NCBI GenBank assembly: GCA_043812955.1
Contig: JBDRLN010000064.1
Location: 326 to 64,325 of the forward strand
Length of the DNA stretch: 64,000 bases
Source: Candidatus Omnitrophota bacterium
Lineage (GTDB): Bacteria; Omnitrophota; Gorgyraeia; Gygaellales; Profunditerraquicolaceae
Reading direction: 5' to 3'
The position numbers and the translations under genes are program-made. Positions 1-64,000 of this stretch are shown here, piece after piece (the first letter of the stretch is position 1; the number at the start of each line of letters is the position of its first letter). Below the pieces are notes generated by a model. It worked only from the letters and a program-made list of their open reading frames with translations, did not search any database and was not told the DNA's origin.

Positions 1-146
1 GCAGGATAAAAGGAGGCATGTATCTTGCTCAGGATAAAAAATTATACTTGATTATTTTTACCCACTCTTTAAAAATAAGCCTCGAGGCTAATCCTGATCC
101 CGTATCAAATTAAATAATCCCAAAAACTAGGGAATGTTTCTTCGCT

Positions 147-203
147 AGGGGACGTTTCTATTCTTTAAGTTTGTATTAAGTTGTAAAAAATAGAAGCGTC
201 CCC
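147..203. repeat. Family-A palindrome copy 1: GGGGACGTTTCTATTC ... AAAAATAGAAGCGTCCCC, ~16-18 bp stem with one mismatch and ~20-nt AT loop
   Basis: Inverted repeat read directly; flanked by partial copies GGAATGTTTC (131-140) and GGAATGTCCCC (221-231). Confidence 0.8.
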
Positions 204-238
204 TGTTTATAGGAATGTCCCCGGTTTTAATTTTTCTA

Positions 239-265
239 TTGACATATTAAGTTTTTTTGTATAAT
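239..265 (+). promoter_or_regulatory. sigma70-like promoter: TTGACA (239-244), 15-nt spacer, TGTATAAT (258-265)
   Basis: Consensus -35 and -10/extended -10 hexamers ~70 bp upstream of the 335 start, which follows the RBS AAAAAGGAGGGGG. Confidence 0.5.
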
Positions 266-334
266 ATACTAACATTAGTCCGGTATCCCTATCAGGGCAG
301 TTTAAATTCTGGATAATCAAAAAAGGAGGGGGAA

Positions 335-1291
335 GTGAGTATAAGAAAATGGAGCGGGTTGGGTCTGGTGATTGCGGTATTGATGTGCGTCAGCGTATCT
401 TGGGCAGCGCAGAAAAAGGTCCTTTTTATTGATGCTTATCATGAAGGATATGCCTGGAGCGATGGTGAGGTTCAAGGGGCAAAAGATACAATCGGCAATA
501 AAGCGGAGTTTAAAGTTATTCGTATGGATACCAAGCGTAACGGATCGGAAGATTTCAAGAAACAGGCAGCGCTTCAGGTCAAGGCCGTAATAGAATCTTA
601 CAAGCCTGATGTGGTTATTGCCGCGGATGATAATCCCTCTAAGTATGTTATTGTTCCTTATTATAAAGATTCGAACATTCCGTTTGTATTTATCGGGGTT
701 AACTGGGATGCTTCTAGTTACGGATTTCCCTGGCCTAATGTTACCGGTGTATTGGAGGTTTCTGTTGTGAAGCCTCTTATTGAAATGATGCGGACCTACG
801 CTAAGGGTGACCGTTTGGGATTTATCGGTAAAGACAATGAAACCGATCGTAAAGAAGCGGACAACTGGACCAAAAAGTATGGCGTAGCGCTTAATACCAG
901 ATTTGTAAATACTTTTGAAGAATGGAAGGCTGCTTACAAAGAGTTAAACGATCAGTGTGATATGCTCTTTGTGGTTAATAATGCCGGTATCAAGGATTGG
1001 AATGATGCTGAAGCAAAAGCTTTTGTCAGAGAAGTTACTAAAATACCCACCAGTAGCTCGCATGATTTTATAGCCCCGTTTGTTTTAATTGATTATGCCA
1101 AGCTGGCTGAGGAACAAGGCGAGATCGGAGCAGAGATAGCCTTACAGATATTAAATGGTAAATCACCTAAAGATATACCGGTAACTAATAATAAAAAAGG
1201 CCAGACTTATGTTAATTTGCCTATTGCGAAAAAACTAGGCATTAAGTTCACGCCTCAGTTTTTAAGATCGTGTAAAGTTATTAACGAATAA
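335..1291 (+). CDS. secreted/periplasmic substrate-binding-like protein (ABC-type SBP fold, possibly COG2984/PF04392-like); GTG start; N-terminal signal peptide
   Basis: Hydrophobic N-terminus LGLVIAVLMCVSVSWAA; alpha/beta SBP-like composition; no permease or ATPase partner nearby. Confidence 0.4.
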   Translation: MSIRKWSGLGLVIAVLMCVSVSWAAQKKVLFIDAYHEGYAWSDGEVQGAKDTIGNKAEFKVIRMDTKRNGSEDFKKQAALQVKAVIESYKPDVVIAADDNPSKYVIVPYYKDSNIPFVFIGVNWDASSYGFPWPNVTGVLEVSVVKPLIEMMRTYAKGDRLGFIGKDNETDRKEADNWTKKYGVALNTRFVNTFEEWKAAYKELNDQCDMLFVVNNAGIKDWNDAEAKAFVREVTKIPTSSSHDFIAPFVLIDYAKLAEEQGEIGAEIALQILNGKSPKDIPVTNNKKGQTYVNLPIAKKLGIKFTPQFLRSCKVINE

Positions 1292-1376
1292 GGCTGCGAA
1301 TATTATTGCAGTAATTGACGCTGGTTTTAAAATCGGAGGTAAAATCAGCAGTTTAAGAGGCTCGGAAAAAACCGGG

Positions 1377-4154
1377 TTGATGCAAAAAGGGGTCAATCCG
1401 GTTTTTTCTTTTTTTTCGATGAAAAATAAAAAAACTTTATTAATCTTCTTATTGTTTCTTATTTCCTATTCTTTATTTGCTGAGCCTGCTTTTTCTGCCT
1501 CTCAGGCGGCGGAATATCTCTGCGATTTAGGTGTATCTTTTTATAAGCGCGAGAGATATGAAGAGGCGCTTACTGAATTTAAAAAAGCGCTGCTGCTTGA
1601 ACCCGATAATAAAATAGCCTTAAATTATATTAATAATGTATTTAACCGGCCTGTCCAACAGGCAGCCTCGCCTGTCGAACAACCTGCTAAAATAATTGCC
1701 CCGCAAGTACCTATCTTAGAGAACAAAAAAGTGACGACTAGCCGGGATCAAGTTATTCTTAGCGCTTTAAATAGCTACAGTCCAGTCCAATCTCAGGATA
1801 AATCTATTAATCAAACTTTACCTATTGATCAAACCGATAAAGCAATCAGTTATATAAATAGCAATACAGCCCAAGGAAATTTCGGAGTTCTGGATGTACA
1901 CGGAGATATTGCCTTGGGCGTAGGTTTTACTTCCGACGATTTTATCTGGAAAGATGCCAATGCTGATAAAATAGGAGTACCCAGGGAGAAAAACTGGAGG
2001 TATCTGTGGGGAGACGAAAAACACAATACTTACGATAAAAGGATTTTTGACCGCCTGAATCTGGATATAGAGACCAAATATAATTCGCCCTGGAATGCTT
2101 TTATGGAAATAACCGTTGATCCCTGGACTTTTGTCAGCAAGAAAGATGTGACCTCTTACTCTAATGTGGGAGGAGATTTTGTAGATATGCGTTTTAAATA
2201 CTGGTCTGCGGATAGAAGGACCGCAAATGAAGTATACCGTTCCAATAAAGGTAACATCATTAATATTAAACAGAATAAGGTTGTTGATGGTAAAACTAGC
2301 TTAATTAACCCTACGGCTTTAAATGATTGGTTTACAGATTTTAACCAGATAGAGCAGCAAAAACTTAAGATGGAATATCGCCCCTTAAGAAAACTCTGGA
2401 TTAATTATATAGACGATGATTATACCCTTAAGATATTTCCTATTTCCGACCAATTCGAGGCTTTAACTACCGATGACCCATTAAGGTTATCCGATAACCG
2501 TCACTATTGGGAAGAGGGCGCCTGGCTGGATGAGTATGAACCCAGCCGAGTATTTTATCCGGACAGCGGCTTAAAACCGATTAAAAGAGGAAGATGGATC
2601 AGGCGGATGTCTTTTTTTACCAAAGACAGCAGTGATGATTACCCCCATAGACTTACGTTTCTTCGGGGCGCGACTTTTAAAACTAAAACCGACTCTTATT
2701 CCTTTCAGGCCACCGTTGCTACTCCGATGAGCCTCTGGGATAATTACGAAAATTCAAATAGCATTAATTATGCTGACCGTTTAAAAATTCCTTTGAATGA
2801 AGACCTACAAGTAGGAATGGTTAATACGGTAAAATTAGGTTTAAATAAAGGCAGTTTAGAAGCCCAAAACGAGGTAACCGGGCTGGATTTAAATTATAAT
2901 TTGGATTGTAATACTGTCTTCTCGGCAGAAGCGGCGGGAAGTTACACCAGAATAGGGGAAGATCCAGGTTTTTACACAGTTTATCATGGGTTGGCAGGTA
3001 AAGCCGGGGTGAAATATGATGAATCTAAAGAGAAAAAAGGAGGATTTTATAAGTCAGAGGTATACGCTGCCCATATGGGCAATAAATTCTTTCCGGGATT
3101 GTCAAATTACCGTTATACCAGATCCGATGATCCAACTTTTAGCCGCAACGTATATTTTGATGAAATAGGTGATATTAATATACCCCTTATCTGGGGCGAT
3201 GGCATGGACCGGGCCAGAAATGCTCTCGGCCTTAAATTTAATATCAAAGGCTTTGATGAAAGATTAGACAATGATATCAAATACCGTAATGTCCATGAAG
3301 ATACGGGTAAATATGTTGAATCGGTATTAAGAGTAGAGTCTACCTATAAGGCTAATCCGCGATTAACTACTAAATTGTTGGGCTATTATCAGCATCTTCC
3401 CAAAACCCACGCTAATCAAGACCCCCTGCTTTACTTAAAGACTATGTATTCTTTAACCGATTATTTTTCTGATGTAGATGCCCATCCTGAAAATTCGGTA
3501 ATTGTCGATGATAAAGATCCGTCGATTGGCGCATTCGGAGCAGGGGCCCATTATTACCTGATAGAAGAATGCCTTGCGGTTGAAGGGATATATCAGCGGA
3601 CCAATGACCCGCTGGATTTTCCCCGTGGTTTGTTAAACGATAACTATGTTACAACCGAAACCCGAGATGGGCATCTCTGGGATAAAGTTTCTCCGTTTTT
3701 ATACGACCAGAGTTTTTTTAGCACGCCACCTTATCGATATTATGATATTGCCCGGACCAGATTGATCTACACCCCGAATGAAAAATGGGAACATATCTTT
3801 AGATTTACTTATAATGAAAATAGATACGCCAGCGCCTTAAATTATAATCTTAACCACGCCGGATTAGAAACAACCTATAAACCAAATGAGAAATGGACGT
3901 TTTGGGGTTCATATATTTACTCTCGCCTAATCGATGTTTATAAACAGAATGAACACCAAAAGAGAGCGGGATTCTCCGATGACCACCATAACTTTTTTAT
4001 CGGTACGGAATATAAATTAAACAAAGACGAAGCCTTTAACCTTCTTTATGGCGAGTTTGTGGCCTATAAGGAGCCTTTTCAACAGGGAAATTGGTGCCTT
4101 TCGTCCTTAGATACCCAGCACATAGTCCGCGTATCTTACCGCCGGAAATTCTAA
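1377..4154 (+). CDS. large secreted protein: N-terminal TPR repeats, then ~800-aa beta-rich region ending in aromatic ...YRRKF (possible outer-membrane beta-barrel)
   Basis: Signal peptide MKNKKTLLIFLLFLISYSLFA; real start more likely Met at 1419; TPR motif EEALTEFKKALLLEPDN; C-terminal Phe typical of OMPs. Confidence 0.55.
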   Translation: MMQKGVNPVFSFFSMKNKKTLLIFLLFLISYSLFAEPAFSASQAAEYLCDLGVSFYKRERYEEALTEFKKALLLEPDNKIALNYINNVFNRPVQQAASPVEQPAKIIAPQVPILENKKVTTSRDQVILSALNSYSPVQSQDKSINQTLPIDQTDKAISYINSNTAQGNFGVLDVHGDIALGVGFTSDDFIWKDANADKIGVPREKNWRYLWGDEKHNTYDKRIFDRLNLDIETKYNSPWNAFMEITVDPWTFVSKKDVTSYSNVGGDFVDMRFKYWSADRRTANEVYRSNKGNIINIKQNKVVDGKTSLINPTALNDWFTDFNQIEQQKLKMEYRPLRKLWINYIDDDYTLKIFPISDQFEALTTDDPLRLSDNRHYWEEGAWLDEYEPSRVFYPDSGLKPIKRGRWIRRMSFFTKDSSDDYPHRLTFLRGATFKTKTDSYSFQATVATPMSLWDNYENSNSINYADRLKIPLNEDLQVGMVNTVKLGLNKGSLEAQNEVTGLDLNYNLDCNTVFSAEAAGSYTRIGEDPGFYTVYHGLAGKAGVKYDESKEKKGGFYKSEVYAAHMGNKFFPGLSNYRYTRSDDPTFSRNVYFDEIGDINIPLIWGDGMDRARNALGLKFNIKGFDERLDNDIKYRNVHEDTGKYVESVLRVESTYKANPRLTTKLLGYYQHLPKTHANQDPLLYLKTMYSLTDYFSDVDAHPENSVIVDDKDPSIGAFGAGAHYYLIEECLAVEGIYQRTNDPLDFPRGLLNDNYVTTETRDGHLWDKVSPFLYDQSFFSTPPYRYYDIARTRLIYTPNEKWEHIFRFTYNENRYASALNYNLNHAGLETTYKPNEKWTFWGSYIYSRLIDVYKQNEHQKRAGFSDDHHNFFIGTEYKLNKDEAFNLLYGEFVAYKEPFQQGNWCLSSLDTQHIVRVSYRRKF

Positions 4155-4160
4155 TAATTA

Positions 4161-4212
4161 GGGGACGTTTCTATTTTTTTATTTGAAAAATTTGAAAAAA
4201 TAGAAACGTCCC
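4161..4212. repeat. Family-A palindrome copy 2: GGGGACGTTTCTATTTTTTT ... AAAAAATAGAAACGTCCC, between convergent genes; likely bidirectional terminator
   Basis: ~18-bp perfect stem, T-rich 3' flank on + strand; sits between the stop at 4154 (+) and the stop at 4221 (-). Confidence 0.8.
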
Positions 4213-4220
4213 GTTTGATT

Positions 4221-7200
4221 TTATTCTAAATAAATATCGATTTTTTTGATTTGCCTGTTGCGGATTTGTTCGGCGTAAGGCGAGGGTATGATTTCAGAAG
4301 TTATTTCTTTGGTATTTCCGGCCTGGTCAGATAGTATTATCTTCTTTATAAGAGCAGCGGCCTTACCAAACGTATTTTTCCTTTCCGGGTTATGGTATAT
4401 AACCGTGATTTTACTTAAAAAATTGAAAGTATAAGTTCTATCCTTCGAGAATAACCATCGCGGGAGAATAGGGCAGAACTTTAAATTTAATTCGTTTTTG
4501 TTATTCAAAACAAACGGCTGTTTTCCGATATTCATAACTAACCAGATATTTAAAAATTCCGCAGTTGAGCCGGAAAGGCGGGCTACAAATCCATTTCCAT
4601 GCAGTTTTTTATCCGGAAATACGCTGCTGACTAAAAATGACGAATTCTCTAGAATGCTCCTGCCGTAAACTTCAGGTTTTTGGAAAGGAATAAGGCAATT
4701 TTTAAAATCCTGAAAAAATTCTTCATAGAGCCCGCATTTAAGCAGTTCCAACAGATATTTATACTCCATATGCAGCCAGATAGATTCATTCTCTAGCCAG
4801 CCGGGAGTAAACACCCTGCAGCGCCCGATTTCTTCCGGCATGCTAGCCAGAGAAGAAGTTACTTTATACATCTTAAGTTTTTTATCGTAGAGCTGGCTTT
4901 TAAGGATTGCCTTATACATATTCTGGGCTTGGGCTTTATCCATTAGTCTTAAAGCATGAAAAGGTCCTTCCAAAAAGAAAGGCACTTTTTTCTGTTCAAA
5001 TTTCGTAGGTTTAATAAAGGGTGGTTCTAGGCTAACGAATTCTTCGACCACATTTATAAAATAGGAATAGTAAATGTTTTCTTTATTATCCCAGGCTTTA
5101 TTTAATCCTGAGTCTAATTTTTTTAGCGTATCTTCAAGTATGGTGATCAGCTCATCCCTATTAACCTGTTTTTCTTTTCCACTGACTCCAAAGTTAGTCT
5201 TCTGCCGATATTCCTCTTTTAAGGTGTGGGTTTTATCCCAGAAAATAAAGTCTTTATCATTAGTGTCAGTAGTAAAGTATTCGCGGATCAAAGCGCCTAA
5301 GCCAAAGAGCAGATTATATATTTCTTCAGCCAGAAACACATTTTCTATACTGTTTTTTTTGAGGCTTTCTTTTAAGAATATGGCCAGCCTTTTTAATTCA
5401 AAGGTTTCGCAACTTGATGATCCAAAAAGCGCGGGTAGACCGTTTAAGGAATCAAACCAGTTGGGCTTATCCGCCTCCATTTCAATACCTATTCCCGAGG
5501 GGTCAAGAGAAGCCAGCTTATTAGCTAAGATGCAGATCAATTTACCCGCGCAAGTGGTTTTATAAACTTCGCCTTGACCATGATCAGTCCTGGCTAAGCG
5601 CGGTGAGCTTACACGATTTTCCAACATCACTTTTTTTGAATCGTCAAAACCAACGGAATGCAATTGTTTAGGTAACCCATTGAGAAGAAGATATTTCTGG
5701 CAGCGGGGTTTTATAAACGTAAAATAATCATAAAACGTAAAATCTTTCTTTTCAAAGGCTAATTCTTTTAATTTCTCAGGATAGATTGCCAGGTAGTTTT
5801 CTATCAAGTCCAGATTATAGGCCCAGTGGTCAGTCCAAAAACCTTCATGAAAACTGGCTTCCTGGGATTTTTGGCAGTGAGAAAGAAGAATATTAATGAA
5901 TTCATCGGGTTTTACCTTCAGTTTAATTATTTTTTCTTCAAAAAATATAATGACCTCGCCGGGAGTAAAAGATTTGCTGAAGAACTCCGCTGTTTCCGGA
6001 GTAATTTTTCCCTGAATAAGAGTTTCTAATACCAGAAAAAACTGCTCCGGATTAGTCAGCCTGAATAAAGCGCCTTTGACTACTAAAGGGTTAAATCCGT
6101 CCAGTTGAATCAAGTTTAAGAACATGGTAATGTTTTCATCAGTTACCTCAGGATTAAACCAGTTGTCGCACCTGCGATTCTGATTAATGTCGCGGTAATT
6201 ACCATTACCTTGGGAGAAATAAGTAGGATCAAGTTCGTACTTATTATAGTCCCTTTCCAGATCTCCGTGTTTGCGGGAATAGAGATAAAATATGGTTTTA
6301 TGGAGTTTAGACTTGAAGCTGACCGGATAGCCACCGCGCATAATATTATCCAGGTAAGTCTGTTTGGCATAAAGGTCGAATTCTCTCGACGAGCTGCGGG
6401 TCGATATATCGTTCTGCAAATTTTCGATGGTCTCTTTATTCTGTTTCTTCTTTAAGTCTAAATAGCCTGCCTTCGTTATGCGGGAGAGGGAGGAATTCAG
6501 TATTTTTAGGTTGCGCATATTCCCGATTATGGAGTAATAAGTCTTCTGGGAATTGGGAGGAAGTTCAAAATCCAGGTCCAGAAAAGCGCAGGGGGTTTTA
6601 TTCTGAGTTATCTGGTTCTTGGGATAACGGAAAATTTTATTGCCCAGGAAATGATAGGGACAGGAAAAATCGCTTACCGGCCCAAATATGCATTGAGGAT
6701 CGACTACAGGCTTGATAATCTTTGAATGATTATTTTTGTCAAAGTGAAAACCCAGGAAGAAATTACCCTCTTTGATATGGATGACTTGTGGGCGGTCGAT
6801 CGGGTCGACATCTACTTTAAAGAAAGGAACATGATTCTCCAAATTCTCAACTTTCATCCAGGCCTCGACCGTACGGCTTAGTTTTTTCAAAAACAGATTA
6901 TATATTCCATACGGGACTATTTTAGGCACACCGTCCAACAACTGAATTTTACGGGTTTTTTTACCGGTATTTTTTATGGTTACGATCCTGACCAAGCCGG
7001 CATAGGAATCTTGGGGGATATTAAAATATTCAACTTCGGTTTTAAGTCCGAGAGTGGTATTTTCTTCCTGGATATTCAGGTCATGCGAAGTAATGGACAT
7101 CCTGGTATTTAGGTCAAAATCTATATTAGTAAACCCGTTATGAAAGGGCTCGTAAAATATATTATCTTTAGAGGAGAGTATCTTTACAAAAGTGCGGAAT

Positions 7201-7457
7201 CCCAGCAAGGAGACTGATTCCCAGGCTTTATTCGCCGGAAGGAATTCTAATATAGCGTGGTCGCGGTTTTTGACTCCGAAACTAATAATTGCCTGGCCGC
7301 GGTTAACATAGAAGAGCCACATTGGTATGCCGTATTCTCCGGCAATGCCCGGGAAAAAGCTGGCAAACGGCTTGGCATAGTTGTAATTTTCAATAATAAA
7401 TTCGTCTTTATCGTTTAAATAATATTTCGGTTTTTTATTTTTAAAATTTTTTGTCAT
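4221..7457 (-). CDS. large (1078 aa) cytoplasmic hypothetical protein, possibly a glycoside hydrolase/phosphorylase-like multidomain enzyme
   Basis: Long uninterrupted ORF with good RBS (AAGGGAG) before its ATG; no TM or signal peptide; weak resemblance to (alpha/alpha)6 glycosidase/phosphorylase architecture only. Confidence 0.6.
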   Translation of the reverse strand: MTKNFKNKKPKYYLNDKDEFIIENYNYAKPFASFFPGIAGEYGIPMWLFYVNRGQAIISFGVKNRDHAILEFLPANKAWESVSLLGFRTFVKILSSKDNIFYEPFHNGFTNIDFDLNTRMSITSHDLNIQEENTTLGLKTEVEYFNIPQDSYAGLVRIVTIKNTGKKTRKIQLLDGVPKIVPYGIYNLFLKKLSRTVEAWMKVENLENHVPFFKVDVDPIDRPQVIHIKEGNFFLGFHFDKNNHSKIIKPVVDPQCIFGPVSDFSCPYHFLGNKIFRYPKNQITQNKTPCAFLDLDFELPPNSQKTYYSIIGNMRNLKILNSSLSRITKAGYLDLKKKQNKETIENLQNDISTRSSSREFDLYAKQTYLDNIMRGGYPVSFKSKLHKTIFYLYSRKHGDLERDYNKYELDPTYFSQGNGNYRDINQNRRCDNWFNPEVTDENITMFLNLIQLDGFNPLVVKGALFRLTNPEQFFLVLETLIQGKITPETAEFFSKSFTPGEVIIFFEEKIIKLKVKPDEFINILLSHCQKSQEASFHEGFWTDHWAYNLDLIENYLAIYPEKLKELAFEKKDFTFYDYFTFIKPRCQKYLLLNGLPKQLHSVGFDDSKKVMLENRVSSPRLARTDHGQGEVYKTTCAGKLICILANKLASLDPSGIGIEMEADKPNWFDSLNGLPALFGSSSCETFELKRLAIFLKESLKKNSIENVFLAEEIYNLLFGLGALIREYFTTDTNDKDFIFWDKTHTLKEEYRQKTNFGVSGKEKQVNRDELITILEDTLKKLDSGLNKAWDNKENIYYSYFINVVEEFVSLEPPFIKPTKFEQKKVPFFLEGPFHALRLMDKAQAQNMYKAILKSQLYDKKLKMYKVTSSLASMPEEIGRCRVFTPGWLENESIWLHMEYKYLLELLKCGLYEEFFQDFKNCLIPFQKPEVYGRSILENSSFLVSSVFPDKKLHGNGFVARLSGSTAEFLNIWLVMNIGKQPFVLNNKNELNLKFCPILPRWLFSKDRTYTFNFLSKITVIYHNPERKNTFGKAAALIKKIILSDQAGNTKEITSEIIPSPYAEQIRNRQIKKIDIYLE

Positions 7458-7569
7458 TTATTTACTCCCTTAAGACCCCATAATAATTAGGATAAACCGT
7501 CTAATATTTGATTAACCTATTTTACATAATTTTACGAATTTGTCTACATCTTTTCTGGATAATGATAAT

Positions 7570-7624
7570 GGGGTCAGAATTATTTTTTAATACCCTGGGT
7601 GTTTAAAAATAATTCTGTGACCCC
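7570..7624. repeat. Family-B palindrome: GGGGTCAGAATTATTTTTT ... AAAAATAATTCTGTGACCCC
   Basis: Perfect ~19-bp inverted repeat with 16-nt loop, downstream (in transcript sense) of the minus-strand gene start; a half-copy occurs at 41083-41101. Confidence 0.75.
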
Positions 7625-7639
7625 ATTTCTCAATACCTT

Positions 7640-7668
7640 TTGACTTTGGGTTCGAAAAGTGCTAAAAT
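7640..7668 (+). promoter_or_regulatory. sigma70-like promoter for gatCAB: TTGACT, 17-nt spacer, TGCTAAAAT (extended -10)
   Basis: Consensus spacing; ~30 bp upstream of the GTG start at 7699 with RBS TAGGAGAAAG. Confidence 0.5.
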
Positions 7669-7698
7669 AAAGCATTAAATTAAGCATAGGAGAAAGCA

Positions 7699-7986
7699 GT
7701 GGCGATCAACAAAGATACAGTTGAATACGCAGCTAATTTATCCCGCATTGACATGGCGGATAATGAGTTAGAGAAATTATCCCGGCAGATCCAGGATATA
7801 GTTAATTATATTGATAAACTTAAAGCCCTGGATACCGCTGATATTGAACCTACAAGCCATATCCTGCCTATTAGTAATATATTGCGCGAAGATATTGCGG
7901 CTGCGTCATTACCGATAGAAAAAATCCTGAAAAATGCGCCTGCAAAAAAAGGTAATTTCTTCTCTGTCCCGAAAGTAATTGAATAA
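7699..7986 (+). CDS. gatC: Asp/Glu-tRNA(Asn/Gln) amidotransferase subunit C
   Basis: 95-aa protein immediately upstream of gatA and gatB; typical GatC size and operon position. Confidence 0.8.
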   Translation: MAINKDTVEYAANLSRIDMADNELEKLSRQIQDIVNYIDKLKALDTADIEPTSHILPISNILREDIAAASLPIEKILKNAPAKKGNFFSVPKVIE

Positions 7987-9468
7987 ATGGCCAGCCTAAA
8001 ACTTAATACCTTAACCGCACACGAATTATTGGAGAAACTTGATATTCAAGAAGTTTCTCCAGATGAGATTGTGGTTTGTCTCCAGGAGCAGATAAAAAAA
8101 GTCGATCCTATCGTCCGGGCTTATGCGCGCCTGGAGAAAGGCCTTAAAGATAAGCAGATTATGGGCAAGGGTGGGATTTTACAAGGGCTTCCAGTCTCCC
8201 TAAAAGATAATATTTGCACAGAAGGTTATAATACTGAATGCTGTTCCCGCATATTAGATGGTTTTAAGCCTCCTTACGATGCCACGGTAATCCGTAAATT
8301 AAAAGAAGCGGGAGCAACCGTCTTAAATATAAAAACCAATATGGATGAGTTTGCCTTTGGTTCTTCTACGGAGAATTCCTGTTTTGGCCCTACTCATAAT
8401 CCCTGGAATTTAGATTGTGTTCCCGGGGGTTCTTCGGGCGGCTCAGCCGCGGCTGTTGCCAGCAATGAAGCTGTATTTGCTATAGGAACGGATACTGGAG
8501 GCTCTATACGCCAACCAGCATCTTTTTGTGGCGTAGTCGGCCTTAAGCCGACCTATGGAAGAGTCTCCCGTAATGGATTGATTGCTTTTGCTTCAAGCCT
8601 TGATCAGATCGGCCCGATTACTAAAGATGTAAGAGACAGCGCGATATTAATGAATGTTATATCCGGATATGATCCTTATGACTCAACATCAGTCAATATA
8701 GGCGTTCCCGATTATACTAAATCATTAGTCAAGGATATCCATGGTTTAAAAATAGGCATACCCAAAGAATATTTTATTGAAGGAATGGATTCGGAGATAA
8801 AAAAGTTGACTGAAGACGCGATAAATAAATTAAAGGCCTTAGGGGCTGTTTGTACGCTGGTATCACTACCGCATACCGAATACGCGACTGCGGTTTATTA
8901 TATATTAGCTACTGCCGAGGCTAGTTCTAATCTATCCAGGTATGATGGCGTACAATACGGGCTGCGCAGCGAAAACCGTAAACCTTACCTGTCCGGCAGG
9001 CAGGCGGAAGCCGATAACCGGTTAATCGGCATGTATAAAACAACTCGGGGGAATGGTTTTGGCGACGAGGCAAAAAGAAGAATAATCCTGGGAACATTCG
9101 CCCTTTCACATGGATACTATGACGCTTATTACCTGCGGGCATTAAAAGTACGTACTTTGATAAAACAGGATTTTAACCGAATATTCAAGGAATACGATTG
9201 TATTGCCGCTCCTACAACGCCTTCTCCTGCGTTTAAAATCGGTGAGAGGGCGCAGGACCCTTTGAGTATGTACCTATCTGATATTTATACGATTTCGGCA
9301 AATTTAGCCGGTCTACCGGCGATATCCGTTCCTTGTGGTTTAACTAAAAATAATCTTCCGGCGGGATTACAGATTTTAGCTAAGCCGTTTGCGGAAGAGA
9401 CAATTTTTAAAGTAGCTTATACGTATGAACAAAATACGCCTTGGCACTTGCAGAGACCTAGTATTTAG
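7987..9468 (+). CDS. gatA: Asp/Glu-tRNA amidotransferase subunit A (amidase signature family)
   Basis: Amidase signature [12 protein letters not shown] and [12 protein letters not shown]. Confidence 0.95.
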
Positions 9469-9562
9469 ATGCGAAGAGAAGGTAGAGGTACAGGAAAAGG
9501 CATAGAAAAACTTTTCTTTACCTTCACCTATACCTTTACCTATTTATTTAAAATTCAATAAT

Positions 9563-10990
9563 ATGGAATACGAACCGGTTATAGGATTAGAGGTCCACCT
9601 GCATTTAAAAACCAAATCAAAGGCTTTTTGTAGCTGTCCGATTGAATTTGGCAATGAGCCAAATTCCCAGGTCTGCCCGGTATGTCTGGGATTCCCCGGG
9701 TCATTGCCGGTATTGAATAAAACAGCCCTGGAATATTCGATAAAAGTAGGTCTGGCTTTAAATTGTATTATCCAGGAATATACCAAATTTGACCGGAAAC
9801 ACTATTATTATCCTGATTTGCCAAAGAATTATCAGATATCCCAGTATGACCTGCCTATTTCTAAAGACGGGTTTTTGGATATTATTGTTGACGGAAAAAT
9901 AAAACGCGTCAATATCCGTCGGGCACATTTAGAGGAAGATGCCGGGAAGTTAATTCATAAAGATGACGTTACCCTGGTAGATTATAACCGCGCCGGCATT
10001 CCTTTATTGGAGATTGTCAGCGAGCCGGATATGAATTCACCGCAAGAAGCCTATGAATACTTGAATAAATTAAAAAGCATTATTGAATATCTGGATGTTT
10101 CGGATTGTGATATGGAAAAGGGGTCATTACGCTGCGACGCTAATATATCATTAAGGGAAAAAGGGAGTAATGGCCTGGGGATTAAGACTGAATTAAAGAA
10201 TATGAATTCTTTTAAAGCTGTTAAAGACGCATTAAGTTTCGAAATCAAACGCCAGGCAGACCTTTTAGATGACGGCGAGAAAATAATCCAGGATACCCGA
10301 TTATGGAATACCTTAGTACTAAAAACTCTGCCTATGCGCGTTAAAGAAGAAGCCAAGGATTACCGTTATTTTCCCGAGCCGGATCTTCCGCTGTTTATCA
10401 TAAACCAGGATAAAATTGCTGAGATCAAAAAAGAAATCCCTGAGCTTCCGGAAGAAAAAGCCCTACGCTTTCAAAAAGAATACAATATTCTAGAGTATGA
10501 TTCCCGCATTTTGGTGATTAGTAAAAAGGGCGCCCTATACGCTGAAGAATGCCTTAAGGCCTATCCGGGCAAAGATAAAAAGCCGGTAGTGAATTGGTTG
10601 ATCGGTCCCCTGCTTTCCGAGGCTAACAGCCGGAATTGTAATATATCAGAACTGAAAATTTCGGCTAAAGATTTAATCGAGTTAATCGGTTTTGTTGAAA
10701 GGCAGGAGATCTCTAATCTGTCGGCAAAATCAGTATTAACCGAAATTATCAGCGCGCAAAAATCCGCGGCCGCAGTAATAGCTGAGAAAAATTTGCTGCA
10801 GGTCTCTGATGTTTCAGGACTTGAGAACTATATCATCGAGGTTATCAAAGAAAACTCTCGTACGGTCAATGATTATAAAAATGGAAAAGAAAATTCCCTA
10901 ATGTTTTTGGTGGGCCAGGTGATGAAAAAAAGCCAGGGAAAGGCTAACCCCAAGGTGGCCCACGATATGTTAAAGAGGAGGCTGGTTTAA
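9563..10990 (+). CDS. gatB: Asp/Glu-tRNA amidotransferase subunit B
   Basis: N-terminus YEPVIGLEVHLHL; C-terminal GatB/YqeY domain. Confidence 0.95.
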   Translation: MEYEPVIGLEVHLHLKTKSKAFCSCPIEFGNEPNSQVCPVCLGFPGSLPVLNKTALEYSIKVGLALNCIIQEYTKFDRKHYYYPDLPKNYQISQYDLPISKDGFLDIIVDGKIKRVNIRRAHLEEDAGKLIHKDDVTLVDYNRAGIPLLEIVSEPDMNSPQEAYEYLNKLKSIIEYLDVSDCDMEKGSLRCDANISLREKGSNGLGIKTELKNMNSFKAVKDALSFEIKRQADLLDDGEKIIQDTRLWNTLVLKTLPMRVKEEAKDYRYFPEPDLPLFIINQDKIAEIKKEIPELPEEKALRFQKEYNILEYDSRILVISKKGALYAEECLKAYPGKDKKPVVNWLIGPLLSEANSRNCNISELKISAKDLIELIGFVERQEISNLSAKSVLTEIISAQKSAAAVIAEKNLLQVSDVSGLENYIIEVIKENSRTVNDYKNGKENSLMFLVGQVMKKSQGKANPKVAHDMLKRRLV

Positions 10991-10991
10991 T

Positions 10992-12269
10992 ATGCGTAAA
11001 AAATTTATTCTCGGAATAATTGTATCTTTATTGATATTAATATCTTCTTCCGCGGCAATTTCGGCTATAGATAAAAAAAAGGCCGAGATATATAAACAGG
11101 TGCAATTATTTTCTAATGCGCTGGCAATAATCCAGGCAGACTATGTAGAGGAACCTGTGCCCAAAGACCTGATCTACGGGGCTTTGAAAGGTATGCTTTC
11201 AAGCCTAGACGCACACAGCCAATTTATGGACTCAGAGACTTATAATGAATTAAAAATCAATACCGAAGGTAAGTTCGGGGGGTTGGGAATAGAAATTACC
11301 ATTAAAGACGGGTTATTAACCGTAGTTACGCCTATTGAAGATACCCCGGCCTGGAAAGCAGGGATAAAAGCTAATGACCGGATAGTCAAGATCAATAATG
11401 AGCTGACCCGGGATATAACCATTACTGACGCGGTAAAAAAAATGCGGGGTAAACCTGGCGAGACAGTCGGTATAACCATATTAAGGGAATCGGAAAAAAA
11501 GATCATCGACTTAAAAATTATCCGGGATATCATTAAAATCAGGGAAGTTAAAGACGCAAAGATCTTAGATAACCATATTGCCTATATCCGAATTATAGAA
11601 TTCAGCGAAAATACGGTGAGTGACCTGGATAAGGCTTTAGAAACCTTAATCAAGGCAGGAATGAAGGGGATAATCCTGGACTTAAGAAATAATCCGGGCG
11701 GGCTCTTAGACTCAGCGGCAAAGGTTGTTGAGCGCTTTATTGCAAAAAATAAATTAGTTGTTTATACTAAGTCCCGCATAAAATCCCAGGACTTAAAAAT
11801 AACCTCTCACTATGGGAATCCTATTCTGAATTTGCCGATTGTAGTATTGATCAATGAAGGGTCAGCTTCAGGCAGTGAAATAGTCGCTGGGGCTTTGCAA
11901 GATTACAGCCGGGCTATAATAGTAGGGGTAAAGTCATTCGGCAAAGGCTCGGTTCAGACAGTCATACCGTTAGGAGACGGCTCAGCCCTAAGGCTTACCA
12001 CTAGTAAATATTTTACCCCAAACGGTAAACTGATACACGGAAAAGGAATTATGCCGGATGTTATTGTTGAGGATGCCAGGAGTACTCCGGCAGAAAAAGT
12101 AGAGGCTATGCCGGAAGATAAAACAGCTGAGGTATTTGAACAGGTAGAAAAAAAAGATAATTTACCCGGTCAAATTAAAATTGACAACTATAAAAGCGAC
12201 AGCCAACTTATGCGGGCAATGGACATTCTAAAAGGCATTCTGGTCTATCGTAACATCGAGAATAGGTAG
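10992..12269 (+). CDS. ctpA: carboxyl-terminal processing protease (S41 family, PDZ-containing)
   Basis: Signal peptide, PDZ region, S41 motifs GGLLD and SASGSEIVAGALQD. Confidence 0.9.
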   Translation: MRKKFILGIIVSLLILISSSAAISAIDKKKAEIYKQVQLFSNALAIIQADYVEEPVPKDLIYGALKGMLSSLDAHSQFMDSETYNELKINTEGKFGGLGIEITIKDGLLTVVTPIEDTPAWKAGIKANDRIVKINNELTRDITITDAVKKMRGKPGETVGITILRESEKKIIDLKIIRDIIKIREVKDAKILDNHIAYIRIIEFSENTVSDLDKALETLIKAGMKGIILDLRNNPGGLLDSAAKVVERFIAKNKLVVYTKSRIKSQDLKITSHYGNPILNLPIVVLINEGSASGSEIVAGALQDYSRAIIVGVKSFGKGSVQTVIPLGDGSALRLTTSKYFTPNGKLIHGKGIMPDVIVEDARSTPAEKVEAMPEDKTAEVFEQVEKKDNLPGQIKIDNYKSDSQLMRAMDILKGILVYRNIENR

Positions 12270-12279
12270 GTTTAAGGAT

Positions 12280-13062
12280 ATGCTGCGTAATTATAAAATA
12301 GCGGTTGTAATTTTATCGACCTTGCTGATAATTCAGGGGGTATTTATTTTTGTTTTATTGAAACCCAAAAAAGCGGTTAAGGCCCCTCCAACTATTATAA
12401 AAACAAAGCCGCAGATTGCCATTGTTCTCGACGATTGGGGTTATAATTTAAACGGCCTGCCTGTTTTAGATCAGATAAAATACCCATTGACTATGTCGGT
12501 GTTGCCTAACCTGGCCTACTCTAAAACTATTTCCCTGGAATTGCACAACAGGGGATTTGAGATAATTCTGCATCTGCCAACAGAGCCTTTAGAAAAAATC
12601 AGGTTAGAAGAAAACACTATCCTTACTACAATGGATGAAATGACTATAAAAAATATTCTCAACCTAGATTTAGAAAATACCCCTTACGTCAAAGGCGTAT
12701 CCAACCATATGGGGTCAAAATTAACTTCAGATATTAAATCTTTAAGGTTTGTGTTTAAAGAATTAAAAAAAAGAAATCTTTTTTTCTTGGACAGTTTAGT
12801 CTCTTCAAGGTCGATTGCCTCAACTTTAGCGGCTAATGAACATATTTCATTCGCTAAGAGGGATGTATTCCTGGATAATAAGGCGGATTATAACTACATT
12901 AAACAACAGTTACAGGAATTAAAAAATATTGCAAAGGCCCGCGGAAAAGCGATAGGTATAGGACATGACCACAAGCTAACCTTAGAGGTCCTGCGCGATG
13001 TAATGCCTGAAATAGAACGAGAGGGGTTTAAGTTTGTTTTTGTTTCGGAATTAGTAAAATAA
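12280..13062 (+). CDS. divergent polysaccharide deacetylase family protein (YibQ-like), membrane anchored
   Basis: N-terminal TM; IAIVLDDWGYN motif typical of YibQ/PF04748. Confidence 0.7.
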   Translation: MLRNYKIAVVILSTLLIIQGVFIFVLLKPKKAVKAPPTIIKTKPQIAIVLDDWGYNLNGLPVLDQIKYPLTMSVLPNLAYSKTISLELHNRGFEIILHLPTEPLEKIRLEENTILTTMDEMTIKNILNLDLENTPYVKGVSNHMGSKLTSDIKSLRFVFKELKKRNLFFLDSLVSSRSIASTLAANEHISFAKRDVFLDNKADYNYIKQQLQELKNIAKARGKAIGIGHDHKLTLEVLRDVMPEIEREGFKFVFVSELVK

Positions 13063-13063
13063 T

Positions 13064-14047
13064 ATGTATACCTTAGGGATAGAGACATCCTGCGACGAGA
13101 CTTCAGCTGCCGTAGTCAAAGACGGCAATAAACTTCTTTCGAATATTGTGATTTCAAGCTTACCCCTGCATAATAAATATGGAGGAGTGATTCCTGAAAT
13201 CGCTTTTAGGGCGCAGATGGAGGCAATAACCTACGTGGCGGATTATGCCTTAAATGAAGCGAGGGTAAAATTAAATAATATTCGATTAATCTCTGTGACC
13301 GTTGGGCCGGGATTATTAGGCTCTCTGGTTGTGGGTTTATCTTTTGCTAAAGGAGTTGTTTTAAGTTCAGGAATTTCACTGCTGGGAGTGAATCATCTGT
13401 ATAGCCATATCTACGCCAGCTTCCTGAATAATAAAGCTATTCCAGAATTTCCTTTTATATCCTTGGTAGTCTCAGGAGGGCATACCAGCCTGTTTTTTAT
13501 GGAAGATTTTGACCGGATCAAAATTTTAGGCTCTACCCAGGATGATGCCTGCGGAGAGGCTTTTGATAAAACGGCAAAAATATTAGGCCTGGGATATCCC
13601 GGCGGGCCGATAATAGAAAAAATGGCTAAAAGCGCTAATCCCTACAAAATTAGGTTCAACTGCTCAAATACCAACAAAGCTTTAGATTTTAGTTTTAGTG
13701 GCATAAAAACCGCGGTATTATATTATGTCCGGGATAACGGCAGATCCGCGCTTAATGATATCTGTGCTTCATTTCAAAAAACAGTGATTGATACTTTAAT
13801 AGCTAAATCCCTACTGGCCTGCGAAACCAAAAAAACTAAAAAAATTGTGATCGGCGGCGGGGTGGCGGCGAATAATTATTTAAGGCGGGAATTTTACCGG
13901 GTGCTGCAGGAAGAGAACGGTATAAAATGCTATTTTCCCAACCAAGAGCTGTGTATGGATAATGCGGCTATGGTAGCTGGCCTAGGTTATCAATTATTCA
14001 GAAAAGGTTATAGGTCGGATCTGGATCTAAACGCCGCGCTTAATTAA
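13064..14047 (+). CDS. tsaD: tRNA N6-adenosine threonylcarbamoyltransferase
   Basis: N-terminus LGIETSCDETSAAV; Kae1/TsaD family. Confidence 0.9.
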   Translation: MYTLGIETSCDETSAAVVKDGNKLLSNIVISSLPLHNKYGGVIPEIAFRAQMEAITYVADYALNEARVKLNNIRLISVTVGPGLLGSLVVGLSFAKGVVLSSGISLLGVNHLYSHIYASFLNNKAIPEFPFISLVVSGGHTSLFFMEDFDRIKILGSTQDDACGEAFDKTAKILGLGYPGGPIIEKMAKSANPYKIRFNCSNTNKALDFSFSGIKTAVLYYVRDNGRSALNDICASFQKTVIDTLIAKSLLACETKKTKKIVIGGGVAANNYLRREFYRVLQEENGIKCYFPNQELCMDNAAMVAGLGYQLFRKGYRSDLDLNAALN

Positions 14048-14063
14048 CAATGGAGGAGAATGT

Positions 14064-14522
14064 ATGCTTACCGATAATCAGGTACTTTTCCGTTTAGTCA
14101 TGTCTGTATTTTTAGGGGGTTTAATCGGTTTAGAGCGTCAGTTGCATCGCCGTAATGCGGGGCTGCGCACTCACATTCTGGTCAGTCTGGGCTCTTGTCT
14201 TATAATGTTGACATCCATGTATGTTTTTGATATATATAAAAATATGGCGGATATTGATCCCAGCCGGATTGCCGCGGGAGTTATTACCGGTATTGGTTTT
14301 TTAGGAGCAGGCACAATAATCAGGGACAGGGATGGAATAAAGGGTTTAACTACAGCTGCCAGCCTGTGGGTTGCTTCCGGGATCGGTTTAGCCGTAGGCT
14401 GTGGTTTTTATACAGCAGGTTTATTTACCGCTTTACTATCCTTGGTCGCGCTTATATTATTGCGTAAAATAGAAGCGACTATGCTGGGCAAAGAAGATCA
14501 ATCTACTAAGGGAGGTGTCTAA
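14064..14522 (+). CDS. mgtC: MgtC/SapB family membrane protein
   Basis: RLVMSVFLGGLIGLERQ MgtC signature; 4 TM helices. Confidence 0.8.
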   Translation: MLTDNQVLFRLVMSVFLGGLIGLERQLHRRNAGLRTHILVSLGSCLIMLTSMYVFDIYKNMADIDPSRIAAGVITGIGFLGAGTIIRDRDGIKGLTTAASLWVASGIGLAVGCGFYTAGLFTALLSLVALILLRKIEATMLGKEDQSTKGGV

Positions 14523-15028
14523 TGGCATTTAGTAAAAAGAAGGCGGAAGAAAAGGTGCTAGATGTTGATGCTGCCATGCAGGGAACTCTTAGTTTTAAAG
14601 ATCCGGTTAATCTTAAAATCAACGGTAAATTTGAAGGAAACTTGGAGACCAAGGGGAATTTAACTGTCGGCTCAACGGCCATAGTGATTGCCGATATTAA
14701 AGGGGATAATATAATTATTGCCGGTAAGGTTAAGGGGAAGGTGATCGCCCGAGAAAAATTAACCCTTTTATCCAGCGCGATAGTAGAAGGAGAGATATTC
14801 CCTACCAGGTTATGCGTTGCCGATGGAGCGATCTTAGAAGGAAAATGTTCGATGCTGGCTGATTTTTTAAATGATGAAGAGTTAGCCCGATATCTTGAGG
14901 TAGACTTAAATTCTATTAACGAGTGGGCGAATTCCGGAAAAATCCCGGCAATCAAAGACGGAAATGGCTTTAAGTTTGAAAGAAAAGCCGTAGATTCCTG
15001 GATCGCCGCCGGAAAAATCGGTAAATAA
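14522..15028 (+). CDS. bactofilin domain fused to a C-terminal HTH_17 (excisionase-family) DNA-binding domain
   Basis: Bactofilin beta-helix repeats (GNLTVGSTAIVIADIKGDNIIIAGKVKGKVIA...); C-terminus EELARYLEVDLNSINEWANSGKIPAIKDGNGFKF matches excisionase-type HTH. Confidence 0.65.
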   Translation: MAFSKKKAEEKVLDVDAAMQGTLSFKDPVNLKINGKFEGNLETKGNLTVGSTAIVIADIKGDNIIIAGKVKGKVIAREKLTLLSSAIVEGEIFPTRLCVADGAILEGKCSMLADFLNDEELARYLEVDLNSINEWANSGKIPAIKDGNGFKFERKAVDSWIAAGKIGK

Positions 15029-15111
15029 TGAATTTAATATTTCACTTAAACCAATAACATTAATTAACATCCGCCGTAGCGTACCGTGGCGAAGGCGGAT
15101 AAAGGGTAAAT

Positions 15112-15420
15112 ATGGCAGAAGAAAAACTTTTGACTGTTAGAGATGTTTCCTATTTTCTTGGTATATCCGAAAAGGAAGTCCTGGATTTATCCGAGAGCGG
15201 TGTTATTCCCGCCTATAAAGTAGGAGGGGTCTACTTACGGTTTAAGCGGGACCAAGTTGAAGAATATAAAAAGAAGAATAAATCGCTATTACAGAAGAAT
15301 AACTTAAGCCTTGATTACCCGTTTTCCGACAGGGTCCAGGATTTTCTATACTTCAATGATTTTTATTTATTCTCTTTTGTGATTATAGCGCTGATTATCT
15401 TTATTATCTTTAAAGGATAA
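15112..15420 (+). CDS. HTH_17 (excisionase-family) DNA-binding protein with C-terminal TM anchor
   Basis: LLTVRDVSYFLGISEKEVLDLSESGVIPAYKVGGVYLRF; hydrophobic C-terminus LFSFVIIALIIFIIF. Confidence 0.55.
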   Translation: MAEEKLLTVRDVSYFLGISEKEVLDLSESGVIPAYKVGGVYLRFKRDQVEEYKKKNKSLLQKNNLSLDYPFSDRVQDFLYFNDFYLFSFVIIALIIFIIFKG

Positions 15421-15431
15421 AAAATTAATCC

Positions 15432-15821
15432 ATGGCAAGGATAAGAAAAGTTTTAAGGCACGTTTTTCATGTCCGGGGTTTAACCAGAAGTTTCAAACTG
15501 GCCCTGATCGGGATAGGTTACCTATTTTATTATCATCGAAATATGCGTATGATTTTCTTAGCTGGTATCACGGCTGCCCTCTTCGGGATTTATTTCGAGT
15601 TGCGCGGGATAGAGTTAGCCGTATTATGCGTAATCATAACTTTAGTTTTCATGGCCGAGATTTTTAATACAGCTATCGAGCTAGTTATAGATATAACCTG
15701 TAAAAAATACCACCCTTTGGTAAAATTGGTTAAAGATATTTCGGCGGCAGTAGTACTTATAGCTTCCTTAAACGCGGTAACCGTAGGATTTATATTATTT
15801 AGTAAACGTATTTTCCACTAA
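15432..15821 (+). CDS. dgkA: diacylglycerol kinase / undecaprenol kinase (prokaryotic DgkA family)
   Basis: 3-TM ~125-aa protein with AEIFNTAIELVID motif. Confidence 0.8.
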   Translation: MARIRKVLRHVFHVRGLTRSFKLALIGIGYLFYYHRNMRMIFLAGITAALFGIYFELRGIELAVLCVIITLVFMAEIFNTAIELVIDITCKKYHPLVKLVKDISAAVVLIASLNAVTVGFILFSKRIFH

Positions 15822-15830
15822 CCTTTTTTT

Positions 15831-15863
15831 ACACCCCGTAGGTGTAATACACCTACGGGGTGT
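15831..15863. repeat. Family-C hairpin: ACACCCCGTAGGTGT-AAT-ACACCTACGGGGTGT (15-bp perfect stem, 3-nt loop) at the dgkA stop
   Basis: Read directly; a near-identical hairpin occurs at 59730-59762. Confidence 0.8.
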
Positions 15864-15881
15864 ACGGATAGATCAAGTTTT

Positions 15882-15930
15882 GGCGGCGTAACTTTAGCCT
15901 GATAGAGTAGTCGGCTCATACCCGATTTGT
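15882..15930 (+). pseudogene. truncated duplicate of the 5' half of the tRNA(CAU) gene (acceptor, D-arm and anticodon arm only), followed by a TCCCGC/GCGGGA hairpin insert
   Basis: 15872-15928 is a near-identical direct repeat of 16022-16078 but lacks a T-arm and 3' acceptor strand. Confidence 0.6.
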
Positions 15931-16031
15931 CACTGCTTTTCCCGCTAAATAGAGCGGGATTTCGCTAGACTGTTTTATTGCGGCGCTCATAAATCCAGTA
16001 TTAACGTAGCAAATTTATAAACTTAAGTTTT

Positions 16032-16105
16032 GGCGGCGTAACTCAGCCTGATAGAGTAGTCGGCTCATACCCGATATGCCAGAGGTTTAAATCCTCTCGC
16101 CGCCA
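16032..16105 (+). tRNA. tRNA-Met-type (anticodon CAU; could be elongator Met, initiator, or the tRNA-Ile2 TilS substrate) with non-canonical D-loop/T-loop
   Basis: Cloverleaf: acceptor GGCGGCG/CGCCGCC, anticodon loop CUCAUAC, T-arm AGAGG-TTTAAAT-CCTCT; D-loop AGCCTGATA implies an A19:U56 covariation in place of G19:C56. Confidence 0.6.
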
Positions 16106-16251
16106 TAAATTTGATAGACGGTGGTTTTCCCGCCCAAAGTTTAACATTTAGGCGGAATCCCGCCTGGCAATAAGAGCATTCTGGCGGGAAAATCCAGTCG
16201 CCGCCACCAGTTCTTTTATAGCAGGCGGCATTTTATTATCGCATTAACTGG

Positions 16252-16344
16252 TTTTCCCGCAAAATAATATAATTATGCGGGATTAACTCGCAGACGGGCT
16301 TCGTCCTATGATTTACGTTGCTAACGCTTCCGTAAATCATCTGC
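16252..16344 (+). ncRNA. candidate structured 5'-leader element: TTTCCCGC-loop-GCGGGATTAACTCGCAGACGG ... CATCTGC (copy A)
   Basis: Shares a ~30-nt core (GCGGGATTAAYTCGCAGACGGSCTT) and an outer GCAGAYG/CRTCTGC helix with 50922-51038, upstream of the ACP gene. Confidence 0.4.
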
Positions 16345-16401
16345 TTGTTATAAATCCAGTCGCCGCCACCAGTTCTTTAATAAGTAAAGGGGATTCAAGA
16401 T

Positions 16402-16644
16402 ATGGATATCAAACCGACGGATAAATGGTATTTTAAAACTACCCCTATAATAATCACCTTTTTGGCAGTGGAACCTTTAGTTTTACCCTTAATCTGGTTC
16501 AACCCGAATAATAAAAAAAATAAAAAAATTGTATTAAGCATAGTTGTTAGCATTTTAAGCATTTTCTTAGGCATCGCGACTATAATCTCCTTCAAATCGA
16601 TTATTAAATATTACGGGCTGATAAATATTGGTTATTTAAAATAA
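16402..16644 (+). CDS. small 2-TM membrane protein (80 aa), hypothetical
   Basis: RBS AAAGGGGA upstream; two hydrophobic helices; no recognisable homology. Confidence 0.4.
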   Translation: MDIKPTDKWYFKTTPIIITFLAVEPLVLPLIWFNPNNKKNKKIVLSIVVSILSIFLGIATIISFKSIIKYYGLINIGYLK

Positions 16645-16701
16645 ACCTTCATCTATCTGGTTTCCCTATGAATTTTTATCCTGCCGGGTTAATATATAAT
16701 C

Positions 16702-17676
16702 ATGCTGCTTGATAAGATCAAGTCTACAGTTAAAAAGTATAGCCTTTTAAACAAAGGAGATACAGTGGTAGTCGGCGTATCCGGAGGACCGGATTCGATT
16801 ACCCTGCTTTATGCCTTAAATAACCTAAAAAATATATTCGGTCTTAAGCTGCATATTGCCCATATCGACCATAAACTACGCAGGGATTCCGGTCAGGATA
16901 AAGAGTTTGTGATTAAATTGGCCAATAATTTAAAAATACCAGTAACAGTAGAAACTCTCAATATCCGAAAATTATCTTCAAAAGGCTCCCTGGAAGAGAT
17001 AGCCCGGAACATGAGACTCGCTGCCCTATTCAGGATAGCCAAAAAAATCAAAGCCAAAAAGATCGCCCTGGGGCATAACCTGGATGATCAGGCAGAAACA
17101 ATCCTGATGCGTATATTAAGGGGCGCGGGATTATGCGGACTATCCGGAATATTACCCAAGAGAAAATTTTCCGGTTTTACTCTCATCCGGCCTTTAATCG
17201 AAGTAAGGCGCAGGGATATTGAGGTTTTTTTAAAAAGAAAAGGGGTTTTACCCAGAATCGATAAAACCAATTCAAAAGACATATATTTCCGGAACAAGAT
17301 CCGCAACAGGCTTTTTCCATTATTGGAAAGAGAATACAGCCCTAATCTTAAAGAAATATTATCGAATATGGCTGAAAATATTGGTAATGATTATGATTAC
17401 CTTCTGCGGGAGGCCTATAAACATTTAGCCCGAACCGGCAACAGGGTAAATTTAAAGAAGCTCTCTAACTTACATCCCTCAATTCAGAGATTAGTGCTGC
17501 GCTTAAGTATTATTAGGATAAAAGGCGATACCCGGGCTATTACCTTCCAGCATATCCGGGAACTGGAGGATTTGATCTCAAACCGCCCAGTTAATTCTAT
17601 AGTTGATCTGCCTAAAAATATATCCGTAATCAAGAAGGAAAAAAACCTCTATTTATACCGCAAAAAAACTCAATAA
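16702..17676 (+). CDS. tilS: tRNA(Ile)-lysidine synthetase
   Basis: PP-loop VGVSGGPDS; TilS N- and C-terminal domains. Confidence 0.9.
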   Translation: MLLDKIKSTVKKYSLLNKGDTVVVGVSGGPDSITLLYALNNLKNIFGLKLHIAHIDHKLRRDSGQDKEFVIKLANNLKIPVTVETLNIRKLSSKGSLEEIARNMRLAALFRIAKKIKAKKIALGHNLDDQAETILMRILRGAGLCGLSGILPKRKFSGFTLIRPLIEVRRRDIEVFLKRKGVLPRIDKTNSKDIYFRNKIRNRLFPLLEREYSPNLKEILSNMAENIGNDYDYLLREAYKHLARTGNRVNLKKLSNLHPSIQRLVLRLSIIRIKGDTRAITFQHIRELEDLISNRPVNSIVDLPKNISVIKKEKNLYLYRKKTQ

Positions 17677-17745
17677 ATACTTGATTTTATTGGTGTTTAA
17701 AGCTATAATTAAAAGTCTAAAAAGAGATACGGAAAGGAATAAATA

Positions 17746-19602
17746 ATGGCTAATAATCCCTCCAAGTTTAAAAAAAGCAAATTACCCAAACGCCTGCCCT
17801 TTGGATGGGTGATACTTACCCTGTTATTATTTTATTTATTTGCCGGTCTGATAAAATATCCACCTACGCAAATACCCAAAGATATACCCTATAGCGAATT
17901 TTATTCTTTATTAAAGAACTCTCCAAATAATATAAAATCACTCTCCAAGATCGAAACCCTGCTTGAAGGTGAATATACCGAAGGAGCTAAGTTTCGGGTA
18001 CTCATCCCGGAAAACGATACGGAACTGCTTAATTTGATCCGGCAGAATGTAAAATATTTTGAAGTTAAACCGCCGCGTACTTTTCTAGCTAGTTTATTAT
18101 TTAACTTTGGCCCGGTATTTTTATTCATTATTATCTGGTGGTTAATGGCATCAAAAGGAGAGCAATTGGGCAACCGGGTTATGTCTTTTGGAAAAATCCG
18201 TCCAAAAATTCAGACTGAAAAGGATGAAAAAGTAACCTTTAATGATGTGGCGGGAGTTGATGAAGCCAAGGAAGAACTTAAAGAAGTAATTGAATTTCTC
18301 AAAGATCCTAAGAAATTCCAGGTATTAGGCGGAAAAATACCCAAAGGCGTGCTGTTAGTCGGCGCTCCAGGAACAGGTAAAACTCTTTTAGCCAAGGCAG
18401 TTGCAGGTGAGGCCGGAGTGCCGTTTTATTCCATAAGCGGATCTGATTTTGTAGAGATGTTTGTCGGTGTAGGCGCCAGCCGGGTAAGGGATTTGTTTGA
18501 CCAGGGCAGAAAAGCAGCTAAAGTCTCAGGCAAAGGGGCGATTATTTTTATAGATGAAATAGATGCGGTTGGCCGCCTGCGTTTTTCCGGTATTGGCGGC
18601 GGCCATGACGAAAGAGAGCAGACTTTAAATGCCCTCTTAGTGGAGATGGATGGTTTTAATACTGAACAGGGTCTTATCTTGGTAGCGGCAACTAACCGGC
18701 CGGATACCTTGGATCCGGCGATCTTACGGCCAGGTAGGTTTGACCGGCATATCGTAGTAAATCTACCTGATATAAAGGGTAGGGAGGAAATACTAAAAGT
18801 CCACACCCGTAAGATCAAACTGGAACCAACAGTTGACTTGAAATCCATCGCCTCGCAGACACCGGGATTTTCCGGAGCGGATATCGCGAATCTTTGCAAT
18901 GAAGCAGCCCTAGTTGCTGCCCGGCAGAGTAAAAAAGCCGTAGATATGCAGGATTTTGAGAAATCCGTGGAAAGAGTCCTTATGGGCCCGGAGAAAAAAA
19001 GCCGGATTATCTCCAAAAAAGAAAAGGAGATTACCTCGCTTCACGAATCCGGGCATGCGCTTTTATCATTGCTTTTACCGGAAGTAAATCCTTTAAAGAA
19101 AGTCTCCATAATCCCCCGGGGGCTTGCCGGAGGCTATACTTTTACTCCGCCGCTTGAAGACAGACATTACTGGACTAAAACCGAATTAATCGCCGAAATT
19201 GTGATGATGCTAGGGGGGCGGGCCTCTGAAGAACTTACCTTAAGCGAAGTTACGACCGGAGCTCAAAATGACCTGGAAGTGGCTACCCAAATGGCCAGAA
19301 AAATGATCTGTCAGTTTGGGATGTCAGAGAAAATGGGTAACGTTACTTTAGGTAAACGGGAGGGAATGGTATTCTTAGGCCGGGATATGATGGAAGAGAG
19401 GAATTATAGCGACGCTACGGCCCGCCTCATTGATGAAGAAGTTAAAAGCATAATTGATACGGCGTACGCTAAGGCCAAGGTATTATTACGGGGGAGTTTG
19501 GAAAAATTAAAAACCCTTTCTAATACACTTTTGGAAAAAGAAGTGCTGGATGGGGAAGAAGTAAAAAAATTGTTGGGAATCGAGAAAAAAGACCTCGTTT
19601 AA
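17746..19602 (+). CDS. ftsH: ATP-dependent zinc metalloprotease FtsH
   Basis: 2 TM, AAA Walker A GAPGTGKT, zinc motif HESGHAL. Confidence 0.95.
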   Translation: MANNPSKFKKSKLPKRLPFGWVILTLLLFYLFAGLIKYPPTQIPKDIPYSEFYSLLKNSPNNIKSLSKIETLLEGEYTEGAKFRVLIPENDTELLNLIRQNVKYFEVKPPRTFLASLLFNFGPVFLFIIIWWLMASKGEQLGNRVMSFGKIRPKIQTEKDEKVTFNDVAGVDEAKEELKEVIEFLKDPKKFQVLGGKIPKGVLLVGAPGTGKTLLAKAVAGEAGVPFYSISGSDFVEMFVGVGASRVRDLFDQGRKAAKVSGKGAIIFIDEIDAVGRLRFSGIGGGHDEREQTLNALLVEMDGFNTEQGLILVAATNRPDTLDPAILRPGRFDRHIVVNLPDIKGREEILKVHTRKIKLEPTVDLKSIASQTPGFSGADIANLCNEAALVAARQSKKAVDMQDFEKSVERVLMGPEKKSRIISKKEKEITSLHESGHALLSLLLPEVNPLKKVSIIPRGLAGGYTFTPPLEDRHYWTKTELIAEIVMMLGGRASEELTLSEVTTGAQNDLEVATQMARKMICQFGMSEKMGNVTLGKREGMVFLGRDMMEERNYSDATARLIDEEVKSIIDTAYAKAKVLLRGSLEKLKTLSNTLLEKEVLDGEEVKKLLGIEKKDLV

Positions 19603-19724
19603 AAGCGGGGACGGTTCTGAAATCAAAGTAAAAGCCTGCCTGCCGGTGAGTCAGGTTCCTACTCTAGCTGGGAGGAGTAAAAGATTGTTTACCTAACTGT
19701 CCCTAGTGGCTCGAAAGAATAAAT

Positions 19725-20912
19725 ATGCGGATAATCCAAAATTACAATGACGCGGATCTAAAGAAGATGCTCCAAGAGATAAAGGTGGATCCTTACGGTA
19801 ATAACATTATGCGACCAAAAGCAGATTTTTATCTGGTCAAAATCAATTCCCTGGCCTGTATTGCCGCGAATATTTTAAAACAAGAGATGCTCTCGTTAGG
19901 CGCTGATGCCGCGGTTGCCAAGGATTCTATAAGCGGGATGATTAAATCAACGGATTGCCTTTTAATGGCCAACTTCACCCAGCTTAAACTTTTAAATGAA
20001 AAATTAAAACATCAGCCATTCGGCCTGAATAAATTAGCCAAAGACCTAGCGTCAGCTTTAGAGAATTACCGCAAAGATAAATTCATTCTTGATCTGGGAA
20101 AATACAAATTAAACCTGTCCCAACGCACCTATATCATGGGTATAGTCAATATAACTACTGATTCATTTAGCGGTGATGGACTCTACCACAAAACTAAAGA
20201 TATAATTAAATATGCCGAAGATTTATCCAAACAAGGAGCAGATATAATTGATGTGGGTGGAGAATCCAGCCGGCCGGGAGCAAAAAGTATTCCGGTAAAA
20301 GAGGAGCTGCGCCGGGTGATTCCGGTAATAAAAAAACTGGTAAAAAAAATCGGTGTGCCGATATCTGTGGATACCTATAAACCTGAAGTCGCTGAACAGG
20401 CCCTGGATAACGGAGCAACAATAGTAAACGATATTACCGGGCTTAGCGATAAACTAATGCGCAAAGTTGCGGCAAGATACAAGGCTGCGGTTGTTATTAT
20501 GCATATGCAGGGAACTCCCCGGAGCATGCAGAAAGATCCTCATTACGAGTCTTTGATCGATGAGATCATTGATTATCTGGGTAAGGCGGTAGACAGGGCA
20601 ATGGAAGCTGGAATAGACAGAGATAAAATCATAATTGACCCGGGTATTGGCTTTGGAAAAACTTTAGATCATAACCTAGAGATATTAAAAAAGCTTAAAG
20701 AATTTAAAACCTTAGGCATGCCCATATTAGTTGGAACTTCCCGAAAATCATTTATCGGAAAAATCCTGAACGCCCAGCCTCAAGAAAGGCTGTTTGGCAC
20801 AATATCCAGCTGTGTCCTGGCCAGCTTAAACTCAGCGAATATCTTAAGGGTTCACGATGTCAAAGCTGTGCGCGACGCCTTAAAAATAAGCGATAAAATA
20901 ATAAAACAATGA
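19725..20912 (+). CDS. folP: dihydropteroate synthase with ~130-aa N-terminal extension of unknown function
   Basis: IMGIVNITTDSFSGDG pterin-binding signature starts at ~residue 135; the N-terminal part has no assignable domain. Confidence 0.85.
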   Translation: MRIIQNYNDADLKKMLQEIKVDPYGNNIMRPKADFYLVKINSLACIAANILKQEMLSLGADAAVAKDSISGMIKSTDCLLMANFTQLKLLNEKLKHQPFGLNKLAKDLASALENYRKDKFILDLGKYKLNLSQRTYIMGIVNITTDSFSGDGLYHKTKDIIKYAEDLSKQGADIIDVGGESSRPGAKSIPVKEELRRVIPVIKKLVKKIGVPISVDTYKPEVAEQALDNGATIVNDITGLSDKLMRKVAARYKAAVVIMHMQGTPRSMQKDPHYESLIDEIIDYLGKAVDRAMEAGIDRDKIIIDPGIGFGKTLDHNLEILKKLKEFKTLGMPILVGTSRKSFIGKILNAQPQERLFGTISSCVLASLNSANILRVHDVKAVRDALKISDKIIKQ

Positions 20913-21658
20913 CTTTGCAGATCTGGAAACCAATAGTCGAAATTACCATACTCTGGTTTATTATTTATCATGTTTTGCGTTTTTTTGAAGGAACCCGGGC
21001 TTTATATGTTTTACGGGGAATAATAACTCTCTTGGCCGTATTTTTCTTATTTCAAAAACTAGACCTCAAAGTGCTGGATTGGCTTCTGAGTAAACTTTTC
21101 GGAATCTCGGTTATCGCTATTTTAATCATCTTTCACCCTGAAATAAAGCAAGGCTTGGCAAAACTTGGACGCAGGCGTTTATTTATGGTCCAGCTTAAGG
21201 AAAAAGAACTTGATCAGATACTGCGGGAATTAGCTGACTCAGCCGAAAAACTCTGCAAAGAAAAAATAGGAGGCCTCATTGTCATAGAAAATAATGATCC
21301 TTTAAGCGCTTATATTGAAAATGGAGTACCTGTCGATGCCAAGATATCCTCGGACCTGATCCAGGCGATATTTACTCCTAATAACCCCCTGCATGATGGG
21401 GGTTTAATTATACAGGCAGGAAGGATAGCGGCCGCGGGATGTTTATTTCCACTGATCCAAAATCAGGAATTAAGCCGCATCTATGGCACAAGGCACCGGG
21501 CTGCTTTAGGATTAAGTGAAGAGACTGACGCGATAATCATCGTAATTTCGGAGGAACGCCGGGATATATCGCTAGTTTACCAATCTAAGCTGCATAAAGA
21601 CTTGGGCAAAGACGAATTATCATCTAAAATCAAAGAGATAATCAAACCCAAAAAATAA
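20909..21658 (+). CDS. cdaA: diadenylate cyclase CdaA (c-di-AMP synthase), membrane anchored
   Basis: 3 N-terminal TM helices; DAC domain motifs DGGLIIQ and TRHRAALGLSEETDA. Confidence 0.9.
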   Translation: MTLQIWKPIVEITILWFIIYHVLRFFEGTRALYVLRGIITLLAVFFLFQKLDLKVLDWLLSKLFGISVIAILIIFHPEIKQGLAKLGRRRLFMVQLKEKELDQILRELADSAEKLCKEKIGGLIVIENNDPLSAYIENGVPVDAKISSDLIQAIFTPNNPLHDGGLIIQAGRIAAAGCLFPLIQNQELSRIYGTRHRAALGLSEETDAIIIVISEERRDISLVYQSKLHKDLGKDELSSKIKEIIKPKK

Positions 21659-21659
21659 T

Positions 21660-21779
21660 ATGCTTAAAAGAATATTACATTTTTTTACCTATCATCCTTG
21701 GCTGAAGGTCATCAGTTTAATCCTGGCGGTATTAACCTGGGTTTATATTTTTAGCGAAATAAATAGGCCGAATCATTAA
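21660..21779 (+). CDS. 39-aa CdaR/YbbR-like N-terminal TM fragment (remnant or mini-ORF) between cdaA and pdxJ
   Basis: Translation MLKRILHFFTYHPWLKVISLILAVLTWVYIFSEINRPNH resembles the TM start of the CdaA regulator YbbR, which canonically follows cdaA; no YbbR repeats follow. Confidence 0.35.
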   Translation: MLKRILHFFTYHPWLKVISLILAVLTWVYIFSEINRPNH

Positions 21780-21780
21780 A

Positions 21781-22491
21781 ATGAAAAAACTAGGCATAAA
21801 TATCGACCATGTGGCTACCCTGCGCCAGGCCCGCAGAGGCCGGGAACCTGACCCGGTGCTGGCCGCGTTAATATGCGAGTTGGCCGGGGCAGATAGTATT
21901 GTTGCGCATTTAAGGGAAGATCGCCGTCATATTAATGAAAGAGACCTGCGTATTTTAAAACAAACGCTTAAAACCAAACTTAACCTGGAGATGTCGGTCT
22001 CTCAAGACGTATTAAAAATTGCCTGCGGAATTTTACCCGGACAGGCAACGCTGGTGCCGGAGAAAAGGCAGGAATTAACCACCGAGGGCGGCTTAGACGC
22101 GGTAGCTAATTTTAAGAAAATTAAGACGGCCTGCGCTAAATTAGAAAATAAAGGTATACCGGTAAGCCTTTTTATTAACCCGGATATTAAACAGATCGAT
22201 GCCGCCTGTAAACTCGGAGTAGGAAAAATAGAATTGCACACCGGAAAATATGCTGATTCCAGAAATGACGACGAACAAAAGATATACCTAGAAGAATTAA
22301 AGACTGCGGCTGAGTACGCATTTAGCCAAGGATTACAGGTATTTGCCGGTCATGGCTTAAATTACCACAATGTAAAACAGGTCTCCCGGATTAAATGTAT
22401 CGAGGAATTGAATATAGGTCATTCCGTTATCTGCCAGGCGCTGATTGTAGGATTAGAAAAAGCTGTGCGTCAGATGAAGGCTTTAATATGA
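21781..22491 (+). CDS. pdxJ: pyridoxine 5'-phosphate synthase
   Basis: N-terminus LGINIDHVATLRQARRG. Confidence 0.9.
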   Translation: MKKLGINIDHVATLRQARRGREPDPVLAALICELAGADSIVAHLREDRRHINERDLRILKQTLKTKLNLEMSVSQDVLKIACGILPGQATLVPEKRQELTTEGGLDAVANFKKIKTACAKLENKGIPVSLFINPDIKQIDAACKLGVGKIELHTGKYADSRNDDEQKIYLEELKTAAEYAFSQGLQVFAGHGLNYHNVKQVSRIKCIEELNIGHSVICQALIVGLEKAVRQMKALI

Positions 22492-22844
22492 TAATCGGGA
22501 CCGGAGTGGATATAACTGAGGTAAAACGGCTTAAACAAGCGATAGACAGGTGGGGTAACGGTTTTTTAAACCGGGTTTTTACCGATAAAGAGCTTAAGAA
22601 CGCCTTGGCCCATGTAAATTTCTTCCAGCATCTGGCCGGCAGGTTTGCGGCTAAAGAAGCGGTATTTAAAGCTTTGGGTGAAGCTGACCTGCTCTGGAAA
22701 GACGTCCAGATCTTAAATGATAAACAGGGCAAACCGTATTGCGCCATACTTAACGGCAAAGCCAGGAATAAAGATATTCATATATCAATTTCTCACGTAA
22801 AAAATTATGCAGTTGCCAACGCGATTGTCGCGAAGAAGAGCTGA
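22488..22844 (+). CDS. acpS: holo-[acyl-carrier-protein] synthase
   Basis: MIIGTGVDITEVKRL start overlapping the pdxJ stop; 4'-phosphopantetheinyl transferase fold. Confidence 0.85.
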   Translation: MIIGTGVDITEVKRLKQAIDRWGNGFLNRVFTDKELKNALAHVNFFQHLAGRFAAKEAVFKALGEADLLWKDVQILNDKQGKPYCAILNGKARNKDIHISISHVKNYAVANAIVAKKS

Positions 22845-23652
22845 TTGCCATAAGGGGGATTTTGGCCATATATTTATTATAGCTGGTTCTTTGAAATATT
22901 CCGGCGCCGGCGTATTATGCGCTGAAGCGGCCTTGCGCAGCGGCGCGGGATTGGTAACTTTAGGCGTGCCCCAAAGTTTAGCTATATCCTTAATAAGAAT
23001 AAAGGCAAAAGAGGTAATGCTTCTGCCTCTGCCTGAAAATAATGATGGGAGTTTTTCCCTGTCTGGCTATGAACAGATAAGAGATTTTGCTTCCAAGATC
23101 AATGTATTAGCAATAGGCCCGGGCGCCGGAGAGAACAAGTCCACGCAAGGTTTAATCCGCAAGATTGTATTAAAAATAAATAAACCTATGGTTATTGATG
23201 CGGATGGGTTAAATGCGTTAGTTAGGCATCTAAATCTAGCGCGGGGTGTCAGAATATTAACACCCCATCCTGGAGAGATGGCTAAGCTAACAGGTATTAA
23301 AATAAAAGAGGTCCAAAAAAATAGAAAAGTGATTGCCAGAAAGATCAGTTCTGATTATAATACCACGGTTGTTTTAAAAGGCCGGAATACCATAATTGCG
23401 GACTACAACGGGAGTTTTTATCTTAATAAAACCGGTAATCCGGGTATGGCGACTGCCGGAAGCGGAGATGTATTAACCGGGATGATCGCGGCTTTTTTAG
23501 GCCAGGGTTTAACGGCGTTCCAGGCAGCCAAATACGCGGTTAACCTGCATGGCTTAGCCGGTGATCTAGCAGCTAAAGAAAAAACCCAAATGGGCATGCT
23601 AGCCTCGGATATTATCGCTAAGATACCAGAGGCAATCAAAAAATGCAGTTAA
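22807..23652 (+). CDS. nnr: ADP-dependent NAD(P)H-hydrate dehydratase (Nnr carbohydrate-kinase domain)
   Basis: HKGDFGHIFIIAGS ... GDVLTGMIAAFLGQG motifs. Confidence 0.8.
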   Translation: MQLPTRLSRRRADCHKGDFGHIFIIAGSLKYSGAGVLCAEAALRSGAGLVTLGVPQSLAISLIRIKAKEVMLLPLPENNDGSFSLSGYEQIRDFASKINVLAIGPGAGENKSTQGLIRKIVLKINKPMVIDADGLNALVRHLNLARGVRILTPHPGEMAKLTGIKIKEVQKNRKVIARKISSDYNTTVVLKGRNTIIADYNGSFYLNKTGNPGMATAGSGDVLTGMIAAFLGQGLTAFQAAKYAVNLHGLAGDLAAKEKTQMGMLASDIIAKIPEAIKKCS

Positions 23653-23653
23653 T

Positions 23654-23726
23654 GCCGGCTTAGCTCAGTTGGTAGAGCGTCTGTTTTGTAAACAGATGGT
23701 CGGGGGTTCAATTCCTCTAGCCGGCT
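23654..23726 (+). tRNA. tRNA-Thr (anticodon UGU)
   Basis: Cloverleaf: acceptor GCCGGCT/AGCCGGC, anticodon loop TTTGTAA, T-loop TTCAATT. Confidence 0.85.
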
Positions 23727-23794
23727 TTATTAAGTTCATAGGTGATAGTTCATAGCTTAATAGTAAAATCTATAAACTACGAACAGTGAACTAC

Positions 23795-23888
23795 GAACTA
23801 AAATGGGCAGGTACCCAAGTGGCTAAAGGGGACAGACTGTAAATCTGTTGCACTTCGTGCTTCGGGGGTTCGAAACCCTCCCTGCCCA
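23795..23888 (+). tRNA. tRNA-Tyr (anticodon GUA) with long variable arm
   Basis: Acceptor GGGCAGG/CCTGCCC, anticodon loop CTGTAAA, long variable arm, T-loop TTCGAAA. Confidence 0.85.
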
Positions 23889-23968
23889 TTAAAAAATTTT
23901 ACCAAAAGGTGTAACGGGGCGTGGCCTCCGTTAAAAAGTATGGCGGATTCACCACGCAAGATGCAATA

Positions 23969-24043
23969 CGGGGCGTGGCTCAGTTTGGCTAGAGCGCTTG
24001 AATGGGGTTCAAGAGGTCACAGGTTCAAGTCCTGTCGCCCCGA
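23969..24043 (+). tRNA. tRNA-Pro (anticodon GGG) with C1:G72
   Basis: Acceptor CGGGGCG/CGCCCCG, anticodon loop ATGGGGT, T-arm ACAGG-TTCAAGT-CCTGT. Confidence 0.8.
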
Positions 24044-24260
24044 AATATTGACGAGGCACAGGTTTCCCGCTTTATGCAGAAGTTCTCAAGCGGGATTTCG
24101 CCACGATGAGTTAATAAGGTGGCTCATCAAGTCCTGTCGCCCCGAATAAATGAGGACAGTTTCCCGCCAGATAGATAAATTGCCTGCGGGATCCCGACTG
24201 TTCAAGAGTGGGTGTCGGGTCAAGTCTGTCCGCCCCGAAATATTGACGAGGCACAGGTTG
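24026..24260 (+). repeat. ~2.5 degenerate tandem units (~95-100 bp); each is a copy of the tRNA-Pro 3' end (CAAGTCCTGTCGCCCCGA) plus a TTTCCCGC-loop-GCGGGAT hairpin
   Basis: 39-bp near-identical direct repeats at 24026-24064 and 24218-24260; a partial unit at 24124-24147; TCCCGC/GCGGGA hairpins at ~24063-24100 and ~24168-24205. Confidence 0.75.
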
Positions 24261-24266
24261 AAATTT

Positions 24267-24322
24267 GGGGACGTTTTTATTTTTTATGCCTTTATCAGTA
24301 GAAGAAAAATAGAAACGTCCCC
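24267..24322. repeat. Family-A palindrome copy 3: GGGGACGTTTTTATTTTTT ... AAAAATAGAAACGTCCCC
   Basis: Read directly; immediately upstream of the PilZ gene at 24351. Confidence 0.8.
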
Positions 24323-24350
24323 AAATAAACACGACTAGGAATAACCGGCC

Positions 24351-24704
24351 ATGGAAGAGCAGACCTATACAGATACTGAACGCAGGCAATTTGTAAGGAT
24401 GGATTATACGACTCCCTTGGCATATAAGGTATGCAAACAAGAAACCCTATCTAAAATATTAGAGGGATACACGGTAGATATAAGCCAGGCAGGATTACTT
24501 TGCAACTTAAAAGACTGGGTTAACATCGATGATGTTATGTGGCTCTCCTTTGAAAGAAGCGTATTGCGTATATTCGTAGAGCTGGAGAAAAGAAGCCTTA
24601 TTTATCAAAACGGCGTAATTGGCAAAGTGGTAAGAATACTGAATAACGATAATGGTTCTTATAATGTAGGCGTACAATTTCTGACCCGGGAAGAAAAAAT
24701 ATAG
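24351..24704 (+). CDS. single-domain PilZ (c-di-GMP receptor) protein
   Basis: PilZ motifs RRQFVR (RxxxR) and DISQAGL (DxSxxG); its stop lies 1 nt before the gpsA start. Confidence 0.7.
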   Translation: MEEQTYTDTERRQFVRMDYTTPLAYKVCKQETLSKILEGYTVDISQAGLLCNLKDWVNIDDVMWLSFERSVLRIFVELEKRSLIYQNGVIGKVVRILNNDNGSYNVGVQFLTREEKI

Positions 24705-24705
24705 T

Positions 24706-25704
24706 ATGAAAAAAATCAATATTGCTGTTCTAGGTGATGGGGGGTGGGGAACTACCTTGAGCCTCCTGCTTAATAAAACTGGTTTTGAAGTCACATTATG
24801 GAGCGTTTTTAAAGATTATGCCGCTTATTTAGATAAAAAAAGAGTAAATACCAGATTTCTGCCTAAGATCAAAATACCCCATAATATAACCATTACTGCA
24901 GATTTAAAAGAAGCCCTAACAGGCAAAAATTTAATCATTCTGGCAGTGCCATCGCAATATATGCGCCAGGTCTTAAAAAAGATTAAAAAAATTGAATACC
25001 CGAAGAAGGCAACTTATCTGAGCGTTACTAAGGGCATAGAAATTAAAACGCTGGATACGATGACCGATGTTATCCGGAAAGAATTGGGAGATGTAAAATT
25101 GGCGGTATTATCCGGGCCAACCATCGCCCATGAAGTAGCCTATGGCGTGCCGACTACAGCGGTAGTAGCTGCGCCTGACCATAAACTTTGTAAATATCTG
25201 CAGGATATTTTTATGTATGAAAGTTTCAGGGTTTATACCTCATCGGATACTATAGGGGTAGAATTGGGAGGCAGCGTAAAAAATGTTATTGCTATTGCCT
25301 GTGGCATATCTGACGGCCTGGGATTCGGCACAAATACTAAAGCCGCGCTTTTATCCCGGGGGCTGGCGGAAATCTCCCGATTAGGGATCGCAATGGGAGC
25401 GGATCCTAAAACTTTTAGCGGCGTAAGCGGGCTAGGTGACTTAGTAACAACCTGTATCAGCCTTTACAGCCGTAATAGGTACGTAGGCGAACAGATCGGC
25501 AAGGGGAAAACGCTAAATGAAATAAAGAAAACAATGCGGATGGTAGCCGAAGGCATACCCACATCTAAATCTACTTACGCGTTAAGTAAAAAATATAAAG
25601 TGGATATGCCAATAATAAGGGAAGTTTACCAGGTGCTTTATAAGAATAAATCTCCTAAAGATGCGGTTAGATATCTGATGACCCGCCAGAAGAAAGCAGA
25701 GTAA
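24706..25704 (+). CDS. gpsA: NAD(P)H-dependent glycerol-3-phosphate dehydrogenase
   Basis: N-terminus INIAVLGDGGWGTTL; GpsA fold. Confidence 0.9.
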   Translation: MKKINIAVLGDGGWGTTLSLLLNKTGFEVTLWSVFKDYAAYLDKKRVNTRFLPKIKIPHNITITADLKEALTGKNLIILAVPSQYMRQVLKKIKKIEYPKKATYLSVTKGIEIKTLDTMTDVIRKELGDVKLAVLSGPTIAHEVAYGVPTTAVVAAPDHKLCKYLQDIFMYESFRVYTSSDTIGVELGGSVKNVIAIACGISDGLGFGTNTKAALLSRGLAEISRLGIAMGADPKTFSGVSGLGDLVTTCISLYSRNRYVGEQIGKGKTLNEIKKTMRMVAEGIPTSKSTYALSKKYKVDMPIIREVYQVLYKNKSPKDAVRYLMTRQKKAE

Positions 25705-25780
25705 AAAAGGATAGGACAATAAACTTCTTTTTTAGTTTAGGATAATGAGATTGTGGATTGGTAAAGCTATACGCTAATAT

Positions 25781-25851
25781 GCGGGCATAGCACAGAGGAA
25801 GTGCAGTAGCCTTCCAAGCTACCTACACGGGTTCGAGTCCCGTTGCCCGCT
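25781..25851 (+). tRNA. tRNA-Gly (anticodon UCC)
   Basis: Acceptor GCGGGCA/TGCCCGC, anticodon loop CTTCCAA, T-arm CGGG-TTCGAGT-CCCG. Confidence 0.8.
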
Positions 25852-25972
25852 ATAAGTAGCCTTCTCCCGCTCAGAGAATATAGCAGAGAGGCGGGATCCC
25901 GCTATGATATAATATTAATAGTGGCGGGACAAGCGTAACATATATGTGAGTTCGATTCTCATCGCCCGCTAT
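25852..25972 (+). repeat. degenerate duplicate of the tRNA-Gly 3' end (GTGAGTTCGATTCTCATCGCCCGCTAT) preceded by a TCCCGC-loop-GCGGGA hairpin
   Basis: TTCGAGTCCCGTTGCCCGCTAT (tRNA) vs TTCGATTCTCATCGCCCGCTAT ~100 bp downstream; same arrangement as at the tRNA-Pro locus. Confidence 0.55.
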
Positions 25973-26000
25973 TGATAATATTCAAAAAGGGATTGCGAAT

Positions 26001-26357
26001 ATGAACAAAGAAAGAAGAAAATCCATACGCATCAAAAAACAGATAGACGCCCAATATCAACATATTATTAACGATAAAACAGTCTGGATTACAGTATTGG
26101 TCAATGATATCAGCGAAGCCGGGGCCTGCGTACTAATAGATAGATTCCCCCTGATAGGAGAAGAAATTATATTACGCTTAAGAACACCTTTAAATCCTGG
26201 AGAATGGCTTCAGGTCAATACCAAAGTCATAGACGTAGATAAATATATGACTAACACGTATTTTGCTAGATTGCATTTTATAGATCTGCAGGTCGAATAT
26301 AAAGAACGAATTAGAGAATATATTGATTTTTATCTGAAACGGGAGAAGCGCTTATGA
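26001..26357 (+). CDS. single-domain PilZ protein
   Basis: RRKSIR (RxxxR) and DISEAGA (DxSxxG); overlaps the hom start by 4 nt. Confidence 0.7.
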   Translation: MNKERRKSIRIKKQIDAQYQHIINDKTVWITVLVNDISEAGACVLIDRFPLIGEEIILRLRTPLNPGEWLQVNTKVIDVDKYMTNTYFARLHFIDLQVEYKERIREYIDFYLKREKRL

Positions 26358-27649
26358 AAAAAATAAACGTAGGAATAATTGGTTTCGGAAATGTCGGTTC
26401 GGGGGTTATCAGGATCTTGCAGGAGAGATCCGGATTACTATCCCAAAAGGTAGGTCTGGGCATCCAGGTCAAGAAAATCTGCGATAAGGATATTTTATCT
26501 AAACGCAATGTCAATATTAACAAAGGACTTTTGACTAAAAATCCTCTGGATATTATAAATAACCCTCAGATAGATATAGTGGTGGAATTAATGGGAGGTA
26601 TACATCCGGCCAAGGAGCTTATCTTAGGCGCTTTAAAAAAAGGGAAGAACATCGTCACTGCTAACAAAGCTTTATTGGCCCTTTATGGTAAAGAATTATT
26701 TGCTACTGCCTTTGACTGCGGAAAAAATATTTATTTTGAGGCAGCGGTCGGAGCAGGTATTCCGATCATTAAATCGCTCAAAGAAGGATTAGTGGCTAAC
26801 AAATTCAATAGTATCTACGGCATAGTCAATGGGACCTCTAATTTTATACTCTCTCAGATGTATAATAATAATTGTTCCTTTAATGAAGCCTTAAAAGAAG
26901 CTAAGGCCAGGGGATTTGCTGAAAAAGACCCGACCCTGGATATTGAAGGAATTGATTCAGCCCATAAGTTAATAATACTTACCTACCTTTGCTTTGGAAG
27001 GCTGATCTCGCTTGATGATATTTATATTGAAGGAGTTTCTCGTATATCCCTGGCTGATATTAATTATGCCAAGGAATTAAACCTCAAGGTAAAATTATTA
27101 GCCATTGCTAAAAAAGAGGGCGACAGCCTGGATGTCCGGGTCCACCCGACCCTGATACCTAATGAACACATGCTCTCTTCTGTAGATGAAGTCAATAACG
27201 CTATTTATGTATCTTCGGACCTGGCCGGCAATCTTTTATTCTATGGCCCGGGGGCCGGTCAATCATCAGCGGCCTCGGCCGTAGTCTCGGATATAATTGA
27301 TTTAACCAATGATATAAAAGCCGGTTTATTCCGGTCGACCTTGAATATTATCACTGATAAGTCAATAAAAAAATTGTCCAAAATAGATGAGATACAAAGC
27401 CGCTACTATATCCGGATGCTAGTTTTAGATAAGCCTGGCGTACTGGCTAAGCTATCCGGGGTATTATCTAAATTCGGAATCAGTATCGCTTCGGTAACCC
27501 AGAAAGAGAGAAGAAAAGCCCAGAGCGTGCCCATTGTTATGATTATCCACGAAGCTAAAGAAAAGAATTTAAGAGAGGCTTTACGGATTATTGATCGCCT
27601 GGATATTGTGAAGGAAAAATCCGTGGCTATCCGGATGGAGAGAGTATGA
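26354..27649 (+). CDS. hom: homoserine dehydrogenase (with C-terminal ACT domain)
   Basis: N-terminus [15 protein letters not shown]; Hom catalytic and ACT regions. Confidence 0.9.
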
Positions 27650-28773
27650 TTTCCGATAAAGCATATAAAGGCTTGATAATTAAGTATCGACAATATCTGC
27701 CGGTAACCAAAAAAACGCCGGTGATTACCCTTAATGAGGGAAATACTCCTCTGATTTATGCCAATTACCTGAGCAAGATGATTGGAAAGGGTTTTGAAGT
27801 TTATTTAAAATACGAAGGATTGAATCCCACTGGTTCATTTAAAGACCGGGGCATGACCCTGGCAATATCAAAAGCCTGCGAAGAAGGCTCAAAAGCGGTG
27901 ATCTGCGCTTCAACCGGTAATACCTCAGCATCCGCAGCTGCCTACGCTGCCAGGGCAGGAATCAAATGTATCGTGCTTATACCCAGCGGAGCAATTGCTT
28001 TAGGTAAATTAAGCCAAGCCTTGATCCACGGAGCTACTGTTTTAGCTGTAGACGGTAATTTTGACGATGCGCTAAATCTGGTTAAGGAGATTACAGCTAA
28101 ATACCCCATTACCTTAGTAAATTCACTTAATCCTTATCGTATTGAAGGGCAAAAAACCGCCAGTTTTGAAATCTGCGATTTCTTGACCGATGCACCAAAT
28201 TTTCAGATTATGCCCGTAGGAAATGCCGGAAATATTACTGCCTACTGGAAAGGTTATAAGGAGTATAAAAAAATAGGTAAATCCGTTAAATTACCCAGAA
28301 TGCTGGGTTTCCAGGCTGAAGGTTCGGCCCCCATTGTAAGAGGCCATCCGATTAAAAATCCTGAAACTATTGCCACGGCGATAAGGATAGGCAATCCTGC
28401 CAGCTGGAAACAGGCAGAACAAGCCCGCGACGAATCCAACGGTCTTATTGACCTGGTCTCGGATAAAGAAATAATCCAAGCCTATAAACTATTATCGATA
28501 AAAGAAGGGGTGTTTGTAGAACCAGCATCAGCAGCTTCTATTGCCGGATTATTAAAATTAGCTAAAAAGGGCTATTTTGAGCGGTTGTCGGTTAGCGGTT
28601 GTCGGTTAGCGTCCGCTCACCGTTCACCGCGAACCGCGAACCGAAAGCTTCGCATTGTATGTATACTCACCGGACATGGCCTGAAAGATCCGGACAGGGC
28701 AATTAAAACTATTAAAGCGCCAAAGATCATAAAACCAAATATGAAGGCGATATTGAAAGAAATTGGATACTAG
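27646..28773 (+). CDS. thrC: threonine synthase carrying a ~20-aa in-frame insertion encoded by a GC-rich palindromic element
   Basis: PLP site SFKDRGM; the C-terminus [44 protein letters not shown] is ~20 aa longer than canonical ThrC (KKG...IVCxLTGHG). Confidence 0.9.
28579..28650. repeat. GC-rich repetitive/palindromic insert inside thrC: tandem CGGTTGTCGGTTAG x2, then CACCGTTCACCGCGAACCGCGAACCG
   Basis: Sharp local GC rise; direct repeats with inverted symmetry (GAGCGG...CCGCTC; CGGTT.../...AACCG); reading frame preserved. Confidence 0.7.
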
Positions 28774-29515
28774 CAAAACTAAAAACTCAAAGCGCAAGAC
28801 TCAAAGTTTAAAACTTAAAGCTAAAAACTTTAAGCGCAAAACTCAAAGCTTAAAGGGAAAAAAGGTATTAATTACTGCCGGACCGACTTGGGCAGCCATA
28901 GATGATGTAAGGGTAATCTCTAATACTGCCACAGGAGAAACCGGAAGGCTTTTAGCTGAGAAATTAACAACTAAAGGCGCTAAGGTTGCTCTTCTAATTA
29001 ACGCGGAAAACAGATGCTGGCTAAATAAAAAAATTAAAATTCTGACCTTTAGGTTCTTTGACCAGCTCAAAAAACATATTGTCAAAGAAGTGTCATCCGG
29101 AAGATACGATATTTTTATACATTCAGCCGCAGTTTCTGATTATAGGCCGGCTAAATCAGTTAAAGGAAAAATCAATTCGGGTAAATTTAAGCTCCGCCTG
29201 GATTTAGTCCCTACCCCTAAAATCATTAACCGGATAAAGAAAATTGATAGTTCTTTGTTCTTAGTTGGTTTCAAATACGAGCCTGGTAATGATAAAAAAA
29301 CTTTGATTCAGAAGGCAAAAAAACTAATGTCTAAGTCAAACGCGGATATTATTGTTGCCAATACATCAGGCAAAAAAGGTTACCAAGCGTATATCATAAA
29401 CAGGGATAAGATATTCTGTGGTCCGGTCTATAATAAATCGGTAATGATCAATAGCCTTATACAGGCGATAAACAGGTCATTTGGTTTAAAGAAAACGTTA
29501 CAAAAAAGCAATTAA
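28763..29515 (+). CDS. coaB: phosphopantothenate--cysteine ligase (stand-alone CoaB domain, no CoaC) with Lys-rich repetitive N-terminus
   Basis: [30 protein letters not shown] matches the CoaB core; N-terminal KRKTQSLK repeats are encoded by tandem DNA repeats. Confidence 0.7.
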
Positions 29516-29532
29516 GGAATATAATATAAACC

Positions 29533-30729
29533 ATGAAATACATAGTTTTAGTCGCGGATGGAATGGCGGATTACCCGATTGCAGAATTGGGTAATCGTAC
29601 GCCTTTGGAAGCTAGCCGCACTCCTAATATGGATTATATAGCTAGGCAAGGAAGGCTGGGCCGGGTAAAAACTATACCCGAGAATATGATTCCAGCTTCA
29701 GATGTGGCTAATATTTCTATACTGGGATACGATCCTAAAATATATTATACCGGCAGAGGGCCCCTAGAGGCGGCTAATTTAGGCATTGAAATGGAAGGCG
29801 ATGATGTGGCTTTTCGCTGCAACTTAGTTACTATCGCTAATGATAAAATGATAGATTACAGCTCTGGGCATATAAGTTCTAAAGAGGCCAGCGTTTTGAT
29901 TAAGGCAGTCAACCATAATTTAGGCAGCGATAAATTCAAATTCTATCCCGGGATAAGCTACAGGCATTTATTGCTGGTAAAAAAAAGCGCTGATGAGCAA
30001 CTGGAAAAAATAAATTGCGTCGCCCCCCATGATATCTTTGAACAGAATATTGTTAAATTTCTGCCTAAAGGAAAAAATAGCGATAACTTAATCAAGTTAA
30101 TGCGTGATTCCCAAAAAGTCCTGGAGGCCCATGAGATAAACCAAGTGAGAATTGACCTTAAGGAGAATCCGGCAAATATGATTTGGTTGTGGGGCCAGGG
30201 GAAAAAGCCGGATTTACCTAAATTTACCGATAAGTACGGGCTCAGCGGTAGCGTAATATCTGCGGTTGATCTGATCAAAGGTCTGGGTAAGGTTATCGGA
30301 CTCAACGTAATTAATGTTGCCGGCGCTACCGGATACTATGATACCGACTATAAAGGTAAGGCTAATGCCGCGATAAGGTCCCTGGAGAACAATGATTTTG
30401 TTTTTGTCCATGTGGAGGCACCGGATGAGGCCGGGCATAACGGAGATTTGAGGGAAAAGATAACCGCTATTGAAAGATTTGACCAGTTAGTGGTAGGGAC
30501 AATATTAGAGGCATTTAAACGTAAAAAGAATTTTAAGATCATGGTTTTGCCTGACCACGCGACACCGGTATCTTTAAAAACGCATACCTCTGATGTAATA
30601 TGTTTCGGCATTTTCGGGAAAGGCATCATCGGCAGGGGTTTTTTGAATTACAGCGAAAAGGAGGCGGCGAAATCCGACCTCTATTTTGATAAAGGCCACG
30701 AATTAATGGATTATTTTATTAAATCCTAA
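29533..30729 (+). CDS. apgM: cofactor-independent phosphoglycerate mutase, archaeal-type (ApgM family)
   Basis: N-terminus MKYIVLVADGMADYPI; metalloenzyme domain. Confidence 0.85.
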   Translation: MKYIVLVADGMADYPIAELGNRTPLEASRTPNMDYIARQGRLGRVKTIPENMIPASDVANISILGYDPKIYYTGRGPLEAANLGIEMEGDDVAFRCNLVTIANDKMIDYSSGHISSKEASVLIKAVNHNLGSDKFKFYPGISYRHLLLVKKSADEQLEKINCVAPHDIFEQNIVKFLPKGKNSDNLIKLMRDSQKVLEAHEINQVRIDLKENPANMIWLWGQGKKPDLPKFTDKYGLSGSVISAVDLIKGLGKVIGLNVINVAGATGYYDTDYKGKANAAIRSLENNDFVFVHVEAPDEAGHNGDLREKITAIERFDQLVVGTILEAFKRKKNFKIMVLPDHATPVSLKTHTSDVICFGIFGKGIIGRGFLNYSEKEAAKSDLYFDKGHELMDYFIKS

Positions 30730-30739
30730 AAAAGCAGAG

Positions 30740-31057
30740 GTGATCATGAATGAGAAAAGAAAATTTTACAGGTCGGCGGTTCCGCTGGATAAACTGAAGT
30801 GCAGGATAATCGAGCCCGTAAGCATAGCTAACGATACTGAATTTTCTATTCTTAATATAAGCGTAATGGGCATAGCCTTTGAAAGCGATGAAAAAATAGA
30901 CCACGACGCCATCAGGCTAGCGATCAAATTTCCTTTTACTTCTTATGAAGAAGCGGCCTATGTCTGGGGCAGGGTAGTATATTCGAATAAAATGCTGAAT
31001 AATGATAAACACCTTATCGGTATAGCCTTTATAAGAAAAAAACAGGGTCATAAATAA
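30740..31057 (+). CDS. single-domain PilZ protein
   Basis: RKFYR (RxxxR) and NISVMGI (NxSxxG); its stop overlaps the lysC start codon. Confidence 0.65.
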   Translation: MIMNEKRKFYRSAVPLDKLKCRIIEPVSIANDTEFSILNISVMGIAFESDEKIDHDAIRLAIKFPFTSYEEAAYVWGRVVYSNKMLNNDKHLIGIAFIRKKQGHK

Positions 31058-32271
31058 TGAAAAAACTGATTGTGCAGAAATTTGGCGGTTCTTCGGTGGC
31101 GAATGTCGAACGAATTCAGAATGTAGCTAAAAGGGTCGTTGGCTATAAAAAAGAAGGCCATGATTTAGTGGTGGTAGTATCAGCCTTAGGAGACACTACC
31201 GATGAACTGATCGAACTGGCAAATCAGATCAGCAATGATCCTCCGGAACGGGAGATGGATATGCTTTTATCAACTGGAGAACAGATATCCGTTGCCCTGC
31301 TGGCTATGGCAATCCATAAGCTTGGCTTTGAGGCAATTTCTTTTACCGGAGCGCAAGTCGGGATAATTACCGATAAAAACCACACCCAGGCCAGGATTAT
31401 CAAAATAAATGCCGATAGAATCCGCCGAGCCTTAAAAGAAGGCAAGATCGTTATTGTAGCCGGGTTTCAGGGAATAACCATCGATGAAAATATCACTACC
31501 CTGGGAAGAGGCGGGTCTGATCTTACTGCCGTGGCCTTGGCCAAAGAACTAAACGCTAACGAATGCGAGATATATACCGATGTAGAGGGTATTTATACTA
31601 CGGATCCCCGGATCGAACCCAAGGCAAAAAAGATTAAAGCCATTACTTTTGACGAAATGCTGGAGATGGCTTCTTTGGGCGCCCAGGTAATGCAGCCCCG
31701 TTCCATAGAAGTAGCCAAGAAATTCAACGTCCCGATACACGTACGTTCGTCATTATCATTAAAACGCGGAACTATGATCATCAAGGAGGTAAAAATAATG
31801 GAAGATGCGCTTATCACCGGCGTAACCCTGAATAAAAATGAGACCAAGATTACTGTCTGCGATGTTCCGGATAAGCCCGGAGTGGCAGCCAGAATATTTA
31901 AAGAACTCTCTGATAGCGGCATTAGCGTAGACATGATCGTTCAGAATGTCTCTCATACCCGCAAAACCGATATCTCGTTTACCGTGTCTAAGGCAAATTC
32001 TGCTAAAACAATACGCAAGGCTAAAAAAACATCCCAGGCGATCGGTGCAGGCGTTGTACTGGAAGACGCAGATATTGCCAGGGTCTCGGTAGTCGGCGTA
32101 GGCATGAAATCACACCACGGAGTTGCCGCGACCATGTTCGGGACTTTAGCCGAAAATAAAATCAACATTGAAATGATCTCTACATCCGATATAAGTATCT
32201 CCTGCATCATCCAGAAGAAATTCGCGGAATTAGCAGTTAGAGAAATACATAAAAAGTTTGGCCTGGGATAA
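31057..32271 (+). CDS. lysC: aspartate kinase (with ACT domains)
   Basis: N-terminus QKFGGSSVAN; two C-terminal ACT repeats. Confidence 0.9.
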   Translation: MKKLIVQKFGGSSVANVERIQNVAKRVVGYKKEGHDLVVVVSALGDTTDELIELANQISNDPPEREMDMLLSTGEQISVALLAMAIHKLGFEAISFTGAQVGIITDKNHTQARIIKINADRIRRALKEGKIVIVAGFQGITIDENITTLGRGGSDLTAVALAKELNANECEIYTDVEGIYTTDPRIEPKAKKIKAITFDEMLEMASLGAQVMQPRSIEVAKKFNVPIHVRSSLSLKRGTMIIKEVKIMEDALITGVTLNKNETKITVCDVPDKPGVAARIFKELSDSGISVDMIVQNVSHTRKTDISFTVSKANSAKTIRKAKKTSQAIGAGVVLEDADIARVSVVGVGMKSHHGVAATMFGTLAENKINIEMISTSDISISCIIQKKFAELAVREIHKKFGLG

Positions 32272-33862
32272 TAATTTAAGCCGGAGGCATGAAATGCGCA
32301 AGATTCAAATATATGATACGACCTTAAGAGACGGATCCCAAGGCGAAGGTATTTCTTATTCGGTCAGCGATAAAGTGCGTATCGCTGAAGAATTAGACCT
32401 TTTGGGAGTTGATTATATTGAAGGCGGCTGGCCAGGTTCAAACCCGAAAGACATGGAATTCTTTTTAAAGATGTCCCAGAAGACCCTGAAAAATGCCCAA
32501 TTAACCGCTTTTAGTATGACTCGCAGGCCGAATATCAGAGCATCCCAGGACACGAATATAAAAGATTTGATCAAATCCCGGGTCAAGATCATAACCATTG
32601 TCGGTAAAACTTGGGATCTGCACGTCAGCGACGTTTTAAAAGTAACCTTGGATGAAAACCTGGAAATGATCAAAGATACTGTTTCTTTTTTAGTGTCTGC
32701 CGGCCTTACTGTTTTTTATGATGCTGAACATTTTTTTGACGCCTATAAGGCTAATAAGGAATACGCTTTAAAAACTATTGCCTTCTGCCAAGAGGCAGGG
32801 GCTAAAGCGGTTGTGCTCTGTGATACTAACGGTGGCTCGCTTCCTTCGGAGATTTCGCAGGTGATCAATCAAATCCTACCCTTAGTGAAAGTTCCCTTAG
32901 GTATTCACTGCCATAATGATTGCGGAATGGCTATAGCTAATTCAATCGCGGCAGTTGAATCCGGGGCTGATATGGTCCAGGGAACTATTAACGGTTATGG
33001 TGAACGCTGCGGTAACGCTGATCTGATCCCGGTTATCGCTAATCTCAGAATTAAGTTAGGACTTAAGGCGTTGGGCGAAGACAAATTAAAAGAATTAACC
33101 AAGGTCTCCCATTTTGTCAGTGAAATAAGCAATATGAAACAAAGGGATGACCAGCCTTTTGTGGGAGCCTCGGCATTTGCCCACAAAGGCGGAATGCACA
33201 TCAATGCGGTAATAAAGAACTCTCTGGCCTACGAGCATTGCGAGCCAGGGATCGTCGGTAACCATAGGAGATTCTTGATATCGGAGCTGGGAGGAAAAAC
33301 CGGGATAATGCTCAGGGCTAAAGCCATGGAATTTGACTTAAGCAAAGAGAATCCTCAGACCCAGAGAATACTTAAATTGATCCAGAACCTGGAACATCAA
33401 GGGTATCATTTTGAAGCGGCTGAGGCATCTTTTGAATTATTAATGAAGAGGGCGCTTAAGAAGTATAAAAAATTCTTTGAATTGCAGGGATTCAGGATTG
33501 TGATAGAGAAGATATCCAATAAAAAGATAACCTCGGAAGCGATCATAAAACTAAAGGTAAAGGGCAAAATGGAACATACCGCCGCTGAAGGGGATGGCCC
33601 GGTCAATGCCCTGGATAATGCCGTAAGAAAAGCCTTAAAAAATTTCTATCCCACATTGTCTAAAATGCATCTGGCGGACTTTAAGGTCCGGGTATTGGAT
33701 GAACAAGCCGGAACCGCGGCTAAAGTACGGGTATTAATTCAGTCTCAGGATGAAAAGGATGATTGGAATACCATCGGCGTGCATGAAAATATTATCGAGG
33801 CATCCTGGCAGGCGATGGTCGACAGTATCGAATATAAATTGCTTAAAGATAAAGTATCTTAA
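32258..33862 (+). CDS. cimA: citramalate synthase / 2-isopropylmalate synthase family (CimA-like, 534 aa)
   Basis: IYDTTLRDGSQGEGIS HMGL-like TIM barrel plus C-terminal LeuA dimerisation region. Confidence 0.8.
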   Translation: MAWDNNLSRRHEMRKIQIYDTTLRDGSQGEGISYSVSDKVRIAEELDLLGVDYIEGGWPGSNPKDMEFFLKMSQKTLKNAQLTAFSMTRRPNIRASQDTNIKDLIKSRVKIITIVGKTWDLHVSDVLKVTLDENLEMIKDTVSFLVSAGLTVFYDAEHFFDAYKANKEYALKTIAFCQEAGAKAVVLCDTNGGSLPSEISQVINQILPLVKVPLGIHCHNDCGMAIANSIAAVESGADMVQGTINGYGERCGNADLIPVIANLRIKLGLKALGEDKLKELTKVSHFVSEISNMKQRDDQPFVGASAFAHKGGMHINAVIKNSLAYEHCEPGIVGNHRRFLISELGGKTGIMLRAKAMEFDLSKENPQTQRILKLIQNLEHQGYHFEAAEASFELLMKRALKKYKKFFELQGFRIVIEKISNKKITSEAIIKLKVKGKMEHTAAEGDGPVNALDNAVRKALKNFYPTLSKMHLADFKVRVLDEQAGTAAKVRVLIQSQDEKDDWNTIGVHENIIEASWQAMVDSIEYKLLKDKVS

Positions 33863-36544
33863 ATGCCTGAACTTGACAAGCAGTATAACCCCAAAGAAAC
33901 CGAAGATAAATGGTATAAATTCTGGGAAGAAAATAACCTCTTTGCTGCAAAACCTCAATCCCCTAAAAAACCATTCAGCATAGTAATTCCGCCTCCTAAT
34001 GTAACCGGCATCCTGCATATGGGCCATGCCCTGAATAATACTATTCAGGACATTCTCATCCGCTATCATAGGATGAAAGGGGAAGAATCATTATGGATGC
34101 CCGGGACTGACCACGCCGGGATCGCTACCCAGAATGTAGTGGAGAAATCAATTGCTAAAGACGGACTGAAGCGTCAGGATCTAGGCCGGGATAAATTTAT
34201 CCAGAGGGTCTGGCAATGGAAGGAAGAATACGGCTCGACCATTATCCGTCAGCTTAAAAAATTAGGGTCTTCCTGTGATTGGCAGAGGATCCGCTTTACC
34301 ATGGATGAAGAATACTCGAAATCCGTGGTCGAGGTTTTTGTTAGGCTTTATGAAAAAGGCCTGATCTATCAAGGCAATTATATTATCAACTGGTGCCCGC
34401 GCTGCCAAACCGCGCTATCCGATGAAGAAGCCCCTCACCATGAGCTCCAGGGAAATTTATATTATTTACGATATCCGCTTAAAGATTACCCGCAAGATTT
34501 CGTAGTTGTTGCAACTACCCGTCCGGAAACAATGCTGGGGGATACTGCGGTAGCAGTAAATCCTAAAGACAAACGCTACCAGAAATTAATCGGTAAAATC
34601 CTTATCCTGCCGCTGATTAAGCGCGAAATTAAAATTATCGCTGATTCTATGGTAGATACAAAATTCGGTACAGGGGCGGTTAAGGTTACTCCGGCCCATG
34701 ACCCGAATGATTACGCTTTAGGCAAAAAACACAACCTGGAATTCGTGAATGTAATGTATCCTGATGCCCGAATGAATCAAAATGCCGCAGATTATAAAGA
34801 TATGGACAGGTTTGAAGCTAGAGAGGTCATCCTGGAAGATTTAAAAGAACAGGGGCTTTTAGAAAAAATCGAACCTCATAATTTGTCCGCCGGACACTGC
34901 TACCGCTGTCACACCATAATCGAACCTTATCTATCCAAACAGTGGTTTGTGAAAATGAAACCTTTGGCTATACCGGCTATAGAGGTAGTTAAAAAAGGTA
35001 AAATAAAATTTTATCCCAGCCGCTGGACTAAAGTTTATCTTAACTGGATGGAGAATATCCAGGATTGGTGCATATCCCGTCAGATCTGGTGGGGACATCG
35101 CTTGCCGGTATATTATTGTAAGGATTGCCTGCAACAAGCCTGCGGGTCCACAGTCCACAAAGTCCATCAGTCCACAACAAACAGAAAAGGTATAATAGTT
35201 TCCTGCGTAAAACCTGAAAAATGCCCAGACTGCGGCTCAAGCGATATATATCAGGATGAGGATGTCTTAGATACCTGGTTTTCTTCCTGGCTCTGGCCTT
35301 TTGCAACTTTTAGAAGTGAATTAGACCTGAAATATTTCTATCCCACTTCAACCCTGGTAACTGCTCCTGAAATAATTTTCTTCTGGGTAGCCAGAATGAT
35401 CATGGCTGGGATGGAATTCCTAAAAGACATCCCCTTTAAAGATGTCTACATCCACGGCACTGTCAGGGATATAGAAGGTAAAAAAATGTCCAAATCATTG
35501 GGAAATATAATTGATCCCTTGGAAATTATTAATGAATACGGAACTGATGCCCTGCGTTTCAGCTTAATTTCTATAACTGCCCAGGGCCAGGATGTATTCC
35601 TCTCTAAGGAAAGGTTTGAACAGGGAAGGAATTTTGCTAATAAGATCTGGAATGCCTCCAGATTTATCCTGATGAACCTGGGATCCGAGAATACAAAAGC
35701 AGATCTATGTGCTTTCTTTAAACAAGAGCGATTAGATACGGCTAATCGCTGGATCTTAAGCCGTTTTTACTCAACAGTTAAACAAGCCTATAAATTACTG
35801 GATAACTACCGTTTTAATGAAGCGCTGAACCTGCTTTATCATTTTTTTTGGCATGAATTTTGCGATTGGTATTTAGAGATCATCAAAGCGGATATCAAAA
35901 ACCCCCATAATCAGGTAGTGATGTATAAAATACTGGAAAAATTCTTAAAGGCAATTCATCCTTTTATGCCTTTTATCAGCGAAGAGATTTGGCAAAAACT
36001 TCCCCATCAGGACATATCAATAATGGTTACACGGGTTGTGCATATCCAGGAAGAGATTATTGATAAAAAAATTGAAAATAAAATGGCTTTGTTGCTTGAA
36101 TTAATTACTACCATTAGGAATATGCGCTGGGAATTAGAGATATTACCCCAGGCCTGCGTAGATGTCAAAATCTGTACTTTAAACAAGGCTAATAGGGCTT
36201 TTATAGGGCAATCTTCGGCTTGCGTTAAAAACCTGGCAAAACTAATGAATCTTGTTTTAGAATCAGAATATGGGCCTGCGCAGGGTCAATTTGCCGTGGT
36301 TTTAAAGGATATGCACGTGGTTATTCCTCTTGCCGGACTGATAGATATTGAAAAATATAAGCAAAAAACATGGGAAAGAATCAAAAAAACCGATTCCGAT
36401 ATTAAAGCCAAAGGAATAATGTTGGCAAATAAAGATTTTGTTAAAAGGGCTCCCGCGCACATCGTAGAAAAGGAGAAACTTAAACTCCAGGAACTTAATG
36501 AAACCCTTAATAAACTGAAAGGAGTCATCCATGGCCTTGGATAA
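33863..36544 (+). CDS. valS: valine--tRNA ligase
   Basis: HMGH and KMSKS motifs, editing domain, C-terminal coiled coil. Confidence 0.95.
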   Translation: MPELDKQYNPKETEDKWYKFWEENNLFAAKPQSPKKPFSIVIPPPNVTGILHMGHALNNTIQDILIRYHRMKGEESLWMPGTDHAGIATQNVVEKSIAKDGLKRQDLGRDKFIQRVWQWKEEYGSTIIRQLKKLGSSCDWQRIRFTMDEEYSKSVVEVFVRLYEKGLIYQGNYIINWCPRCQTALSDEEAPHHELQGNLYYLRYPLKDYPQDFVVVATTRPETMLGDTAVAVNPKDKRYQKLIGKILILPLIKREIKIIADSMVDTKFGTGAVKVTPAHDPNDYALGKKHNLEFVNVMYPDARMNQNAADYKDMDRFEAREVILEDLKEQGLLEKIEPHNLSAGHCYRCHTIIEPYLSKQWFVKMKPLAIPAIEVVKKGKIKFYPSRWTKVYLNWMENIQDWCISRQIWWGHRLPVYYCKDCLQQACGSTVHKVHQSTTNRKGIIVSCVKPEKCPDCGSSDIYQDEDVLDTWFSSWLWPFATFRSELDLKYFYPTSTLVTAPEIIFFWVARMIMAGMEFLKDIPFKDVYIHGTVRDIEGKKMSKSLGNIIDPLEIINEYGTDALRFSLISITAQGQDVFLSKERFEQGRNFANKIWNASRFILMNLGSENTKADLCAFFKQERLDTANRWILSRFYSTVKQAYKLLDNYRFNEALNLLYHFFWHEFCDWYLEIIKADIKNPHNQVVMYKILEKFLKAIHPFMPFISEEIWQKLPHQDISIMVTRVVHIQEEIIDKKIENKMALLLELITTIRNMRWELEILPQACVDVKICTLNKANRAFIGQSSACVKNLAKLMNLVLESEYGPAQGQFAVVLKDMHVVIPLAGLIDIEKYKQKTWERIKKTDSDIKAKGIMLANKDFVKRAPAHIVEKEKLKLQELNETLNKLKGVIHGLG

Positions 36545-37385
36545 ACTAGACCCTCGTAAGATAGAAAGCATAGTTAAACAAGCTTTAGTTGAAGATATTG
36601 GCAAAGGAGATATTACCACTCAGTTAACTATCCCTAAAGATAAACTTATTAAAGGAACAGTGCTGGCTAAAGAAGATTGCGTAGTTTGCGGATTAGATAT
36701 AATGGAGGCGGCTTTTAAAACCGTAGATAAAAATATTAAATTCTCTCCTCAGGCTAAAGAGGGACATAAAGTTAAGAAAGGGAAGGCGATTGCCCTGGTA
36801 GAAGGCAAGGCCCAAAATATTCTTAGCGCTGAGCGGGTAGGATTGAATTTATTATCCCTGCTTTCATCCGTAGCCACTAAAACCAGGGAATATGTGGATA
36901 GGATTGAACCATCTAAAGTAAAGATCTCGGATACCCGTAAGACCATTCCCGGTTTGAGGGACCTGCAAAAATACGCGGTCAGGGTAGGAGGAGGACATAA
37001 CCACCGCATGAGCCTGGATGAAATGGTCCTAATCAAAGACAACCATATCAAGGTTACCGAGGGATATTCCAAACTTCCTATCGTGCCTAAAGGCTTTAAG
37101 ATTGAGGTAGAGGTTCAAAATCTGGAAGAATTTAAACATGCGCTTAAATTTAAGCCGGATTTTATTATGCTGGACAATATGGATATAGCCGATATGAAAA
37201 AAGCTGTAGAGATACTTAATAATACTCTTTTTAAAAGCCATCATCCCCGGACAAAACTTGAAGCCTCGGGAGGAGTTAATCTGGATAATATTAAGGAGAT
37301 TGCCTCAACCGGAGTAGATATAATCTCCATCGGAGACATTACTCATTCCATAAAATCGGTTGACATATCCCTAGAAGTTGAATGA
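36531..37385 (+). CDS. nadC: nicotinate-nucleotide pyrophosphorylase (carboxylating)
   Basis: QPRTase family; Gly-rich GGG motif MVLIKDNH...ASGGV. Confidence 0.9.
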   Translation: MALDKLDPRKIESIVKQALVEDIGKGDITTQLTIPKDKLIKGTVLAKEDCVVCGLDIMEAAFKTVDKNIKFSPQAKEGHKVKKGKAIALVEGKAQNILSAERVGLNLLSLLSSVATKTREYVDRIEPSKVKISDTRKTIPGLRDLQKYAVRVGGGHNHRMSLDEMVLIKDNHIKVTEGYSKLPIVPKGFKIEVEVQNLEEFKHALKFKPDFIMLDNMDIADMKKAVEILNNTLFKSHHPRTKLEASGGVNLDNIKEIASTGVDIISIGDITHSIKSVDISLEVE

Positions 37386-38215
37386 AAAGAATAGTATTAC
37401 CGGTAGCGGTATTTTTATTCAGCGCCATATTCATTTATTCCCTTCGTGCCCAAAATTTCGCGAAAAAACCTCAGGAAAAAATATCCCTGTCTGAGCCTCA
37501 AAAATCATTAGTTAAAGGCGAAACCCTTGAATACTCGGTTGAGTGGCTAGGTATACCCTCCGGGGTAATAATTTTTAATGTCGTAGGTACATTTAACTAC
37601 AAGGGAAGAGAATGCTATTATCTGAAATTCTGGGCTAGACTAAATAATTTTTTTGCCAGGTTTTATGATGTTGAATACAACATCGAAAGCTTTGTAGACG
37701 TTGAGCATTTTTATCCCTATTATTATATAAAGAGGAGCCGTTACCGGAATAAATTATGTGTTGAAACGATTGAATTTGACCGCTTGGCCAATACTGCTAA
37801 AACCACTATCGACGGAATAACCGAGGACCTGATAAACTCGTCGTTAAAAAATAAAGTCAAACAACCCCGTACTTCGCTGATCAATGAAAAAAGCCTTGAT
37901 CCGCTTTCCGCAATTTATTTCCTGCGCCTTCAGGATATCGCGCTTAATCAGGAGACCGGATTCTTTATTTACCATGATCGTTCCAATTGGCAGGTTAGCG
38001 TAAAATCAGACGCTCCATATTTAAGAGACTTGCGCAGGATTGGAACGCTGGCGATTATAGAATTAACTCCGCAGTCCAGCCTCACAGGTTTTGTTTTCGG
38101 AAAAAATAACGCGAATATTTATCTAACCCCGGATTCCCGGCGTATCCCGGTAGAATTCAGTGCAAACACAGCTATAGGCTTTATCCGGGCCCGGATCAAA
38201 AAAATCCCTAATTAA
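37382..38215 (+). CDS. DUF3108-like secreted protein
   Basis: Signal peptide; LEYSVEWLGIPSGV motif typical of DUF3108. Confidence 0.6.
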   Translation: MKRIVLPVAVFLFSAIFIYSLRAQNFAKKPQEKISLSEPQKSLVKGETLEYSVEWLGIPSGVIIFNVVGTFNYKGRECYYLKFWARLNNFFARFYDVEYNIESFVDVEHFYPYYYIKRSRYRNKLCVETIEFDRLANTAKTTIDGITEDLINSSLKNKVKQPRTSLINEKSLDPLSAIYFLRLQDIALNQETGFFIYHDRSNWQVSVKSDAPYLRDLRRIGTLAIIELTPQSSLTGFVFGKNNANIYLTPDSRRIPVEFSANTAIGFIRARIKKIPN

Positions 38216-38216
38216 A

Positions 38217-40196
38217 ATGGATGGATTCAAACTAACCTCGCGTTACAAACCCCGCGGAGACCAGCCTAAAGCGATACAAGGATTAAATCAAAGCGTTTTA
38301 AGTAGGAATAAATATCAGACCCTTTTAGGCGTAACCGGTTCAGGTAAAACCTTTACCCTGGCAAATATTATCCATAAGGTAAATCTCCCTACCCTGGTAA
38401 TATCTCATAATAAAACCCTGGCCGCCCAGTTATATTCTGAATTTAAGGAATTCTTTCCCCATAATGCCGTGGAATATTTTGTCAGCTACTATGATTATTA
38501 TCAGCCAGAGGCCTACATGCCAGCAACCGATACCTATATTGAAAAAGACGCTTCCATTAATGACCGACTGGACCGCCTGCGCTTATCCGCTACCAGTAGC
38601 CTGATGTCCCGCCAGGACGTGATTATCATAGCCTCGGTATCCTGCATTTACAATCTAGGTTCGCCTGAAGAATACCGGGAATCCCTAGTTTTTATAGAAA
38701 GAGGTGAAGTTGCCTCCAGGGATAGCCTGATCTCCCGCTTTATCCGGATACAATATGAGCGTAATGATTATGAATTTGTAAGAGGCAGGATCCGGGTAAG
38801 AGGGGATGTAGTAGAAATTTACCCAACTTATAGCGAAAAAGCCCTGCGCCTGGAATTCTTTGGTGATATAATTGAAAAAATACAGGAAATAGACCCGGTA
38901 TCTGCGAAAGTTTTAAATCAGTTAGAAAAAATTGCTGTTTATCCGGCAAAACATTTTATCGCCCCATCTGACAGGATTGATAGCGCAATTAAATCAATCG
39001 AATCAGAACTTAAGGTTCAATTCGACTTCTTAAAAGGCAAAAATAAGCTCTTGGAAGCCCAGCGCCTGGAATCCCGGACTAAATACGACATGGAGATGCT
39101 AAAAGAAATCGGTTATTGTCACGGGATCGAGAATTATTCCCGCCAACTCTCAAACCGGCCCGCCGGCTCAAGGCCGTATTGTTTGATCGATTATTTCCCT
39201 AAAAAATTCTTAACCATTATAGACGAATCCCATGTAACTATACCTCAAATTAGAGGAATGTATAACGGGGATAAGGCCAGAAAGGAAACTCTGGTGGATT
39301 ATGGTTTTAGGCTTCCATCCTGCTTAGATAACAGACCTTTAAAATTTAGCGAATTTGAAAAGGTCATCCAGCAGGTTATTTTTACCTCAGCTACTCCGGA
39401 TGAATATGAAACTAAGAAAAGCAAAAATAAAATATTTGAACAAATAATCCGGCCTACCGGGTTAGTTGACCCACAAATCATCATCAGGCCTACCGAAGGG
39501 CAGATCCCAGATTTAATCCAGGAGGTTAAGAAACGGTCTAAGCAAAACAGCCGGATCTTATTAACTACCTTGACTAAAAGAATGGCCGAAGATTTGACCA
39601 GTTACCTTCAAGAAAAAGGACTTAAGGTTAAATATTTGCATTCCGAGATCAAAACTATCGAACGCTCTAAAATACTCAGAGCCTTAAGGCGGAAGGAATT
39701 TGACTGCCTGGTAGGGATTAATCTTTTAAGAGAAGGTCTGGATCTACCCGAAGTATCCTTGGTAGCGATCTTAGACGCGGATAAAGAAGGCTTCCTACGA
39801 TCGGCAACATCACTGATCCAGGTTTCCGGGAGGGCGGCCCGCAATATTAACGGCTGCGTAATAATGTACGCCGATACAATAACTGGATCAATGAAAAAAG
39901 CGATTACCGAAAGCTCACGGCGCAGGAAGATCCAACTGGAATTTAACCGGAATAATAAAATCACTCCTAAAGGAATAGTAAAAGCGATAAAATCAGGAAT
40001 AGAGGATATGGAAAGCGCGGAAGAATTTGTCCAAGACCTTACAGGTGTGAAAAAAGAGGAATACGAGTTGAAAAATTATATTTCCGAGTTAGAATATGAG
40101 ATGGAATTAGCCAGCCGTAACCTGCATTTTGAAAAAGCGGCTCAGCTAAGGGACAAGATAAAAGACATTAAAGACAGCCTGAAGTCTAAAGGCTAA
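38217..40196 (+). CDS. uvrB: excinuclease ABC subunit B
   Basis: Walker A GVTGSGKTFT, helicase motifs, C-terminal UVR domain. Confidence 0.95.
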   Translation: MDGFKLTSRYKPRGDQPKAIQGLNQSVLSRNKYQTLLGVTGSGKTFTLANIIHKVNLPTLVISHNKTLAAQLYSEFKEFFPHNAVEYFVSYYDYYQPEAYMPATDTYIEKDASINDRLDRLRLSATSSLMSRQDVIIIASVSCIYNLGSPEEYRESLVFIERGEVASRDSLISRFIRIQYERNDYEFVRGRIRVRGDVVEIYPTYSEKALRLEFFGDIIEKIQEIDPVSAKVLNQLEKIAVYPAKHFIAPSDRIDSAIKSIESELKVQFDFLKGKNKLLEAQRLESRTKYDMEMLKEIGYCHGIENYSRQLSNRPAGSRPYCLIDYFPKKFLTIIDESHVTIPQIRGMYNGDKARKETLVDYGFRLPSCLDNRPLKFSEFEKVIQQVIFTSATPDEYETKKSKNKIFEQIIRPTGLVDPQIIIRPTEGQIPDLIQEVKKRSKQNSRILLTTLTKRMAEDLTSYLQEKGLKVKYLHSEIKTIERSKILRALRRKEFDCLVGINLLREGLDLPEVSLVAILDADKEGFLRSATSLIQVSGRAARNINGCVIMYADTITGSMKKAITESSRRRKIQLEFNRNNKITPKGIVKAIKSGIEDMESAEEFVQDLTGVKKEEYELKNYISELEYEMELASRNLHFEKAAQLRDKIKDIKDSLKSKG

Positions 40197-40336
40197 AATT
40201 AAAAGTCTAAAGGACGAATAAAGATTAAAGGTAAAAGATAAAAAGTATAAAATCATATGTTTAAATCTTTGATCTTGGAGTTTTGGTCTTCCTTTAAGAT
40301 TTAAACTCCAATCTTTAAACCTTAAGGTCACTAAAT

Positions 40337-41071
40337 ATGTTATTAGCACTCGATATAGGTAATACTAACATAGCTCTAGGCGTATTCACCAATAACCAAC
40401 TTATTAGAAAATACGCCATTCCCACTAAAATTAAAGATTATTACCCGGATTTAAAAAAAATTACTCGGAAAAACAGAATTACCAGCTGCATCATCTGCAG
40501 CGTTGTTCCGAAGGTAACTAAACGATTAACCTGGGCGCTTAGAAAAGCAGCAGTTAAGAAAATCGGGGTCTGCGGCGTTCATCGTAAAATCCCGATTAAA
40601 AACCTTTACCACTATCCTAGCCAGGTTGGCCAAGACAGATTAGTAAACGCTTATGCCGCTATATCTCTTTACCGATCTCCGGCAATTATCATAGATTTCG
40701 GAACCGCAATAACCTTTGATGTTGTTTCCGCTAAAAAAGAATATAAGGGAGGGCTGATCATTCCCGGATTAGGAATCTCTTTGGAGACCCTGGCGGAGAA
40801 TACCGCACTTTTGCCGAAAGTTAAATTAGCTAAACCCCGTGAGCTTATTGGCCAAGATACCCGCAATAGCATTTTAAGCGGAATAATCTATGGATATAGT
40901 ACGCTAACTGACGGCTTAATCAGGAAACTAAAAACCAACCTCAATAATAAACCCATAGTTATCGGCACTGGCGGTAATATTAAACTGATAGCTGATTACT
41001 GCCGGGAAATAGATAAAATAGACATCAATCTCACCCTCAAAGGCCTTTCTTTAATCTCTAAATCTACGTAG
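40337..41071 (+). CDS. coaX: type III pantothenate kinase
   Basis: N-terminus LLALDIGNTNIALG. Confidence 0.9.
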   Translation: MLLALDIGNTNIALGVFTNNQLIRKYAIPTKIKDYYPDLKKITRKNRITSCIICSVVPKVTKRLTWALRKAAVKKIGVCGVHRKIPIKNLYHYPSQVGQDRLVNAYAAISLYRSPAIIIDFGTAITFDVVSAKKEYKGGLIIPGLGISLETLAENTALLPKVKLAKPRELIGQDTRNSILSGIIYGYSTLTDGLIRKLKTNLNNKPIVIGTGGNIKLIADYCREIDKIDINLTLKGLSLISKST

Positions 41072-41106
41072 AGATGGGAAGAAACGGGGTCAGAATTTTT
41101 TTTAAT

Positions 41107-41163
41107 TAGGGGACGTTTCTATTTTTAATTACTTTAAAAGAAAAAAATAGAAACGTCCCCTAA
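41107..41163. repeat. Family-A palindrome copy 4: GGGGACGTTTCTATTTTT ... AAAAATAGAAACGTCCCC, followed by partial direct repeat TCGTCCCCTAAT
   Basis: Read directly; preceded by a half-copy of family B (GGGGTCAGAATTTTTTTT, 41083-41101). Confidence 0.8.
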
Positions 41164-41180
41164 TCGTCCCCTAATTTTGC

Positions 41181-41209
41181 TTGACAAAACATTGTTTTAC
41201 TTGTATATG
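41181..41209 (+). promoter_or_regulatory. candidate sigma70 promoter (TTGACA, 17-nt spacer, TATATG) followed by ATATG-type short repeats (possible operator) upstream of the HTH gene
   Basis: TTGACA at 41181-41186; AT-rich -10 region; repeated TGTATATG/TGTAGATATG/TGATATGTC motifs at 41200-41240. Confidence 0.4.
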
Positions 41210-41258
41210 TATAATTAGTGTAGATATGCTTTGATATGTCTAAATAGGAGATGAATTT

Positions 41259-41447
41259 ATGTCCAAAACTCAAGAAATCATGACCACCAAAGAGGTAGCT
41301 GACTATTTGCATGTGCACCCCTTAACTGTTCATCGCTATGCCCGAGAAGGTAAGATACCGGCATTTAAAATCGGGACAGACTGGCGTTTTCATCGCAAAT
41401 ATCTGGAAAATTGGATTCGGCAAAAGGTGGACTCAAAAAACAAATGA
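41259..41447 (+). CDS. small HTH_17 (excisionase/MerR-like) DNA-binding protein
   Basis: MTTKEVADYLHVHPLTVHRYAREGKIPAFKIGTDWRF. Confidence 0.65.
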   Translation: MSKTQEIMTTKEVADYLHVHPLTVHRYAREGKIPAFKIGTDWRFHRKYLENWIRQKVDSKNK

Positions 41448-41478
41448 ATTAATTTATCCCTAAAACATTATTTTAGCT

Positions 41479-42072
41479 ATGTGGTATTGGGTATTTTGCG
41501 CGATATTCTCGGTAATAGGCAGGTCGCTATTTAGATTAAAAGTAGAGGGTCTGGAAAATATACCCTCGAAAACTAATTTTATAATAGTCTCTAATCATAA
41601 TAGTTTTCTTGACCCTTTGGTATTTATGGCGGTTATTCCTAAAAAAGTATATTGCATCGCTTTAAGAGATATCTATAAAATCAACTGGATGTCCTGGTTT
41701 TTAAAGGCCGCGGAGACTTTGCCCAGTGGTAGCGCATCGATTAAAGCAGTAAACCTATTACAGCTGAACAAAAATATAGGTTTATTCCCCGAAGGGGGAA
41801 TCAGTCGTGATGGTAAACTAAAAGAATTCAGAAGGGGCGCTGCTTTATTAGCCTATAAAACCGGACGCCCGATACTCCCTTGTGCGATATTAGGAACCTA
41901 TGAATCGCTTCCTTTTGGCTCACGGATCCCAAGGCTGCGGCCCATAAAACTTAAGATCGGAAAACCTATTTATTTTAGTAAAGAATTCGACGAAGAGATA
42001 GATAGCCTGTCGTTACAAGACGGTATACTCAAAATCAGAACTACGATCAAAGGAATGTTAAATGCAAAATAA
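41479..42072 (+). CDS. plsC: 1-acyl-sn-glycerol-3-phosphate acyltransferase family
   Basis: NHNSFLDP (HX4D) and FPEGG motifs. Confidence 0.8.
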   Translation: MWYWVFCAIFSVIGRSLFRLKVEGLENIPSKTNFIIVSNHNSFLDPLVFMAVIPKKVYCIALRDIYKINWMSWFLKAAETLPSGSASIKAVNLLQLNKNIGLFPEGGISRDGKLKEFRRGAALLAYKTGRPILPCAILGTYESLPFGSRIPRLRPIKLKIGKPIYFSKEFDEEIDSLSLQDGILKIRTTIKGMLNAK

Positions 42073-43633
42073 TGAGTTGTTTGAAATAGCGTTAAGCAGA
42101 GTGATTCCGGCTGAGAAATGGAGAATAATACGCCTGCTGACTAAGGTCTGGGAATTTCCTTCCTACATAGGCTGTGTCAAAGAGGCCTCAGTTATCCAAA
42201 AAAAACATAACACTATGCGCACAAAATGGCGGATCCAGGTAGACCACGTGCCGATCAGTTGGATAGAAGAAGATACTCTGGACCTTAAAGAAAATGCCAT
42301 TTACTTTAAAGCGATTGAAGGAGACTTGCCGGAATTCCAGGGTAAATGGTCATTTTACAGCCATCCTGACGGAACAGAAGTTAAGGTAAATGTCTTTCTT
42401 AAGGTCGGTATACCGGCAATCAACGATTTCGCGGATAATTATATAAAAAAATTAGTCACCAAAAATTTTGAGGCAATTCTAGAGGCAATAGAGCGTAGGC
42501 TGATCTCTACTAAATATTCCAGCTATAAACGCGGCAACAAAAATAAAATAGCTGGGTTCGGCATTATCGCCCATCTATATAATTATTGCCATCTGGAAAA
42601 ATGCCTGACTACTTTAAAACCAGGCATTAAGATGCCTTCCCGGGCTTTCCTGCAGCAGCTATATCAGATTACCCCGTCATTTAAGCTCTACGATATTGGT
42701 AAGTTCACTTCTAAAACCGGTGATACGCTAAAAGGATGTGTAGTCATGGCCACTTTTATCCCGGATATGATAGAGCAGGATCAATGGGCAGTCTTCTCCA
42801 AGATCACTAAGGCCTGCAAGATCGCTGAAAAAAACGGAATAGGGATAGTTACTCTTTCCTGTTTCGCATCGATGGTGCCGCAGAAAATCGACCATAATGT
42901 TTCGGATGATGTGCAGATCCCGATAACCACGGGAAATTCATTTACCGTGGCCATGGTTATGGAATCTTTATTAAAAGCCTGCCGTTTACTGCGTATTGAT
43001 TTAAAGCATTCAAAATGCGCTATTATCGGAGGCTGCGGAGATATCGGAAGCGCCTGTGCTCAGATCCTAACAGAAAAGGTAAATCAACTTTGTCTTGCCG
43101 GCAGAACTCCTGCGAAGCTAAAAAGTTTAAGCGATGAACTTACCCGTAAACACAAAGCTAAAATAATCACAAGTACTGATAATGAATTGGCGATTAAGGA
43201 TGCAGATATAGTGATTTGCGCGGCTAACCCCAGCGCCTCAATCATAAACATTAACTGGTTTAAGCCCGGAGCTGTAATCTGCGACGTAGGATACCCTAAA
43301 AATACTCCATATTTTTCCAGCCGCGAAGATATTTTAATATTCTCCGGTGGTTTGGTAAAATCCCCGACACCAATAAATTTCCCAATAGATATGGGCCTGC
43401 CTGCCCCGGATATCCTCTATGCCGCTTATGCCGAAGGTATAATACTGGCATTTGAAAAAAGATATGAAAATTTCACTCCGGAAAAAGGAAATATTACCCC
43501 AGAAATGGTTGATGAGATAAAAAAACTCGGGGCTAGGCATGGATTCGAAACAGCGGACTTTTACTGGGAAGGAAAATTGATCAGCGCTGAAAAGATCAAT
43601 AAAATAAAGAAAATCAAACAATTGATAAAATAA
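42062..43633 (+). CDS. fusion protein: N-terminal SRPBCC (polyketide cyclase/START-like) domain + full acyl-ACP reductase (AAR, cyanobacterial aldehyde-forming type) domain
   Basis: AAR-like blocks FGIIAHLYN, TTGNSFTVAMV, IIGGCGDIGSACAQIL, ICDVGYPKN, LYAAYAEGIILAFE, ARHGFE align with Synechococcus AAR; N-terminal ~170 aa resembles the SRPBCC ligand-binding fold. Confidence 0.65.
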   Translation: MQNNELFEIALSRVIPAEKWRIIRLLTKVWEFPSYIGCVKEASVIQKKHNTMRTKWRIQVDHVPISWIEEDTLDLKENAIYFKAIEGDLPEFQGKWSFYSHPDGTEVKVNVFLKVGIPAINDFADNYIKKLVTKNFEAILEAIERRLISTKYSSYKRGNKNKIAGFGIIAHLYNYCHLEKCLTTLKPGIKMPSRAFLQQLYQITPSFKLYDIGKFTSKTGDTLKGCVVMATFIPDMIEQDQWAVFSKITKACKIAEKNGIGIVTLSCFASMVPQKIDHNVSDDVQIPITTGNSFTVAMVMESLLKACRLLRIDLKHSKCAIIGGCGDIGSACAQILTEKVNQLCLAGRTPAKLKSLSDELTRKHKAKIITSTDNELAIKDADIVICAANPSASIININWFKPGAVICDVGYPKNTPYFSSREDILIFSGGLVKSPTPINFPIDMGLPAPDILYAAYAEGIILAFEKRYENFTPEKGNITPEMVDEIKKLGARHGFETADFYWEGKLISAEKINKIKKIKQLIK

Positions 43634-43643
43634 TTAATATTCA

Positions 43644-44741
43644 ATGAAAAAAGTTAAACCTCATTTTGCTTTTTTAATTCACCCGCCAGAACTTAAGGAT
43701 GTTTCTAAGCGATACCCTATTGCTAATTATATACCTGGATTTATCTTGGAAAAGATCCTTCGGATTTTACCACCGCTGATCGGAACGCAGATAACCGGTT
43801 TTAAATTAAACGGTAAAGAAATCCCGGGCATAATAGTAATTTGCCCACTCACAGCCCAACAAATGTTAAAATATCCGCAGCTCGCAGAGAAAAAGGTTAC
43901 TCAAAGCGTTCTCCTGGCTGAACGCCTGGGTTGCGAGTATATCGGCCTAGGTGCCTTTACCTCCATAGCTACAGATGGAGGTCTAAGTTTAATAAATAAG
44001 GTTAATAATATTAAATTAACTTCAGGTAACGTTTATGCCGCTGCCCTTATTATTGAAAATATTCAAAAAGCTGCCAAAATATTAAATACGGACATTTCTA
44101 AAGCCAGTCTGGCGATCGTAGGCGCCGCAGGTTCAGTTGGTTCGGCCTGCTCAAGAATACTCAGTAAAAAAGTAAATAAGATCATACTTATTGACAAAAG
44201 GTTCGATGAATTAGGCAAAATAGCGCAAGTTATAAAATCTAATAATAACCAGATCGATCTCGAATATTATCCCAATATACCATCGCCTATCCATGCGGAT
44301 ATCGTGGTTTCTGTTGCTAGCGCGTCAAAAGGTATAATTGAATCCTCACATCTAAGGCCAGGCACTATTGTTATTGATGCAGCTCAACCTCATAATGTTT
44401 CAGCAAAAGTCCTGGAAACGCGCAATGATGTAATAATCATCCATTCCGGAATAGCATATTTAGCGGGAATAGATTTACAAATGAACATCGGCCTGAACAA
44501 AGAAGAGATCTATGCCTGCCTGGGAGAAGTGTTAATGCTTATGTATCGAAACTGGGATAATCACTATAGCCTGGGGCCAGTAAATCCCGAACTTGTAGAA
44601 GAAGTACTGGTATATGCGCCGAAAATCGGATTACGGGTAGCTGATTTTCGTAATGGAAAAAAAATGGTTAAAGATGAAGATATTATTAGAGTAATAAAGA
44701 GTTGTCATAGCGGAGAGAAAAATGGCTTATCAAGTCTGTAA
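43644..44741 (+). CDS. acyl-ACP reductase (AAR) family paralog, stand-alone
   Basis: FAFLIHPPELKDV, LGAFTSI, VGAAGSVGSACSRIL, YACLGEVLMLMYRNWDNHYSLG match AAR blocks. Confidence 0.7.
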   Translation: MKKVKPHFAFLIHPPELKDVSKRYPIANYIPGFILEKILRILPPLIGTQITGFKLNGKEIPGIIVICPLTAQQMLKYPQLAEKKVTQSVLLAERLGCEYIGLGAFTSIATDGGLSLINKVNNIKLTSGNVYAAALIIENIQKAAKILNTDISKASLAIVGAAGSVGSACSRILSKKVNKIILIDKRFDELGKIAQVIKSNNNQIDLEYYPNIPSPIHADIVVSVASASKGIIESSHLRPGTIVIDAAQPHNVSAKVLETRNDVIIIHSGIAYLAGIDLQMNIGLNKEEIYACLGEVLMLMYRNWDNHYSLGPVNPELVEEVLVYAPKIGLRVADFRNGKKMVKDEDIIRVIKSCHSGEKNGLSSL

Positions 44742-45756
44742 TAAGTGTATTCTTGATACAAATATCCCTTATATTAATTTTAATAACGACGGTGTTTGTA
44801 ATATATGCGTTGATCATCAAAAGGCTCTAACGGGTGAGCCGATTAAAGATTACGAAAGGTTAGAGAAAAAATTCGCAAAATTGGTAAAAACAAATAATAA
44901 AAAAATCAAGTATGACTGTTTATGCCTTTATAGCGGAGGCAAAGACAGCACTAATATGCTTTATAACCTAGTAAAAAAACACAATCTTAAAGTGTTGGCT
45001 TTTACGCTGGATAACTGGTTTCTCTCAAAACAAACCTACTCCAATATCAATAAGGTTTTATCGAAATTGAATATTGATCATATAATTTTCAAACCTTCCT
45101 GGAACTTAACGGAATCTTTATTTAAATCCGGGATTTATAAGACTGGAAATTCAAAAGAAGCTCAAAAAATGTCATTTCTGATAGGCCATGTTTGCTGGCC
45201 TTGTTTTGTTATGATTAGTATTTTTTCAATCAAAACAGCTTTAGAAAAGAATATACCCAATATTATAGTCGGCACTACTCCCGGTCAGCTTACCCAAAAG
45301 GAGAGCACTCTTTTAAGTAAATATTCCGGAATAACTGATGTGTATAAAAAAATGATACTCCCTTTTTTAAAAATACTGGATAACGATGAAAAATATTATT
45401 TGAATTTATCGCTGGGTGAAAAACTCAAGAGCCTAAAGCTTAAACTTGTACCTTTTTATGAATACCATCGATATTGCGAAGAAGACGTTTTTAAAACAGT
45501 TGAAACTGAATTTGGATGGCAAAAACCGCAGGATACTGATTCCTGCAGCAGTAATTGCTCGATTAATTCCCTGGGCATATTAATTCATAGGAAAAAATAT
45601 AATATCAGTCCGTATTTAATCCCCCTGGCTCATGATGTAAGGGAAGGCTTAGTAAATCGGGAGAAGGCCATGAGCGATACATCTTCAGTCATCGACGAAA
45701 ATCTGGCGCGGGATATGGCGGCAAAACTGAATATTAACTGCGAAGACATCTTATGA
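44722..45756 (+). CDS. N-acetyl sugar amidotransferase-like PP-loop ATP pyrophosphatase (WbuX/PseA-like)
   Basis: N-terminal Cys cluster CNKC...CNIC followed by the PP-loop YSGGKDST. Confidence 0.65.
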   Translation: MAYQVCNKCILDTNIPYINFNNDGVCNICVDHQKALTGEPIKDYERLEKKFAKLVKTNNKKIKYDCLCLYSGGKDSTNMLYNLVKKHNLKVLAFTLDNWFLSKQTYSNINKVLSKLNIDHIIFKPSWNLTESLFKSGIYKTGNSKEAQKMSFLIGHVCWPCFVMISIFSIKTALEKNIPNIIVGTTPGQLTQKESTLLSKYSGITDVYKKMILPFLKILDNDEKYYLNLSLGEKLKSLKLKLVPFYEYHRYCEEDVFKTVETEFGWQKPQDTDSCSSNCSINSLGILIHRKKYNISPYLIPLAHDVREGLVNREKAMSDTSSVIDENLARDMAAKLNINCEDIL

Positions 45757-47960
45757 GCTTTAGATTAATTAATTATATTATTTCTTATGCTCTAGTGGGC
45801 ACGGTATTAACCTACCTGGCTTGCTTTATTTATTTCAGAGACAGAAAAAACTGGTTATTCAAAATTTTCGCTCTTTACAATTTATCTATCGCCTGGTGGT
45901 GCATTTTCTCAATACCTGCAATAATAGCCCCTAATAACGAGACCGGCGTATTGTGGTGCAGAATATTTATCAGCGGCGTTATTTTTATGCCCACCCTGGT
46001 TCTGCATTGCGCTTATTTACTATTAGGATATTCAGATAATAATAAATGTAAACTTATATTAAAAATATCCTACCTGTTATCTTTTATATTTTTACTTTTA
46101 AACTTTACGCCTTTTTTAATTCCAGCGGCTGAAAAAAAGTCGACTTTACTTTCTTATACGGTACCGGGACCGTTTTTTCATCTTCATGTTTTACACTTCT
46201 TTTTTATTATGCTCTACGCAGAAACCCTTTATTTAACCCATTATTTAAAAATCAGGGTTAAGGAAAAAATAGAAAGCAGGAAATACCTGTATTATTTTCT
46301 TTCATCTGTCATAGCTACTTTAGGCGGTGGCGCCAATTATCTTCCTGTTTATAGGTTTGAAATTCCATTCCTGAATCCTTACGGGACATATACAATTCTT
46401 TTATACGCCTCAGTTGTTACTTATACAATTATCCGCTACCGCTTTCTAAATACGTCTGTTATTATTACTCGCGCGGGTATATTTTTAGGTGTTTACGCTA
46501 TTGTCCTGGGATGCCCGTTTATCCTCGCAACCTCAGGGAAAAGCCCTCTTGTCAATCTATTCGGCCCGCTTTGGTGGGCCGGGCCGTTGGTTTTAATGGC
46601 TTCTTTGGGGACCTTGGGACCGTTTGTTTATATCTCCCTGCGCAAAAAAGCCGATGCCATACTCTTAAGAGAACAGCTGCGCTATCAGGATATCTTAAAA
46701 CTGGCGGCAGTAGATATGACCCGGATCCGCAACCTGCAAAAATTACTGGATTTTATTGCCCAAATCATCACTGAATCTGTGCGCATTTCCCATTCAGTAA
46801 TATATTATTTTAATCCGGAGAGTAAGCGTTTTGAATTGAAAGCCGGGATCAACTTAAATAAAAACCAGCCAACTGTAATCGATAATAAAAATAAGTTAGC
46901 CGCTTGGCTCGAGAAAAACAAACTGCCTCTGGTTTATGAAGAGATTAGAGATAGATCTAAAAATCATCCTGAATTTGTGGAATTAGAAAAACAGATGCGT
47001 TTGTTAAATGCTGATGTGGCTTTACCCTGTATCCTGGAGAATAAATTACTGGATATTATTATATTGGGGAAGAAGCTTTCAGGAAATATCTATACCTCTG
47101 ACGATCTGGATAACTTCCTTACTTTAGCAAAAGAAACCGCCTTGGCTACGGAAAATGCCCAACTATATGGGAAAATAGAGGAAGATGTGAAGCAAAGGAC
47201 CAAAGACCTGGTGGAGCTTCAAAAACAACTTATCCAGGCAGAAAAATTAGCCACCGTAGGTACGCTTGCTGGCGGCGTAGCCCATGAAATAAATAATCCC
47301 CTGACTGCGATCTTAACTAATGTCCAGATGCTCTTAAGATCGGATGAGTTAGATAAAGAGTCGCTAGAGATGATCGAAGAAGCGACTAAACGCTGCAAGA
47401 CTATTGTTCAGAAATTAATGGTTTACGCCAAAAAACCGCATCAGGAAACAATCGCTCCTTCTAAGATAAATTTAAAGGATACTCTTAATAGCGCTATCGC
47501 CTTCCTGAAATATCAATTTGAGCAGGATAATATAAAAATCAATATCGATGCCCTCAGGGATACTTATTTAGTTGAAGGCAACCAGAATGAGCTAGAGCAG
47601 GTAATAACCAACATAATACTCAATGCCAAAGATGCCATTAAACAAATTAAAAAAAGTGGTATAATAGAGTTGTCTCTAACGCAAACTGAAAGTTCGGTTA
47701 AAGTTGAAATCAAGGATGATGGAGTAGGAATTTCTAAAGATATAATCAACCGGATATTTGACCCTTTTTTTACCACTAAAGACGTGGGTAAAGGCTTAGG
47801 CCTGGGACTTTCGATCTGCCAATCTATCCTGGAAAAACATAAAGGAAAAATCACGGTCCGCTCTGAAATTAATAAAGGAGCGGTGTTTACTATTATATTA
47901 CCCGGCTTAAAAGATATCGACAGAGCAAATAGCTTAAAAGATGGAGGCCGCAATGGCTAA
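45753..47960 (+). CDS. sensor histidine kinase: multi-TM (7TM-type) N-terminal domain + GAF + HisKA + HATPase
   Basis: 7-8 TM helices; H-box AHEINNPLTAI; G-boxes DDGVGI and GKGLGLGLSI. Confidence 0.85.
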   Translation: MSFRLINYIISYALVGTVLTYLACFIYFRDRKNWLFKIFALYNLSIAWWCIFSIPAIIAPNNETGVLWCRIFISGVIFMPTLVLHCAYLLLGYSDNNKCKLILKISYLLSFIFLLLNFTPFLIPAAEKKSTLLSYTVPGPFFHLHVLHFFFIMLYAETLYLTHYLKIRVKEKIESRKYLYYFLSSVIATLGGGANYLPVYRFEIPFLNPYGTYTILLYASVVTYTIIRYRFLNTSVIITRAGIFLGVYAIVLGCPFILATSGKSPLVNLFGPLWWAGPLVLMASLGTLGPFVYISLRKKADAILLREQLRYQDILKLAAVDMTRIRNLQKLLDFIAQIITESVRISHSVIYYFNPESKRFELKAGINLNKNQPTVIDNKNKLAAWLEKNKLPLVYEEIRDRSKNHPEFVELEKQMRLLNADVALPCILENKLLDIIILGKKLSGNIYTSDDLDNFLTLAKETALATENAQLYGKIEEDVKQRTKDLVELQKQLIQAEKLATVGTLAGGVAHEINNPLTAILTNVQMLLRSDELDKESLEMIEEATKRCKTIVQKLMVYAKKPHQETIAPSKINLKDTLNSAIAFLKYQFEQDNIKINIDALRDTYLVEGNQNELEQVITNIILNAKDAIKQIKKSGIIELSLTQTESSVKVEIKDDGVGISKDIINRIFDPFFTTKDVGKGLGLGLSICQSILEKHKGKITVRSEINKGAVFTIILPGLKDIDRANSLKDGGRNG

Positions 47961-48336
47961 AAGGATCCTGATAGTTGATGATGAAGCAATGATAACCAAG
48001 AGCCTGAAAAAACTACTCACTAAAGAAGGTTTTGAGCCAGTCATTGTCTCAGGAGGCAACGAGGCATTGGGCCAGGTAAAAACTAATGACTTTGATTTGT
48101 TGATTATAGACATACGTATGCCCCAGATGGATGGGATTGAAACGATCCGGGCGATCAGAGAGTATATGGCGGTAGAAGGCAAAGATCCTATACCGGAAAT
48201 TGTTATCACCGGCTATGCTGATGAAAATAAATATAAATGCGCGGTTGACTTAAAAGTAAACGCCTATATCTATAAACCATTTGATACCAGCGAGTTCCTT
48301 GGCACAATAAGAGAAGTTCTAGAGAAAAACCCTTAG
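47941..48336 (+). CDS. stand-alone response-regulator receiver (CheY-like) protein
   Basis: ILIVDDE ... LLIIDIRMPQMDG receiver motifs; no output domain. Confidence 0.85.
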   Translation: MEAAMAKRILIVDDEAMITKSLKKLLTKEGFEPVIVSGGNEALGQVKTNDFDLLIIDIRMPQMDGIETIRAIREYMAVEGKDPIPEIVITGYADENKYKCAVDLKVNAYIYKPFDTSEFLGTIREVLEKNP

Positions 48337-48339
48337 GAT

Positions 48340-49566
48340 ATGAACAAAGCAGTCATTACAGGAGTCGGGGTAATTGCTCCAAACGGGATCGGTAAAGAGG
48401 AATACTGGAAAGCCTTGAAAAGCGGTACATCCGGGATAAGGCCGATCAGTGTTTTTGATTCCAGCTTATTTAAGGCCCACTTAGCCGCGGAAGTAATTAA
48501 TTTTGATCCGGTAACCTATTTGGGAGACAAGGGTTTAAGAAATCTGGACCGGGGAACTAAATTCCTTTGTTCCGCGGCCAAATTAGCCATAGACGACGCC
48601 AAGCTAGAGATTAACGATGATAATTCTAATGACATCGGAGTTGTTACAGCTACAACCTTGTCCGTTATCTGGAATATCTCCACATTCAGTAAAGAAGCCG
48701 AAGACGAAGGCCCTCAATTCGTAAACCCGGCCATGTTTCCCGGAACAACCATTAATGCCCCTTCAAGCCAGGTATCCATAAGATTCAATATAAAAGGCTT
48801 TAATACTACTATCTCCACAGGCTTTACCGCAGGTTTAGACAGCCTTAGGTACGCTATTGATTTTATTAAACTTGGCCGGGCAAAAGCGATTTTAGTCGCT
48901 GGAGTAGAATCTCTTTTTTTTCAGACCTTTGTTGGTTTCCATAAACTGGAATTCCTGGCCGGTATTAAAGGAGAAGAGGTATGCGCTCCTTTTGACCTGC
49001 GTAGAAACGGTATCATAATTGGAGAGGGGAGCGCCGTACTGATCCTGGAAAACGAAAAAGACGCTTTAAAAAGAAAAGCTAAAATATATGCTGAAGTTTC
49101 CGCGGTCGAGAATTTCTTCGACCCTTTTCGCAGCGGCAGATATAATCCCAAGGCCGAAGGATTAAAACGCTCAATTACCCATTCTTTAAAAAAAGCAAAA
49201 ATAAAAAACAGCGAAATAAATTATATCTCATCTTCTGCTAACTCAGTTCCGGCGCAGGATATGTTAGAAACTAAAGCGATTAAAGATGTTTTTGAAAACC
49301 AAGCAAGGAACATTCCGATTAGCTCTATTAAATCTATGATTGGAGAAGCGGTAAGCGCGTCAGGGATATTGCAGGTTGCTGCGTGTTTAGGGGCTATGGA
49401 GAATAATTTCATACCTCCGACCATAAATTACCAAGCACCTGACCCGGCTTGCGATTTAGATTATGTCCCCAATAAATCCCGGGATAAAAGGGTAGAAAAA
49501 GCCTTAATAACTAATTTTGGTCCGGGCGGAAACAATGCCGCAGCCATCATTGTGAAATATGAATAA
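48340..49566 (+). CDS. beta-ketoacyl synthase homolog lacking the catalytic Cys-His-His triad (KSbeta/chain-length-factor-like)
   Basis: Thiolase/KS fold, but the active-site position reads TGFTAGL (no Cys) and His positions read SSSANS / GEAVSASG. Confidence 0.75.
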   Translation: MNKAVITGVGVIAPNGIGKEEYWKALKSGTSGIRPISVFDSSLFKAHLAAEVINFDPVTYLGDKGLRNLDRGTKFLCSAAKLAIDDAKLEINDDNSNDIGVVTATTLSVIWNISTFSKEAEDEGPQFVNPAMFPGTTINAPSSQVSIRFNIKGFNTTISTGFTAGLDSLRYAIDFIKLGRAKAILVAGVESLFFQTFVGFHKLEFLAGIKGEEVCAPFDLRRNGIIIGEGSAVLILENEKDALKRKAKIYAEVSAVENFFDPFRSGRYNPKAEGLKRSITHSLKKAKIKNSEINYISSSANSVPAQDMLETKAIKDVFENQARNIPISSIKSMIGEAVSASGILQVAACLGAMENNFIPPTINYQAPDPACDLDYVPNKSRDKRVEKALITNFGPGGNNAAAIIVKYE

Positions 49567-50776
49567 GAATACCAGAATAGTAGTTACCGGCTTAGGAGTG
49601 ATCTCTGCTATCGGGATCGGAAAAAAGCAATTTTGGGATGCCGCACTTGCCGGGACATCCGGGATCAGCGATATCGTTTCTGTAGACACTACTGGTTTTA
49701 AATGCCATCGTGGCGGAGAAGTCAAAGATTTCCATCCTGAAGATTTTATTCCTAAAAGAAAGGTTAAATATCTTGGCCGGGCTTCACAACTGGCTATTGC
49801 CGCTGCTAAATTAGCCATTGAAGATAGCGGAATTGTATTTAAAGAAATACCTAAAACAAAACTAGGTGTCCTCGTGGGCACTACTATGGGCGAAAAACCT
49901 GTGGAAGAATTAATTCAGTCCTGGGTAAAAGGCGGATTAAAAGATTTAGACCGGCGCAGGATCCTTCAGGCCTCAGCCAATAATATATCGGCCAATGTAG
50001 CTTTGTATTTTAAAGCCAAAGCTCAGAATTATCTTTTTCCAACAGCCTGCGCAGCCGGAAACTACGCTATTGGATATGGATTTGATTTGATTAAAAGCGG
50101 CAGCTTGGATTTTGTTTTAGCCGGAGGGGCAGAACCTTTTTCTTATACCGCTTATATGGGTTTTCAACGGCTTTACGCCATGGCAACTGATAAATGCCAA
50201 CCCTTTGATAAAAACCGCAAAGGAATGATGTTAGGCGAAGGTTCAGGAATGCTTCTTTTAGAAAAACTGAAGTCAGCCCTGGAAAGAGGGGCGAATATCT
50301 ACGCCGAGATCTTAGGATACAGCCTATCCTGCGATGCCCATCATCCTACAGCTCCTGAAGTTGGCGGGATTTCTATGGTTATGGAAAAAGCCCTAAAGGA
50401 AACTAATATTTCTTATAAAGACGTTGATTATATCTGTTCTCACGGCACCGGCACACCGATGAATGATAAGGTTGAATCCCAGGCAATTAAGAATGTATTT
50501 AAAGAACGCTATAAAGATATACCGGTAAATTCCCTAAAATCAATGCTCGGACATAGCATGGGCGCTGCCTCAGCGATTGAGGCTTTATCCTGTTGCTTGT
50601 CGGTAAAAGAGGACCTGATCCCGCCGACTATAAATTACGAAACCCCTGACCCGGATTGCGATATAGATTGTGTCCCGAATGTCAAAAGAGAAAAAATTGT
50701 GAATATCGCCTTTAATAACGGTTTTGCTTTTGGCGGGAATAATTCCTGTTTAGTGATTAAAAAATTCATTAAATAA
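49559..50776 (+). CDS. beta-ketoacyl-ACP synthase (KAS II/FabF-like, KSalpha partner) with intact Cys-His-His
   Basis: PTACAAGNYAIG (Cys), CSHGTGTPMND (His), GHSMGAAS (His); overlaps the upstream KS by 8 nt. Confidence 0.85.
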   Translation: MNKNTRIVVTGLGVISAIGIGKKQFWDAALAGTSGISDIVSVDTTGFKCHRGGEVKDFHPEDFIPKRKVKYLGRASQLAIAAAKLAIEDSGIVFKEIPKTKLGVLVGTTMGEKPVEELIQSWVKGGLKDLDRRRILQASANNISANVALYFKAKAQNYLFPTACAAGNYAIGYGFDLIKSGSLDFVLAGGAEPFSYTAYMGFQRLYAMATDKCQPFDKNRKGMMLGEGSGMLLLEKLKSALERGANIYAEILGYSLSCDAHHPTAPEVGGISMVMEKALKETNISYKDVDYICSHGTGTPMNDKVESQAIKNVFKERYKDIPVNSLKSMLGHSMGAASAIEALSCCLSVKEDLIPPTINYETPDPDCDIDCVPNVKREKIVNIAFNNGFAFGGNNSCLVIKKFIK

Positions 50777-50921
50777 GTGAGGGCATAAGTTATGGAGCTG
50801 GACATAATAAACAAGGCGTCCGCCACAAAGTCGCCACAGGAATTGGCGACCCGCCAAGCTATGTGGAGGGATCGGCGGATCCGCCAATATTTATGGCGGA
50901 ACATAACTTATATATCCATAC

Positions 50922-51038
50922 TTATCCCGCCCTTTTGGCGTGATAAAAAACAAATTCTATCAAAAAAGCGGGATTAATTCGCAGACGGCCTTGCGGCCTA
51001 CGAATTGCGTCGTAAGAATCACTCCCTAAGTCGTCTGC
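50922..51038 (+). ncRNA. candidate structured 5'-leader element (copy B) upstream of the ACP gene: TCCCGC...GCGGGATTAATTCGCAGACGG-GGCCTTGCGGCC-...-CGTCTGC
   Basis: Homologous core with 16252-16344; outer helix GCAGACGG (50981-50988) / CGTCTGC (51032-51038) ends 5 nt before the RBS AAAGGAG. Confidence 0.4.
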
Positions 51039-51058
51039 TCATTAAAGGAGAGTATAAA

Positions 51059-51310
51059 ATGGCAAAAGACAACTTTACAGAAATAAAAAAAGATGTCAAA
51101 AATAAGGTTTCGGAGATCATTGAGGTTGGGGAAGAGAAGTTAAAAGATGAAACCAAATTCGTGGAAGACCTGGGAGTTGACAGCATGATGGCGCTGGAGA
51201 TCGTCGCCAGCATAGAGAAAAAATACAAGATCAGCATTCCCGAAGCGGACATACCCAAGATCCGCTGCCTTAATGATATCTACACAGTGCTTGAAAAAAC
51301 ATTGAAATGA
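51059..51310 (+). CDS. acyl carrier protein (discrete, cluster-associated)
   Basis: LGVDSMMALEIV phosphopantetheine-attachment motif (DSM variant); RBS AAAGGAGAG; 83 aa. Confidence 0.8.
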   Translation: MAKDNFTEIKKDVKNKVSEIIEVGEEKLKDETKFVEDLGVDSMMALEIVASIEKKYKISIPEADIPKIRCLNDIYTVLEKTLK

Positions 51311-51344
51311 AAATAATCGCTTTTCCCAATTATGAGGTGATAAA

Positions 51345-51791
51345 GTGAGTAACATATGGGATATAAATAAAATCCAGGAGATCCTGCCCCAAAGATATCC
51401 TTTTTTATTCATTGATAGCGTAGTAGAGATAAATGAAGAGGAAGGAAAGGTATCCTGCCTGAAAAACGTAAGTATTAATGATTACTTCTTTAGGGGGCAT
51501 TTTCCCGGAAACCCGGTTATGCCGGGAGTTATCATTATTGAGGCAATGGCCCAAGCCAGCATTATTCTTTACGCGGCTTTAAAACCGGAAATCGCCGTCA
51601 AACACCCGGTTTATTACCTGGGTAACGTGGATATCAAATTCCTCAAACCCGTATTGCCCGGCAACCAGCTTATCCTGCAAATTTCCAAAGAAAAAATAAT
51701 GGATAAGGCAGGCATTGTCAGCGCTGAGGCAAAAGTAAATAATGCAGTTGTAGCCAAAGGCAGGATTACCTTCGGGGTTCAGCCTAAATAA
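51345..51791 (+). CDS. 3-hydroxyacyl-ACP dehydratase (FabZ/FabA hotdog family)
   Basis: YPFLFIDSV ... FFRGHFPGNPVMPGVIIIEAMAQ. Confidence 0.85.
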   Translation: MSNIWDINKIQEILPQRYPFLFIDSVVEINEEEGKVSCLKNVSINDYFFRGHFPGNPVMPGVIIIEAMAQASIILYAALKPEIAVKHPVYYLGNVDIKFLKPVLPGNQLILQISKEKIMDKAGIVSAEAKVNNAVVAKGRITFGVQPK

Positions 51792-51869
51792 AATTATTGA
51801 CAAACGCGTAAATCCCATTTATAATCGTTCTTAGAAAGTATACATTAATGTTAACTAACAAGGAACGAT

Positions 51870-52550
51870 ATGGAAAAAGAATATGCCCTCAATCTATCCT
51901 CCCAAATCGGAATTGACGTACAGCAGGTGGTCAGAGAAGAGATCGAGCTTATTTTCCTTAAGGCCCTTTTTGAATCAAAAATTTCAGATTCATTAGTTTT
52001 TAAGGGCGGCACAGCCCTGCGGCTTATATATAATTCGCCGCGTTTCTCAGAGGACCTCGATTTTTCCCTGACTGCCGCGATAACCTACCGTGATTTTAAA
52101 ACAATAATTTCCAGGATAATCAAATCGGATGATCGTTTTTCCATAAACGACCTGGCTGAAAAATTTTACACCTGCCTGGCTGAAATCCGGGTAAAAGAAG
52201 CCTGGATGGACCAGGCATTCTCGCTTAAAATCGAAGTATCTAAACGCCCGGAAAAAATAAAATCAGCGAATCTCGCAAATATGCTGGCAAAATCTCCCGC
52301 TACCAACTTAATGGTCATGACTAAGGTATATACGCTTAAAAAGATACTTGAAGATAAACAGCGTTTGCTTTCCGAACGAAAAATGCCCCGGGACATCTTT
52401 GATACCTGGTATATCTGCCAAAAAACCGGGGAACCATTTACTTTTAAACAATTCGGTTATCCCAAAGGAAAAATCCGCCAGGAATTAAGAAAATTTCTTC
52501 CCCGCGGTTTTTACTCGGTTATTGATGAACTGGAGAAATTAAATGCTTAA
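51870..52550 (+). CDS. AbiEii/AbiGii-family nucleotidyltransferase (type IV TA toxin-like)
   Basis: FKGGTALRLIYNSPRFSEDLDFS nucleotidyltransferase motif. Confidence 0.6.
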   Translation: MEKEYALNLSSQIGIDVQQVVREEIELIFLKALFESKISDSLVFKGGTALRLIYNSPRFSEDLDFSLTAAITYRDFKTIISRIIKSDDRFSINDLAEKFYTCLAEIRVKEAWMDQAFSLKIEVSKRPEKIKSANLANMLAKSPATNLMVMTKVYTLKKILEDKQRLLSERKMPRDIFDTWYICQKTGEPFTFKQFGYPKGKIRQELRKFLPRGFYSVIDELEKLNA

Positions 52551-53124
52551 GGTATATGAAGCCCTGCTTAATTTAGATAAACGCTACCTTAGCGCCAGGG
52601 AAATAGCGCGCATACTCAATATCAGCTCCGGAAATAGAAAAGTATCGATAAGCAGGCTTACAAAGAGGAAGATACTGCGTAGGCTCAGGCGCAATCTTTA
52701 CGAAGTATCGCTAAAACCAACGGATATCCTTGAAGCCGCTAACAGCGTTTACCAACCGAGTTATCTTTCATTTACCTATTGCCTGGGCAAACTCGGGTTA
52801 TTGAACCAGATCGCTTATGAAATAGAATTTGCCACCCCAAAGAAAACAAAGAGGATTGAAATCCGCGGCCGCGGCGTGATCTTCCGCAAAATTAAAAAAG
52901 AATTATTTTTTGGTTACGAGCTTAACGACAATATTTTTACAGCGAAGCCTGAGAAGGCGCTTTTGGATACATTATATTTAAAAACAAAAGGCCTGGCGGT
53001 TATCAATGAGAAAGAACTTAATCTTAAAGATATTAATAAACAGAAAATAATCACGATGAGCAGGAAATTTCCGCTCAAAGTCCAGCAAGAAACAAAAAAA
53101 CTTATTTCAAAATATGTCAAATAA
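52543..53124 (+). CDS. AbiEi-like antitoxin/transcriptional regulator (winged-helix N-domain)
   Basis: N-domain LSAREIARILNIS...RLTKRKILRRLRRNLYEV resembles the AbiEi antitoxin domain; 8-nt overlap with the upstream NTase gene. Confidence 0.5.
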   Translation: MLKVYEALLNLDKRYLSAREIARILNISSGNRKVSISRLTKRKILRRLRRNLYEVSLKPTDILEAANSVYQPSYLSFTYCLGKLGLLNQIAYEIEFATPKKTKRIEIRGRGVIFRKIKKELFFGYELNDNIFTAKPEKALLDTLYLKTKGLAVINEKELNLKDINKQKIITMSRKFPLKVQQETKKLISKYVK

Positions 53125-54214
53125 ACCCGCGATATTCCTGACCGGAGCTACGGGATTAGTCGGATCATACCTATTAAAACTATTCCTGGAAAAAAACCAT
53201 AAAGTTTTTGCCTTAGGCAGGGGTAAAAACGAGAAAACTACCATAGAAAGGGTAATGGAGGTTTTGAGATTCTGGGATAAAAATATACCAAACAGCAAAA
53301 TTAATAATCTCCAGATTATAGAAGGCGACGTAGCTGAAAATAATCTAGGGCTGGATAAAAACAGCAGAAAAATGCTGGCTCTGGAGACAGAAGAAATCTT
53401 CCATTCCGCAGCTATCACTGATCTGCACCGGCCGATAAAAGAAATCAACAAGGTCAACGTAGGTGGCACCAGAAACATCATGATTTTCGCTGAAAAACTG
53501 AATAAAGAACGCCTGGTAAAAGTAAATCACATCAGCACCGCTTATATTTACGGCAATTATAGGGGCGTATTCAAGGAAGATTCCCTAGACGTCAAACAGA
53601 AATTTAATACCAATTATGAAAGTTCCAAGTTCGAAGCCGAAAAACTGATCAGTGAATTCCGCAAGAAAGGACTTTGGATAGATATTTTTCGGCCGTCAAT
53701 GGTTACCGGAGACACCAAAACCGGAAAGACCTTCCAATTCCGCCATATCTACCAATTCATTAACCTCTGCTGCTTAGAAATATTTGACACCCTGCCGCTG
53801 AAAAACGGTAGGGTAAGCTTGGTTCCTATAGATGTTTTCTCCGAAGCCGCGTATGTTATAACCAGGAAGAACCGGGCCAAATGCGCGAATTATCATCCTT
53901 TTCCGGCTAAACTGGTCAGCGTGGAGAAAATCGTTGATTTAGGCCATCAGATCATTGGCTTTAAGAAGCCAAAATTGGTCCTGCCCGAAGAATTCCGGAT
54001 GGATACCCTGACTCCTTCCCAGAGATTAATTCTACGGGGAACTATTCTGGCAATAAACTTCCAGACTAAGCTTAATTCTAACTATACTAAGCAAATCTTA
54101 AAAAAATATCATTTTAATATGCCTGAAATCACCAATAAATTGCTGGCTAAGAATATTGAATATTTCAAGGATAATATCCGAATCGGAGGCGTCTACCATG
54201 ACCGGAAGATTTGA
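53114..54214 (+). CDS. thioester-reductase (TR) domain protein / fatty acyl reductase (NAD_binding_4, SDR-type)
   Basis: IFLTGATGLVGSYLL Rossmann motif; FHSAAITD...NVGGTRNIM...VNHISTAYIYG matches TR-domain blocks. Confidence 0.7.
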   Translation: MSNKPAIFLTGATGLVGSYLLKLFLEKNHKVFALGRGKNEKTTIERVMEVLRFWDKNIPNSKINNLQIIEGDVAENNLGLDKNSRKMLALETEEIFHSAAITDLHRPIKEINKVNVGGTRNIMIFAEKLNKERLVKVNHISTAYIYGNYRGVFKEDSLDVKQKFNTNYESSKFEAEKLISEFRKKGLWIDIFRPSMVTGDTKTGKTFQFRHIYQFINLCCLEIFDTLPLKNGRVSLVPIDVFSEAAYVITRKNRAKCANYHPFPAKLVSVEKIVDLGHQIIGFKKPKLVLPEEFRMDTLTPSQRLILRGTILAINFQTKLNSNYTKQILKKYHFNMPEITNKLLAKNIEYFKDNIRIGGVYHDRKI

Positions 54215-55472
54215 TTACATAATCGTGGGCGCCGGCCTCTGCGGACTTACTTTAGCCAAAGGACTTAGCCAGAAAAACAAAAAAGTCCTGGTCTTGGAAC
54301 AGGGTGGCTATATTAAGAAATTTGGCAATTTATTATACGCAGCTTCAATTTACGATAAATTCACTCTATCTAAAAGTAGACAGGGATTTATAATTCTGCG
54401 CTCATTTGGAGTAGGCGGAACAAGCATAGTCAGCTGCGGCAATGCCGTGGAATTTCCTGAGGAAGAAATAAATAAGATAGGTATAGATTTCCGCAGCGAA
54501 TTGGATTCAGCAAAAAAAGAATGCTGCCAAACCACCAAACACCCTATTGGAAAAGCTTCAATGAAGATAATGAAAACTGCTAATCAATTAGGATACGATA
54601 TGCAACCAATGCCCAAACTCGGTTTAGAAAAATGTGTATCTTGTGGCAATTGCATTTTAGGGTGCGGTCATCTGGCAAAATGGACTGCAGCAGAATACCT
54701 CAAAGATATTAATAAACATGATGTTTGTATAATTACCGGTTTTAAAGTCAAAAAGGTATTGAGCTCCGCTGGTAAAGCAATAGGAATAGAAGGAAGCGGT
54801 GGTTTATTCTCAAGTCAAAAATATTTTTCCGATAAAATAATCCTTTCTGCCGGAGGTATCGGTACTCCGATCATATTGCAAAAATCAGGAGTAGAAGAAG
54901 CTGGAAAAAGTCTTTTTGTGGATTTTTTCACCAATATATACGGGATCAATAAAGAATTTAACCAGGCTAAAGAAGTAAGTATGTCGGTGGTCTGCGCAAA
55001 ATTTCACAAGAAAGACGGCTTTATACTTTCACCTTTTATTGACAGTTCAATCGGGCTTTTAGCCTGCGTTGAGATTAAACACGCCGGTTACGCTCTAAAG
55101 CTAAATAGCCTGATGGGATTAATGAATAAAATTAACGATGATAATGTTGGCCGGGTTTATCCCAACGGCGCTGTTGACAAAGCACTCACTCAAAATGACT
55201 GGAAAAAATTAAGAAAAGGCAATGAAATAGCTACAGAAATCCTGATTAAAAGCGGGGTGAATCCTAAGAGTATATTTATTACCTTGCCCAGAGGAGCGCA
55301 TCCCGGAGGAACAGCTGCTATTGGTAAAGTTGTAAATACCAGCTTAGAGACTAAAATAAAAAATCTTTACGTTTGTGATTGCAGTGTATTACCGGAAGCT
55401 CCCGGTTTTCCGCCAATCTTGACCCTGATCGCCATTTCCAAATGGTTTGCTAAGAATGTTTTGTTGAAATAA
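54198..55472 (+). CDS. GMC-family FAD-dependent oxidoreductase-like protein
   Basis: N-terminus DYIIVGAGLCGLTLA (FAD fingerprint); C-terminal GGTAAIGKVVNTSLETKIKNLYVCDCSVLP resembles the GMC C-terminal motif; start at 54198 after RBS GGAGG. Confidence 0.55.
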   Translation: MTGRFDYIIVGAGLCGLTLAKGLSQKNKKVLVLEQGGYIKKFGNLLYAASIYDKFTLSKSRQGFIILRSFGVGGTSIVSCGNAVEFPEEEINKIGIDFRSELDSAKKECCQTTKHPIGKASMKIMKTANQLGYDMQPMPKLGLEKCVSCGNCILGCGHLAKWTAAEYLKDINKHDVCIITGFKVKKVLSSAGKAIGIEGSGGLFSSQKYFSDKIILSAGGIGTPIILQKSGVEEAGKSLFVDFFTNIYGINKEFNQAKEVSMSVVCAKFHKKDGFILSPFIDSSIGLLACVEIKHAGYALKLNSLMGLMNKINDDNVGRVYPNGAVDKALTQNDWKKLRKGNEIATEILIKSGVNPKSIFITLPRGAHPGGTAAIGKVVNTSLETKIKNLYVCDCSVLPEAPGFPPILTLIAISKWFAKNVLLK

Positions 55473-56056
55473 TGAGCATATTAAAATTAATTAAACAAAG
55501 AACAGCGGTTAGAAAGTATAAAAATAAAGCTATTTCTGCTAAAAGAATAGCAAAAATAATAGAGGCTGGAATATGGGGCCCGTCTATTCATGGTATACAA
55601 TCTTGGAAATTCGTAATAGTACATAATAAAAACATAATTAATAAAATTTCGAATATAACGGCTAAAAAATCTAAAAAAATTAATATTCCAACTTTTATTT
55701 CAATTCCGACTATAAAAGCACTCGCCAGTACAGAAATACTCATTTGCATATATAATACCAGAAAATTTAGCTTATTTGCCAGTAGATTAAATAAGTTATA
55801 TAAGAAGAATGCTGAAGTTGCAGAATTATCAGCAATTTCGGCAGCTATTCAGAATATGATTCTTACTGCAGAAGACCTTAAAATTGGGTCGTGTTGGCTA
55901 GATATGCCATTGTTCTGCAAAGAGGATATCAGCCATATAATAAAAGAACCTACAGGAGAATTAGTAGCGCTTTTAACTCTAGGGTATGCTGTCGACACAA
56001 GAAAATATAGAACACCACGTAAAATAACTAAAGAAACAGTTAGGTATCTAAAATAG
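55472..56056 (+). CDS. nitroreductase-family flavoprotein
   Basis: LIKQRTAVRKYKNKAIS N-terminal nitroreductase motif; size ~190 aa. Confidence 0.65.
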   Translation: MSILKLIKQRTAVRKYKNKAISAKRIAKIIEAGIWGPSIHGIQSWKFVIVHNKNIINKISNITAKKSKKINIPTFISIPTIKALASTEILICIYNTRKFSLFASRLNKLYKKNAEVAELSAISAAIQNMILTAEDLKIGSCWLDMPLFCKEDISHIIKEPTGELVALLTLGYAVDTRKYRTPRKITKETVRYLK

Positions 56057-56058
56057 GC

Positions 56059-57513
56059 ATGAATAAGGAGTACGATATAATAATTATTGGGGCTGGAATC
56101 GGCGGACTAACCTGTGGTTGTTATCTGGCGAAGGCTGGCTTAAAGGTTCTAATCGTAGAGCAACATTATAAAGCAGGAGGATATTGCACTTCTTTTGAAA
56201 GGCAGGGGTATAAATTTGATGTTGGAGTACATTATTTCGGAGGAATAAAAAAAGGTATTTTAAGTGTTATCCTTGATGACTTAAATTTAAGAAAAACAAT
56301 AAAGTTTAAACAGTTTAATCCTACCGATAAAATAATTACCCCAAAAGCTACCACATATATTAGGTCTAATCCCAAAGATACTATCCGAGAATTTAAGGAT
56401 AACTTTCCATCGGAAAACATGAACATTGATGCATTCTTTAAATTTATAAAACAAGATAATTTTATTAATATTTACAAAAGAACATCAAAGGTGACTTTTA
56501 ATGATGTCTTGGACGAATTTTTTAAGAACCAGGTTTTAAAAGCTACCTTTAACGTCCTTTTAAGGAATATCGGATTATGCGCCAACGATGCATCGGCCCT
56601 AGCAACAATAATATTCCTGAGAGAATACATACTTGATCCCGGATATTATCCTGAAGGCGGAATACAAAAATTTCCTGAAGCCCTACTCGATAAATTCAGG
56701 GAATATGGCGGAATGGTTATGTTAGCTCAAAAGGTAAATAAAATTATTACCGGGAATAATCAAGTTAGGGGTGTCCGGCTTAAGAACGAAAAAACAATTA
56801 AAGCCAGGTATGTAATTTCAAATGCCGATGTCACTGAAACCTTTGGGGAATTGCTTGATATAAAAACAGAGGAATTAAAAAAAATAAGGAAGTTAGCTAT
56901 TTCACCTTCGGCTTTTATTGTTTACCTTGGCTTAAATGAAGATTTCATAAAGCAGATAAAGGATCCGTGCAATATATGGCCTTTTTCAACTTATAGCCTG
57001 ACCAAATCTCCAATTAATCATAAGAACGACATACTTAAAGGAAAACCATTATTAAGCTTACTTACTTTTCCTCATTCCCATGATTTAACTTATAAAAATC
57101 GGAAAAAACCAACAATGCAATTAATGGGGTTAACTTATTATGAATCAAAAGGATTTTGGGCAAAAAATAGAGACAAACTAACTAATAAATTGATAATAGA
57201 AGCTGAAAAATTATTTCCGTCTTTGAAGAAATATATTGTTATAAAAGAGAGCGCTACACCAATTACCTGTAAAAGATATACTTCAAACAGCTATGGCTCT
57301 GCTTTTGGCTGGGCTTCAACAGTTAAACAAATTAATCCTTTAGCTTCTCCGGCAAAAACCTCTATTAAAGGATTATTTCTCACTGGACATTGGTGTACTG
57401 TGGGAAGCGGACAGGGAGGGATCCCAAAAGTAGCTTTCTCTGGCAGAAGAACAGCTAGTTTAATTTTGAAGGAATGTGCCATAAAGTCGTATTTAAGTGA
57501 CTACCTATTATAA
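56059..57513 (+). CDS. phytoene-desaturase-family (CrtI-like) FAD-dependent oxidoreductase/desaturase
   Basis: YDIIIIGAGIGGLTCGCYLAKAGLKVLIVEQHYKAGGYCTSF dinucleotide-binding motif; amine-oxidase/CrtI-like length. Confidence 0.7.
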   Translation: MNKEYDIIIIGAGIGGLTCGCYLAKAGLKVLIVEQHYKAGGYCTSFERQGYKFDVGVHYFGGIKKGILSVILDDLNLRKTIKFKQFNPTDKIITPKATTYIRSNPKDTIREFKDNFPSENMNIDAFFKFIKQDNFINIYKRTSKVTFNDVLDEFFKNQVLKATFNVLLRNIGLCANDASALATIIFLREYILDPGYYPEGGIQKFPEALLDKFREYGGMVMLAQKVNKIITGNNQVRGVRLKNEKTIKARYVISNADVTETFGELLDIKTEELKKIRKLAISPSAFIVYLGLNEDFIKQIKDPCNIWPFSTYSLTKSPINHKNDILKGKPLLSLLTFPHSHDLTYKNRKKPTMQLMGLTYYESKGFWAKNRDKLTNKLIIEAEKLFPSLKKYIVIKESATPITCKRYTSNSYGSAFGWASTVKQINPLASPAKTSIKGLFLTGHWCTVGSGQGGIPKVAFSGRRTASLILKECAIKSYLSDYLL

Positions 57514-57520
57514 TTAAAAA

Positions 57521-59740
57521 ATGAATATTTATACCAATTCCTCAATTCTCATCTTTTTTTCAAGCATATTACTTCTCATAATTACTTTAATGAAAGGTGG
57601 GGGGAGAAGAATAGCTGGCATATGGTCATTCACAAGCCTAGCAATATCATTTTGGGGATTTGGTGGATATAAATTTTCCACTGCGACTTCGGATAAAGAT
57701 GCATTCTTCTGGTGGCAAATAGCGCATATTGGTGTTATATTTACACCGATTTTATTTTATCATTTTGTCTATGATTTCTTAAAATTAAATAAAAAATATC
57801 AAAAATTATTACTTTATGCCTTATATATAATAGGCTTCTTTTTATTAATACTTAACTTCATACCCTCGCGTAACATATTTCTCGGACAGGTAAGACTTTA
57901 TTTTACACACGATCGGTATTTTATTCATTATTGGCCGGATAATAGAAATATCTTATACTTATTGTTTTATATTTTCTTCTATTGGATTCTACTTATATAT
58001 GCTTTTTTAATTCTCATAAACGCTTACAAAAATTCAAAAGGAATATTGCGTAATCAATTAAAATATTTCATATTAGGTTCTTTAATCGCCTGGGTTGGCC
58101 CTCATGGTGATTACCTACCTGTTTTTGGAATTAACATTTATCCTTATTCAAATTTTTTAATTGGAATTTATCCCTTAATTTTTGTATACGCTATACTTAA
58201 GTATAGGTTAATGGATATTACATTAGCTTTTACTCGCGCTAGCATATTCTTAGTCACATATACTTTAATCTTAGGCATACCATTTGCTGTAGCAACTATT
58301 TTTAAAGATAAACTAATCGCTATATTCGGGGGAAATTGGTGGATTTCTCCTTTAGTATTAATGGGTATTCTAGCTACTGTTGGCCCATTTATTTACATCT
58401 ACCTTAACCGTAAGGCGGAAGAGGCGCTGTTAAGAGAGCAGAAACGCTATCAAAACACCTTAAAGCAGGCTTCAATAGGAATGACCCGGATCCGTAATTT
58501 AAGAAGGCTGCTGGAATTGATCGCCCATATCGTTACCAAAACCGTTAAAATAGCTTACGTAGCAATTTATCTTTATGACCCGGATACCGATGAATATATC
58601 CTGCAAGTCAGCCGGGATAAAGGGAGAATATCTATCCCTAAAGTGCCGGCGGATAACCCTTTAATTAAATGGATAATATTAAAGCGCCAACCCCTAATTT
58701 ACGAAGAAGTTAAACACCAGATGGGAGAAAACAACAAAGAACTATATAAATTACTGGAAGAGAACATGCGGCTTTTAACCGCCTCAGTGATCATTCCCAG
58801 CCTTTTAGAGAAAAAACCAATGGGCTTTATTGTCTTGGGAGATAAGATGTCCGGGCAAATTTATACCCTTGACGATTTAAACGTCTTCCAGGTACTGGCC
58901 AGCCAGGCAGCCCTGGCGATTGAAAACGCTAAATTTATCGAAGAAGCTAAAGAGATGCAGGTTCAAATCGCCCAGGCTGAAAAAATGGCTACTATCGGAA
59001 CTATGGCTGACGGCTTATCGCATCAGATAAATAACCGTTTTTACGCGCTATCATTAATAGCCGGTGATAGTATTGACACTATCAAGCATACCGACATTAC
59101 CAATTGCACTCCGGAGATAAAAGAAATGGTTAACCAGATCAATCACGCCTTAGAACGCATCCAGACTAATGTCGGGCAGGGGAGCGAGGTAGTCAAGGGT
59201 ATCTTAAAATATACCCGCAAAGAAGAAGCGGTATTTGAAGTAATATCCTTAGACCAGGTTATTAACGGCACCCTGGAAATGGTCCAATACAAGGTCAAGC
59301 TATCTGAAATTGATATTATCCGTGATTATCCTATAGACATCCCCAGGTTAAAGGCCAATCTGGTCCAGCTGGAAGAGGTATTTTTTAATTTTGTGGATAA
59401 TGCCTATGATTCCATAGTTGAACGCCGCAATCTGCTAAAAGAACCGGGTTACCGGGGAAAGATTATAATCTCGGCTAAAGCTAATGGGAAAGTATTAGAA
59501 ATCGTAGTCCAGGATAATGGCTTGGGCGTAAAAGAAGAAAACATCAAAAAAGTATTTACCCCGTTTTTTACCACCAAGGTCTCTTCGCGCAAAGGCACCG
59601 GCCTTGGGCTTTACGTAATTAATAAAATCGTCACTGACGGGCATAAAGGTAAAATCAACTTCGCCTCCCAATACAAGGTAGGCACCCGATTTACCCTGGA
59701 ACTGCCGATTAATCAGGATACTCCCGCGTCCACCCCGTAG
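57521..59740 (+). CDS. sensor histidine kinase paralog (7TM-type domain + GAF + HisKA + HATPase)
   Basis: Paralogous to 45753-47960 (e.g. LLREQKRYQNTLKQASIGMTRIRNLRRLLELIAHIV vs LLREQLRYQDILKLAAVDMTRIRNLQKLLDFIAQII); H-box LSHQINN; G-box GTGLGLYV. Confidence 0.85.
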   Translation: MNIYTNSSILIFFSSILLLIITLMKGGGRRIAGIWSFTSLAISFWGFGGYKFSTATSDKDAFFWWQIAHIGVIFTPILFYHFVYDFLKLNKKYQKLLLYALYIIGFFLLILNFIPSRNIFLGQVRLYFTHDRYFIHYWPDNRNILYLLFYIFFYWILLIYAFLILINAYKNSKGILRNQLKYFILGSLIAWVGPHGDYLPVFGINIYPYSNFLIGIYPLIFVYAILKYRLMDITLAFTRASIFLVTYTLILGIPFAVATIFKDKLIAIFGGNWWISPLVLMGILATVGPFIYIYLNRKAEEALLREQKRYQNTLKQASIGMTRIRNLRRLLELIAHIVTKTVKIAYVAIYLYDPDTDEYILQVSRDKGRISIPKVPADNPLIKWIILKRQPLIYEEVKHQMGENNKELYKLLEENMRLLTASVIIPSLLEKKPMGFIVLGDKMSGQIYTLDDLNVFQVLASQAALAIENAKFIEEAKEMQVQIAQAEKMATIGTMADGLSHQINNRFYALSLIAGDSIDTIKHTDITNCTPEIKEMVNQINHALERIQTNVGQGSEVVKGILKYTRKEEAVFEVISLDQVINGTLEMVQYKVKLSEIDIIRDYPIDIPRLKANLVQLEEVFFNFVDNAYDSIVERRNLLKEPGYRGKIIISAKANGKVLEIVVQDNGLGVKEENIKKVFTPFFTTKVSSRKGTGLGLYVINKIVTDGHKGKINFASQYKVGTRFTLELPINQDTPASTP

Positions 59741-59762
59741 GTGGAGTCCACCTACGGGGTGG
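59730..59762. repeat. Family-C hairpin: CCACCCCGTAGGTGG-AGT-CCACCTACGGGGTGG (15-bp stem, 3-nt loop) spanning the histidine kinase stop codon
   Basis: Read directly; same core as the hairpin at 15831-15863. Confidence 0.8.
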
Positions 59763-59873
59763 AATATAGTCAAAGTAATTGACAACCAGGCTAAATAGCG
59801 ATATCTTGTACATCTGTACCCATGATCAAAGTCATAATCTTTGATGTTTTTTTAAAACAGGAGAAGAGCTTAA

Positions 59874-60242
59874 ATGGCAAAGATACTTATTGTTGACGAC
59901 GAGAATGACGTGCTGGAGTTCGCGGCAAATTTCTTCCGCAAGCGCAAGATTGGAGTGGCTGTGGCTACCAGCGGAGAAGAAGCCTTAAGTAAATTAGAGG
60001 CTGAAGCCCCGGATTTAATATTGCTGGACATTCAAATGGGGGGGATCAATGGGATTGAAACCCTGGAACGCCTGCGCCAGATGAATGGTAACATTAAGGT
60101 CATCATGGTTACCGGCAAGGCCCCTATGGCGGACGGGGCGCTGGAAAAATGCCTGAATTTAGGCGCGCTGGCTTATATCCACAAACCACTTAAGTTGGAT
60201 GAACTTGAAAGGGTAGTCCTTAAAACTTTAGGCGCAAAATGA
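59874..60242 (+). CDS. stand-alone response-regulator receiver protein
   Basis: ILIVDDE ... LILLDIQMGGINGIE. Confidence 0.85.
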   Translation: MAKILIVDDENDVLEFAANFFRKRKIGVAVATSGEEALSKLEAEAPDLILLDIQMGGINGIETLERLRQMNGNIKVIMVTGKAPMADGALEKCLNLGALAYIHKPLKLDELERVVLKTLGAK

Positions 60243-61405
60243 ATATCAATTACAAAAAAGAGCTAGAGCTGGCGGCAAAGAATATGATCATGGTCCACGA
60301 ACCCGACTTACTGATCAAGATGATCGCCCGCACTATTGTCCAGAAAGTCGGAATTAAACACGCCGGCATATTACTTCATAATGAAGAAGAGAAGAGTTAT
60401 ATCTTAAACGTCTCCCACGGAGCCAAAGGCATAAAAATCCCGGCGGGTTTTGCCCGCATAGATTATGACAACGCCCTTATCCGGATATTCCAGGAAAACA
60501 AGAAAAATCCCTTCTTGGAAAACGGATCATTTATTTACCATAATGTAAAAAAAGTAATAGCTAATCACAGCTATCCTCCTGAATTCAAAGAACTCTTGAG
60601 TCAGTCATTATATCAAATGGAAATTTTTGATTCCATAGCCTGCATTCCCAGTTATTTTCGGGATGACCTTTTAGGCGTATTGCTTCTGGGAGCAAAAACT
60701 GATAACCAGAATTTTGAACAGGAAGAATTGGATTTTTTTACCGCCCTGGCTTCGGATGTAGCTATGGCTATTCGCAACGCCCAGCTGTTTAAGGAATTGG
60801 AAGGCGAACTGCAAAAAAAACGCCGTTTGTTTATTAATACTACCGTGGCCTTAGCCGCTGCAGTTGACGCCAAAGACCACTATACCCACGGCCATATTAA
60901 CCGGGTAACCGCTATATGCCTAGAGATAGCCAAAGAGCTGAATCAAAAAAATAAAAAAACTTTTGATGAGAAGTTTATGGAAAACTTACATATCGCCAGC
61001 CTCCTGCACGATATCGGAAAGATCGGCATCCCGGAATATATCCTGAATAAAGAAGGCCCATTAAACGAAGAGGAGAGGCAGAAGATAAATGAACACCCGA
61101 TGATCGGAGTTACCATCCTTCAGCCGATAAGTGAACTAGACGAGGCAATAATGGGAGTAAAACACCACCATGAAAGATATGATGGCCTGGGGTATCCCAG
61201 CGGTTTAAAAAAAGAGGAGATCCCTATGATTGCCGCAATAATATCTGTAGCTGACACCTATGACGCCATGACTTCTAATAGGCCATACCGTAAAGCCCTG
61301 GATAAAGATCAAGCCCTGAATGAGATCAAAAACCAGATCGGAAAACAATTTCATCCGTCAATAGCCGCTGTATTCGTCGAACTTTTTAATGAAGGCAAGA
61401 TATAA
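60239..61405 (+). CDS. GAF-domain HD-GYP phosphodiesterase (c-di-GMP hydrolase family)
   Basis: HDIGKIGIP (HD) and HHERYDGLGYP (GYP) motifs; N-terminal GAF-like region. Confidence 0.8.
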   Translation: MNINYKKELELAAKNMIMVHEPDLLIKMIARTIVQKVGIKHAGILLHNEEEKSYILNVSHGAKGIKIPAGFARIDYDNALIRIFQENKKNPFLENGSFIYHNVKKVIANHSYPPEFKELLSQSLYQMEIFDSIACIPSYFRDDLLGVLLLGAKTDNQNFEQEELDFFTALASDVAMAIRNAQLFKELEGELQKKRRLFINTTVALAAAVDAKDHYTHGHINRVTAICLEIAKELNQKNKKTFDEKFMENLHIASLLHDIGKIGIPEYILNKEGPLNEEERQKINEHPMIGVTILQPISELDEAIMGVKHHHERYDGLGYPSGLKKEEIPMIAAIISVADTYDAMTSNRPYRKALDKDQALNEIKNQIGKQFHPSIAAVFVELFNEGKI

Positions 61406-61407
61406 TC

Positions 61408-62523
61408 ATGGCTGGTAAACGCGTCCTCCTCTTACATATCTCCCAGGTATCCGGACATCGCAGCGCCAGCATCGCTATTGAAAAAGCTTTAAGAATATTA
61501 TCCAAAGACACAGAAATCTTAAATCTTAACGCCTTCCGTTACACCAACCCGATCGCTGAGAAATTAATTAACCGCCTTTATATGGCGGTGATCAAGAATA
61601 CTCCTTTAATATGGGATTATCTTTATGACAACCAAAAAGTAGCCAAGAAACTTGATCGCTGGAAAAAATTAGTCCATAAATTTAATAACTCCCGCCTTAA
61701 ACAACTCTTTGATGAATTTAAACCCGATGTAGTCGCCTGCACCCAGGCCTTCCCCTGCGGCATGGTTGCGGATTACAAGTTGACCCATAACTCTAATATA
61801 CCCCTCTTGGCAGTGCTTACTGATTACGCCCCGCACTCCTACTGGATCTATGATAATGTAGATTATTTTATTACCCCAGCGGAAGAGATAAGCCAACGGC
61901 TGATAAATAAGGGGGTTGACCCTAAAAAAATAAAATCATTAGGTATCCCTATTGACCCTAAATTCAATGAACCGATAGATCGTGCTTTAGTCTGGAAAAA
62001 ATTAGGTTTAAACTCAAGCTTACCAACCATTCTGATAATGGGAGGTAGCCATGGTTTAGGCCCGATCACCACTATTATTAAATCCCTGGATAAGGTTAAG
62101 CTTGAAATCCAGGAAATAATCGTAGCCGGGGCAAATAAAAAACTTTACTATTTTCTGGATAAGAAAATCAAAAAACTAAAGAAAAAGATATTGCTTCTGG
62201 GTTTTAGCGATAATATACATGAGCTAATGGGAATCTCGAGCGTAATAATCACCAAGCCGGGAGGAATGAGTCTCTCTGAAGCGCTGGTTAAGAAACTTCC
62301 GATGGTTATCGTTAAACCGCTCCCCGGACAGGAGGCTGCTAACACCGCTTATCTACTTGAAAAAAAAGCTATTATTAAAACCGATAATTTAAAAAAGATA
62401 AACCTGGTAATTAGTAGCCTGTTGGGTGACCCGGAAAAATTAAAAAAGCTCTCAGAATCAGCGGCAAGTATTAGCAAACCTGATTCCAGTTTAGATATTG
62501 CTAAACTAATTTTAAATTTATAA
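61408..62523 (+). CDS. MGDG-synthase/UgtP-like diacylglycerol glycosyltransferase (GT28)
   Basis: N-terminal VLLLHISQVSGHRSASIAIEKAL MGDG_synth motif; C-terminal GT28 domain (KPGGMSLSEAL). Confidence 0.7.
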   Translation: MAGKRVLLLHISQVSGHRSASIAIEKALRILSKDTEILNLNAFRYTNPIAEKLINRLYMAVIKNTPLIWDYLYDNQKVAKKLDRWKKLVHKFNNSRLKQLFDEFKPDVVACTQAFPCGMVADYKLTHNSNIPLLAVLTDYAPHSYWIYDNVDYFITPAEEISQRLINKGVDPKKIKSLGIPIDPKFNEPIDRALVWKKLGLNSSLPTILIMGGSHGLGPITTIIKSLDKVKLEIQEIIVAGANKKLYYFLDKKIKKLKKKILLLGFSDNIHELMGISSVIITKPGGMSLSEALVKKLPMVIVKPLPGQEAANTAYLLEKKAIIKTDNLKKINLVISSLLGDPEKLKKLSESAASISKPDSSLDIAKLILNL

Positions 62524-62534
62524 TTTTTTTTGAT

Positions 62535-63392
62535 ATGTTAAGTTATATCCTATACCGCTTTGCACAATTCATCGCCTTATCCCTGCCGATAAAATTGGCC
62601 TATAGAGTCGCCATTTTTTTTTCCGATATCCACTACCTCTTTGCCGATAAAGACCGGGCCAGGACATATGCCAACCTAAAAGCGATATTCCCGGAAAAGC
62701 CCAGCCAGGAGATTCGGCGTATCCGCTTAGGGATGTTTAGAAATTTTGCCAAATACTTAGTTGATTTTTTCCGTTTCTCCGTAGTAGATGAGGAATTCAT
62801 CAAAAAAAACGTTACCCTGGTAAACATCAATTATCTTAACCAGGTATTAAATAATGGCAAAGGAGGGATTTTATTAAGCGCGCATTTAGGAAATTGGGAA
62901 TTAGGCGGTATAGCGGTTCCTCTTTTAGGCTATCCTACATCAGCGGTCGCTCTCACCCATAAACACATAAAAGTAAATAATTTCTTTGTTTCCCAACGAG
63001 AAAATAAAGGATTAAAAGTAATACCCCTAGGTAAGGCGGTTAAACAGTGCTTAAGCGCAATCGCCTCAAACCAGCTAATTGCCCTAGTGGGAGATAGAGA
63101 TTTCAGCGAAAAAGGGATGATAGTGGATTTCTTTAATAAACCCACCATCTTTCCTGAAGGACCGGCAGTTTTTCATTTAAAAACCGGAGCCCCGATAATC
63201 CCGATATTTATGCTTAGAAATCAGGATGATTCATTCACCTATAAGCTGGAAAAGCCGATTGAGTTTACTCCCACAGGAGACAGGAATAAAGATGTTAAAG
63301 AATTAATTAGCCTTTATAAACTGATATTTGAGGATTATATCCGCAAATATCCTGACCAATGGTATATGTTCCGTCAATTCTGGGTTAAATAA
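62535..63392 (+). CDS. lysophospholipid/lipid-A-type acyltransferase (LpxL/HtrB/MsbB family)
   Basis: Lipid A biosynthesis acyltransferase family fold with HLGNWE (HX4E-like) motif. Confidence 0.7.
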   Translation: MLSYILYRFAQFIALSLPIKLAYRVAIFFSDIHYLFADKDRARTYANLKAIFPEKPSQEIRRIRLGMFRNFAKYLVDFFRFSVVDEEFIKKNVTLVNINYLNQVLNNGKGGILLSAHLGNWELGGIAVPLLGYPTSAVALTHKHIKVNNFFVSQRENKGLKVIPLGKAVKQCLSAIASNQLIALVGDRDFSEKGMIVDFFNKPTIFPEGPAVFHLKTGAPIIPIFMLRNQDDSFTYKLEKPIEFTPTGDRNKDVKELISLYKLIFEDYIRKYPDQWYMFRQFWVK

Positions 63393-64000
63393 TGAAAACC
63401 TGTGTAATTATACCTACCTATAACGAAGCTAAAACAATAGGAAAATTAACCGCTAAGATCCGCGGCAGACAATTAGAAGTTTTAATAATCGATGACGGCT
63501 CGCTGGATAATACCGGACAGATCGCTCTAGATAACGCAGCAATTGTTTTAAAAAACGATATCAATAAAGGCAAGGGGGCCTCATTCATCAGGGGGTTTAA
63601 TTACCTGGTCGAGCGCGATTTTGACTTGATAATCACTATGGATGGCGACGGACAACACGACCCCGAGGAGATACCGGCCTTTATCCAAGCTGCGCAAGAT
63701 CACAATTATGGCATTGTGGTAGGTAACCGAATGTGTAATTGCGAGGGGATGCCTTTACTCAGGGTAATTACCAATAAATTTATGTCCTGGATTATCTCCG
63801 GAATCGCCAGGCAGAATATTCCCGATACACAGTGTGGATTCCGTCTGATAAAAAAAGAGGTAATTCAAGAAGTTAAATTAGCTACTTCAAGATACGAAAC
63901 TGAATCAGAGATATTGATCCGGGCGGCGCAAAAAGGGTTTAAAATAGGCTCAATACCTATTAAGAGTATATATCGGGGAGAGAAAAGCAGGATCAACCCT
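63392..64000 (+). CDS. family-2 glycosyltransferase (Dpm1/GtrB-like), truncated at window end
   Basis: CVIIPTYNEAKTI ... DDGSLDNT ... DGDGQHDP DXD-type GT-A motifs. Confidence 0.75.
   Translation, partial: MKTCVIIPTYNEAKTIGKLTAKIRGRQLEVLIIDDGSLDNTGQIALDNAAIVLKNDINKGKGASFIRGFNYLVERDFDLIITMDGDGQHDPEEIPAFIQAAQDHNYGIVVGNRMCNCEGMPLLRVITNKFMSWIISGIARQNIPDTQCGFRLIKKEVIQEVKLATSRYETESEILIRAAQKGFKIGSIPIKSIYRGEKSRINP

Follow-up and report, generated by a model that had tools for sequence, protein, structure and literature searches.

A likely REPIN-like family of intergenic hairpins in the uncultured phylum Omnitrophota

The REPs of Escherichia coli measure ~35 nt, carry a GTAG head and fold as imperfect palindromes whose loops are short. 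They sit after stop codons, where they stabilise or terminate transcripts. The E. coli enzyme TnpA-REP (RayT, PDB 4ER8) reportedly acts on REP/BIME DNA (Ton-Hoang et al. 2012; Messing et al. 2012). Correia elements (NEMIS/CREE) of Neisseria have TA duplications, 26-bp terminal repeats and a core of ~100 nt; they are co-transcribed and form long hairpins that can terminate or be processed. The Neisseria DUS is a 10-12-mer that occurs about once per kb, genes included, and both it and the Haemophilus USS are often found as inverted pairs in terminators. REPINs and RAYTs have been described in Pseudomonas fluorescens and Enterobacteria (Bertels & Rainey 2011, PMC3116915, PMC3337134; Bertels et al. 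2017, PMC5581495), and these systems are reported to be vertically inherited and lineage-specific in sequence (PMC3116915, PMC3337134, PMC5581495).

The hairpins described here are best read as a known kind of element, of the REP/REPIN type, seen in a new lineage, the uncultured phylum Omnitrophota. We consider it likely that they form a REPIN-like REP family that is mobilised in trans by a RAYT. As in the REPINs of P. fluorescens and Enterobacteria, two inverted units and the short spacer between them form a hairpin, singlet remnants occur, and the extragenic, non-autonomous copies make up a sequence population per genome (here CAWDSS and JAUYBI). A Y1 transposase gene is likewise flanked by the repeats, and distinct repeat families appear with distinct RAYT types. 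With REP/BIME and TnpA-REP of E. coli the family shares an HUH/Y1 enzyme, hairpin-forming extragenic repeats beside the enzyme gene and a lack of target-site duplication; with Correia elements and DUS pairs it shares short intergenic inverted repeats, a clade-conserved sequence and long hairpins. Unlike in REPINs, the Omnitrophota unit (family A) starts with GGGG after an A-tract, lacks the REP-type GTAG/GTGG tetranucleotide at its 5' end and is not palindromic by itself, and the spacers of the genome studied here are mutually unrelated. Its arms of 18-25 nt and loops of 17-20 nt set it apart from E. coli REPs. In contrast to Correia elements and DUS, family A shows neither target-site duplication nor gene-internal or ~1/kb occurrence.

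The whole stretch of DNA analysed, here called the window, is 64 kb long and contains four intergenic hairpins with a common arm, GGGGACGTTTCTATTTTT (Table 1). Within the window this arm has 8 matches with at most 3 mismatches vs 0.21 expected, and the maximum in 100 shuffles was 1. All four hairpins had been listed in an earlier note on this DNA, at nearly the same coordinates, and were described there as perfect palindromes. The arms of copy 1 have 2 mismatches, one of them a G.U wobble on the + strand, and the core of copy 3, whose palindrome reaches out beyond it, has 1 mismatch (U.G, + strand). In copy 2, 4162-4179 and 4195-4212 pair perfectly, with G/G as the outermost pair. The word perfect therefore applies without qualification to copy 4 only. 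RNA folds of the four hairpins range from -23 to -41 kcal/mol (z-scores -5.6 to -7.6). The density of family A in the window amounts to 4 hairpins plus remnants per 64 kb. No copy or arm was found within the genes of the window, all 8 arms being intergenic. While the arms are nearly identical, the four loops show an identity of 0.60 vs 0.55 for shuffled loops. The loops are unrelated, contrary to what recent copying of whole doublets predicts.

Table 1. Hairpins, remnants and second-family elements in the window
Feature	Position	Strand	Description
Copy 1	148-203 (arms 148-165 and 186-203)	.	AT-rich loop of 20 nt
Copy 2	4161-4213	.	fills the gap between convergent genes 1377-4154 (+, TPR protein) and 4221-7457 (-)
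Copy 3	24263-24326 (core 24267-24322)	.	3' of tRNA-Thr/Tyr/Pro cluster
Copy 4	41105-41164 (core 41109-41160)	.	perfect palindrome, 22-nt arms, 16-nt loop
Degenerate extra half-arm GGGAATGTTTC	130-140	+	left side of copy 1
Degenerate extra half-arm GGAATGTCCCC	212-222	+	right side of copy 1
Arm-like CGTCCCCTAATT	41165-41176	+	immediately 3' of copy 4
Decaying variant hairpin	19607-19704	.	left arm GGGGACGGTTCTG at 19607-19619, 5 nt past ftsH stop
Family-B lone left arm, GGGGTCAGAATT with T-run	41086-41108	+	adjoins copy 4
Family-B complete hairpin, GGGGTCAGAATTATTTTTT...	7567-7627	.	between divergent genes

Copies 1, 3 and 4 lie upstream of promoters or genes and copy 2 lies between convergent genes, in agreement with the earlier description. 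Copy 1 is followed after 35 nt by the promoter TTGACA(239)-17-TAATAT of an ABC substrate-binding gene (335-1291). Copy 3 ends 25 nt upstream of a PilZ gene (24351-24704), and copy 4 is flanked by coaX (40337-41071) and by a conserved promoter region, with TTGACA at 41181, that belongs to an HTH_17 gene at 41259-41447. A complete hairpin of a second family with the family-A build (family B) precedes TTGACT-17-TAAAAT by 13 nt. Copies 1 and 4 and this family-B copy thus sit just upstream of promoter-like sites, as would befit a double-stranded operator or insulator for a dimeric regulator beside promoters. TTGAC starts are also clustered 6-12 nt outside the arms in ~10 of 273 units, and promoters of at least 10/12 face outward at 17 units vs inward at 5. 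We nevertheless regard an operator as very unlikely: the spacing of the half-sites varies from 1 to 66 nt and more, most copies are at gene 3' ends, the neighbouring genes have no functional relation, and the promoter at copy 4 remains fully conserved where relatives have no hairpin.

The motif extends beyond the window: a pattern search found the exact 18-mer GGGGACGTTTCTATTTTT in over 113 stretches from genomes other than the window's, belonging to at least 57 assemblies. Among the matches listed, the carriers are mostly species-level Omnitrophota MAGs and the host GC is 38-69%. MAGs labelled 'Planctomycetales' have proteins 79-88% identical to those of Omnitrophota MAGs. Such recurrence in very divergent genomes, with absence from a close relative, is unlike REPINs; a single AT-rich 18-mer spanning this range of GC has a far wider distribution than known REP families, which counts against our main reading. 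The matches listed comprise 108 inverted pairs and 67 single arms; loop lengths of the pairs among them peak at 17-20 nt, and some arm pairs enclose 164-276 nt. The flanks outside the searched 18-mer are A-rich/T-rich, and most arms in other genomes are hairpin-forming. The palindrome continues 3-7 nt into the flanks, which differ among copies. Double changes in the arms preserved complementarity in 9 cases and broke it in none, next to 93 single-arm changes. This architecture agrees with that of a REPIN: two inverted units of ~24 nt, each composed of 6-7 A-rich nt and then GGGGACGTTTCTATTTTT, surround a loop of ~17-20 nt. In some genomes whole hairpins, loop included, form a sequence population in both orientations. 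In CAWDSS, 16 of 18 loops match one consensus in both orientations, and JAUYBI has six near-identical loops. Certain loci carry a copy at nearly every gene boundary, and MAGs other than the window genome have up to 5 sites per 8 kb. Genome-specific 'dialects' also occur, such as GGGGACGCTTC in all JBDRIY copies. Type IV pilus genes are recurrent in the neighbourhood of copies. In one MAG (L023), cassette-like accessory genes lie between copies, with no integrase seen. Integron attC sites were considered as a candidate and rejected, the arms having no R''/R' core sites (RYYYAAC / GTTRRRY) and the copies being dispersed among housekeeping genes.

Several features would also be in keeping with a signal for DNA uptake, of the kind of DUS in Neisseria or USS in Haemophilus: the GC core between AT-rich flanks, the inverted pairs at gene ends, the dialects and the pilus genes close to the copies. 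However, the density is only ~1 arm per 8 kb. Outside the hairpins, 7-8-mer arm cores are not enriched in the window and none lies in its coding DNA; they are over-represented in the window because of the hairpin sites only. In 183 kb of relatives chosen independently of the motif no family-A unit was found, and in some genomes the hairpins have been copied loop and all. An uptake signal is the explanation to which we give the least credence.

Further support for a mobile REPIN-like family comes from the comparison with relatives, where copies were found to be gained, lost and replaced, the variation that the earlier note had proposed as a check of mobility. The closest relative, whose proteins are 78-86% identical, has none of the four window copies in its syntenic DNA. 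Two of the four sites are empty in this genome and two are occupied by an unrelated or a family-B hairpin. At the site of copy 1 it has a T-rich spacer and no hairpin (L127). The slot of copy 2 contains an unrelated hairpin, CCCGCACCTTCT...AGAAGGTGCGGG, in exactly the same gap in L127, and no hairpin in L128. Copy 3 is within a ~190-nt block that is specific to the window genome and missing from L123, L124 and L125. At the site of copy 4, L119 has a family-B hairpin, L122 a variant A hairpin and L121 nothing. No target-site duplication was detected around the copies at any offset. Copies hence appear and vanish at intergenic sites within a divergence of ~80-85% protein identity, and the hairpin family does not represent a signal fixed in the host. 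The family-A elements are non-coding and non-autonomous.

A candidate enzyme was found beside the units in other Omnitrophota. Four motif loci, each from a different assembly, have Y1_Tnp genes (Pfam E = 2.7e-18) that adjoin units. In L052 a unit is followed after 51 nt by the Y1 gene (4149-4754), which is followed by a hairpin 1 nt past the stop; in L045 three tandem units precede the Y1 gene and a hairpin follows it. These are the two loci with both sides visible, and both have units on both sides of the gene. In the others the unit is on the visible side, as a hairpin before the Y1 gene (L019) or as a unit 31 nt 5' of a frameshifted Y1 gene (L027). A like-oriented unit is present at the 5' end of 4 of 4 RAYT genes vs 11% of the genes in these loci, although two of the four loci are so rich in units that adjacency counts for little in them. 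Neither the HUH histidines nor the tyrosine varies among the Y1 proteins. Their top NCBIfam model is NF047646, REP-associated tyrosine transposase, with 63-71 bits, which, unlike for described RAYTs, is below the curated cut-off of 80; the IS200 model gives 21-30 bits. The top match to a solved structure is E. coli TnpA-REP (4er8_A, E = 6e-5 in a profile comparison), a similarity that is remote. In L114 a family-B-like unit precedes the gene of a second RAYT type (40% identical), and each repeat family thus appears to have an enzyme type of its own. No RAYT gene was found in the 64-kb window or in 62 kb of the closest relative, and the link to the window copies is therefore drawn by analogy with other genomes. 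By this analogy, a REP-associated tyrosine (Y1/HUH) transposase probably mobilises the units in trans. Such an enzyme would recognise the folded single-stranded hairpin and cut and rejoin one strand, in the way reported for E. coli TnpA-REP on REP/BIME.

The same data bear on a second kind of mobile element. Arms that are inverted and conserved around variable inner sequence, arm pairs spanning 164-276 nt and presence or absence of copies among relatives could mark MITEs of a cut-and-paste (DDE) transposon, with the 18-mer as terminal inverted repeat. Yet ~800 neighbouring ORFs include no DDE transposase, the Y1 type is the only transposase that was found adjoining units, and duplicated target sites are missing; we judge DDE-type MITEs highly improbable. 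Of the suggestion that the hairpins are REP/MITE-like, the REP part is supported by the recurrence beyond the window, the turnover, the lack of target-site duplication, the loop-inclusive populations of some genomes and the RAYT adjacency in four.

The other reading in the earlier note was a lineage-specific bidirectional terminator or insulator. On sequence grounds the elements could plausibly end transcripts in both directions or serve as an RNA 3' hairpin. The consensus unit, with A-tract, GC-clamped stem and T-tract, is built like a bidirectional terminator; the median distance from the upstream stop codon to the hairpin is ~10 nt; copy 2 occupies a convergent gene junction where a relative has a different hairpin in the same slot; classical terminators in the window are not in excess (20, 26 and 23 vs 20.9, 22.5 and 20.3 in shuffles); and nearly all gene boundaries carry a copy in some loci. 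These observations favour hairpins that are purely host-encoded and immobile, acting as intrinsic terminators in both directions or stabilising RNA 3' ends, and owing their shared sequence to a lineage-specific factor that recognises it. Their placement speaks against this. Copies in tandem, convergent and divergent gaps number 57/9/6 vs a background expectation of 54/8/10, which is no difference; an orthologous copy lies between two divergent promoters, and the copies are thus neither restricted to 3' ends of transcription units nor kept from divergent promoter regions. The T-tract downstream is of no higher quality than the A-tract upstream, so there is no directional bias, and the T-tract of the family has a mean of 5 T in 8. 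In the window a good U-tract is found for copy 2 only, copy 3 having none on the transcribed strand. The G.U strand comparison, at 13 vs 10, gave no clear preference. At 16-20 nt, the loops are longer than is usual in intrinsic terminators. Moreover, the closest relative lacks all four copies, and a terminator-only explanation leaves the RAYT adjacency unaccounted for. We consider it improbable. With its GC clamp, long stem, A/T tracts on either side and usual place a few bases past stop codons, a REPIN-like element that is transcribed would probably double as a bidirectional terminator or as a hairpin that protects 3' ends, which may explain why copies are tolerated or retained.

Remnants of the elements are found beside intact copies. 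The partial arm duplicates reported at copies 1 and 4 are real (Table 1). In the RNA fold around copy 1 the left half-arm pairs with the right one, and the left one is within a ~95-nt block that L127 lacks. Single arms and half-arms are decay products. The arm-like stretch beside copy 4 has orthologues in L122 (GGTCTCCTAATT) and L121 (CCTCTCCTTATTAATT) and is therefore probably older than copy 4, rather than produced with it. A relative with 1 mismatch near ftsH had been thought to have no partner arm. A decayed partner, CTAACTGTCCCT, does exist at ~19693-19704, and the orthologue of this hairpin is intact in L123 (4537-4611, AGGGACGGTTCTG...CAGAACCGTCCCT); L124 has no hairpin at the orthologous site. 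Family B is found in L011 (1101-1159) and in L119 as well, and in L119 a complete family-B hairpin occupies the site of the lone B arm of the window.

Four intergenic hairpins with the common arm GGGGACGTTTCTATTTTT (family A) were present in the window, which is chromosomal DNA of an Omnitrophota MAG with housekeeping genes and a GC content of 40% (see table). Proteins of the window have 100% matches among the Omnitrophota entries of NCBI; a separate exact look-up of window proteins gave no record. The earlier note had described all four as perfect palindromes. This holds for copy 4 and, across 18 nt, for copy 2, but not for copies 1 and 3. Arm matches with ≤3 mismatches occurred eight times in the window (0.21 expected), and the arms of the hairpins depart from the consensus at just 4 of 144 positions. 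The loops are AT-rich, 16-20 nt long and mutually unrelated. Predicted folding energies of the RNA hairpins range from -23 to -41 kcal/mol (z-scores -5.6 to -7.6). Near-identical arms around unrelated loops may point to in-place selection on the arms or else to a mode in which a single arm is copied and then folds back locally. A one-mismatch relative at 19607, said to lack a partner arm, turned out to belong, as left arm, to a variant hairpin that has decayed in the window and whose orthologue is intact in a relative.

Positions of repeat units and other elements in the window and in DNA stretches from other genomes (L handles)
Feature	Stretch	Position	Description
Family-A copy 1	window	148-203	two arm mismatches
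Family-A copy 2	window	4161-4213	perfect across 18 nt, offset by one base
Family-A copy 3	window	24267-24322	one arm mismatch
Family-A copy 4	window	41109-41160	perfect; arms extend to 22 nt
Y1 gene	L052	4149-4754	unit, 51 nt, gene, hairpin one base past stop
Y1 gene	L045		three tandem units, gene, hairpin
Y1 gene	L019		hairpin, then gene
Y1 gene	L027		unit 31 nt upstream of gene with frameshift
Possible leader hairpin	L052	4098-4148	between upstream unit and RAYT start codon
Possible leader hairpin	L019	7508-7573	between upstream unit and RAYT start codon
B-like unit	L114	13700-13717	directly upstream of second RAYT type
Family-A units in long ORFs	L039	3432, 4315	similar flanks
Family-A unit in long ORF	L092	3958
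Family-A unit in long ORF	L060	2894
Peptide gene array	L074	1300-2650	tandem
Family B, complete	window	7567-7627	between divergent genes, just upstream of promoter-like site
Family B, lone arm	window	41086-41108	by copy 4
Family B	L011	1101-1159
Family B	L119	10812-10874
Third palindrome family	window	15830-15864	at or just past stop codon
Third palindrome family	window	59729-59763	at or just past stop codon
Third palindrome family	L123	471-509
Region after tRNA-Pro	window	24044-24260	~85-nt element at ~24064-24147
Third tRNA 3' half	window	24221-24259	same downstream 20 nt
Sigma-70 promoter	window	51797-51825	12/12 consensus, TTGACA-17-TATAAT
Imperfect palindrome	window	51824-51869	just before gene at 51870
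Inverted repeat	window	1365-1408	over TPR gene start
Inverted repeat	window	40259-40306	between uvrB and coaX
Double hairpin	L119	9991-10076	uvrB-coaX site
Double hairpin	L121	916-1001	uvrB-coaX site

Syntenic DNA of relatives was obtained via homologues of coaX, gpsA and the TPR protein. In the closest relative (JBGGGU010000011.1, protein identity to the window 78-86%) none of the four family-A copies is present and all four sites differ. Site 1 is a T-rich spacer there, and at site 2 an unrelated hairpin, CCCGCACCTTCT...AGAAGGTGCGGG, occupies exactly the same slot. At site 3 a block of ~190 nt carrying the hairpin is missing. Site 4 has a hairpin of a second family of like build (family B, arm GGGGTCAGAATTATTTTTT), of which the left arm alone remains in the window, abutting copy 4. 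At this site one further relative (L121) has an empty 75-nt spacer, and another (L122) has a variant of the A hairpin in which changes in the two arms compensate each other; the adjacent promoter is unchanged in the window and all relatives compared. No family-A unit was found in 183 kb of relatives chosen irrespective of the motif. Family A is therefore patchy and dynamic rather than a fixed host signal. The arm-like CGTCCCCTAATT that follows copy 4 is orthologous to a similar sequence in relatives without this copy; insertion may thus prefer arm-like or hairpin targets.

The exact 18-mer was scanned across species-representative genomes (596 Gb). The motif is not confined to the window: it was found in at least 113 stretches of at least 57 assemblies, among the matches listed mostly labelled Omnitrophota, with a GC content of 38 to 69%. 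MAGs labelled 'Planctomycetales' are mislabelled, since their proteins are 79-88% identical to those of Omnitrophota MAGs, and one group with 65-67% GC carries the label 'Aminicenantes'. About a dozen single matches in unrelated phyla fit chance, since a sequence of this length should match ~17 times in 596 Gb. No family-A copy was detected in viral contigs (exact scan of IMG/VR) or plasmids (blastn against PLSDB). Rfam gave no family at gathering scores, only sub-threshold matches to generic miRNA-precursor-like hairpins, and a full-text literature search yielded no mention of the motif or of repeats of this kind in Omnitrophota. An 18-mer that is invariant across differing base compositions lends itself to use as a marker when genomes are binned or strains typed. 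For annotation, recurrent 'conserved intergenic hairpins' are accounted for without a new RNA gene.

Among the motif loci listed, 108 pairs of arms make up hairpins, with a sharp peak of loop length at 17-20 nt, and a further 67 arms are solitary. The 6-7 bases 5' of GGGG, outside the searched 18-mer, are 60-83% A, and those after CCCC are therefore T-rich. The palindrome usually continues 3-7 nt into the flanks, which vary from copy to copy yet agree on either side of a given copy. In 103 distinct hairpins, 93 arm changes were one-sided and nine were double changes keeping complementarity; none was a double change breaking it. Single-arm tandem duplications and extra half-arms beside hairpins are common. 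Target-site duplications were absent at every offset examined (0-8). In the MAGs CAWDSS and JAUYBI, whole hairpins including their loops make up a population of variants of a master sequence, found in both orientations. Taken together, family A is a repeat family of REPIN build without target duplication and with fast gain, loss and replacement.

Clustering of ~800 ORFs neighbouring motif copies revealed no recurrent transposase and yielded common families only (response regulators, ABC ATPases, pilus genes). Only a directed search, by phmmer with an IS200 TnpA query sequence and then by jackhmmer, showed that four motif loci, each of a different assembly, carry genes for a Y1 transposase. These RAYT-type genes are embedded among family-A repeats in other genomes; no RAYT gene was found in the 64 kb of the window. 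The transposase matches Pfam Y1_Tnp (E = 2.7e-18) and shows no variation at the HUH histidines or the catalytic tyrosine. E. coli TnpA-REP (4er8) ranked first in a profile search of solved structures. The top NCBIfam model was NF047646 (REP-associated tyrosine transposase) with 63-71 bits, under its cut-off of 80; the IS200 model scored 21-30 bits. At the level of protein sequence, the evidence thus points to a RAYT. All four genes have a like-oriented unit at the 5' end, compared to 11% of genes in motif loci, a statistic that is weakened because units are locally crowded in two of the four loci. By chance, an unrelated locus (L114/L116) yielded a second type of RAYT (40% identical). The B-like unit before it suggests that each repeat family has its own RAYT type. 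A metagenome scan with the TPR protein returned only relatives of 41% identity without the family-A motif, and these carry the second type. A small conserved hairpin, CCCTCTTCCAC-GTCTATT..-GTGGAAGGGGG, precedes two of the family-A-associated genes and may regulate the transposase as a 5' leader.

To our knowledge, REP/REPIN-RAYT systems have been studied nearly exclusively in Proteobacteria. Omnitrophota as a phylum are uncultured; their cells are very small and may depend on a host. Among known systems, family A comes closest to the REPIN-RAYT pairs of Pseudomonas and Enterobacteria, from which it differs in four respects: a GTAG head is missing, the unit is not a palindrome, the associated RAYT is more distant, and one 18-mer is patchy across very divergent genomes. 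For the known pairs, the published studies describe vertical inheritance, with abundant flanking 16-mers only for RAYT groups 2 and 3 (PMC3116915, PMC3337134, PMC5581495). Family A offers a natural test of horizontal movement of REPIN-RAYT pairs. By analogy to Y1/HUH transposases and TnpA-REP, which are well established, the RAYT would recognise the folded single strand of the hairpin, then cut and rejoin it, spreading the hairpin in trans. Aged copies would decay into single arms. A further reading, which we regard as rather doubtful, is that family A represents the REPINs of an ancient RAYT lineage, with one 18-nt recognition sequence kept across much of Omnitrophota and possibly beyond (38-69% GC), arms selected per site and drifting loops. 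The hairpins would then have been co-opted as a standard bidirectional terminator/insulator module in genomes otherwise without classical terminators. In an equally doubtful alternative, the RAYT would copy one arm at a time, the second arm arising locally by fold-back; such propagation would be undescribed for REPs.

A terminator or insulator role had also been proposed in the earlier note. Indeed, the consensus is shaped like a bidirectional intrinsic terminator, the median distance from the upstream stop codon to a copy is ~10 nt, and classical terminators show no excess in the window. Family A is a candidate for the terminators that these genomes lack. Transcribed hairpins with their A/T tracts could terminate or protect transcripts in both directions. 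The tests did not bear out a dedicated terminator role. Copies in tandem, convergent and divergent gaps numbered 57/9/6, in line with the background expectation (54/8/10), and the T-tract downstream was no better than the A-tract upstream. The G.U-versus-A.C strand test for RNA-level selection gave 13 versus 10 (not significant), and one copy that two species share lies between divergent promoters. A terminator or RNA-stabilising side effect is plausible. The unit was also considered as a sigma-54, ECF or sigma-70 promoter and rejected: the -12 GC is missing, transcription from the two arms would collide, and the actual promoters are located outside the hairpin. Readings as uptake signal and integron attC were rejected on density and sequence, respectively.

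Several other elements were noticed. Family-A units were located within ORFs of >1,100 to >2,600 aa, so the motif can occupy coding DNA of giant genes. One locus (L074) has an array of five or six genes for small Cys-rich peptides (M.YKIKK.WKQP..., 56-68 aa), each followed by one single unit; the peptides look like RiPP precursors. In MAG JAUYBI01 (L023, L002, L058), hairpins with extended conserved flanks lie between small same-strand accessory genes (Bro-N, ORF6N, AAA_14/DUF4143, nucleotidyltransferase with HTH domain). This layout recalls a cassette array; no integrase was found within these blocks. A third palindrome family, (T)ACACCCCGTAGGTGT(A), has 17-nt arms, each a small hairpin itself, a 1-nt spacer and an internal GTAG. 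The first window copy is kept at a relative's orthologous site with compensating A/C changes, and 118 other loci searched gave no match. The ~85-nt element after tRNA-Pro ends in a second copy of the T-arm/acceptor 3' half of this tRNA and was not called by ARAGORN or Rfam. It is conserved in all relatives examined and is therefore probably functional rather than an integration scar; the third 3' half occurs in the window only. The consensus sigma-70 promoter overlaps an imperfect palindrome. Two inverted repeats, GAAAAAACCGG...CCGGTTTTTTC at the TPR gene and GTTTAAATCTT...AAGATTTAAAC in the uvrB-coaX intergenic region, are further, unrelated elements. Where the uvrB-coaX repeat lies, relatives have a double hairpin of different sequence, GGGACACCCTT..AAGGGTGTCCC.

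Follow-up and report, generated by a model that had tools for sequence, protein, structure and literature searches.

What is a CAU tRNA gene without the universal elbow pair, surrounded by pieces of tRNA genes, doing directly upstream of tilS in a Candidatus Omnitrophota bacterium? We examined this locus within a window of 64,000 nucleotides (the window being the whole stretch of DNA analysed here), and in comparison with the corresponding loci of relatives. The two genes at issue are the following:

16032-16105, forward strand: intact tRNA(CAU) with A19:U56; T stem AGAGG/CCTCT; CCA not encoded
16702-17676, forward strand: tilS, short type, 324 aa, with PF01171 and PF09179; the second C-terminal domain is absent

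A conserved tRNA with an A19:U56 elbow

The complete CAU tRNA of the preliminary description is borne out both by ARAGORN, which calls tRNA-Met(cat) at 16032-16105 on the forward strand, and by the covariance model check proposed there, Rfam RF00005 scoring the gene at 61.8 bits against a gathering score of 29. The G19:C56 pair is among the most conserved tertiary pairs of tRNA and forms the elbow that RNase P, the ribosome and T-box RNAs read. Here, as first noticed, this universal pair is absent: read directly, the D loop is AGCCUGAUA, with G18 and A19, and the T loop is UUUAAAU, with U56, so that Watson-Crick pairing is retained as A19:U56, in the window tRNA and in all homologues. The four other tRNAs of the window keep G19/C56. 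The same gene, likewise bearing A19 and U56, is present in at least 119 genomes of different species, every one of them from the Omnitrophota, and was also met in loci found by other search routes. Among 46 distinct homologous sequences, 97.9% of the stem cells are paired, both-sided changes occupy 72 cells at six pairs, and the covariation score is 0.233, compared with 0.084 in shuffles, none of 500 of which matched it. Because the A19:U56 gene recurs in at least 119 genomes and its stems covary, the sequence comparison supports a functional, conserved tRNA rather than a decayed one, and the view of the change as compensatory stands. In this tRNA, G19:C56 has evidently given way to a pair of the same shape across the whole phylum, and a phylum in which A19:U56 is fixed in just one tRNA would be a natural experiment on the need for G19:C56.

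Elongator tRNA-Met or a substrate of TilS?

The isotype assignment rests on identity positions and on tRNA-Met sequences of Firmicutes and plastids, and it points, with good probability, to an elongator tRNA-Met. Among the 46 sequences, G1-C72, G2-C71, C3-G70, C11-G24, U12-A23 and C38 are invariant, and so is the combination of CAU, A73, G2-C71 and C3-G70, drawn from the list of elongator tRNA-Met determinants (PMC9976931). The window tRNA shares with bacterial elongator tRNA-Met the anticodon CAU, A73, G1-C72, G2-C71, C3-G70, Y11-R24 and the standard cloverleaf, and departs from it in having A19:U56 instead of G19:C56 and a T loop that reads TTTAAAT in DNA. Its anticodon loop, (Y)UCAUAC, resembles that of Firmicute and plastid elongator tRNA-Met. 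Unlike E. coli tRNA-Met, in which 4-69 and 5-68 are U-A and A-U, it has G4-C69 and G5-C68; U4-A69/A5-U68 are determinants for MetRS and antideterminants for TilS in E. coli, the rules of which are not universal (PMC1635315). An initiator tRNA-fMet, for which a C1xA72 mismatch, A11-U24 and R29G30G31/Y39C40Y41 are diagnostic (PMC1635315), was rejected, G1-C72, C11-G24 and C29-G41 being invariant.

So could the gene nevertheless be tRNA-Ile2, the substrate of TilS, held beside tilS for co-regulation, as was originally suggested? The tRNA precedes tilS in all 77 loci that reach both genes. With tRNA-Ile2(CAU) the window allele has in common the anticodon, the location directly upstream of tilS, and A73, C29-G41 and U12-A23, which belong to the IleRS determinants (PMC9976931); G27.U43, G30-C40 and U44 are the states of E. 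coli tRNA-Ile2; and with a TilS of the short type, the acceptor-stem rule C4-G69/C5-G68 may not apply. The acceptor stem itself, however, speaks another language: G3/A3 (with C70/U70) is a mark of Ile tRNAs and C4-G69/C5-G68 are frequent in them (PMC1635315), whereas the window tRNA has C3-G70, G4-C69 and G5-C68. An invariant C38 stands where IleRS uses A38 (PMC9976931), and positions 32/38, by which tRNA-Met is told from tRNA-Ile2 for TmcAL, also count against this identity. Among the IleRS determinants of the anticodon branch and core as a whole the picture is mixed, C29-G41, A37, U12-A23 and U20 being present and A38, G16 and U21 being replaced by C38, C16 and A21. The positions that the preliminary description put forward as a check (3-70, 4-69, 5-68 and 27-43) thus carry no Ile2 mark at the first three, and 27:43 is not conserved among the homologues (GU in 20, AU in 6 and a mismatch in 20), although G27.U43 of the window allele is the E. 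coli tRNA-Ile2 state. The claim of a TilS substrate is unsupported by these marks, and we consider it unlikely. No other CAU tRNA was found in the 64 kb window or in the loci of 8-20 kb.

The adjacency to tilS is real and phylum-wide. Across the Omnitrophota the order is dgkA, the tRNA, a variable gap, tilS, ftsH, folP and cdaA, in a block that extends from ctpA through dgkA to cdaA, and the gap between the tRNA and tilS, which measures 49 to 3439 bp, serves as a dumping ground for unrelated cargo. Since the pair is part of a long syntenic block, and one that is often broken by insertions, its proximity is, on the evidence of gene order, inherited, and a partnership of enzyme and substrate is not demonstrable from it; the significance first attached to the position is not supported, and unrelated genes taking up as much as 3.4 kb can lie between the two. 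For annotation, this means that a position beside tilS is, by itself, no ground for calling a CAU tRNA tRNA-Ile2. An exact-protein look-up with the window TilS gave no match.

Pieces of older alleles on both sides of the gene

The tRNA gene is flanked by the following features:

15875-15881, forward strand: leader AAGTTTT, identical to that before the intact tRNA at 16025-16031 (direct repeat D4, 19/19)
15882-15939, forward strand: pseudo-tRNA 5' piece, tRNA positions 1-56, of an older ACTGG/CCAGT-type allele
15940-15990, forward strand: hairpin cassette I_A, 51 nt, in the T loop at TTT^AAAT, consisting of hp1, TTTCGC, a weak second hairpin and GCTCAT
15991-15999, forward strand: remainder of the split T arm, with AAAT from the 3' half of the T loop and CCAGT from the 3' strand of the T stem; the acceptor 3' strand is absent and ATTAACG follows
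16000-16031, forward strand: AT-rich spacer and leader of the intact gene, unmatched in all fetched loci
16113-16127, forward strand: GATAGAC-GGTGG-TTT, ending at the T-loop TTT
16128-16189, forward strand: cassette I_X1, two hp1-type hairpins, TCCCGCC..GGCGGAA and TCCCGCC..GGCGGGA
16190-16220, forward strand: tRNA 3' piece AAATCCAGTCGCCGCCACCA (16190-16209, tRNA positions 57-76, CCA encoded) and flank GTTCTTTTATA
16247-16254, forward strand: ACTGG-TTT, third split T arm, T-stem 5' strand and T-loop start
16255-16351, forward strand: cassette I_X2, 97 nt, hp1 TCCCGC..GCGGGA and then two further hairpins
16352-16382, forward strand: second tRNA 3' piece AAATCCAGTCGCCGCCACCA (tRNA part 16352-16371, CCA encoded) and flank GTTCTTTAATA

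The copy of the 5' part of the gene that had been reported 150 nt upstream is a true repeat, in which the 7-nt leader and the first 12 nt match at 19 of 19 positions (15875-15893 and 16025-16043) and a further 44 nt at 89% identity, with no match in shuffled sequence; its limits, however, are 15882-15939, not 15872-15928. Nor is it cut after the anticodon arm, which was a misreading: it comprises the acceptor 5' strand, a D arm with one additional T, the anticodon arm with CAT, the variable loop TTGTC, the T-stem 5' strand ACTGC and TTT, and so reaches T-loop position 56. The variable-loop and T-stem stretch had looked unrelated because it comes from a different allele (ACTGG/CCAGT). The interrupting hairpin, TCCCGC-TAAATAGA-GCGGGA at 15940-15959, exists as described, but it is hp1 of I_A and merely opens the 51-nt insert, which folds with the T stem closing the structure and after which the T loop resumes as AAATCCAGT (15991-15999). 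Full genes in loci L002, L015, L031 and L089 match the 5' piece at 96-97%, and an orthologue of it is present in the closest relative, L120, the homology of which to the window stops exactly at the end of 15991-15999. Neither ARAGORN nor Rfam, even at E<=10, calls a tRNA in the piece.

Two 3' ends of tRNA genes downstream (16190-16220 and 16352-16382) had been overlooked. Both include the same 11 nt of flank, the number of such copies expected by chance is 0, and in front of each stand the 5' strand of a T stem, TTT and a hairpin cassette of its own. Relatives such as L002 read ...CCCGATTTGTCACTGGTTTAAATCCAGTCGCCGCCACCA, that is, they carry the allele type of the 5' piece of the window; the stretch 16190-16209 is identical to the 3' end of that type, and the 5' piece and the 3' pieces together make up a full L002-type allele. 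The second 3' piece is probably the original end of the old gene with its original flank. The short stretch at 16113-16127, where CGGTGGTTT forms the 5' side of a type I T arm, probably stems from an allele of the GGTGG type, as a remnant in which a piece of the D loop is fused to the 5' strand of a T stem. The predicted folds of I_X1 and I_X2 have minimum free energies of -34.2 kcal/mol (z -4.6) and -37.0 kcal/mol (z -4.1), the latter closed by the T stem.

Recurrence and the rules of breakage

Strict fragment patterns are found in 25 of 119 Omnitrophota loci, and a copy of the 3' end lies within 300 nt of the gene in about one third of related genomes (~36 of 115). The 5' pieces end at tRNA position 33/34, 38 or 56 and the 3' pieces begin at 33/34, 56/57 or 60/61, so that the break points are in tRNA loops in every case. 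Of the upstream copies that are split in the T loop, all seven have their 5' end but no acceptor 3' strand, and an intact gene follows each of them at 125-210 nt. In the downstream modules, more than 20 in number, it is the 3' end that survives, together with the flank of the gene itself; the T stems of the modules often differ from those of the local gene. For annotation, tRNA fragments beside tRNA genes are systematic here, not noise.

Could all this have arisen by plain tandem duplication, with the extra copies decaying at random and the hairpins serving as ordinary terminators? The spacings of the units are regular (150 and 162 nt in the window, 109 nt in L122, 182 nt in L074 and 48-62 nt in the arrays of L030 and L069), and the gene's own flank on the 3' pieces implies copying at the level of DNA. 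Random decay, however, would not spare the outer end in seven of seven upstream and more than 20 downstream pieces, nor would it confine every break to a loop, or bring a single homologous cassette to the breaks of three different tRNAs; hp1 is not consistently followed by a U tract; and the xenologous intact alleles are left unexplained. We consider this account very unlikely.

An intron in the T loop, or a split tRNA that becomes functional once the insert is removed, might be thought of in view of the insertion at one exact T-loop position with both T-stem halves intact. None of the interrupted copies, however, has both acceptor strands (the 3' strand is present in none of the seven upstream copies, and the downstream modules are without positions 1 to ~43), an intact gene adjoins each of the seven, and Rfam finds no intron. 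In a metagenome scan with the pattern TCATACCCG-N12-TTTTCCCG, 118 of the 120 matches listed were chance and the two real ones had an intact gene downstream, and the intron was rejected. An assembly artefact is no better an option, since assemblies made independently, in different projects and with different assemblers, show the same arrangement (L122, L123, L124, L126 and L127; L079 and L221). Together, these explanations appear exceedingly improbable.

A family of hairpin cassettes

The cassettes have a common core, UCCCGN..NCGGGA, and a common junction, GGTTT^AAATCC, directly after the T run of the T loop. The hp1 pattern has nine matches in the window against 1.5 expected, seven of them beside tRNA-Met, tRNA-Pro and tRNA-Gly, and a cassette also accompanies tRNA-Gly of L221. 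As to known families, Rfam at gathering thresholds returned only tRNAs in the window and 14 loci, and at E<=10 nothing credible in 15700-16700. A genome-wide MITE or REP family was rejected: within the 64 kb, the motifs of cassette and fragments are confined to the neighbourhood of tRNA genes, and in 790 kb of loci every well-formed hp1 hairpin is near the tRNA. Promoters and terminators, when scanned for, were no more numerous than in shuffled sequence.

A rival view is that the modules are functional, co-transcribed tRNA-like RNAs, or processing or regulatory elements, maintained by selection, in analogy to the rtT RNA of the E. coli tyrT operon. In each module a three-way junction is closed by the split T arm, and the acceptor 3' strand comes next, in some cases with CCA. 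The T stem closes hp1 and the second hairpin in 11 of 16 folded modules, with z down to -4.8; stems are held while loops vary, with compensatory changes in the arms of hp1, hp2 and the T stem (GCCAC/GTGGC, GCCGC/GCGGC, GAC/GTC); and every module is on the tRNA strand, directly before or after the gene. The orthologous Pro module is 88-90% identical in three genomes in which the identity of tilS and ftsH is 75% and 83%, respectively, and I_A is 93% identical (56/60) to the cassette of L257/L122, in genomes with tilS DNA 75% identical. In E. coli, moreover, three 178-nt units that each overlap one copy of the 3' end of tRNA-Tyr and are annotated as rttR provide a verified analogue. Against a selected function, the number, order and content of the modules vary among close relatives (for tRNA-Met, three modules in the window and one in L120; two in L122 and one in L123), most tRNAs (Thr, Tyr) and most genomes have none, T stems are often mismatched (L060) or acceptor strands decayed (L079, L123), and there is no matching Rfam family. 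Such a function may be tentatively entertained, though we doubt it. Still, because the cassettes are more conserved than coding DNA, selection on function fits them as well as, or better than, the view of a mere scar.

Replacement of alleles

The comparison of intact genes shows where the allele types differ. The window tRNA-Met is 97% identical to that of L078 and L087 but only 82% identical to the allele of the closest relatives L256 and L257, which is one and the same in the two; for tRNA-Gly, the L256 and L257 alleles agree at 99% identity between themselves and at 69-70% with that of the window. Downstream, the 3' part of the former tRNA-Gly persists with its former flank, at 38 of 39 positions. 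L120/L256 has the upstream pseudo-piece in common with the window and a different intact allele, the homology ending at position 65. At tRNA-Pro, T-stem alleles have been exchanged between the gene and its modules. Going by these alignments, the tRNA-Met and tRNA-Gly genes of the window are replaced alleles. A relative with ftsH DNA 90% identical carries different alleles of both.

How, then, could the anatomy, the recurrence, the loop-only breaks, the retention of outer parts and the replacement of alleles, all of which are directly observed, have come about? With moderate confidence, we favor a reading in which tRNA genes have been replaced repeatedly, one nested within the other, and a conserved hairpin cassette has been the site of the exchange, the gene here being an elongator-type, single-copy tRNA(CAU). 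Nested insertion would proceed, we infer, by site-specific or hairpin-directed recombination. An incoming allele, bringing its own leader, trailer and cassette, would come to lie within the resident gene through recombination at the T arm or the cassette, and this repeatedly; the old 5' part would stay upstream, the old 3' part with its flank would stay downstream, and local tandem duplication and gene conversion would then multiply and homogenise the pieces. The upstream piece and the two 3' ends would accordingly be outer parts of earlier alleles rather than one random duplicate.

Not every junction is simple. In the window and in L079 a cassette is present on both sides, which a simple one-step insertion does not reproduce; more than one event, or a target that was already split, has to be supposed. 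Taken as single steps, Campbell integration, unequal crossing-over and long duplication of the target all leave some junctions unaccounted for, and they were rejected. Retro-insertion of a mature tRNA, an idea that arises from the encoded CCA, was rejected as well: the fragments copy the local flank (ACT.., ATT.., ACCA) over up to 29 nt, and the encoded CCA is no sign of retro-insertion, as many genes of this tRNA encode it (62 of 121). A prophage or viral att site was also discarded, IMG/VR scans having given only unrelated tRNAs or coding matches. Searches with XerD and lambda Int (tblastn) gave no match in the window or in ~130 loci, no recombinase family is among the top Pfam families listed for 77 gap ORFs, and no integrase was found beside the locus.

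A more speculative extension, for which we would claim only a minor share of probability, is that the Omnitrophota possess an undescribed recombinase-less (or trans-acting) system, in which small cassettes, each made up of a whole tRNA gene and a conserved hairpin module (UCCCGN..NCGGGA, in some cases with a second hairpin), replace resident tRNA genes via their loops, especially the T loop, the hairpin and T-arm module being either a folded, attC-like recombination site or a selected tRNA-like RNA. In tRNA-Met, U56, which is specific to the phylum, makes the T loop a palindrome, TTT^AAA. If so, the split pseudo-tRNAs would bear witness to essential tRNA genes being turned over laterally and fast.

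In these small-genome bacteria, the flanking pieces point to frequent lateral replacement of essential tRNA genes. The nested fragments that it leaves behind may serve as markers of gene flow among uncultured lineages and help to locate the recombination machinery or the RNA function of the cassette.

Relation to known tRNA-associated systems

Non-canonical introns in the T loop occur in archaeal tRNA genes. Archaeal intron-containing and split tRNA genes resemble the present arrangement in the insert at an exact T-loop position with tRNA halves on either side. Here, by contrast, the host is a bacterium, the interrupted copies are without one acceptor strand and always beside an intact gene, and what is known of them from sequence gives no indication of splicing.

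The repeats 3' of tyrT/tyrV in E. coli (178 nt x 3.14; rtT/RttR RNA, tpr), which we checked in K-12, are likewise tandem units that contain the 3'-terminal segment of the tRNA, and tandem downstream units each with a copy of the tRNA 3' end are found in the window (X1/X2), L030, L052, L069 and L122. Unlike the tyrT/tyrV units, those described here are 48-160 nt long and, on inspection, unrelated in sequence; their tRNA piece has its start within a loop, where a conserved hairpin cassette adjoins it; and there are upstream 5' pieces, several tRNAs, a whole phylum and exchanged intact alleles.

Integrative elements integrate at the anticodon loop, the T loop or the 3' end of tRNA genes. In contrast to such elements, no integrase was found here, most of the 'elements' are of 50-100 nt and free of cargo, 5' fragments lie upstream, and a complete tRNA gene seems to travel with the incoming unit; nor does a junction with the host 5' part regenerate a complete tRNA, since the upstream pieces enter the cassette. 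As with the partial duplications of attL and attR, however, the direct repeats of the 3' part start in the anticodon or T loop, and they are located at the far end of inserted DNA (16190-16209 and 16352-16371 in the window, and beyond the cargo in L029, L082 and L072). The gap between the tRNA and tilS also behaves as an insertion hot spot, and some islets do contain toxin-antitoxin or Abi cargo: those of L029 (AbiEi/AbiEii), L082 (a small toxin-antitoxin pair) and L072 are bounded by the tRNA and a 42-nt repeat that begins in the anticodon loop.

A conserved tRNA(CAU) with an A19:U56 pair

Five tRNA genes are present in the window, one of which, at 16031-16106 on the plus strand, has the anticodon CAT (ARAGORN); 16032-16105 matches the Rfam tRNA model with 61.8 bits, compared with a gathering score of 29. 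The sequence, GGCGGCG UA ACUC AGCCUGAUA GAGU A GUCGG CUCAUAC CCGAU AUGCC AGAGG UUUAAAU CCUCU CGCCGCC A, confirms on direct read-out the A19 and U56 of the preliminary description; G19 and C56, the usual bases, are present in the window's four other tRNAs. The claim that this tRNA is functional, not decayed, is also borne out: in an alignment of 46 distinct homologues (mean identity 92%), 97.9% of the cells of the imposed cloverleaf are paired, both-sided changes occur at six pairs (6:67, 10:25, 28:42, 49:65, 50:64 and 51:63), and covariation scores 0.233, compared with 0.084 for shuffles and no more than 0.093 once the partners are slid. Such pairing and covariation indicate that the gene is under selection; the tRNA(CAU) with A19:U56 is conserved and functional.

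When one genome per species was scanned with a pattern demanding A19, CAU and U56, at least 119 contigs matched, with record titles naming Candidatus Omnitrophota except for some 'uncultured Planctomycetales' bins and one plain 'bacterium'. The same D and T loops occur in loci reached independently, via TilS homologues or the interrupted-T-loop pattern. Searches with the window's proteins (tblastn) recover a phylum-wide order, ctpA - polysaccharide deacetylase - tsaD - mgtC - bactofilin - HTH - dgkA - tRNA - tilS - ftsH - folP - cdaA, in loci where TilS identity ranges from 38% to 91%. The gap between the tRNA and tilS varies from 49 to 3439 bp (77 loci) and that between dgkA and the tRNA from 9 to 2041 bp, and unrelated genes lie in the gaps (PAS, GGDEF, PilZ, a Wzx-like flippase, a nuclease, toxin-antitoxin pairs, AbiEii). 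About 29 loci have a CODH/ACS-type cluster upstream instead of dgkA, and there the tRNA marks the boundary of a large-scale insertion or rearrangement; its upstream neighbour in this cluster is methyltetrahydrofolate:corrinoid methyltransferase-like (L016, L048, L057, L069, L085, L012 and about 23 further loci; L-numbers denote fetched homologous loci or contigs of other genomes).

Several minor features accompany this region. A perfect 17-bp palindrome, TACACCCCGTAGGTGTA A TACACCTACGGGGTGTA, without a T tract, directly follows dgkA (15830-15864) and is conserved with compensatory changes in the closest relative, L120 (TCCACCCCGTAGGTGG..); it may serve in processing or termination ahead of the tRNA region. 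An ORF for an 80-aa membrane protein (16402-16644), between the tRNA modules and tilS, is kept in L120, L128, L129 and about ten distant lineages, has an extra zinc-ribbon N terminus in L115, and has no Pfam family among the matches listed. One MAG, JAUYEC01, contains two dgkA-tRNA-tilS loci with different tRNA alleles (L010, L078), probably two populations in one bin and not a true duplication. The viral contig L133 (IMG/VR) encodes at 11768-11842 an initiator-like tRNA(CAU) with the T loop UUUAAAU (U56) and a normal GG in the D loop, hence a G19.U56 wobble; it is not related to the Omnitrophota gene.

Methionine or isoleucine identity

Judging by its identity elements, this tRNA(CAU) is probably a tRNA-Met. 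Its loop YUCAUAC and acceptor GGCGGNG are presumably those of the elongator tRNA-Met of Bacillus and plastids. Initiator tRNA is ruled out by G1-C72, C11-G24 and the lack of a G run at 29-31 (criteria of PMC1635315). The preliminary description raised tRNA-Ile2 as a possibility, and G27.U43, G30-C40 and U44 are indeed the states of E. coli tRNA-Ile2 (PMC2500205); furthermore, the TilS of the window is of the short type, without the acceptor-stem-reading domain, so that the E. coli rules may not transfer. However, the 27:43 pair is not conserved among the 46 sequences. C3-G70, G4-C69 and G5-C68 are invariant in them; according to Silva et al. (PMC1635315), G3/A3 is an Ile mark and C4-G69/C5-G68 is frequent in Ile, whereas C3-G70 is usual in Met and fMet. 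Every tRNA(CAU) sequence also has C38 instead of the A38 listed among the compiled bacterial Ile determinants (A73, C4-G69, U12-A23, G16, U20, U21, C29-G41, A37, A38; PMC9976931), of which U12-A23 and C29-G41 are present; TmcAL separates tRNA-Met from tRNA-Ile2 by positions 32 and 38 (PMC12514573). From the Met compilation (A73, G2-C71, C3-G70, U4-A69, A5-U68, C32, U33, CAU, A37; PMC9976931), the acceptor pairs 2-71 and 3-70 are found in the Omnitrophota tRNA. With C3-G70, G4-C69, G5-C68 and C38 all invariant, tRNA-Ile2 is an unlikely assignment.

Fragments of other alleles on both sides of the gene

The second 5' copy noticed earlier, 150 nt upstream of the intact tRNA, is real: 19/19 nucleotides match over a 7-nt leader and the first 12 nt, then 89% over a further 44 nt, the D arm containing an additional T, and no comparable match occurs in the shuffled window. 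That reading was incomplete, as two 3' ends downstream were overlooked. The arrangement is as follows.

15882-15939, plus strand: upstream pseudo-tRNA piece, positions up to 56
15940-15990: 51-nt insert in the upstream copy (cassette I_A)
15991-15999: T loop of the upstream copy, resuming as AAATCCAGT
16128-16189: cassette I_X1 of the first downstream module
16190 and 16352: two exact copies of AAATCCAGTCGCCGCCACCA, each followed by GTTCTTT(T/A)ATA

AAATCCAGTCGCCGCCACCA is a tRNA 3' end (3' half of the T loop, 3' strands of the T stem and acceptor, discriminator A and CCA), and each downstream piece is built from a T-stem 5' strand and TTT, then an insert (62 nt in one, 97 nt in the other), then AAAT-CCAGT-CGCCGCC-ACCA. 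The T stem CCAGT mismatches the CCUCU of the intact gene and pairs with ACTGC/ACTGG, found after the variable loop of the upstream copy and before the second 3' end. The commonest, 'type II' allele of the relatives reads ...CCCGAT TTGTC ACTGG TTTAAAT CCAGT CGCCGCC ACCA (L002 and others), from which it follows that the upstream copy continues to position 56 and is not, as had been thought, cut after the anticodon arm. The flanking fragments on both sides come from other alleles of the same tRNA gene. All three inserts open with a hairpin, UCCCGC(C)...(G)GCGGGA, and cut the centre of TTTAAA, a palindrome in the T-loop DNA that is due to U56.

A repeat search around the other tRNAs of the window revealed the same architecture at tRNA-Pro and tRNA-Gly, and no fragments or cassettes at tRNA-Thr and tRNA-Tyr.

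23914-24260: whole tRNA-Pro arrangement, ending with a trailer repeat after two T-loop-split modules with 3'-end copies
23969-24043: tRNA-Pro(GGG)
55 nt upstream: tRNA-Pro 5' fragment, 12 nt plus a TCCG..CGGA hairpin
Downstream, module 1: CACAGG-TT, type a cassette, TCAAGT-CCTGT-CGCCCCGA
Downstream, module 2: GACAG-TT, type b cassette, TCAAGT-CTGTC-CGCCCCGA
25781-25851: tRNA-Gly(UCC), then two hp1 hairpins (hp1 and hp2 being the first and second hairpins of a cassette) and a T-arm-plus-acceptor piece (region to 25980)

Since the tRNA-Pro insert follows TT in TTCAAGT, the TTTAAA palindrome is not required.

Across Omnitrophota, 25/119 loci have additional 5' or 3' pieces by strict patterns, and a looser search finds a 3'-end copy at most 300 nt downstream in about 36/115. 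Breaks fall at discrete positions, within loops. The 5' pieces stop at 33/34 (L016, L025, L057, L069), at 38 (L002, L048, L052, L074 twice, L075) or at 56 (window, L120, L034, L068, L079, L188, L221), with a single one stopping in the D arm (L111); the 3' pieces start at 33/34 in L029, L072 and L082, at 56/57 in some 20 cases and at 60/61 in some 25, the latter frequently as 48-62-nt tandem arrays; a further starting point is the acceptor strand. Upstream pieces always retain the 5' end but never the acceptor 3' strand; downstream pieces always retain the 3' end and extend into the local gene's flank for up to 29 nt or more. This favours copying at the DNA level over reverse transcription of mature tRNA. 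As the outer parts are always kept, the data also fit a new copy inserted within an old one better than random decay of tandem duplicates.

Pseudo-copies in L016, L068 and L120 contain D-loop hairpins that are partly inverted copies of adjacent tRNA sequence. A second module type, upstream of the tRNA in L002, L048, L052, L074 and L075, comprises the tRNA 5' half to position 38, UUAAAUGAG, a long-range helix, GAAUUUAAUCC and a covarying hairpin ending GGACC; this last hairpin is in part an inverted copy of the adjacent leader, and module and leader are tandemly repeated (twice in L074). A third type breaks at 33/34 (L016, L025, L057, L069). Classical islets between the tRNA and a 42-nt repeat starting in the anticodon loop carry AbiEi/AbiEii (L029, oriented 4023-7055, 3.0 kb; Pfam AbiEii, 2.5e-39), two small toxin-antitoxin-like ORFs forming a BrnT/BrnA-like pair (L082, 1.0 kb), or a lipoprotein (L072, 1.1 kb), and no integrase in any of the three. 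In MAG JAHKAP01 (L001/L125; contigs 79 and 32), the assembly breaks within tandem modules downstream of the tRNA; because these repeats fragment short-read assemblies, copy numbers in MAGs are lower bounds.

The hairpin cassette and allele replacement

Homologous hairpin cassettes occupy the breaks, at three different tRNAs and across many lineages.

Forms of the cassette
Type a: hp1 (UCCCGN..NCGGGA), UUUCGC, hp2 (GCCRC..GYGGC), UCA; window I_A, L001/L122, L032, L034, L068, L079, L093
Type a variant: CURC between the hairpins, UUGA after; L052, L060, L075
Type b: two tandem hp1 hairpins; window I_X1

UCCCG/CGGGA is fixed and the cassette arms vary with compensation; most modules fold with the T stem closing a three-way junction, at z scores as low as -4.8 (RNAfold). 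The window contains nine matches to TCCCG-N8-38-CGGGA compared with 1.5 expected, and 7/9 adjoin tRNA-Met, tRNA-Pro or tRNA-Gly. I_A is identical at 56/60 positions to the cassette of L257/L122, which lies downstream of a different allele, flanked by CGTGG and CCACT, whereas tilS and ftsH DNA of the same genomes are 75% and 83% identical. With such strong conservation, the cassette may be selected, as RNA or as a recombination site.

Comparison with close relatives (L256, TilS 91%; L257-259, TilS 72%) demonstrates that intact alleles have been replaced.

Identity of tRNA genes, window versus relatives
Thr, Tyr, Pro: 92-100%
Met: 82%; relatives identical to each other
Gly: 69-70%; relatives versus each other 99%

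Behind the window's tRNA-Gly, the 3' third of the allele found in the relatives survives with the flank it has there (38/39 identical), which implies that a foreign allele, together with cassettes, overwrote the old gene from its 5' side. The upstream Met pseudo-piece is shared with L256, where it has an additional D-loop hairpin; the homology goes up to position 65 of the pseudo-copy and no further, and beyond it, on the right, L256 differs in both spacer and intact allele and lacks 3' modules. Module 1 of tRNA-Pro (type a) is orthologous in the window, L256 and L257 (88-90% identity); the T stem of the intact tRNA-Pro of L256 is GACAG/CTGTC, the pair seen in module 2 of the window, and the module of L256 itself retains CACAGG/CCTGT. 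In another lineage, L221, a tRNA-Gly 3' copy starting in the anticodon loop is joined to an inverted hp1.

Possible mechanism and related systems

New alleles are inferred to enter inside the old gene via recombination at the T arm or the cassette, with tandem duplication and gene conversion to follow; examples of the latter would be the copy number of 1 in L123 versus 2 in L122 and the arrays in L030, L052 and L069. None of the one-step models tried yields every junction, and neither tblastn with XerD and lambda Int nor the Pfam families of 77 gap ORFs, among the matches listed, pointed to a recombinase nearby. The surroundings of the tRNA(CAU) are of greater interest than originally supposed, and the tRNA-Gly case amounts to the overwriting of an essential gene by a foreign allele. 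Both the A19:U56 variant and the fragment system appear to be undescribed in the searched literature; both belong to known kinds, the former to tRNAs whose tertiary pair is non-standard and the latter to repeats or integration scars linked to tRNAs. The nearest described system is the E. coli tyrT operon with its 178-nt repeats, each containing a tRNA 3' end, the source of rtT RNA; we confirmed this repeat anatomy in E. coli K-12.

Follow-up and report, generated by a model that had tools for sequence, protein, structure and literature searches.

Split pseudo-tRNA arms carrying paired hairpins downstream of tRNA genes in an Omnitrophota bacterium

tRNA genes are classic landing sites of integrase-borne islands, and phage tRNA clusters host nucleases of the Seg type. 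The identity blocks of integrases usually start at the 5' strand of the T-stem or the anticodon stem, and tRNA loops are classic crossover sublocations. In fungal mitochondria, double-hairpin elements and GC clusters, made of two adjacent hairpins tens of nucleotides long, look mobile, are non-coding, and enter both intergenic DNA and structural-RNA genes.

The phage T6 nuclease SegB, a free-standing GIY-YIG enzyme, cleaves tRNA genes internally at RAWTSGAAC; it promotes gene conversion and drives recombination-dependent tandem amplification of the tRNA segment (PMC13096335). By our reading, reverse-complementing this site would give the T-loop consensus GTTCSAWTY.

The locus compared with these systems lies in a 64,000-nt stretch of Omnitrophota DNA (the window). 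Its tRNA-Pro(GGG) gene is followed by old copies of its own tail, two and a half in number. Literature searches on T-loop insertions, REP elements in tRNA genes and Omnitrophota tRNA introns found nothing relevant.

The array behind tRNA-Pro(GGG)

The functional tRNA-Pro(GGG) was the single call common to ARAGORN and Rfam at this locus (Table 1). Its T-arm is ACAGG-TTCAAGT-CCTGT, and CCA is not encoded. The last 18 nt of the gene, CAAGTCCTGTCGCCCCGA, occurred exactly twice, at 24026-24043 and 24128-24145, and shuffles gave 0.02 matches at up to three mismatches. A third copy, CAAGTCTGTCCGCCCCGA, was missed by the gapless search because one C is shifted. It begins a 39-nt duplicate, of which the copies at 24026-24064 and 24221-24259 are 88% identical without gaps.

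GAGGCACAGGTT (24053-24064 and 24248-24259) and GAGGACAGTT (24152-24161) correspond to the variable region and T-stem 5' half of tRNA-Pro. The units are thus T-arms split in the middle of the loop. The extra tail copies form the 3' half of a pseudo T-arm whose 5' half (ACAGGTT) is found upstream at a distance of about 63 nt. The pseudo T-loop is broken as GGTT/CAAGT by an insert of 59-63 nt with two hairpins, which starts with TCCCGC-loop-GCGGGA and ends in GCTCAT. The units measure 93-102 nt.

Table 1. Positions of the tRNA genes, split units, inserts and related hairpins in the window
Feature	Position	Strand	Basis
Pseudo-tRNA-Met(CAT); 5' part complete, T-loop split by insert 15940-15990, without 3' acceptor strand	15881-15999	+	sequence; covariance-model match 61.3 bits
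Two split pseudo T-arm units 3' of functional tRNA-Met (16031-16106)	16107-16369	+	inserts 16128-16189 and 16255-16351
Duplicated tRNA-Pro 5' fragment ACGGGGCGTGGC, 54 nt 5' of the gene	23914-23925	+	exact 12-nt direct repeat of 23968-23979
Putative degenerate hairpin-module relic (..GGCGGATTCACCACGCAAGATGCAATA), abutting the tRNA-Pro 5' end	23926-23968	+	L081 9400-9442 orthologous, TCCGCC..GGCGGA and TTCGCCACGCAA
Functional tRNA-Pro(GGG)	23969-24043	+	ARAGORN; Rfam tRNA, 62.9 bits
Spacer s1 (AATATTGAC) and 5' half of pseudo T-arm 1 (GAGGCACAGGTT)	24044-24064	+	12/13 nt match tRNA AGAGGTCACAGGTT; exact recurrence 24248-24259
Insert 1: hairpin 1 TCCCGC-19 nt-GCGGGA, 24065-24095; hairpin 2 TTTCGCCAC..GTGGCTCAT, 24096-24127	24065-24127	+	pattern match
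Displaced tRNA-Pro 3' segment, copy 2 (CAAGTCCTGTCGCCCCGA), completing pseudo T-arm 1	24128-24145	+	exact match
Spacer s2 and 5' half of pseudo T-arm 2 (GAGGACAGTT, stem ACAG)	24146-24161	+	pairs with CTGT of 24226-24229
Insert 2: hairpin TCCCGCC..TGCGGGA, 24162-24191; hairpin TCCCGAC..GTCGGGT, 24192-24220	24162-24220	+	pattern match, sequence reading
Displaced tRNA-Pro 3' segment, copy 3 (CAAGTCTGTCCGCCCCGA)	24221-24238	+	18/18 nt identical to functional tRNA-Pro 3' end of L081
Second s1 copy and T-arm 5' half; half unit	24239-24259	+	21/21 nt identical to 24044-24064; no 3' half after
Long inverted repeat, 22-nt arms, 95% complementary, between array and PilZ gene	24263-24326	+	repeat search
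Older tRNA-Gly, displaced 3' two-thirds; anticodon loop split CCTTC/CAAGC	25855-25970	+	tandem hairpins 25865-25896 and 25897-25929
Same-family hairpin cluster, no tRNA near, between ketoacyl synthase and ACP genes	50819-51045	+	covariance-model and pattern matches

Insert 1 matched the covariance model at 53.6 bits (E 9e-10) and has orthologues in the relatives L081 and L083. In folding, unit 1 gave a three-way junction with the T stem as its closing helix (z = -3.3 for RNA, -2.2 for DNA). Insert 1 and insert 2 are different over their whole length, with unrelated loops. The T-arm allele of unit 2 (24146-24161) is that of the functional tRNA-Pro in L081 and L215.

On the 5' side, the segment abutting the gene resembles the start of insert 1, GCGGGATTTCGCCACGA, a likeness that points to a relic of a hairpin module. 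In L083, an orthologous GGGGCGTG fragment also lies upstream of tRNA-Pro. The inverted repeat beyond the array is not present in the orthologous spacers of L081 and L083.

Tandem Repeats Finder reported no array here, since the units are too diverged, nor elsewhere in the window. Rfam 15, run on 22000-27000 at a permissive threshold (E up to 1), returned only tRNAs and two chance matches, and neither ARAGORN nor Rfam called any of the interrupted units. Promoter and terminator scans gave nothing above shuffles; the hairpins were not called as terminators.

Much of what the original prediction had read at this locus held on re-examination. The tRNA-Pro 3' segment does recur downstream, once exactly and once as a variant, although the starts proposed for the repeats (24124 and 24218) were 3-4 nt early. 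The 39-mer is duplicated as described, but its copies start 195 nt apart instead of about 192. The TCCCGC/GCGGGA hairpins are present, and the open reading frames said to overlie the array (23940-24149, 24150-24338 and 24111-24440 on the reverse strand) exist, without Pfam match.

Other split units and the insert family

The same anatomy was established 3' of tRNA-Met, with a split T-loop, and of tRNA-Gly, with a split anticodon loop. Every displaced fragment was split at the centre of the loop (Pro GGTT/CAAGT twice, Met GGTTT/AAAT three times, Gly CCTTC/CAAGC once), and all six pseudo-fragments carry an insert. At the T-loop sites the insert is preceded by half of the T-loop (GGTT or GGTTT), and its hairpin begins right at the junction.

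The displaced Met 3' ends, AAATCCAGTCGCCGCCA, lie at 16190-16206 and 16352-16368. The first of these Met units is chimeric, with a GGTGG 5' half of the L083 type and a CCAGT 3' half. The pseudo-tRNA-Met(CAT) upstream has an orthologue in L081 (521-690), where the insert has decayed, and a like arrangement is found in L157 and L205. At the Gly site, orthology with the 3' part of the functional tRNA-Gly of L081 and L083 covers 25930-25970 and the flank downstream of it. Along its whole length, the functional tRNA-Gly of the window is different from the ancestral type that the displaced fragment there preserves.

Several mechanisms were tried on these junctions and rejected. A serine recombinase with a TT crossover would leave one T fewer than the left junctions have. 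tRNA-primed reverse transcription does not fit repeats that are sense-strand and without CCA. The GTTRRRY core of integron attC-like sites does not fit either.

Elements with a tyrosine integrase that entered the tRNA 3' end one after another and then decayed would leave accreted attL/attR copies, with the hairpins as arm remnants. The fragments do begin at the 5' strand of the T-stem or anticodon stem and run to the 3' end. In a distant relative, L001, tRNA-Pro(GGG) is immediately followed by a Phage_integrase gene (PF00589, E 7e-22), and in L008 long 3' duplications flank hairpin elements of about 130 nt. An attR, however, keeps stem, loop and stem contiguous, and here the loop was interrupted every time. 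Units of 93-102 nt are too small for circular double-stranded intermediates, none of the window ORFs examined encodes an integrase, intact relatives at the same sites have GIY-YIG genes instead, and the hairpins also occur away from tRNAs. We hold this origin to be very unlikely.

The TCCCGC-loop-GCGGGA pattern matched six times in the window against 0.04 expected, each time no further than 250 nt downstream of a tRNA gene. A looser hairpin scan gave 16 matches in the 64 kb against 0.25 expected, of which 11 (10 distinct sites) were linked to tRNA genes.

Hairpins also lie in spacers without a tRNA, among them 15070-15099 and the cluster between the ketoacyl synthase and ACP genes. In the cluster, two hairpins are nested within an outer stem of 10 bp (DNA fold z = -4.0). 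This spacer is 281 nt long in the window versus 71 nt, of unrelated sequence, in L210, with the synthase 99% identical. The L210 spacer is thus unrelated rather than empty, and no insertion boundaries could be read from the comparison.

These sites bear on a reading in which REP- or PATE-like double hairpins, moved by a single-strand transposase of the Y1/HUH type, enter the exposed loops of hairpin-forming DNA without target duplication, and insertions in tRNA arms survive only in redundant, tandem-duplicated copies. Such a dispersed family agrees with the excess of hairpin matches, including those in the non-tRNA spacers, with the hairpins lodged in the loop of a separate stem, with conserved ends that lack a clear target duplication, and with a spacer wholly remodelled between genomes beside a nearly identical gene. 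The right end of the inserts, TCA(A/T), recalls the TCAA end of IS608, and small palindromes of other kinds are scattered through the pseudo-tRNA pieces of relatives.

On the other hand, no Y1 (TnpA/RAYT) gene was seen among the ORFs scanned in the 64 kb of the window, which is the extent of our data for this genome. The left ends begin with the hairpin, without the linker and guide sequences of IS200/IS605 and without the REP GTAG motif. A transposition of this kind leaves unaccounted for the inserts in all six pseudo-fragments, the replacement of whole tRNA alleles, and a tRNA-bearing cassette between the same inverted repeats in L215. We consider it unlikely.

Across relatives, the ends of the insert family are conserved in a single orientation relative to the tRNA, 5'-TCCCGC..GCGGGATTTCGC..GCTCA(A/T)-3'; the GCTCA(A/T) end lay outside the search pattern. 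In independent assemblies the family was seen in some 25 distinct T-loop contexts, which belong to Met, Pro(GGG), Pro(CGG) and Trp loci. The split-arm anatomy was found at Met, Pro and Trp loci of related Omnitrophota, in dozens of metagenome contigs, in a scan of which about two-thirds of the listed matches were chance hits in GC-rich coding DNA or unrelated hairpins (e.g. the L093 and L122 groups). A viral scan for the pattern gave chance matches only.

Unit 1 is orthologous in L081 and L083 and was found in at least five independent assemblies. Over its 89 nt it is 88-90% identical across the three genomes, as against 47-64% at four-fold sites, and the adjoining spacers are unalignable. Its stems and junctions are invariant and its loops about 70% identical.

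This conservation would be expected if the units were functional, as a structured RNA from the tRNA 3' trailer or as a protein-binding DNA module, under selection and with the tRNA-derived stem closing a three-way junction. The fold of unit 1 agrees with this, as do hairpin 2, which reads GCCAC/GTGGC versus GCCGC/GCGGC in the Pro and Trp subfamilies, and the split T-stem halves, which match each other in most units. RNAalifold, however, supported hairpin 1 only, with one covarying pair, and gave no common fold for hairpin 2 or for the whole unit. Unit 2, the pseudo-tRNA-Met(CAT) and the Gly unit fold no better than shuffles, the Met insert orthologue has decayed in L081, the units have no tRNA 5' half, and none matched Rfam.

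By our own reading, the spacer between the Thr and Tyr genes likewise shows about 92% identity when the window is compared with L081. Part of the unit 1 conservation may reflect mosaic ancestry, since KAS is 99% and GpsA 86% identical and this spacer is so similar. A function of the units is, on balance, quite unlikely.

Copy number appears to differ between two assemblies of one species. L083 and L085 have one unit, and in L084 two or more identical units of 140 nt stand in tandem, on a contig that starts inside its own array, as is typical of unresolved repeats. Such a contig would suit an assembly artefact, or plain minisatellite slippage. At the Pro locus of the window the two inserts differ throughout and are therefore not collapsed or expanded copies. 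The recurrence of unit 1 in independent assemblies, the same architecture at three tRNA loci of the window and in dozens of metagenome contigs, and the silence of Tandem Repeats Finder all speak against an artefact or slippage, which we regard as scarcely credible.

Cassettes and empty sites in relatives

Intact cassettes were found in relatives. In L215 and L218, a GIY-YIG ORF (PF01541, E 1e-18) lies 3' of tRNA-Tyr and is followed by a duplicated GAATCC..CCA fragment, which begins after T-loop nt 56. L219 has a paralogue (68% identity) at the corresponding position of a tRNA-Met. None of the intact relatives of these elements encodes an integrase.

A second kind of cassette in L215 splits an old tRNA-Gly at the anticodon-loop site used in the window. 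It is 117 nt long, bounded by TCCCGCC and GGCGGGA, and contains a complete new tRNA-Gly. The rejoined halves of the old gene are identical to the tRNA-Gly of L001 at 66 of 71 positions. At tRNA-Pro of L215, an unrelated hairpin insert splits GACAGTT/CAAGT, the same site as in the window. The position of the break is therefore independent of the insert.

Empty sites also exist. The Tyr and Gly genes are 5 nt apart in L216 and L217, and in the filled L215 and L218 a cassette of about 440 nt lies between them. L216 and L217 have a plain spacer after tRNA-Pro, and the loci are clean in more basal relatives.

We interpreted the Pro array as a stack of relics from mobile cassettes whose targets are tRNA gene loops, the relics having since been rearranged by unequal recombination; this interpretation has about an even chance of being right. 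In a first step, the DNA of the T-loop (or anticodon loop) would be opened at its centre. A cassette would then be copied in, bringing a replacement for the tRNA 3' part or for the whole gene. The gene would remain functional, and its old 3' part would be displaced downstream, still joined to the end of the cassette.

Repeated cycles, with donors of different T-arm alleles, followed by loss of the cassette gene would leave short units, in each of which a new 3' end is followed by the spacer, the 5' half of the T-stem, the double hairpin and finally the old 3' end. The number of units would then change through unequal recombination between the 18-39-nt repeats. The agent was likely a homing-type nuclease and not an integrase. 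We infer that a GIY-YIG nuclease cutting T-loop DNA would drive the process through homing-type break repair, that the inserts of the window would derive from such cassettes, and that the driving nuclease would have worked in trans or been lost since from this lineage.

No integrase, transposase or GIY-YIG gene was found among the window ORFs examined, those on either side of 27646-36544; the ORFs within that segment are in synteny with L081 genes that carry housekeeping annotations. tblastn with two of the GIY-YIG proteins gave no match in the window. A phage origin, considered for the co-oriented genes and scattered tRNAs, was ruled out; the Pfam matches were to housekeeping chromosomal genes, and the best GpsA matches were in Omnitrophota genomes.

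A number of observations count against the cassette interpretation. The TCCCGC-type insert was never seen joined to a GIY-YIG ORF; the suggested link between them rests on shared position and architecture and on the tRNA cassette of L215 with its TCCCGCC/GGCGGGA bounds. The GIY-YIG cassettes of L215, L218 and L219 have no T-stem 5' half before the right end, and the units of the window have one. No nuclease or recombinase gene was found in the examined window ORFs or in the annotated 21-kb loci of L081 and L083. The GIY-YIG proteins of the relatives, of about 90 aa, consist of the catalytic domain only, without an obvious DNA-binding domain, and their closest homologues outside the Omnitrophota (L220-L223) do not adjoin tRNAs. 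The same hairpins in non-tRNA spacers would suit a general REP-like element, and the conservation of unit 1 is unexpected for dead relics.

The explanation first offered for the array, serial att-site duplications at the tRNA end, can now be divided. Serial insertion agrees with the orthology of unit 1, the L081 allele in unit 2 and the duplicated 3' ends of the relatives' elements. Simple att sites do not agree with displaced T-arms and a Gly anticodon arm that are all split mid-loop by a conserved insert. An integrase-type agent does not agree with intact relatives in which the element has either a gene for a small GIY-YIG nuclease or an entire tRNA flanked by inverted repeats, and the hairpins occur at 50819-51045 and 15070-15099 too, away from tRNA genes. 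That no integrase is nearby holds for the ORFs examined. The other explanation offered, a mini-satellite, is right in part, in view of the tandem units of L084, as against the single unit of L083 and L085; in the window, the loops of inserts 1 and 2 are unrelated. The proposed comparison across relatives brought out an apparent difference in copy number, and the units were not confined to this genome.

More broadly, and only tentatively, the cassettes could be an undescribed class of selfish elements in Omnitrophota. They would home into the T- and anticodon loops of essential tRNA genes and yet do no harm, since the gene would be overwritten by the 3' end, or the complete tRNA copy, that they bring. 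A minimal GIY-YIG nuclease specific for tRNA-loop DNA would drive this, and tRNA alleles and positions (a Pro/Gly swap) would turn over. The double hairpin in the old loop would be functional, and the conservation above the neutral rate would thereby be explained; in the displaced copy, the hairpin might destroy the target of the nuclease or mark the cassette end for it.

If this is true, it would be a third way of exploiting tRNA genes, in which elements enter the loops and repair the damage with a replacement. A readable fossil record of past alleles would lie behind each tRNA gene, tRNA alleles would be exchangeable between lineages, and the dense hairpin clutter and spurious ORFs near tRNA genes in these MAGs would be explained. 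Recognition of split pseudo-arms avoids mis-annotation, the arrays are markers for strain typing, and the small GIY-YIG nucleases are candidate enzymes that recognise tRNA-loop DNA.

Comparison with described elements

Disrupted tRNA genes of archaea (T-loop introns, split and permuted genes) are likewise interrupted at the T-loop and anticodon loop. The interrupted copies described here are, in contrast, incomplete pseudogenes beside an intact gene, in a bacterium and with no evidence of splicing. The parts are too incomplete for an intron or split gene; the Pro units begin in the variable region, and the pseudo-tRNA-Met(CAT) has no 3' acceptor strand. The fungal mitochondrial double-hairpin elements differ in being organellar and of unrelated sequence, with no tie to duplication or replacement of the invaded gene.

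REP/BIME and IS200/IS605-derived elements share with the inserts short hairpins with GC stems and variable loops, often paired, dispersal in intergenic DNA, absence of target duplication and conserved terminal bases. The inserts differ in their strong preference for the centre of tRNA-arm loops, in the absence of GTAG and guide motifs, in that no RAYT/TnpA gene was seen in the window ORFs scanned, and in that one member (L215) bears a whole tRNA gene between its arms.

attL/attR islands resemble the array in their direct repeats of the tRNA 3' segment, in serial events at one tRNA and in fragments that begin at the stem of the loop, and L001 has such an integrase at tRNA-Pro. The repeats of the window, unlike theirs, are split mid-loop in units of about 100 nt, with no integrase in the ORFs examined. 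The T-arm halves of most units match each other and are not chimeras of element and host.

SegB of T4/T6 is, like the GIY-YIG genes of L215, L218 and L219, a small gene adjoining tRNA genes; it cuts within them, and the Omnitrophota ORFs lie at T-loop breakpoints with duplicated tRNA 3' ends. The host here is a bacterial chromosome and that of SegB a phage. The Omnitrophota proteins are a catalytic domain only, with cleavage predicted by analogy to the SegB motif, and the window holds gene-less relics, with no nuclease ORF in its inserts. As for a GIY-YIG homing cassette, both filled and empty alleles occur among the relatives; the Omnitrophota cassette sits inside the tRNA gene and supplies it with a replacement 3' end.

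Split tRNA arms in the window

ARAGORN and Rfam both found five tRNA genes in the window. The final 18 nt of tRNA-Pro, CAAGTCCTGTCGCCCCGA, were repeated exactly at 24128-24145 (0.02 matches in shuffles), and a variant of the same 3' end, CAAGTCTGTCCGCCCCGA, was present at 24221-24238. The longer segment 24026-24064 was duplicated at 24221-24259. With the hairpins, these copies agreed with the original prediction of 3'-end repeats, a long duplicate and hairpins after tRNA-Pro, except that its positions were off by 3-4 nt.

tRNA genes, pseudo-tRNA and Pro-array hairpins in the window
Feature	Position	Remark
Pseudo-tRNA-Met	15881-15999	Nearly complete; T-loop with insert, 3' acceptor strand missing; upstream of functional tRNA-Met
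tRNA-Met(CAT)	16031-16106	ARAGORN and Rfam concur
tRNA-Thr	23654-23726	ARAGORN and Rfam concur
tRNA-Tyr	23804-23889	ARAGORN and Rfam concur
tRNA-Pro(GGG)	23969-24043	ARAGORN and Rfam concur
TCCCGC-loop-GCGGGA hairpins	24065-24095; 24162-24191	Pattern match
tRNA-Gly(TCC)	25781-25851	ARAGORN and Rfam concur

That description did not contain the split-arm anatomy of the units. Immediately 5' of each hairpin in the Pro array was GAGGCACAGGTT or GAGGACAGTT, the variable region and 5' half of the T-stem of the same tRNA. Immediately 3' of each insert was CAAGTCC.., comprising what remains of the T-loop together with the 3' strands of T-stem and acceptor stem. Each unit is a pseudo T-arm cut in mid-loop by a double hairpin of 59-63 nt. 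After the tRNA and a spacer came unit 1 (ACAGGTT / insert 1 / CAAGTCCTGTCGCCCCGA), a spacer, unit 2 (ACAGTT / insert 2 / CAAGTCTGTCCGCCCCGA), a further spacer, and ACAGGTT with a long hairpin after it. Both halves of unit 2 lacked one G/C (giving ACAG and CTGT), so the halves of a unit belong together.

The ORFs overlying the array matched no protein family, and its neighbours were housekeeping genes (TilS, FtsH, FolP, CdaA, PdxJ, NnrD, PilZ, GpsA, Hom and others). An inverted repeat with a 22-bp stem (24263-24326) separated the array from PilZ; it received no call in the terminator scan, and was missing from the orthologous spacers of the close relatives L081 and L083.

Split units were also found at two other tRNAs. 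At the tRNA-Met(CAT) locus (15881-16369), one pseudo-tRNA with a complete 5' part preceded the functional gene and two split 3' units followed it, GGTGGTTT / two hairpins / AAATCCAGTCGCCGCCA and ACTGGTTT / hairpin and longer module / AAATCCAGTCGCCGCCA. This gene may encode tRNA-Ile2 rather than elongator tRNA-Met, as it lies upstream of tilS. On the 3' side of tRNA-Gly the order was AGTAGCCTTC / two tandem hairpins / CAAGCGTAAC..GTGAGTTCGATTCTCATCGCCCGCT; the displaced piece is the 3' two-thirds of a tRNA-Gly with its anticodon loop split.

All six window matches to the exact hairpin pattern were tRNA-linked (0.04 expected by chance). A covariance model of the insert gave strong matches only at 15938-15990 and 24063-24127, and weaker ones in the other arrays and at 50925-50975. 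The last lies in a 281-nt spacer between ketoacyl synthase and ACP genes (50777-51057), which held three hairpins of the tRNA-array family and a second module, a paralogue of the one in Met unit 2. An outer stem of 10 bp enclosed two of these hairpins (z = -4.0). Two HTH_17-domain genes, one of which has a fused bactofilin domain, flanked a further hairpin of this type, TCCGCC..GGCGGA, at 15070-15099.

Orthologous arrays in close relatives

The closest genomes were Candidatus Omnitrophota MAGs. The window was syntenic with L081 (GpsA 86% identical) and L083 (82%). In each of them tRNA-Pro was followed by a single unit, the orthologue of unit 1, with PilZ directly downstream. Unit 1 and the architecture cannot be assembly artefacts; units 2 and 3 occur in this assembly only. 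The Pro array is a real, non-random feature. At least two identical 140-nt units were present in L084, a further assembly of the L083 species whose sequence begins inside the array, versus one in L083 and in L085.

The T-arm of the functional tRNA-Pro of L081 was GACAG/CTGTC, the allele found in unit 2 and the third 3' copy of the window. The displaced Gly fragment of the window and its downstream flank were orthologous to the 3' part of the functional tRNA-Gly in L081 and L083. The functional tRNA-Gly of the window differed from theirs in the acceptor stem, D arm, anticodon stem and T arm. Because the displaced fragment, and not the functional gene, matches the relatives, the functional gene of the window has been replaced. 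A small second palindrome family, CCTGCCTGCCGGCAGGCAGG, was inserted in pseudo-tRNA pieces of L081 (11197-11214), L138 and L149; in L081, one copy occupied the T-loop of the tRNA-Gly fragment displaced there.

In the L081 genome, the spacer orthologous to 50777-51057 (locus L210) was 71 nt long and carried unrelated hairpins despite a 99% identical synthase. Hairpin content between genes therefore turns over fast. The gap between the synthase (49559-50776, 99%) and GpsA (24706-25704, only 86%) points to mosaic ancestry or to recent recombination between these lineages. An AbiEii/AbiEi toxin-antitoxin pair (51870-53124) was located inside a fatty-acid or polyene-type biosynthesis cluster, and L210 has the pair too.

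Unit 1 (89 nt) was 88-90% identical in all three pairs of window, L081 and L083. The tRNA-to-unit spacers were unalignable, and four-fold sites of GpsA were 47-64% identical. Conservation above the neutral level suggests that the array units are a functional RNA or DNA module, but it may be inflated by mosaic ancestry. Such a module was unsupported by covariation (RNAalifold supported a common fold for hairpin 1 alone, with one covarying pair), by the other units, and by the decayed L081 copy of the pseudo-tRNA-Met.

Cassettes and insert copies in other genomes

The basal relatives L215, L216 and L217 (GpsA 73% identical) had the order Thr-Tyr-Gly ... GpsA-Pro, which is ancestral. Compared with L001, L215 and L216, Pro(GGG) and Gly(TCC) had swapped positions in the window (23654-25851): the outgroup order was Thr-Tyr-Gly ... 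PilZ-GpsA-Pro, and that of window, L081 and L083 was Thr-Tyr-Pro-PilZ-GpsA-Gly, without the intervening histidine kinase, response regulator and ThyA genes of the outgroups.

L216 and L217 were clean, with a 5-nt Tyr-Gly gap and a plain spacer after Pro. In L215 and L218, tRNA-Tyr was followed by about 440 nt with a GIY-YIG ORF (PF01541, E 1e-18), and then by another copy of the tRNA-Tyr 3' end, whose first base follows T-loop nt 56 (..GGTTC/GAATCC..). A paralogue (68% identical) lay at the equivalent T-loop position of a tRNA-Met in L219, from the same sample as L215, again followed by a duplicated 3' end.

An old tRNA-Gly in L215 was split at CTTTC/CAAGC, the position also broken in the window. 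The insert was a 117-nt cassette with TCCCGCC and GGCGGGA at its borders and a new, complete tRNA-Gly inside; it was followed by a small hairpin, TCCCGC..GCGGGG. The joined halves were identical to the tRNA-Gly of L001 at 66/71 positions. After tRNA-Pro, L215 had GTGACAGTT / unrelated hairpin insert / CAAGTCTGTCCGCCCCGA, the same break position with another filler.

Hairpins formed by a tRNA 3' end and flank with an inverted copy were seen at the left junction of cassettes (L215 3975-3995 and 7078-7110, L218 2421-2443; for example CCAGTTTTGC-TTC-GCAAAACTGG). These might be footprints of fold-back repair. L218 also carried a PD-(D/E)XK_5 endonuclease ORF between NnrD and tRNA-Thr, and a group I intron in the tRNA-Tyr anticodon loop (2140-2367, Rfam 89.7 bits), because of which ARAGORN missed this tRNA.

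In L001, a more distant Omnitrophota MAG, a tyrosine integrase gene (11162-12208, minus strand) lay directly downstream of tRNA-Pro(GGG), with no second att copy within the 5 kb examined. Accretion by an integrase at tRNA-Pro is consistent with this gene and with the extents of the fragments. It is contradicted by the split loops and by the window ORFs examined, none of which encoded an integrase, transposase or GIY-YIG nuclease.

A metagenome scan with the pattern TTTCCCGC-N8-22-GCGGGATTTCGC gave about 25 distinct true members among many chance matches. They shared a GCTCA(A/T) terminus, though it was outside the search pattern, and their orientation was always that of the tRNA. In many contigs the insert was at GGTTT/AAATCC after tRNA-Met(CAT), with tandem pairs of units in several (periods 81, 118 or 121 nt). 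Arrays can combine 3' ends from several different tRNA-Met alleles; L105 is an example. Inserts at GGTT/CAAGTCC adjoined tRNA-Trp (L097) and tRNA-Pro(CGG) (L162). As in the window, the functional gene in L157 and L205 was preceded by a pseudo-tRNA with a complete 5' part, and this contained one copy. The family was not found in the more distant Omnitrophota loci searched. Duplications of tRNA-Pro 3' parts (about 55 nt) flanked hairpin elements of about 130 nt at L008 11678-12560 and L029 9264-9655, alongside mini-constructs whose acceptor strands enclose a hairpin in place of the entire tRNA body; L029 also had repeated tRNA-Gly 3' ends.

A REP/PATE-like hairpin element that inserts into exposed loops of redundant tRNA copies would account for the conserved insert ends and for the hairpin copies away from tRNAs. 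It leaves the replacement of tRNA alleles and the tRNA-bearing cassette unexplained.

Loop breaks and cassette repair

What stayed constant across loci was a break in the middle of a tRNA loop; the inserted DNA and the extent of tRNA duplicated were variable. Beside the anatomy, orthology and allele turnover, we observed in relatives empty and filled sites and a nuclease gene at the breakpoints. A published precedent is SegB of phage T6, a free-standing GIY-YIG nuclease with cleavage sites (RAWTSGAAC) inside tRNA genes; its nuclease activity, acting with homologous recombination, amplifies a tRNA segment in tandem (PMC13096335).

The constant loop-centre break and the SegB precedent led us to propose that breaks are directed to tRNA loops and repaired from cassette-bearing donors. 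Such repair would install a replacement 3' end or whole gene and displace the old one. The array in the window would then result from recurrence of these events, together with loss of the nuclease gene and unequal exchange between the repeats. Its TCCCGC-type inserts would be the ends of such cassettes, and a GIY-YIG nuclease the probable driver.

We read the SegB motif as the T-loop consensus GTTCSAWTY on the opposite strand. We consider this hypothetical mechanism plausible. The main interest of the array is the family-wide pattern revealed by the relatives; the themes behind it, tRNA-targeted mobile DNA and Seg-like nucleases, are known.
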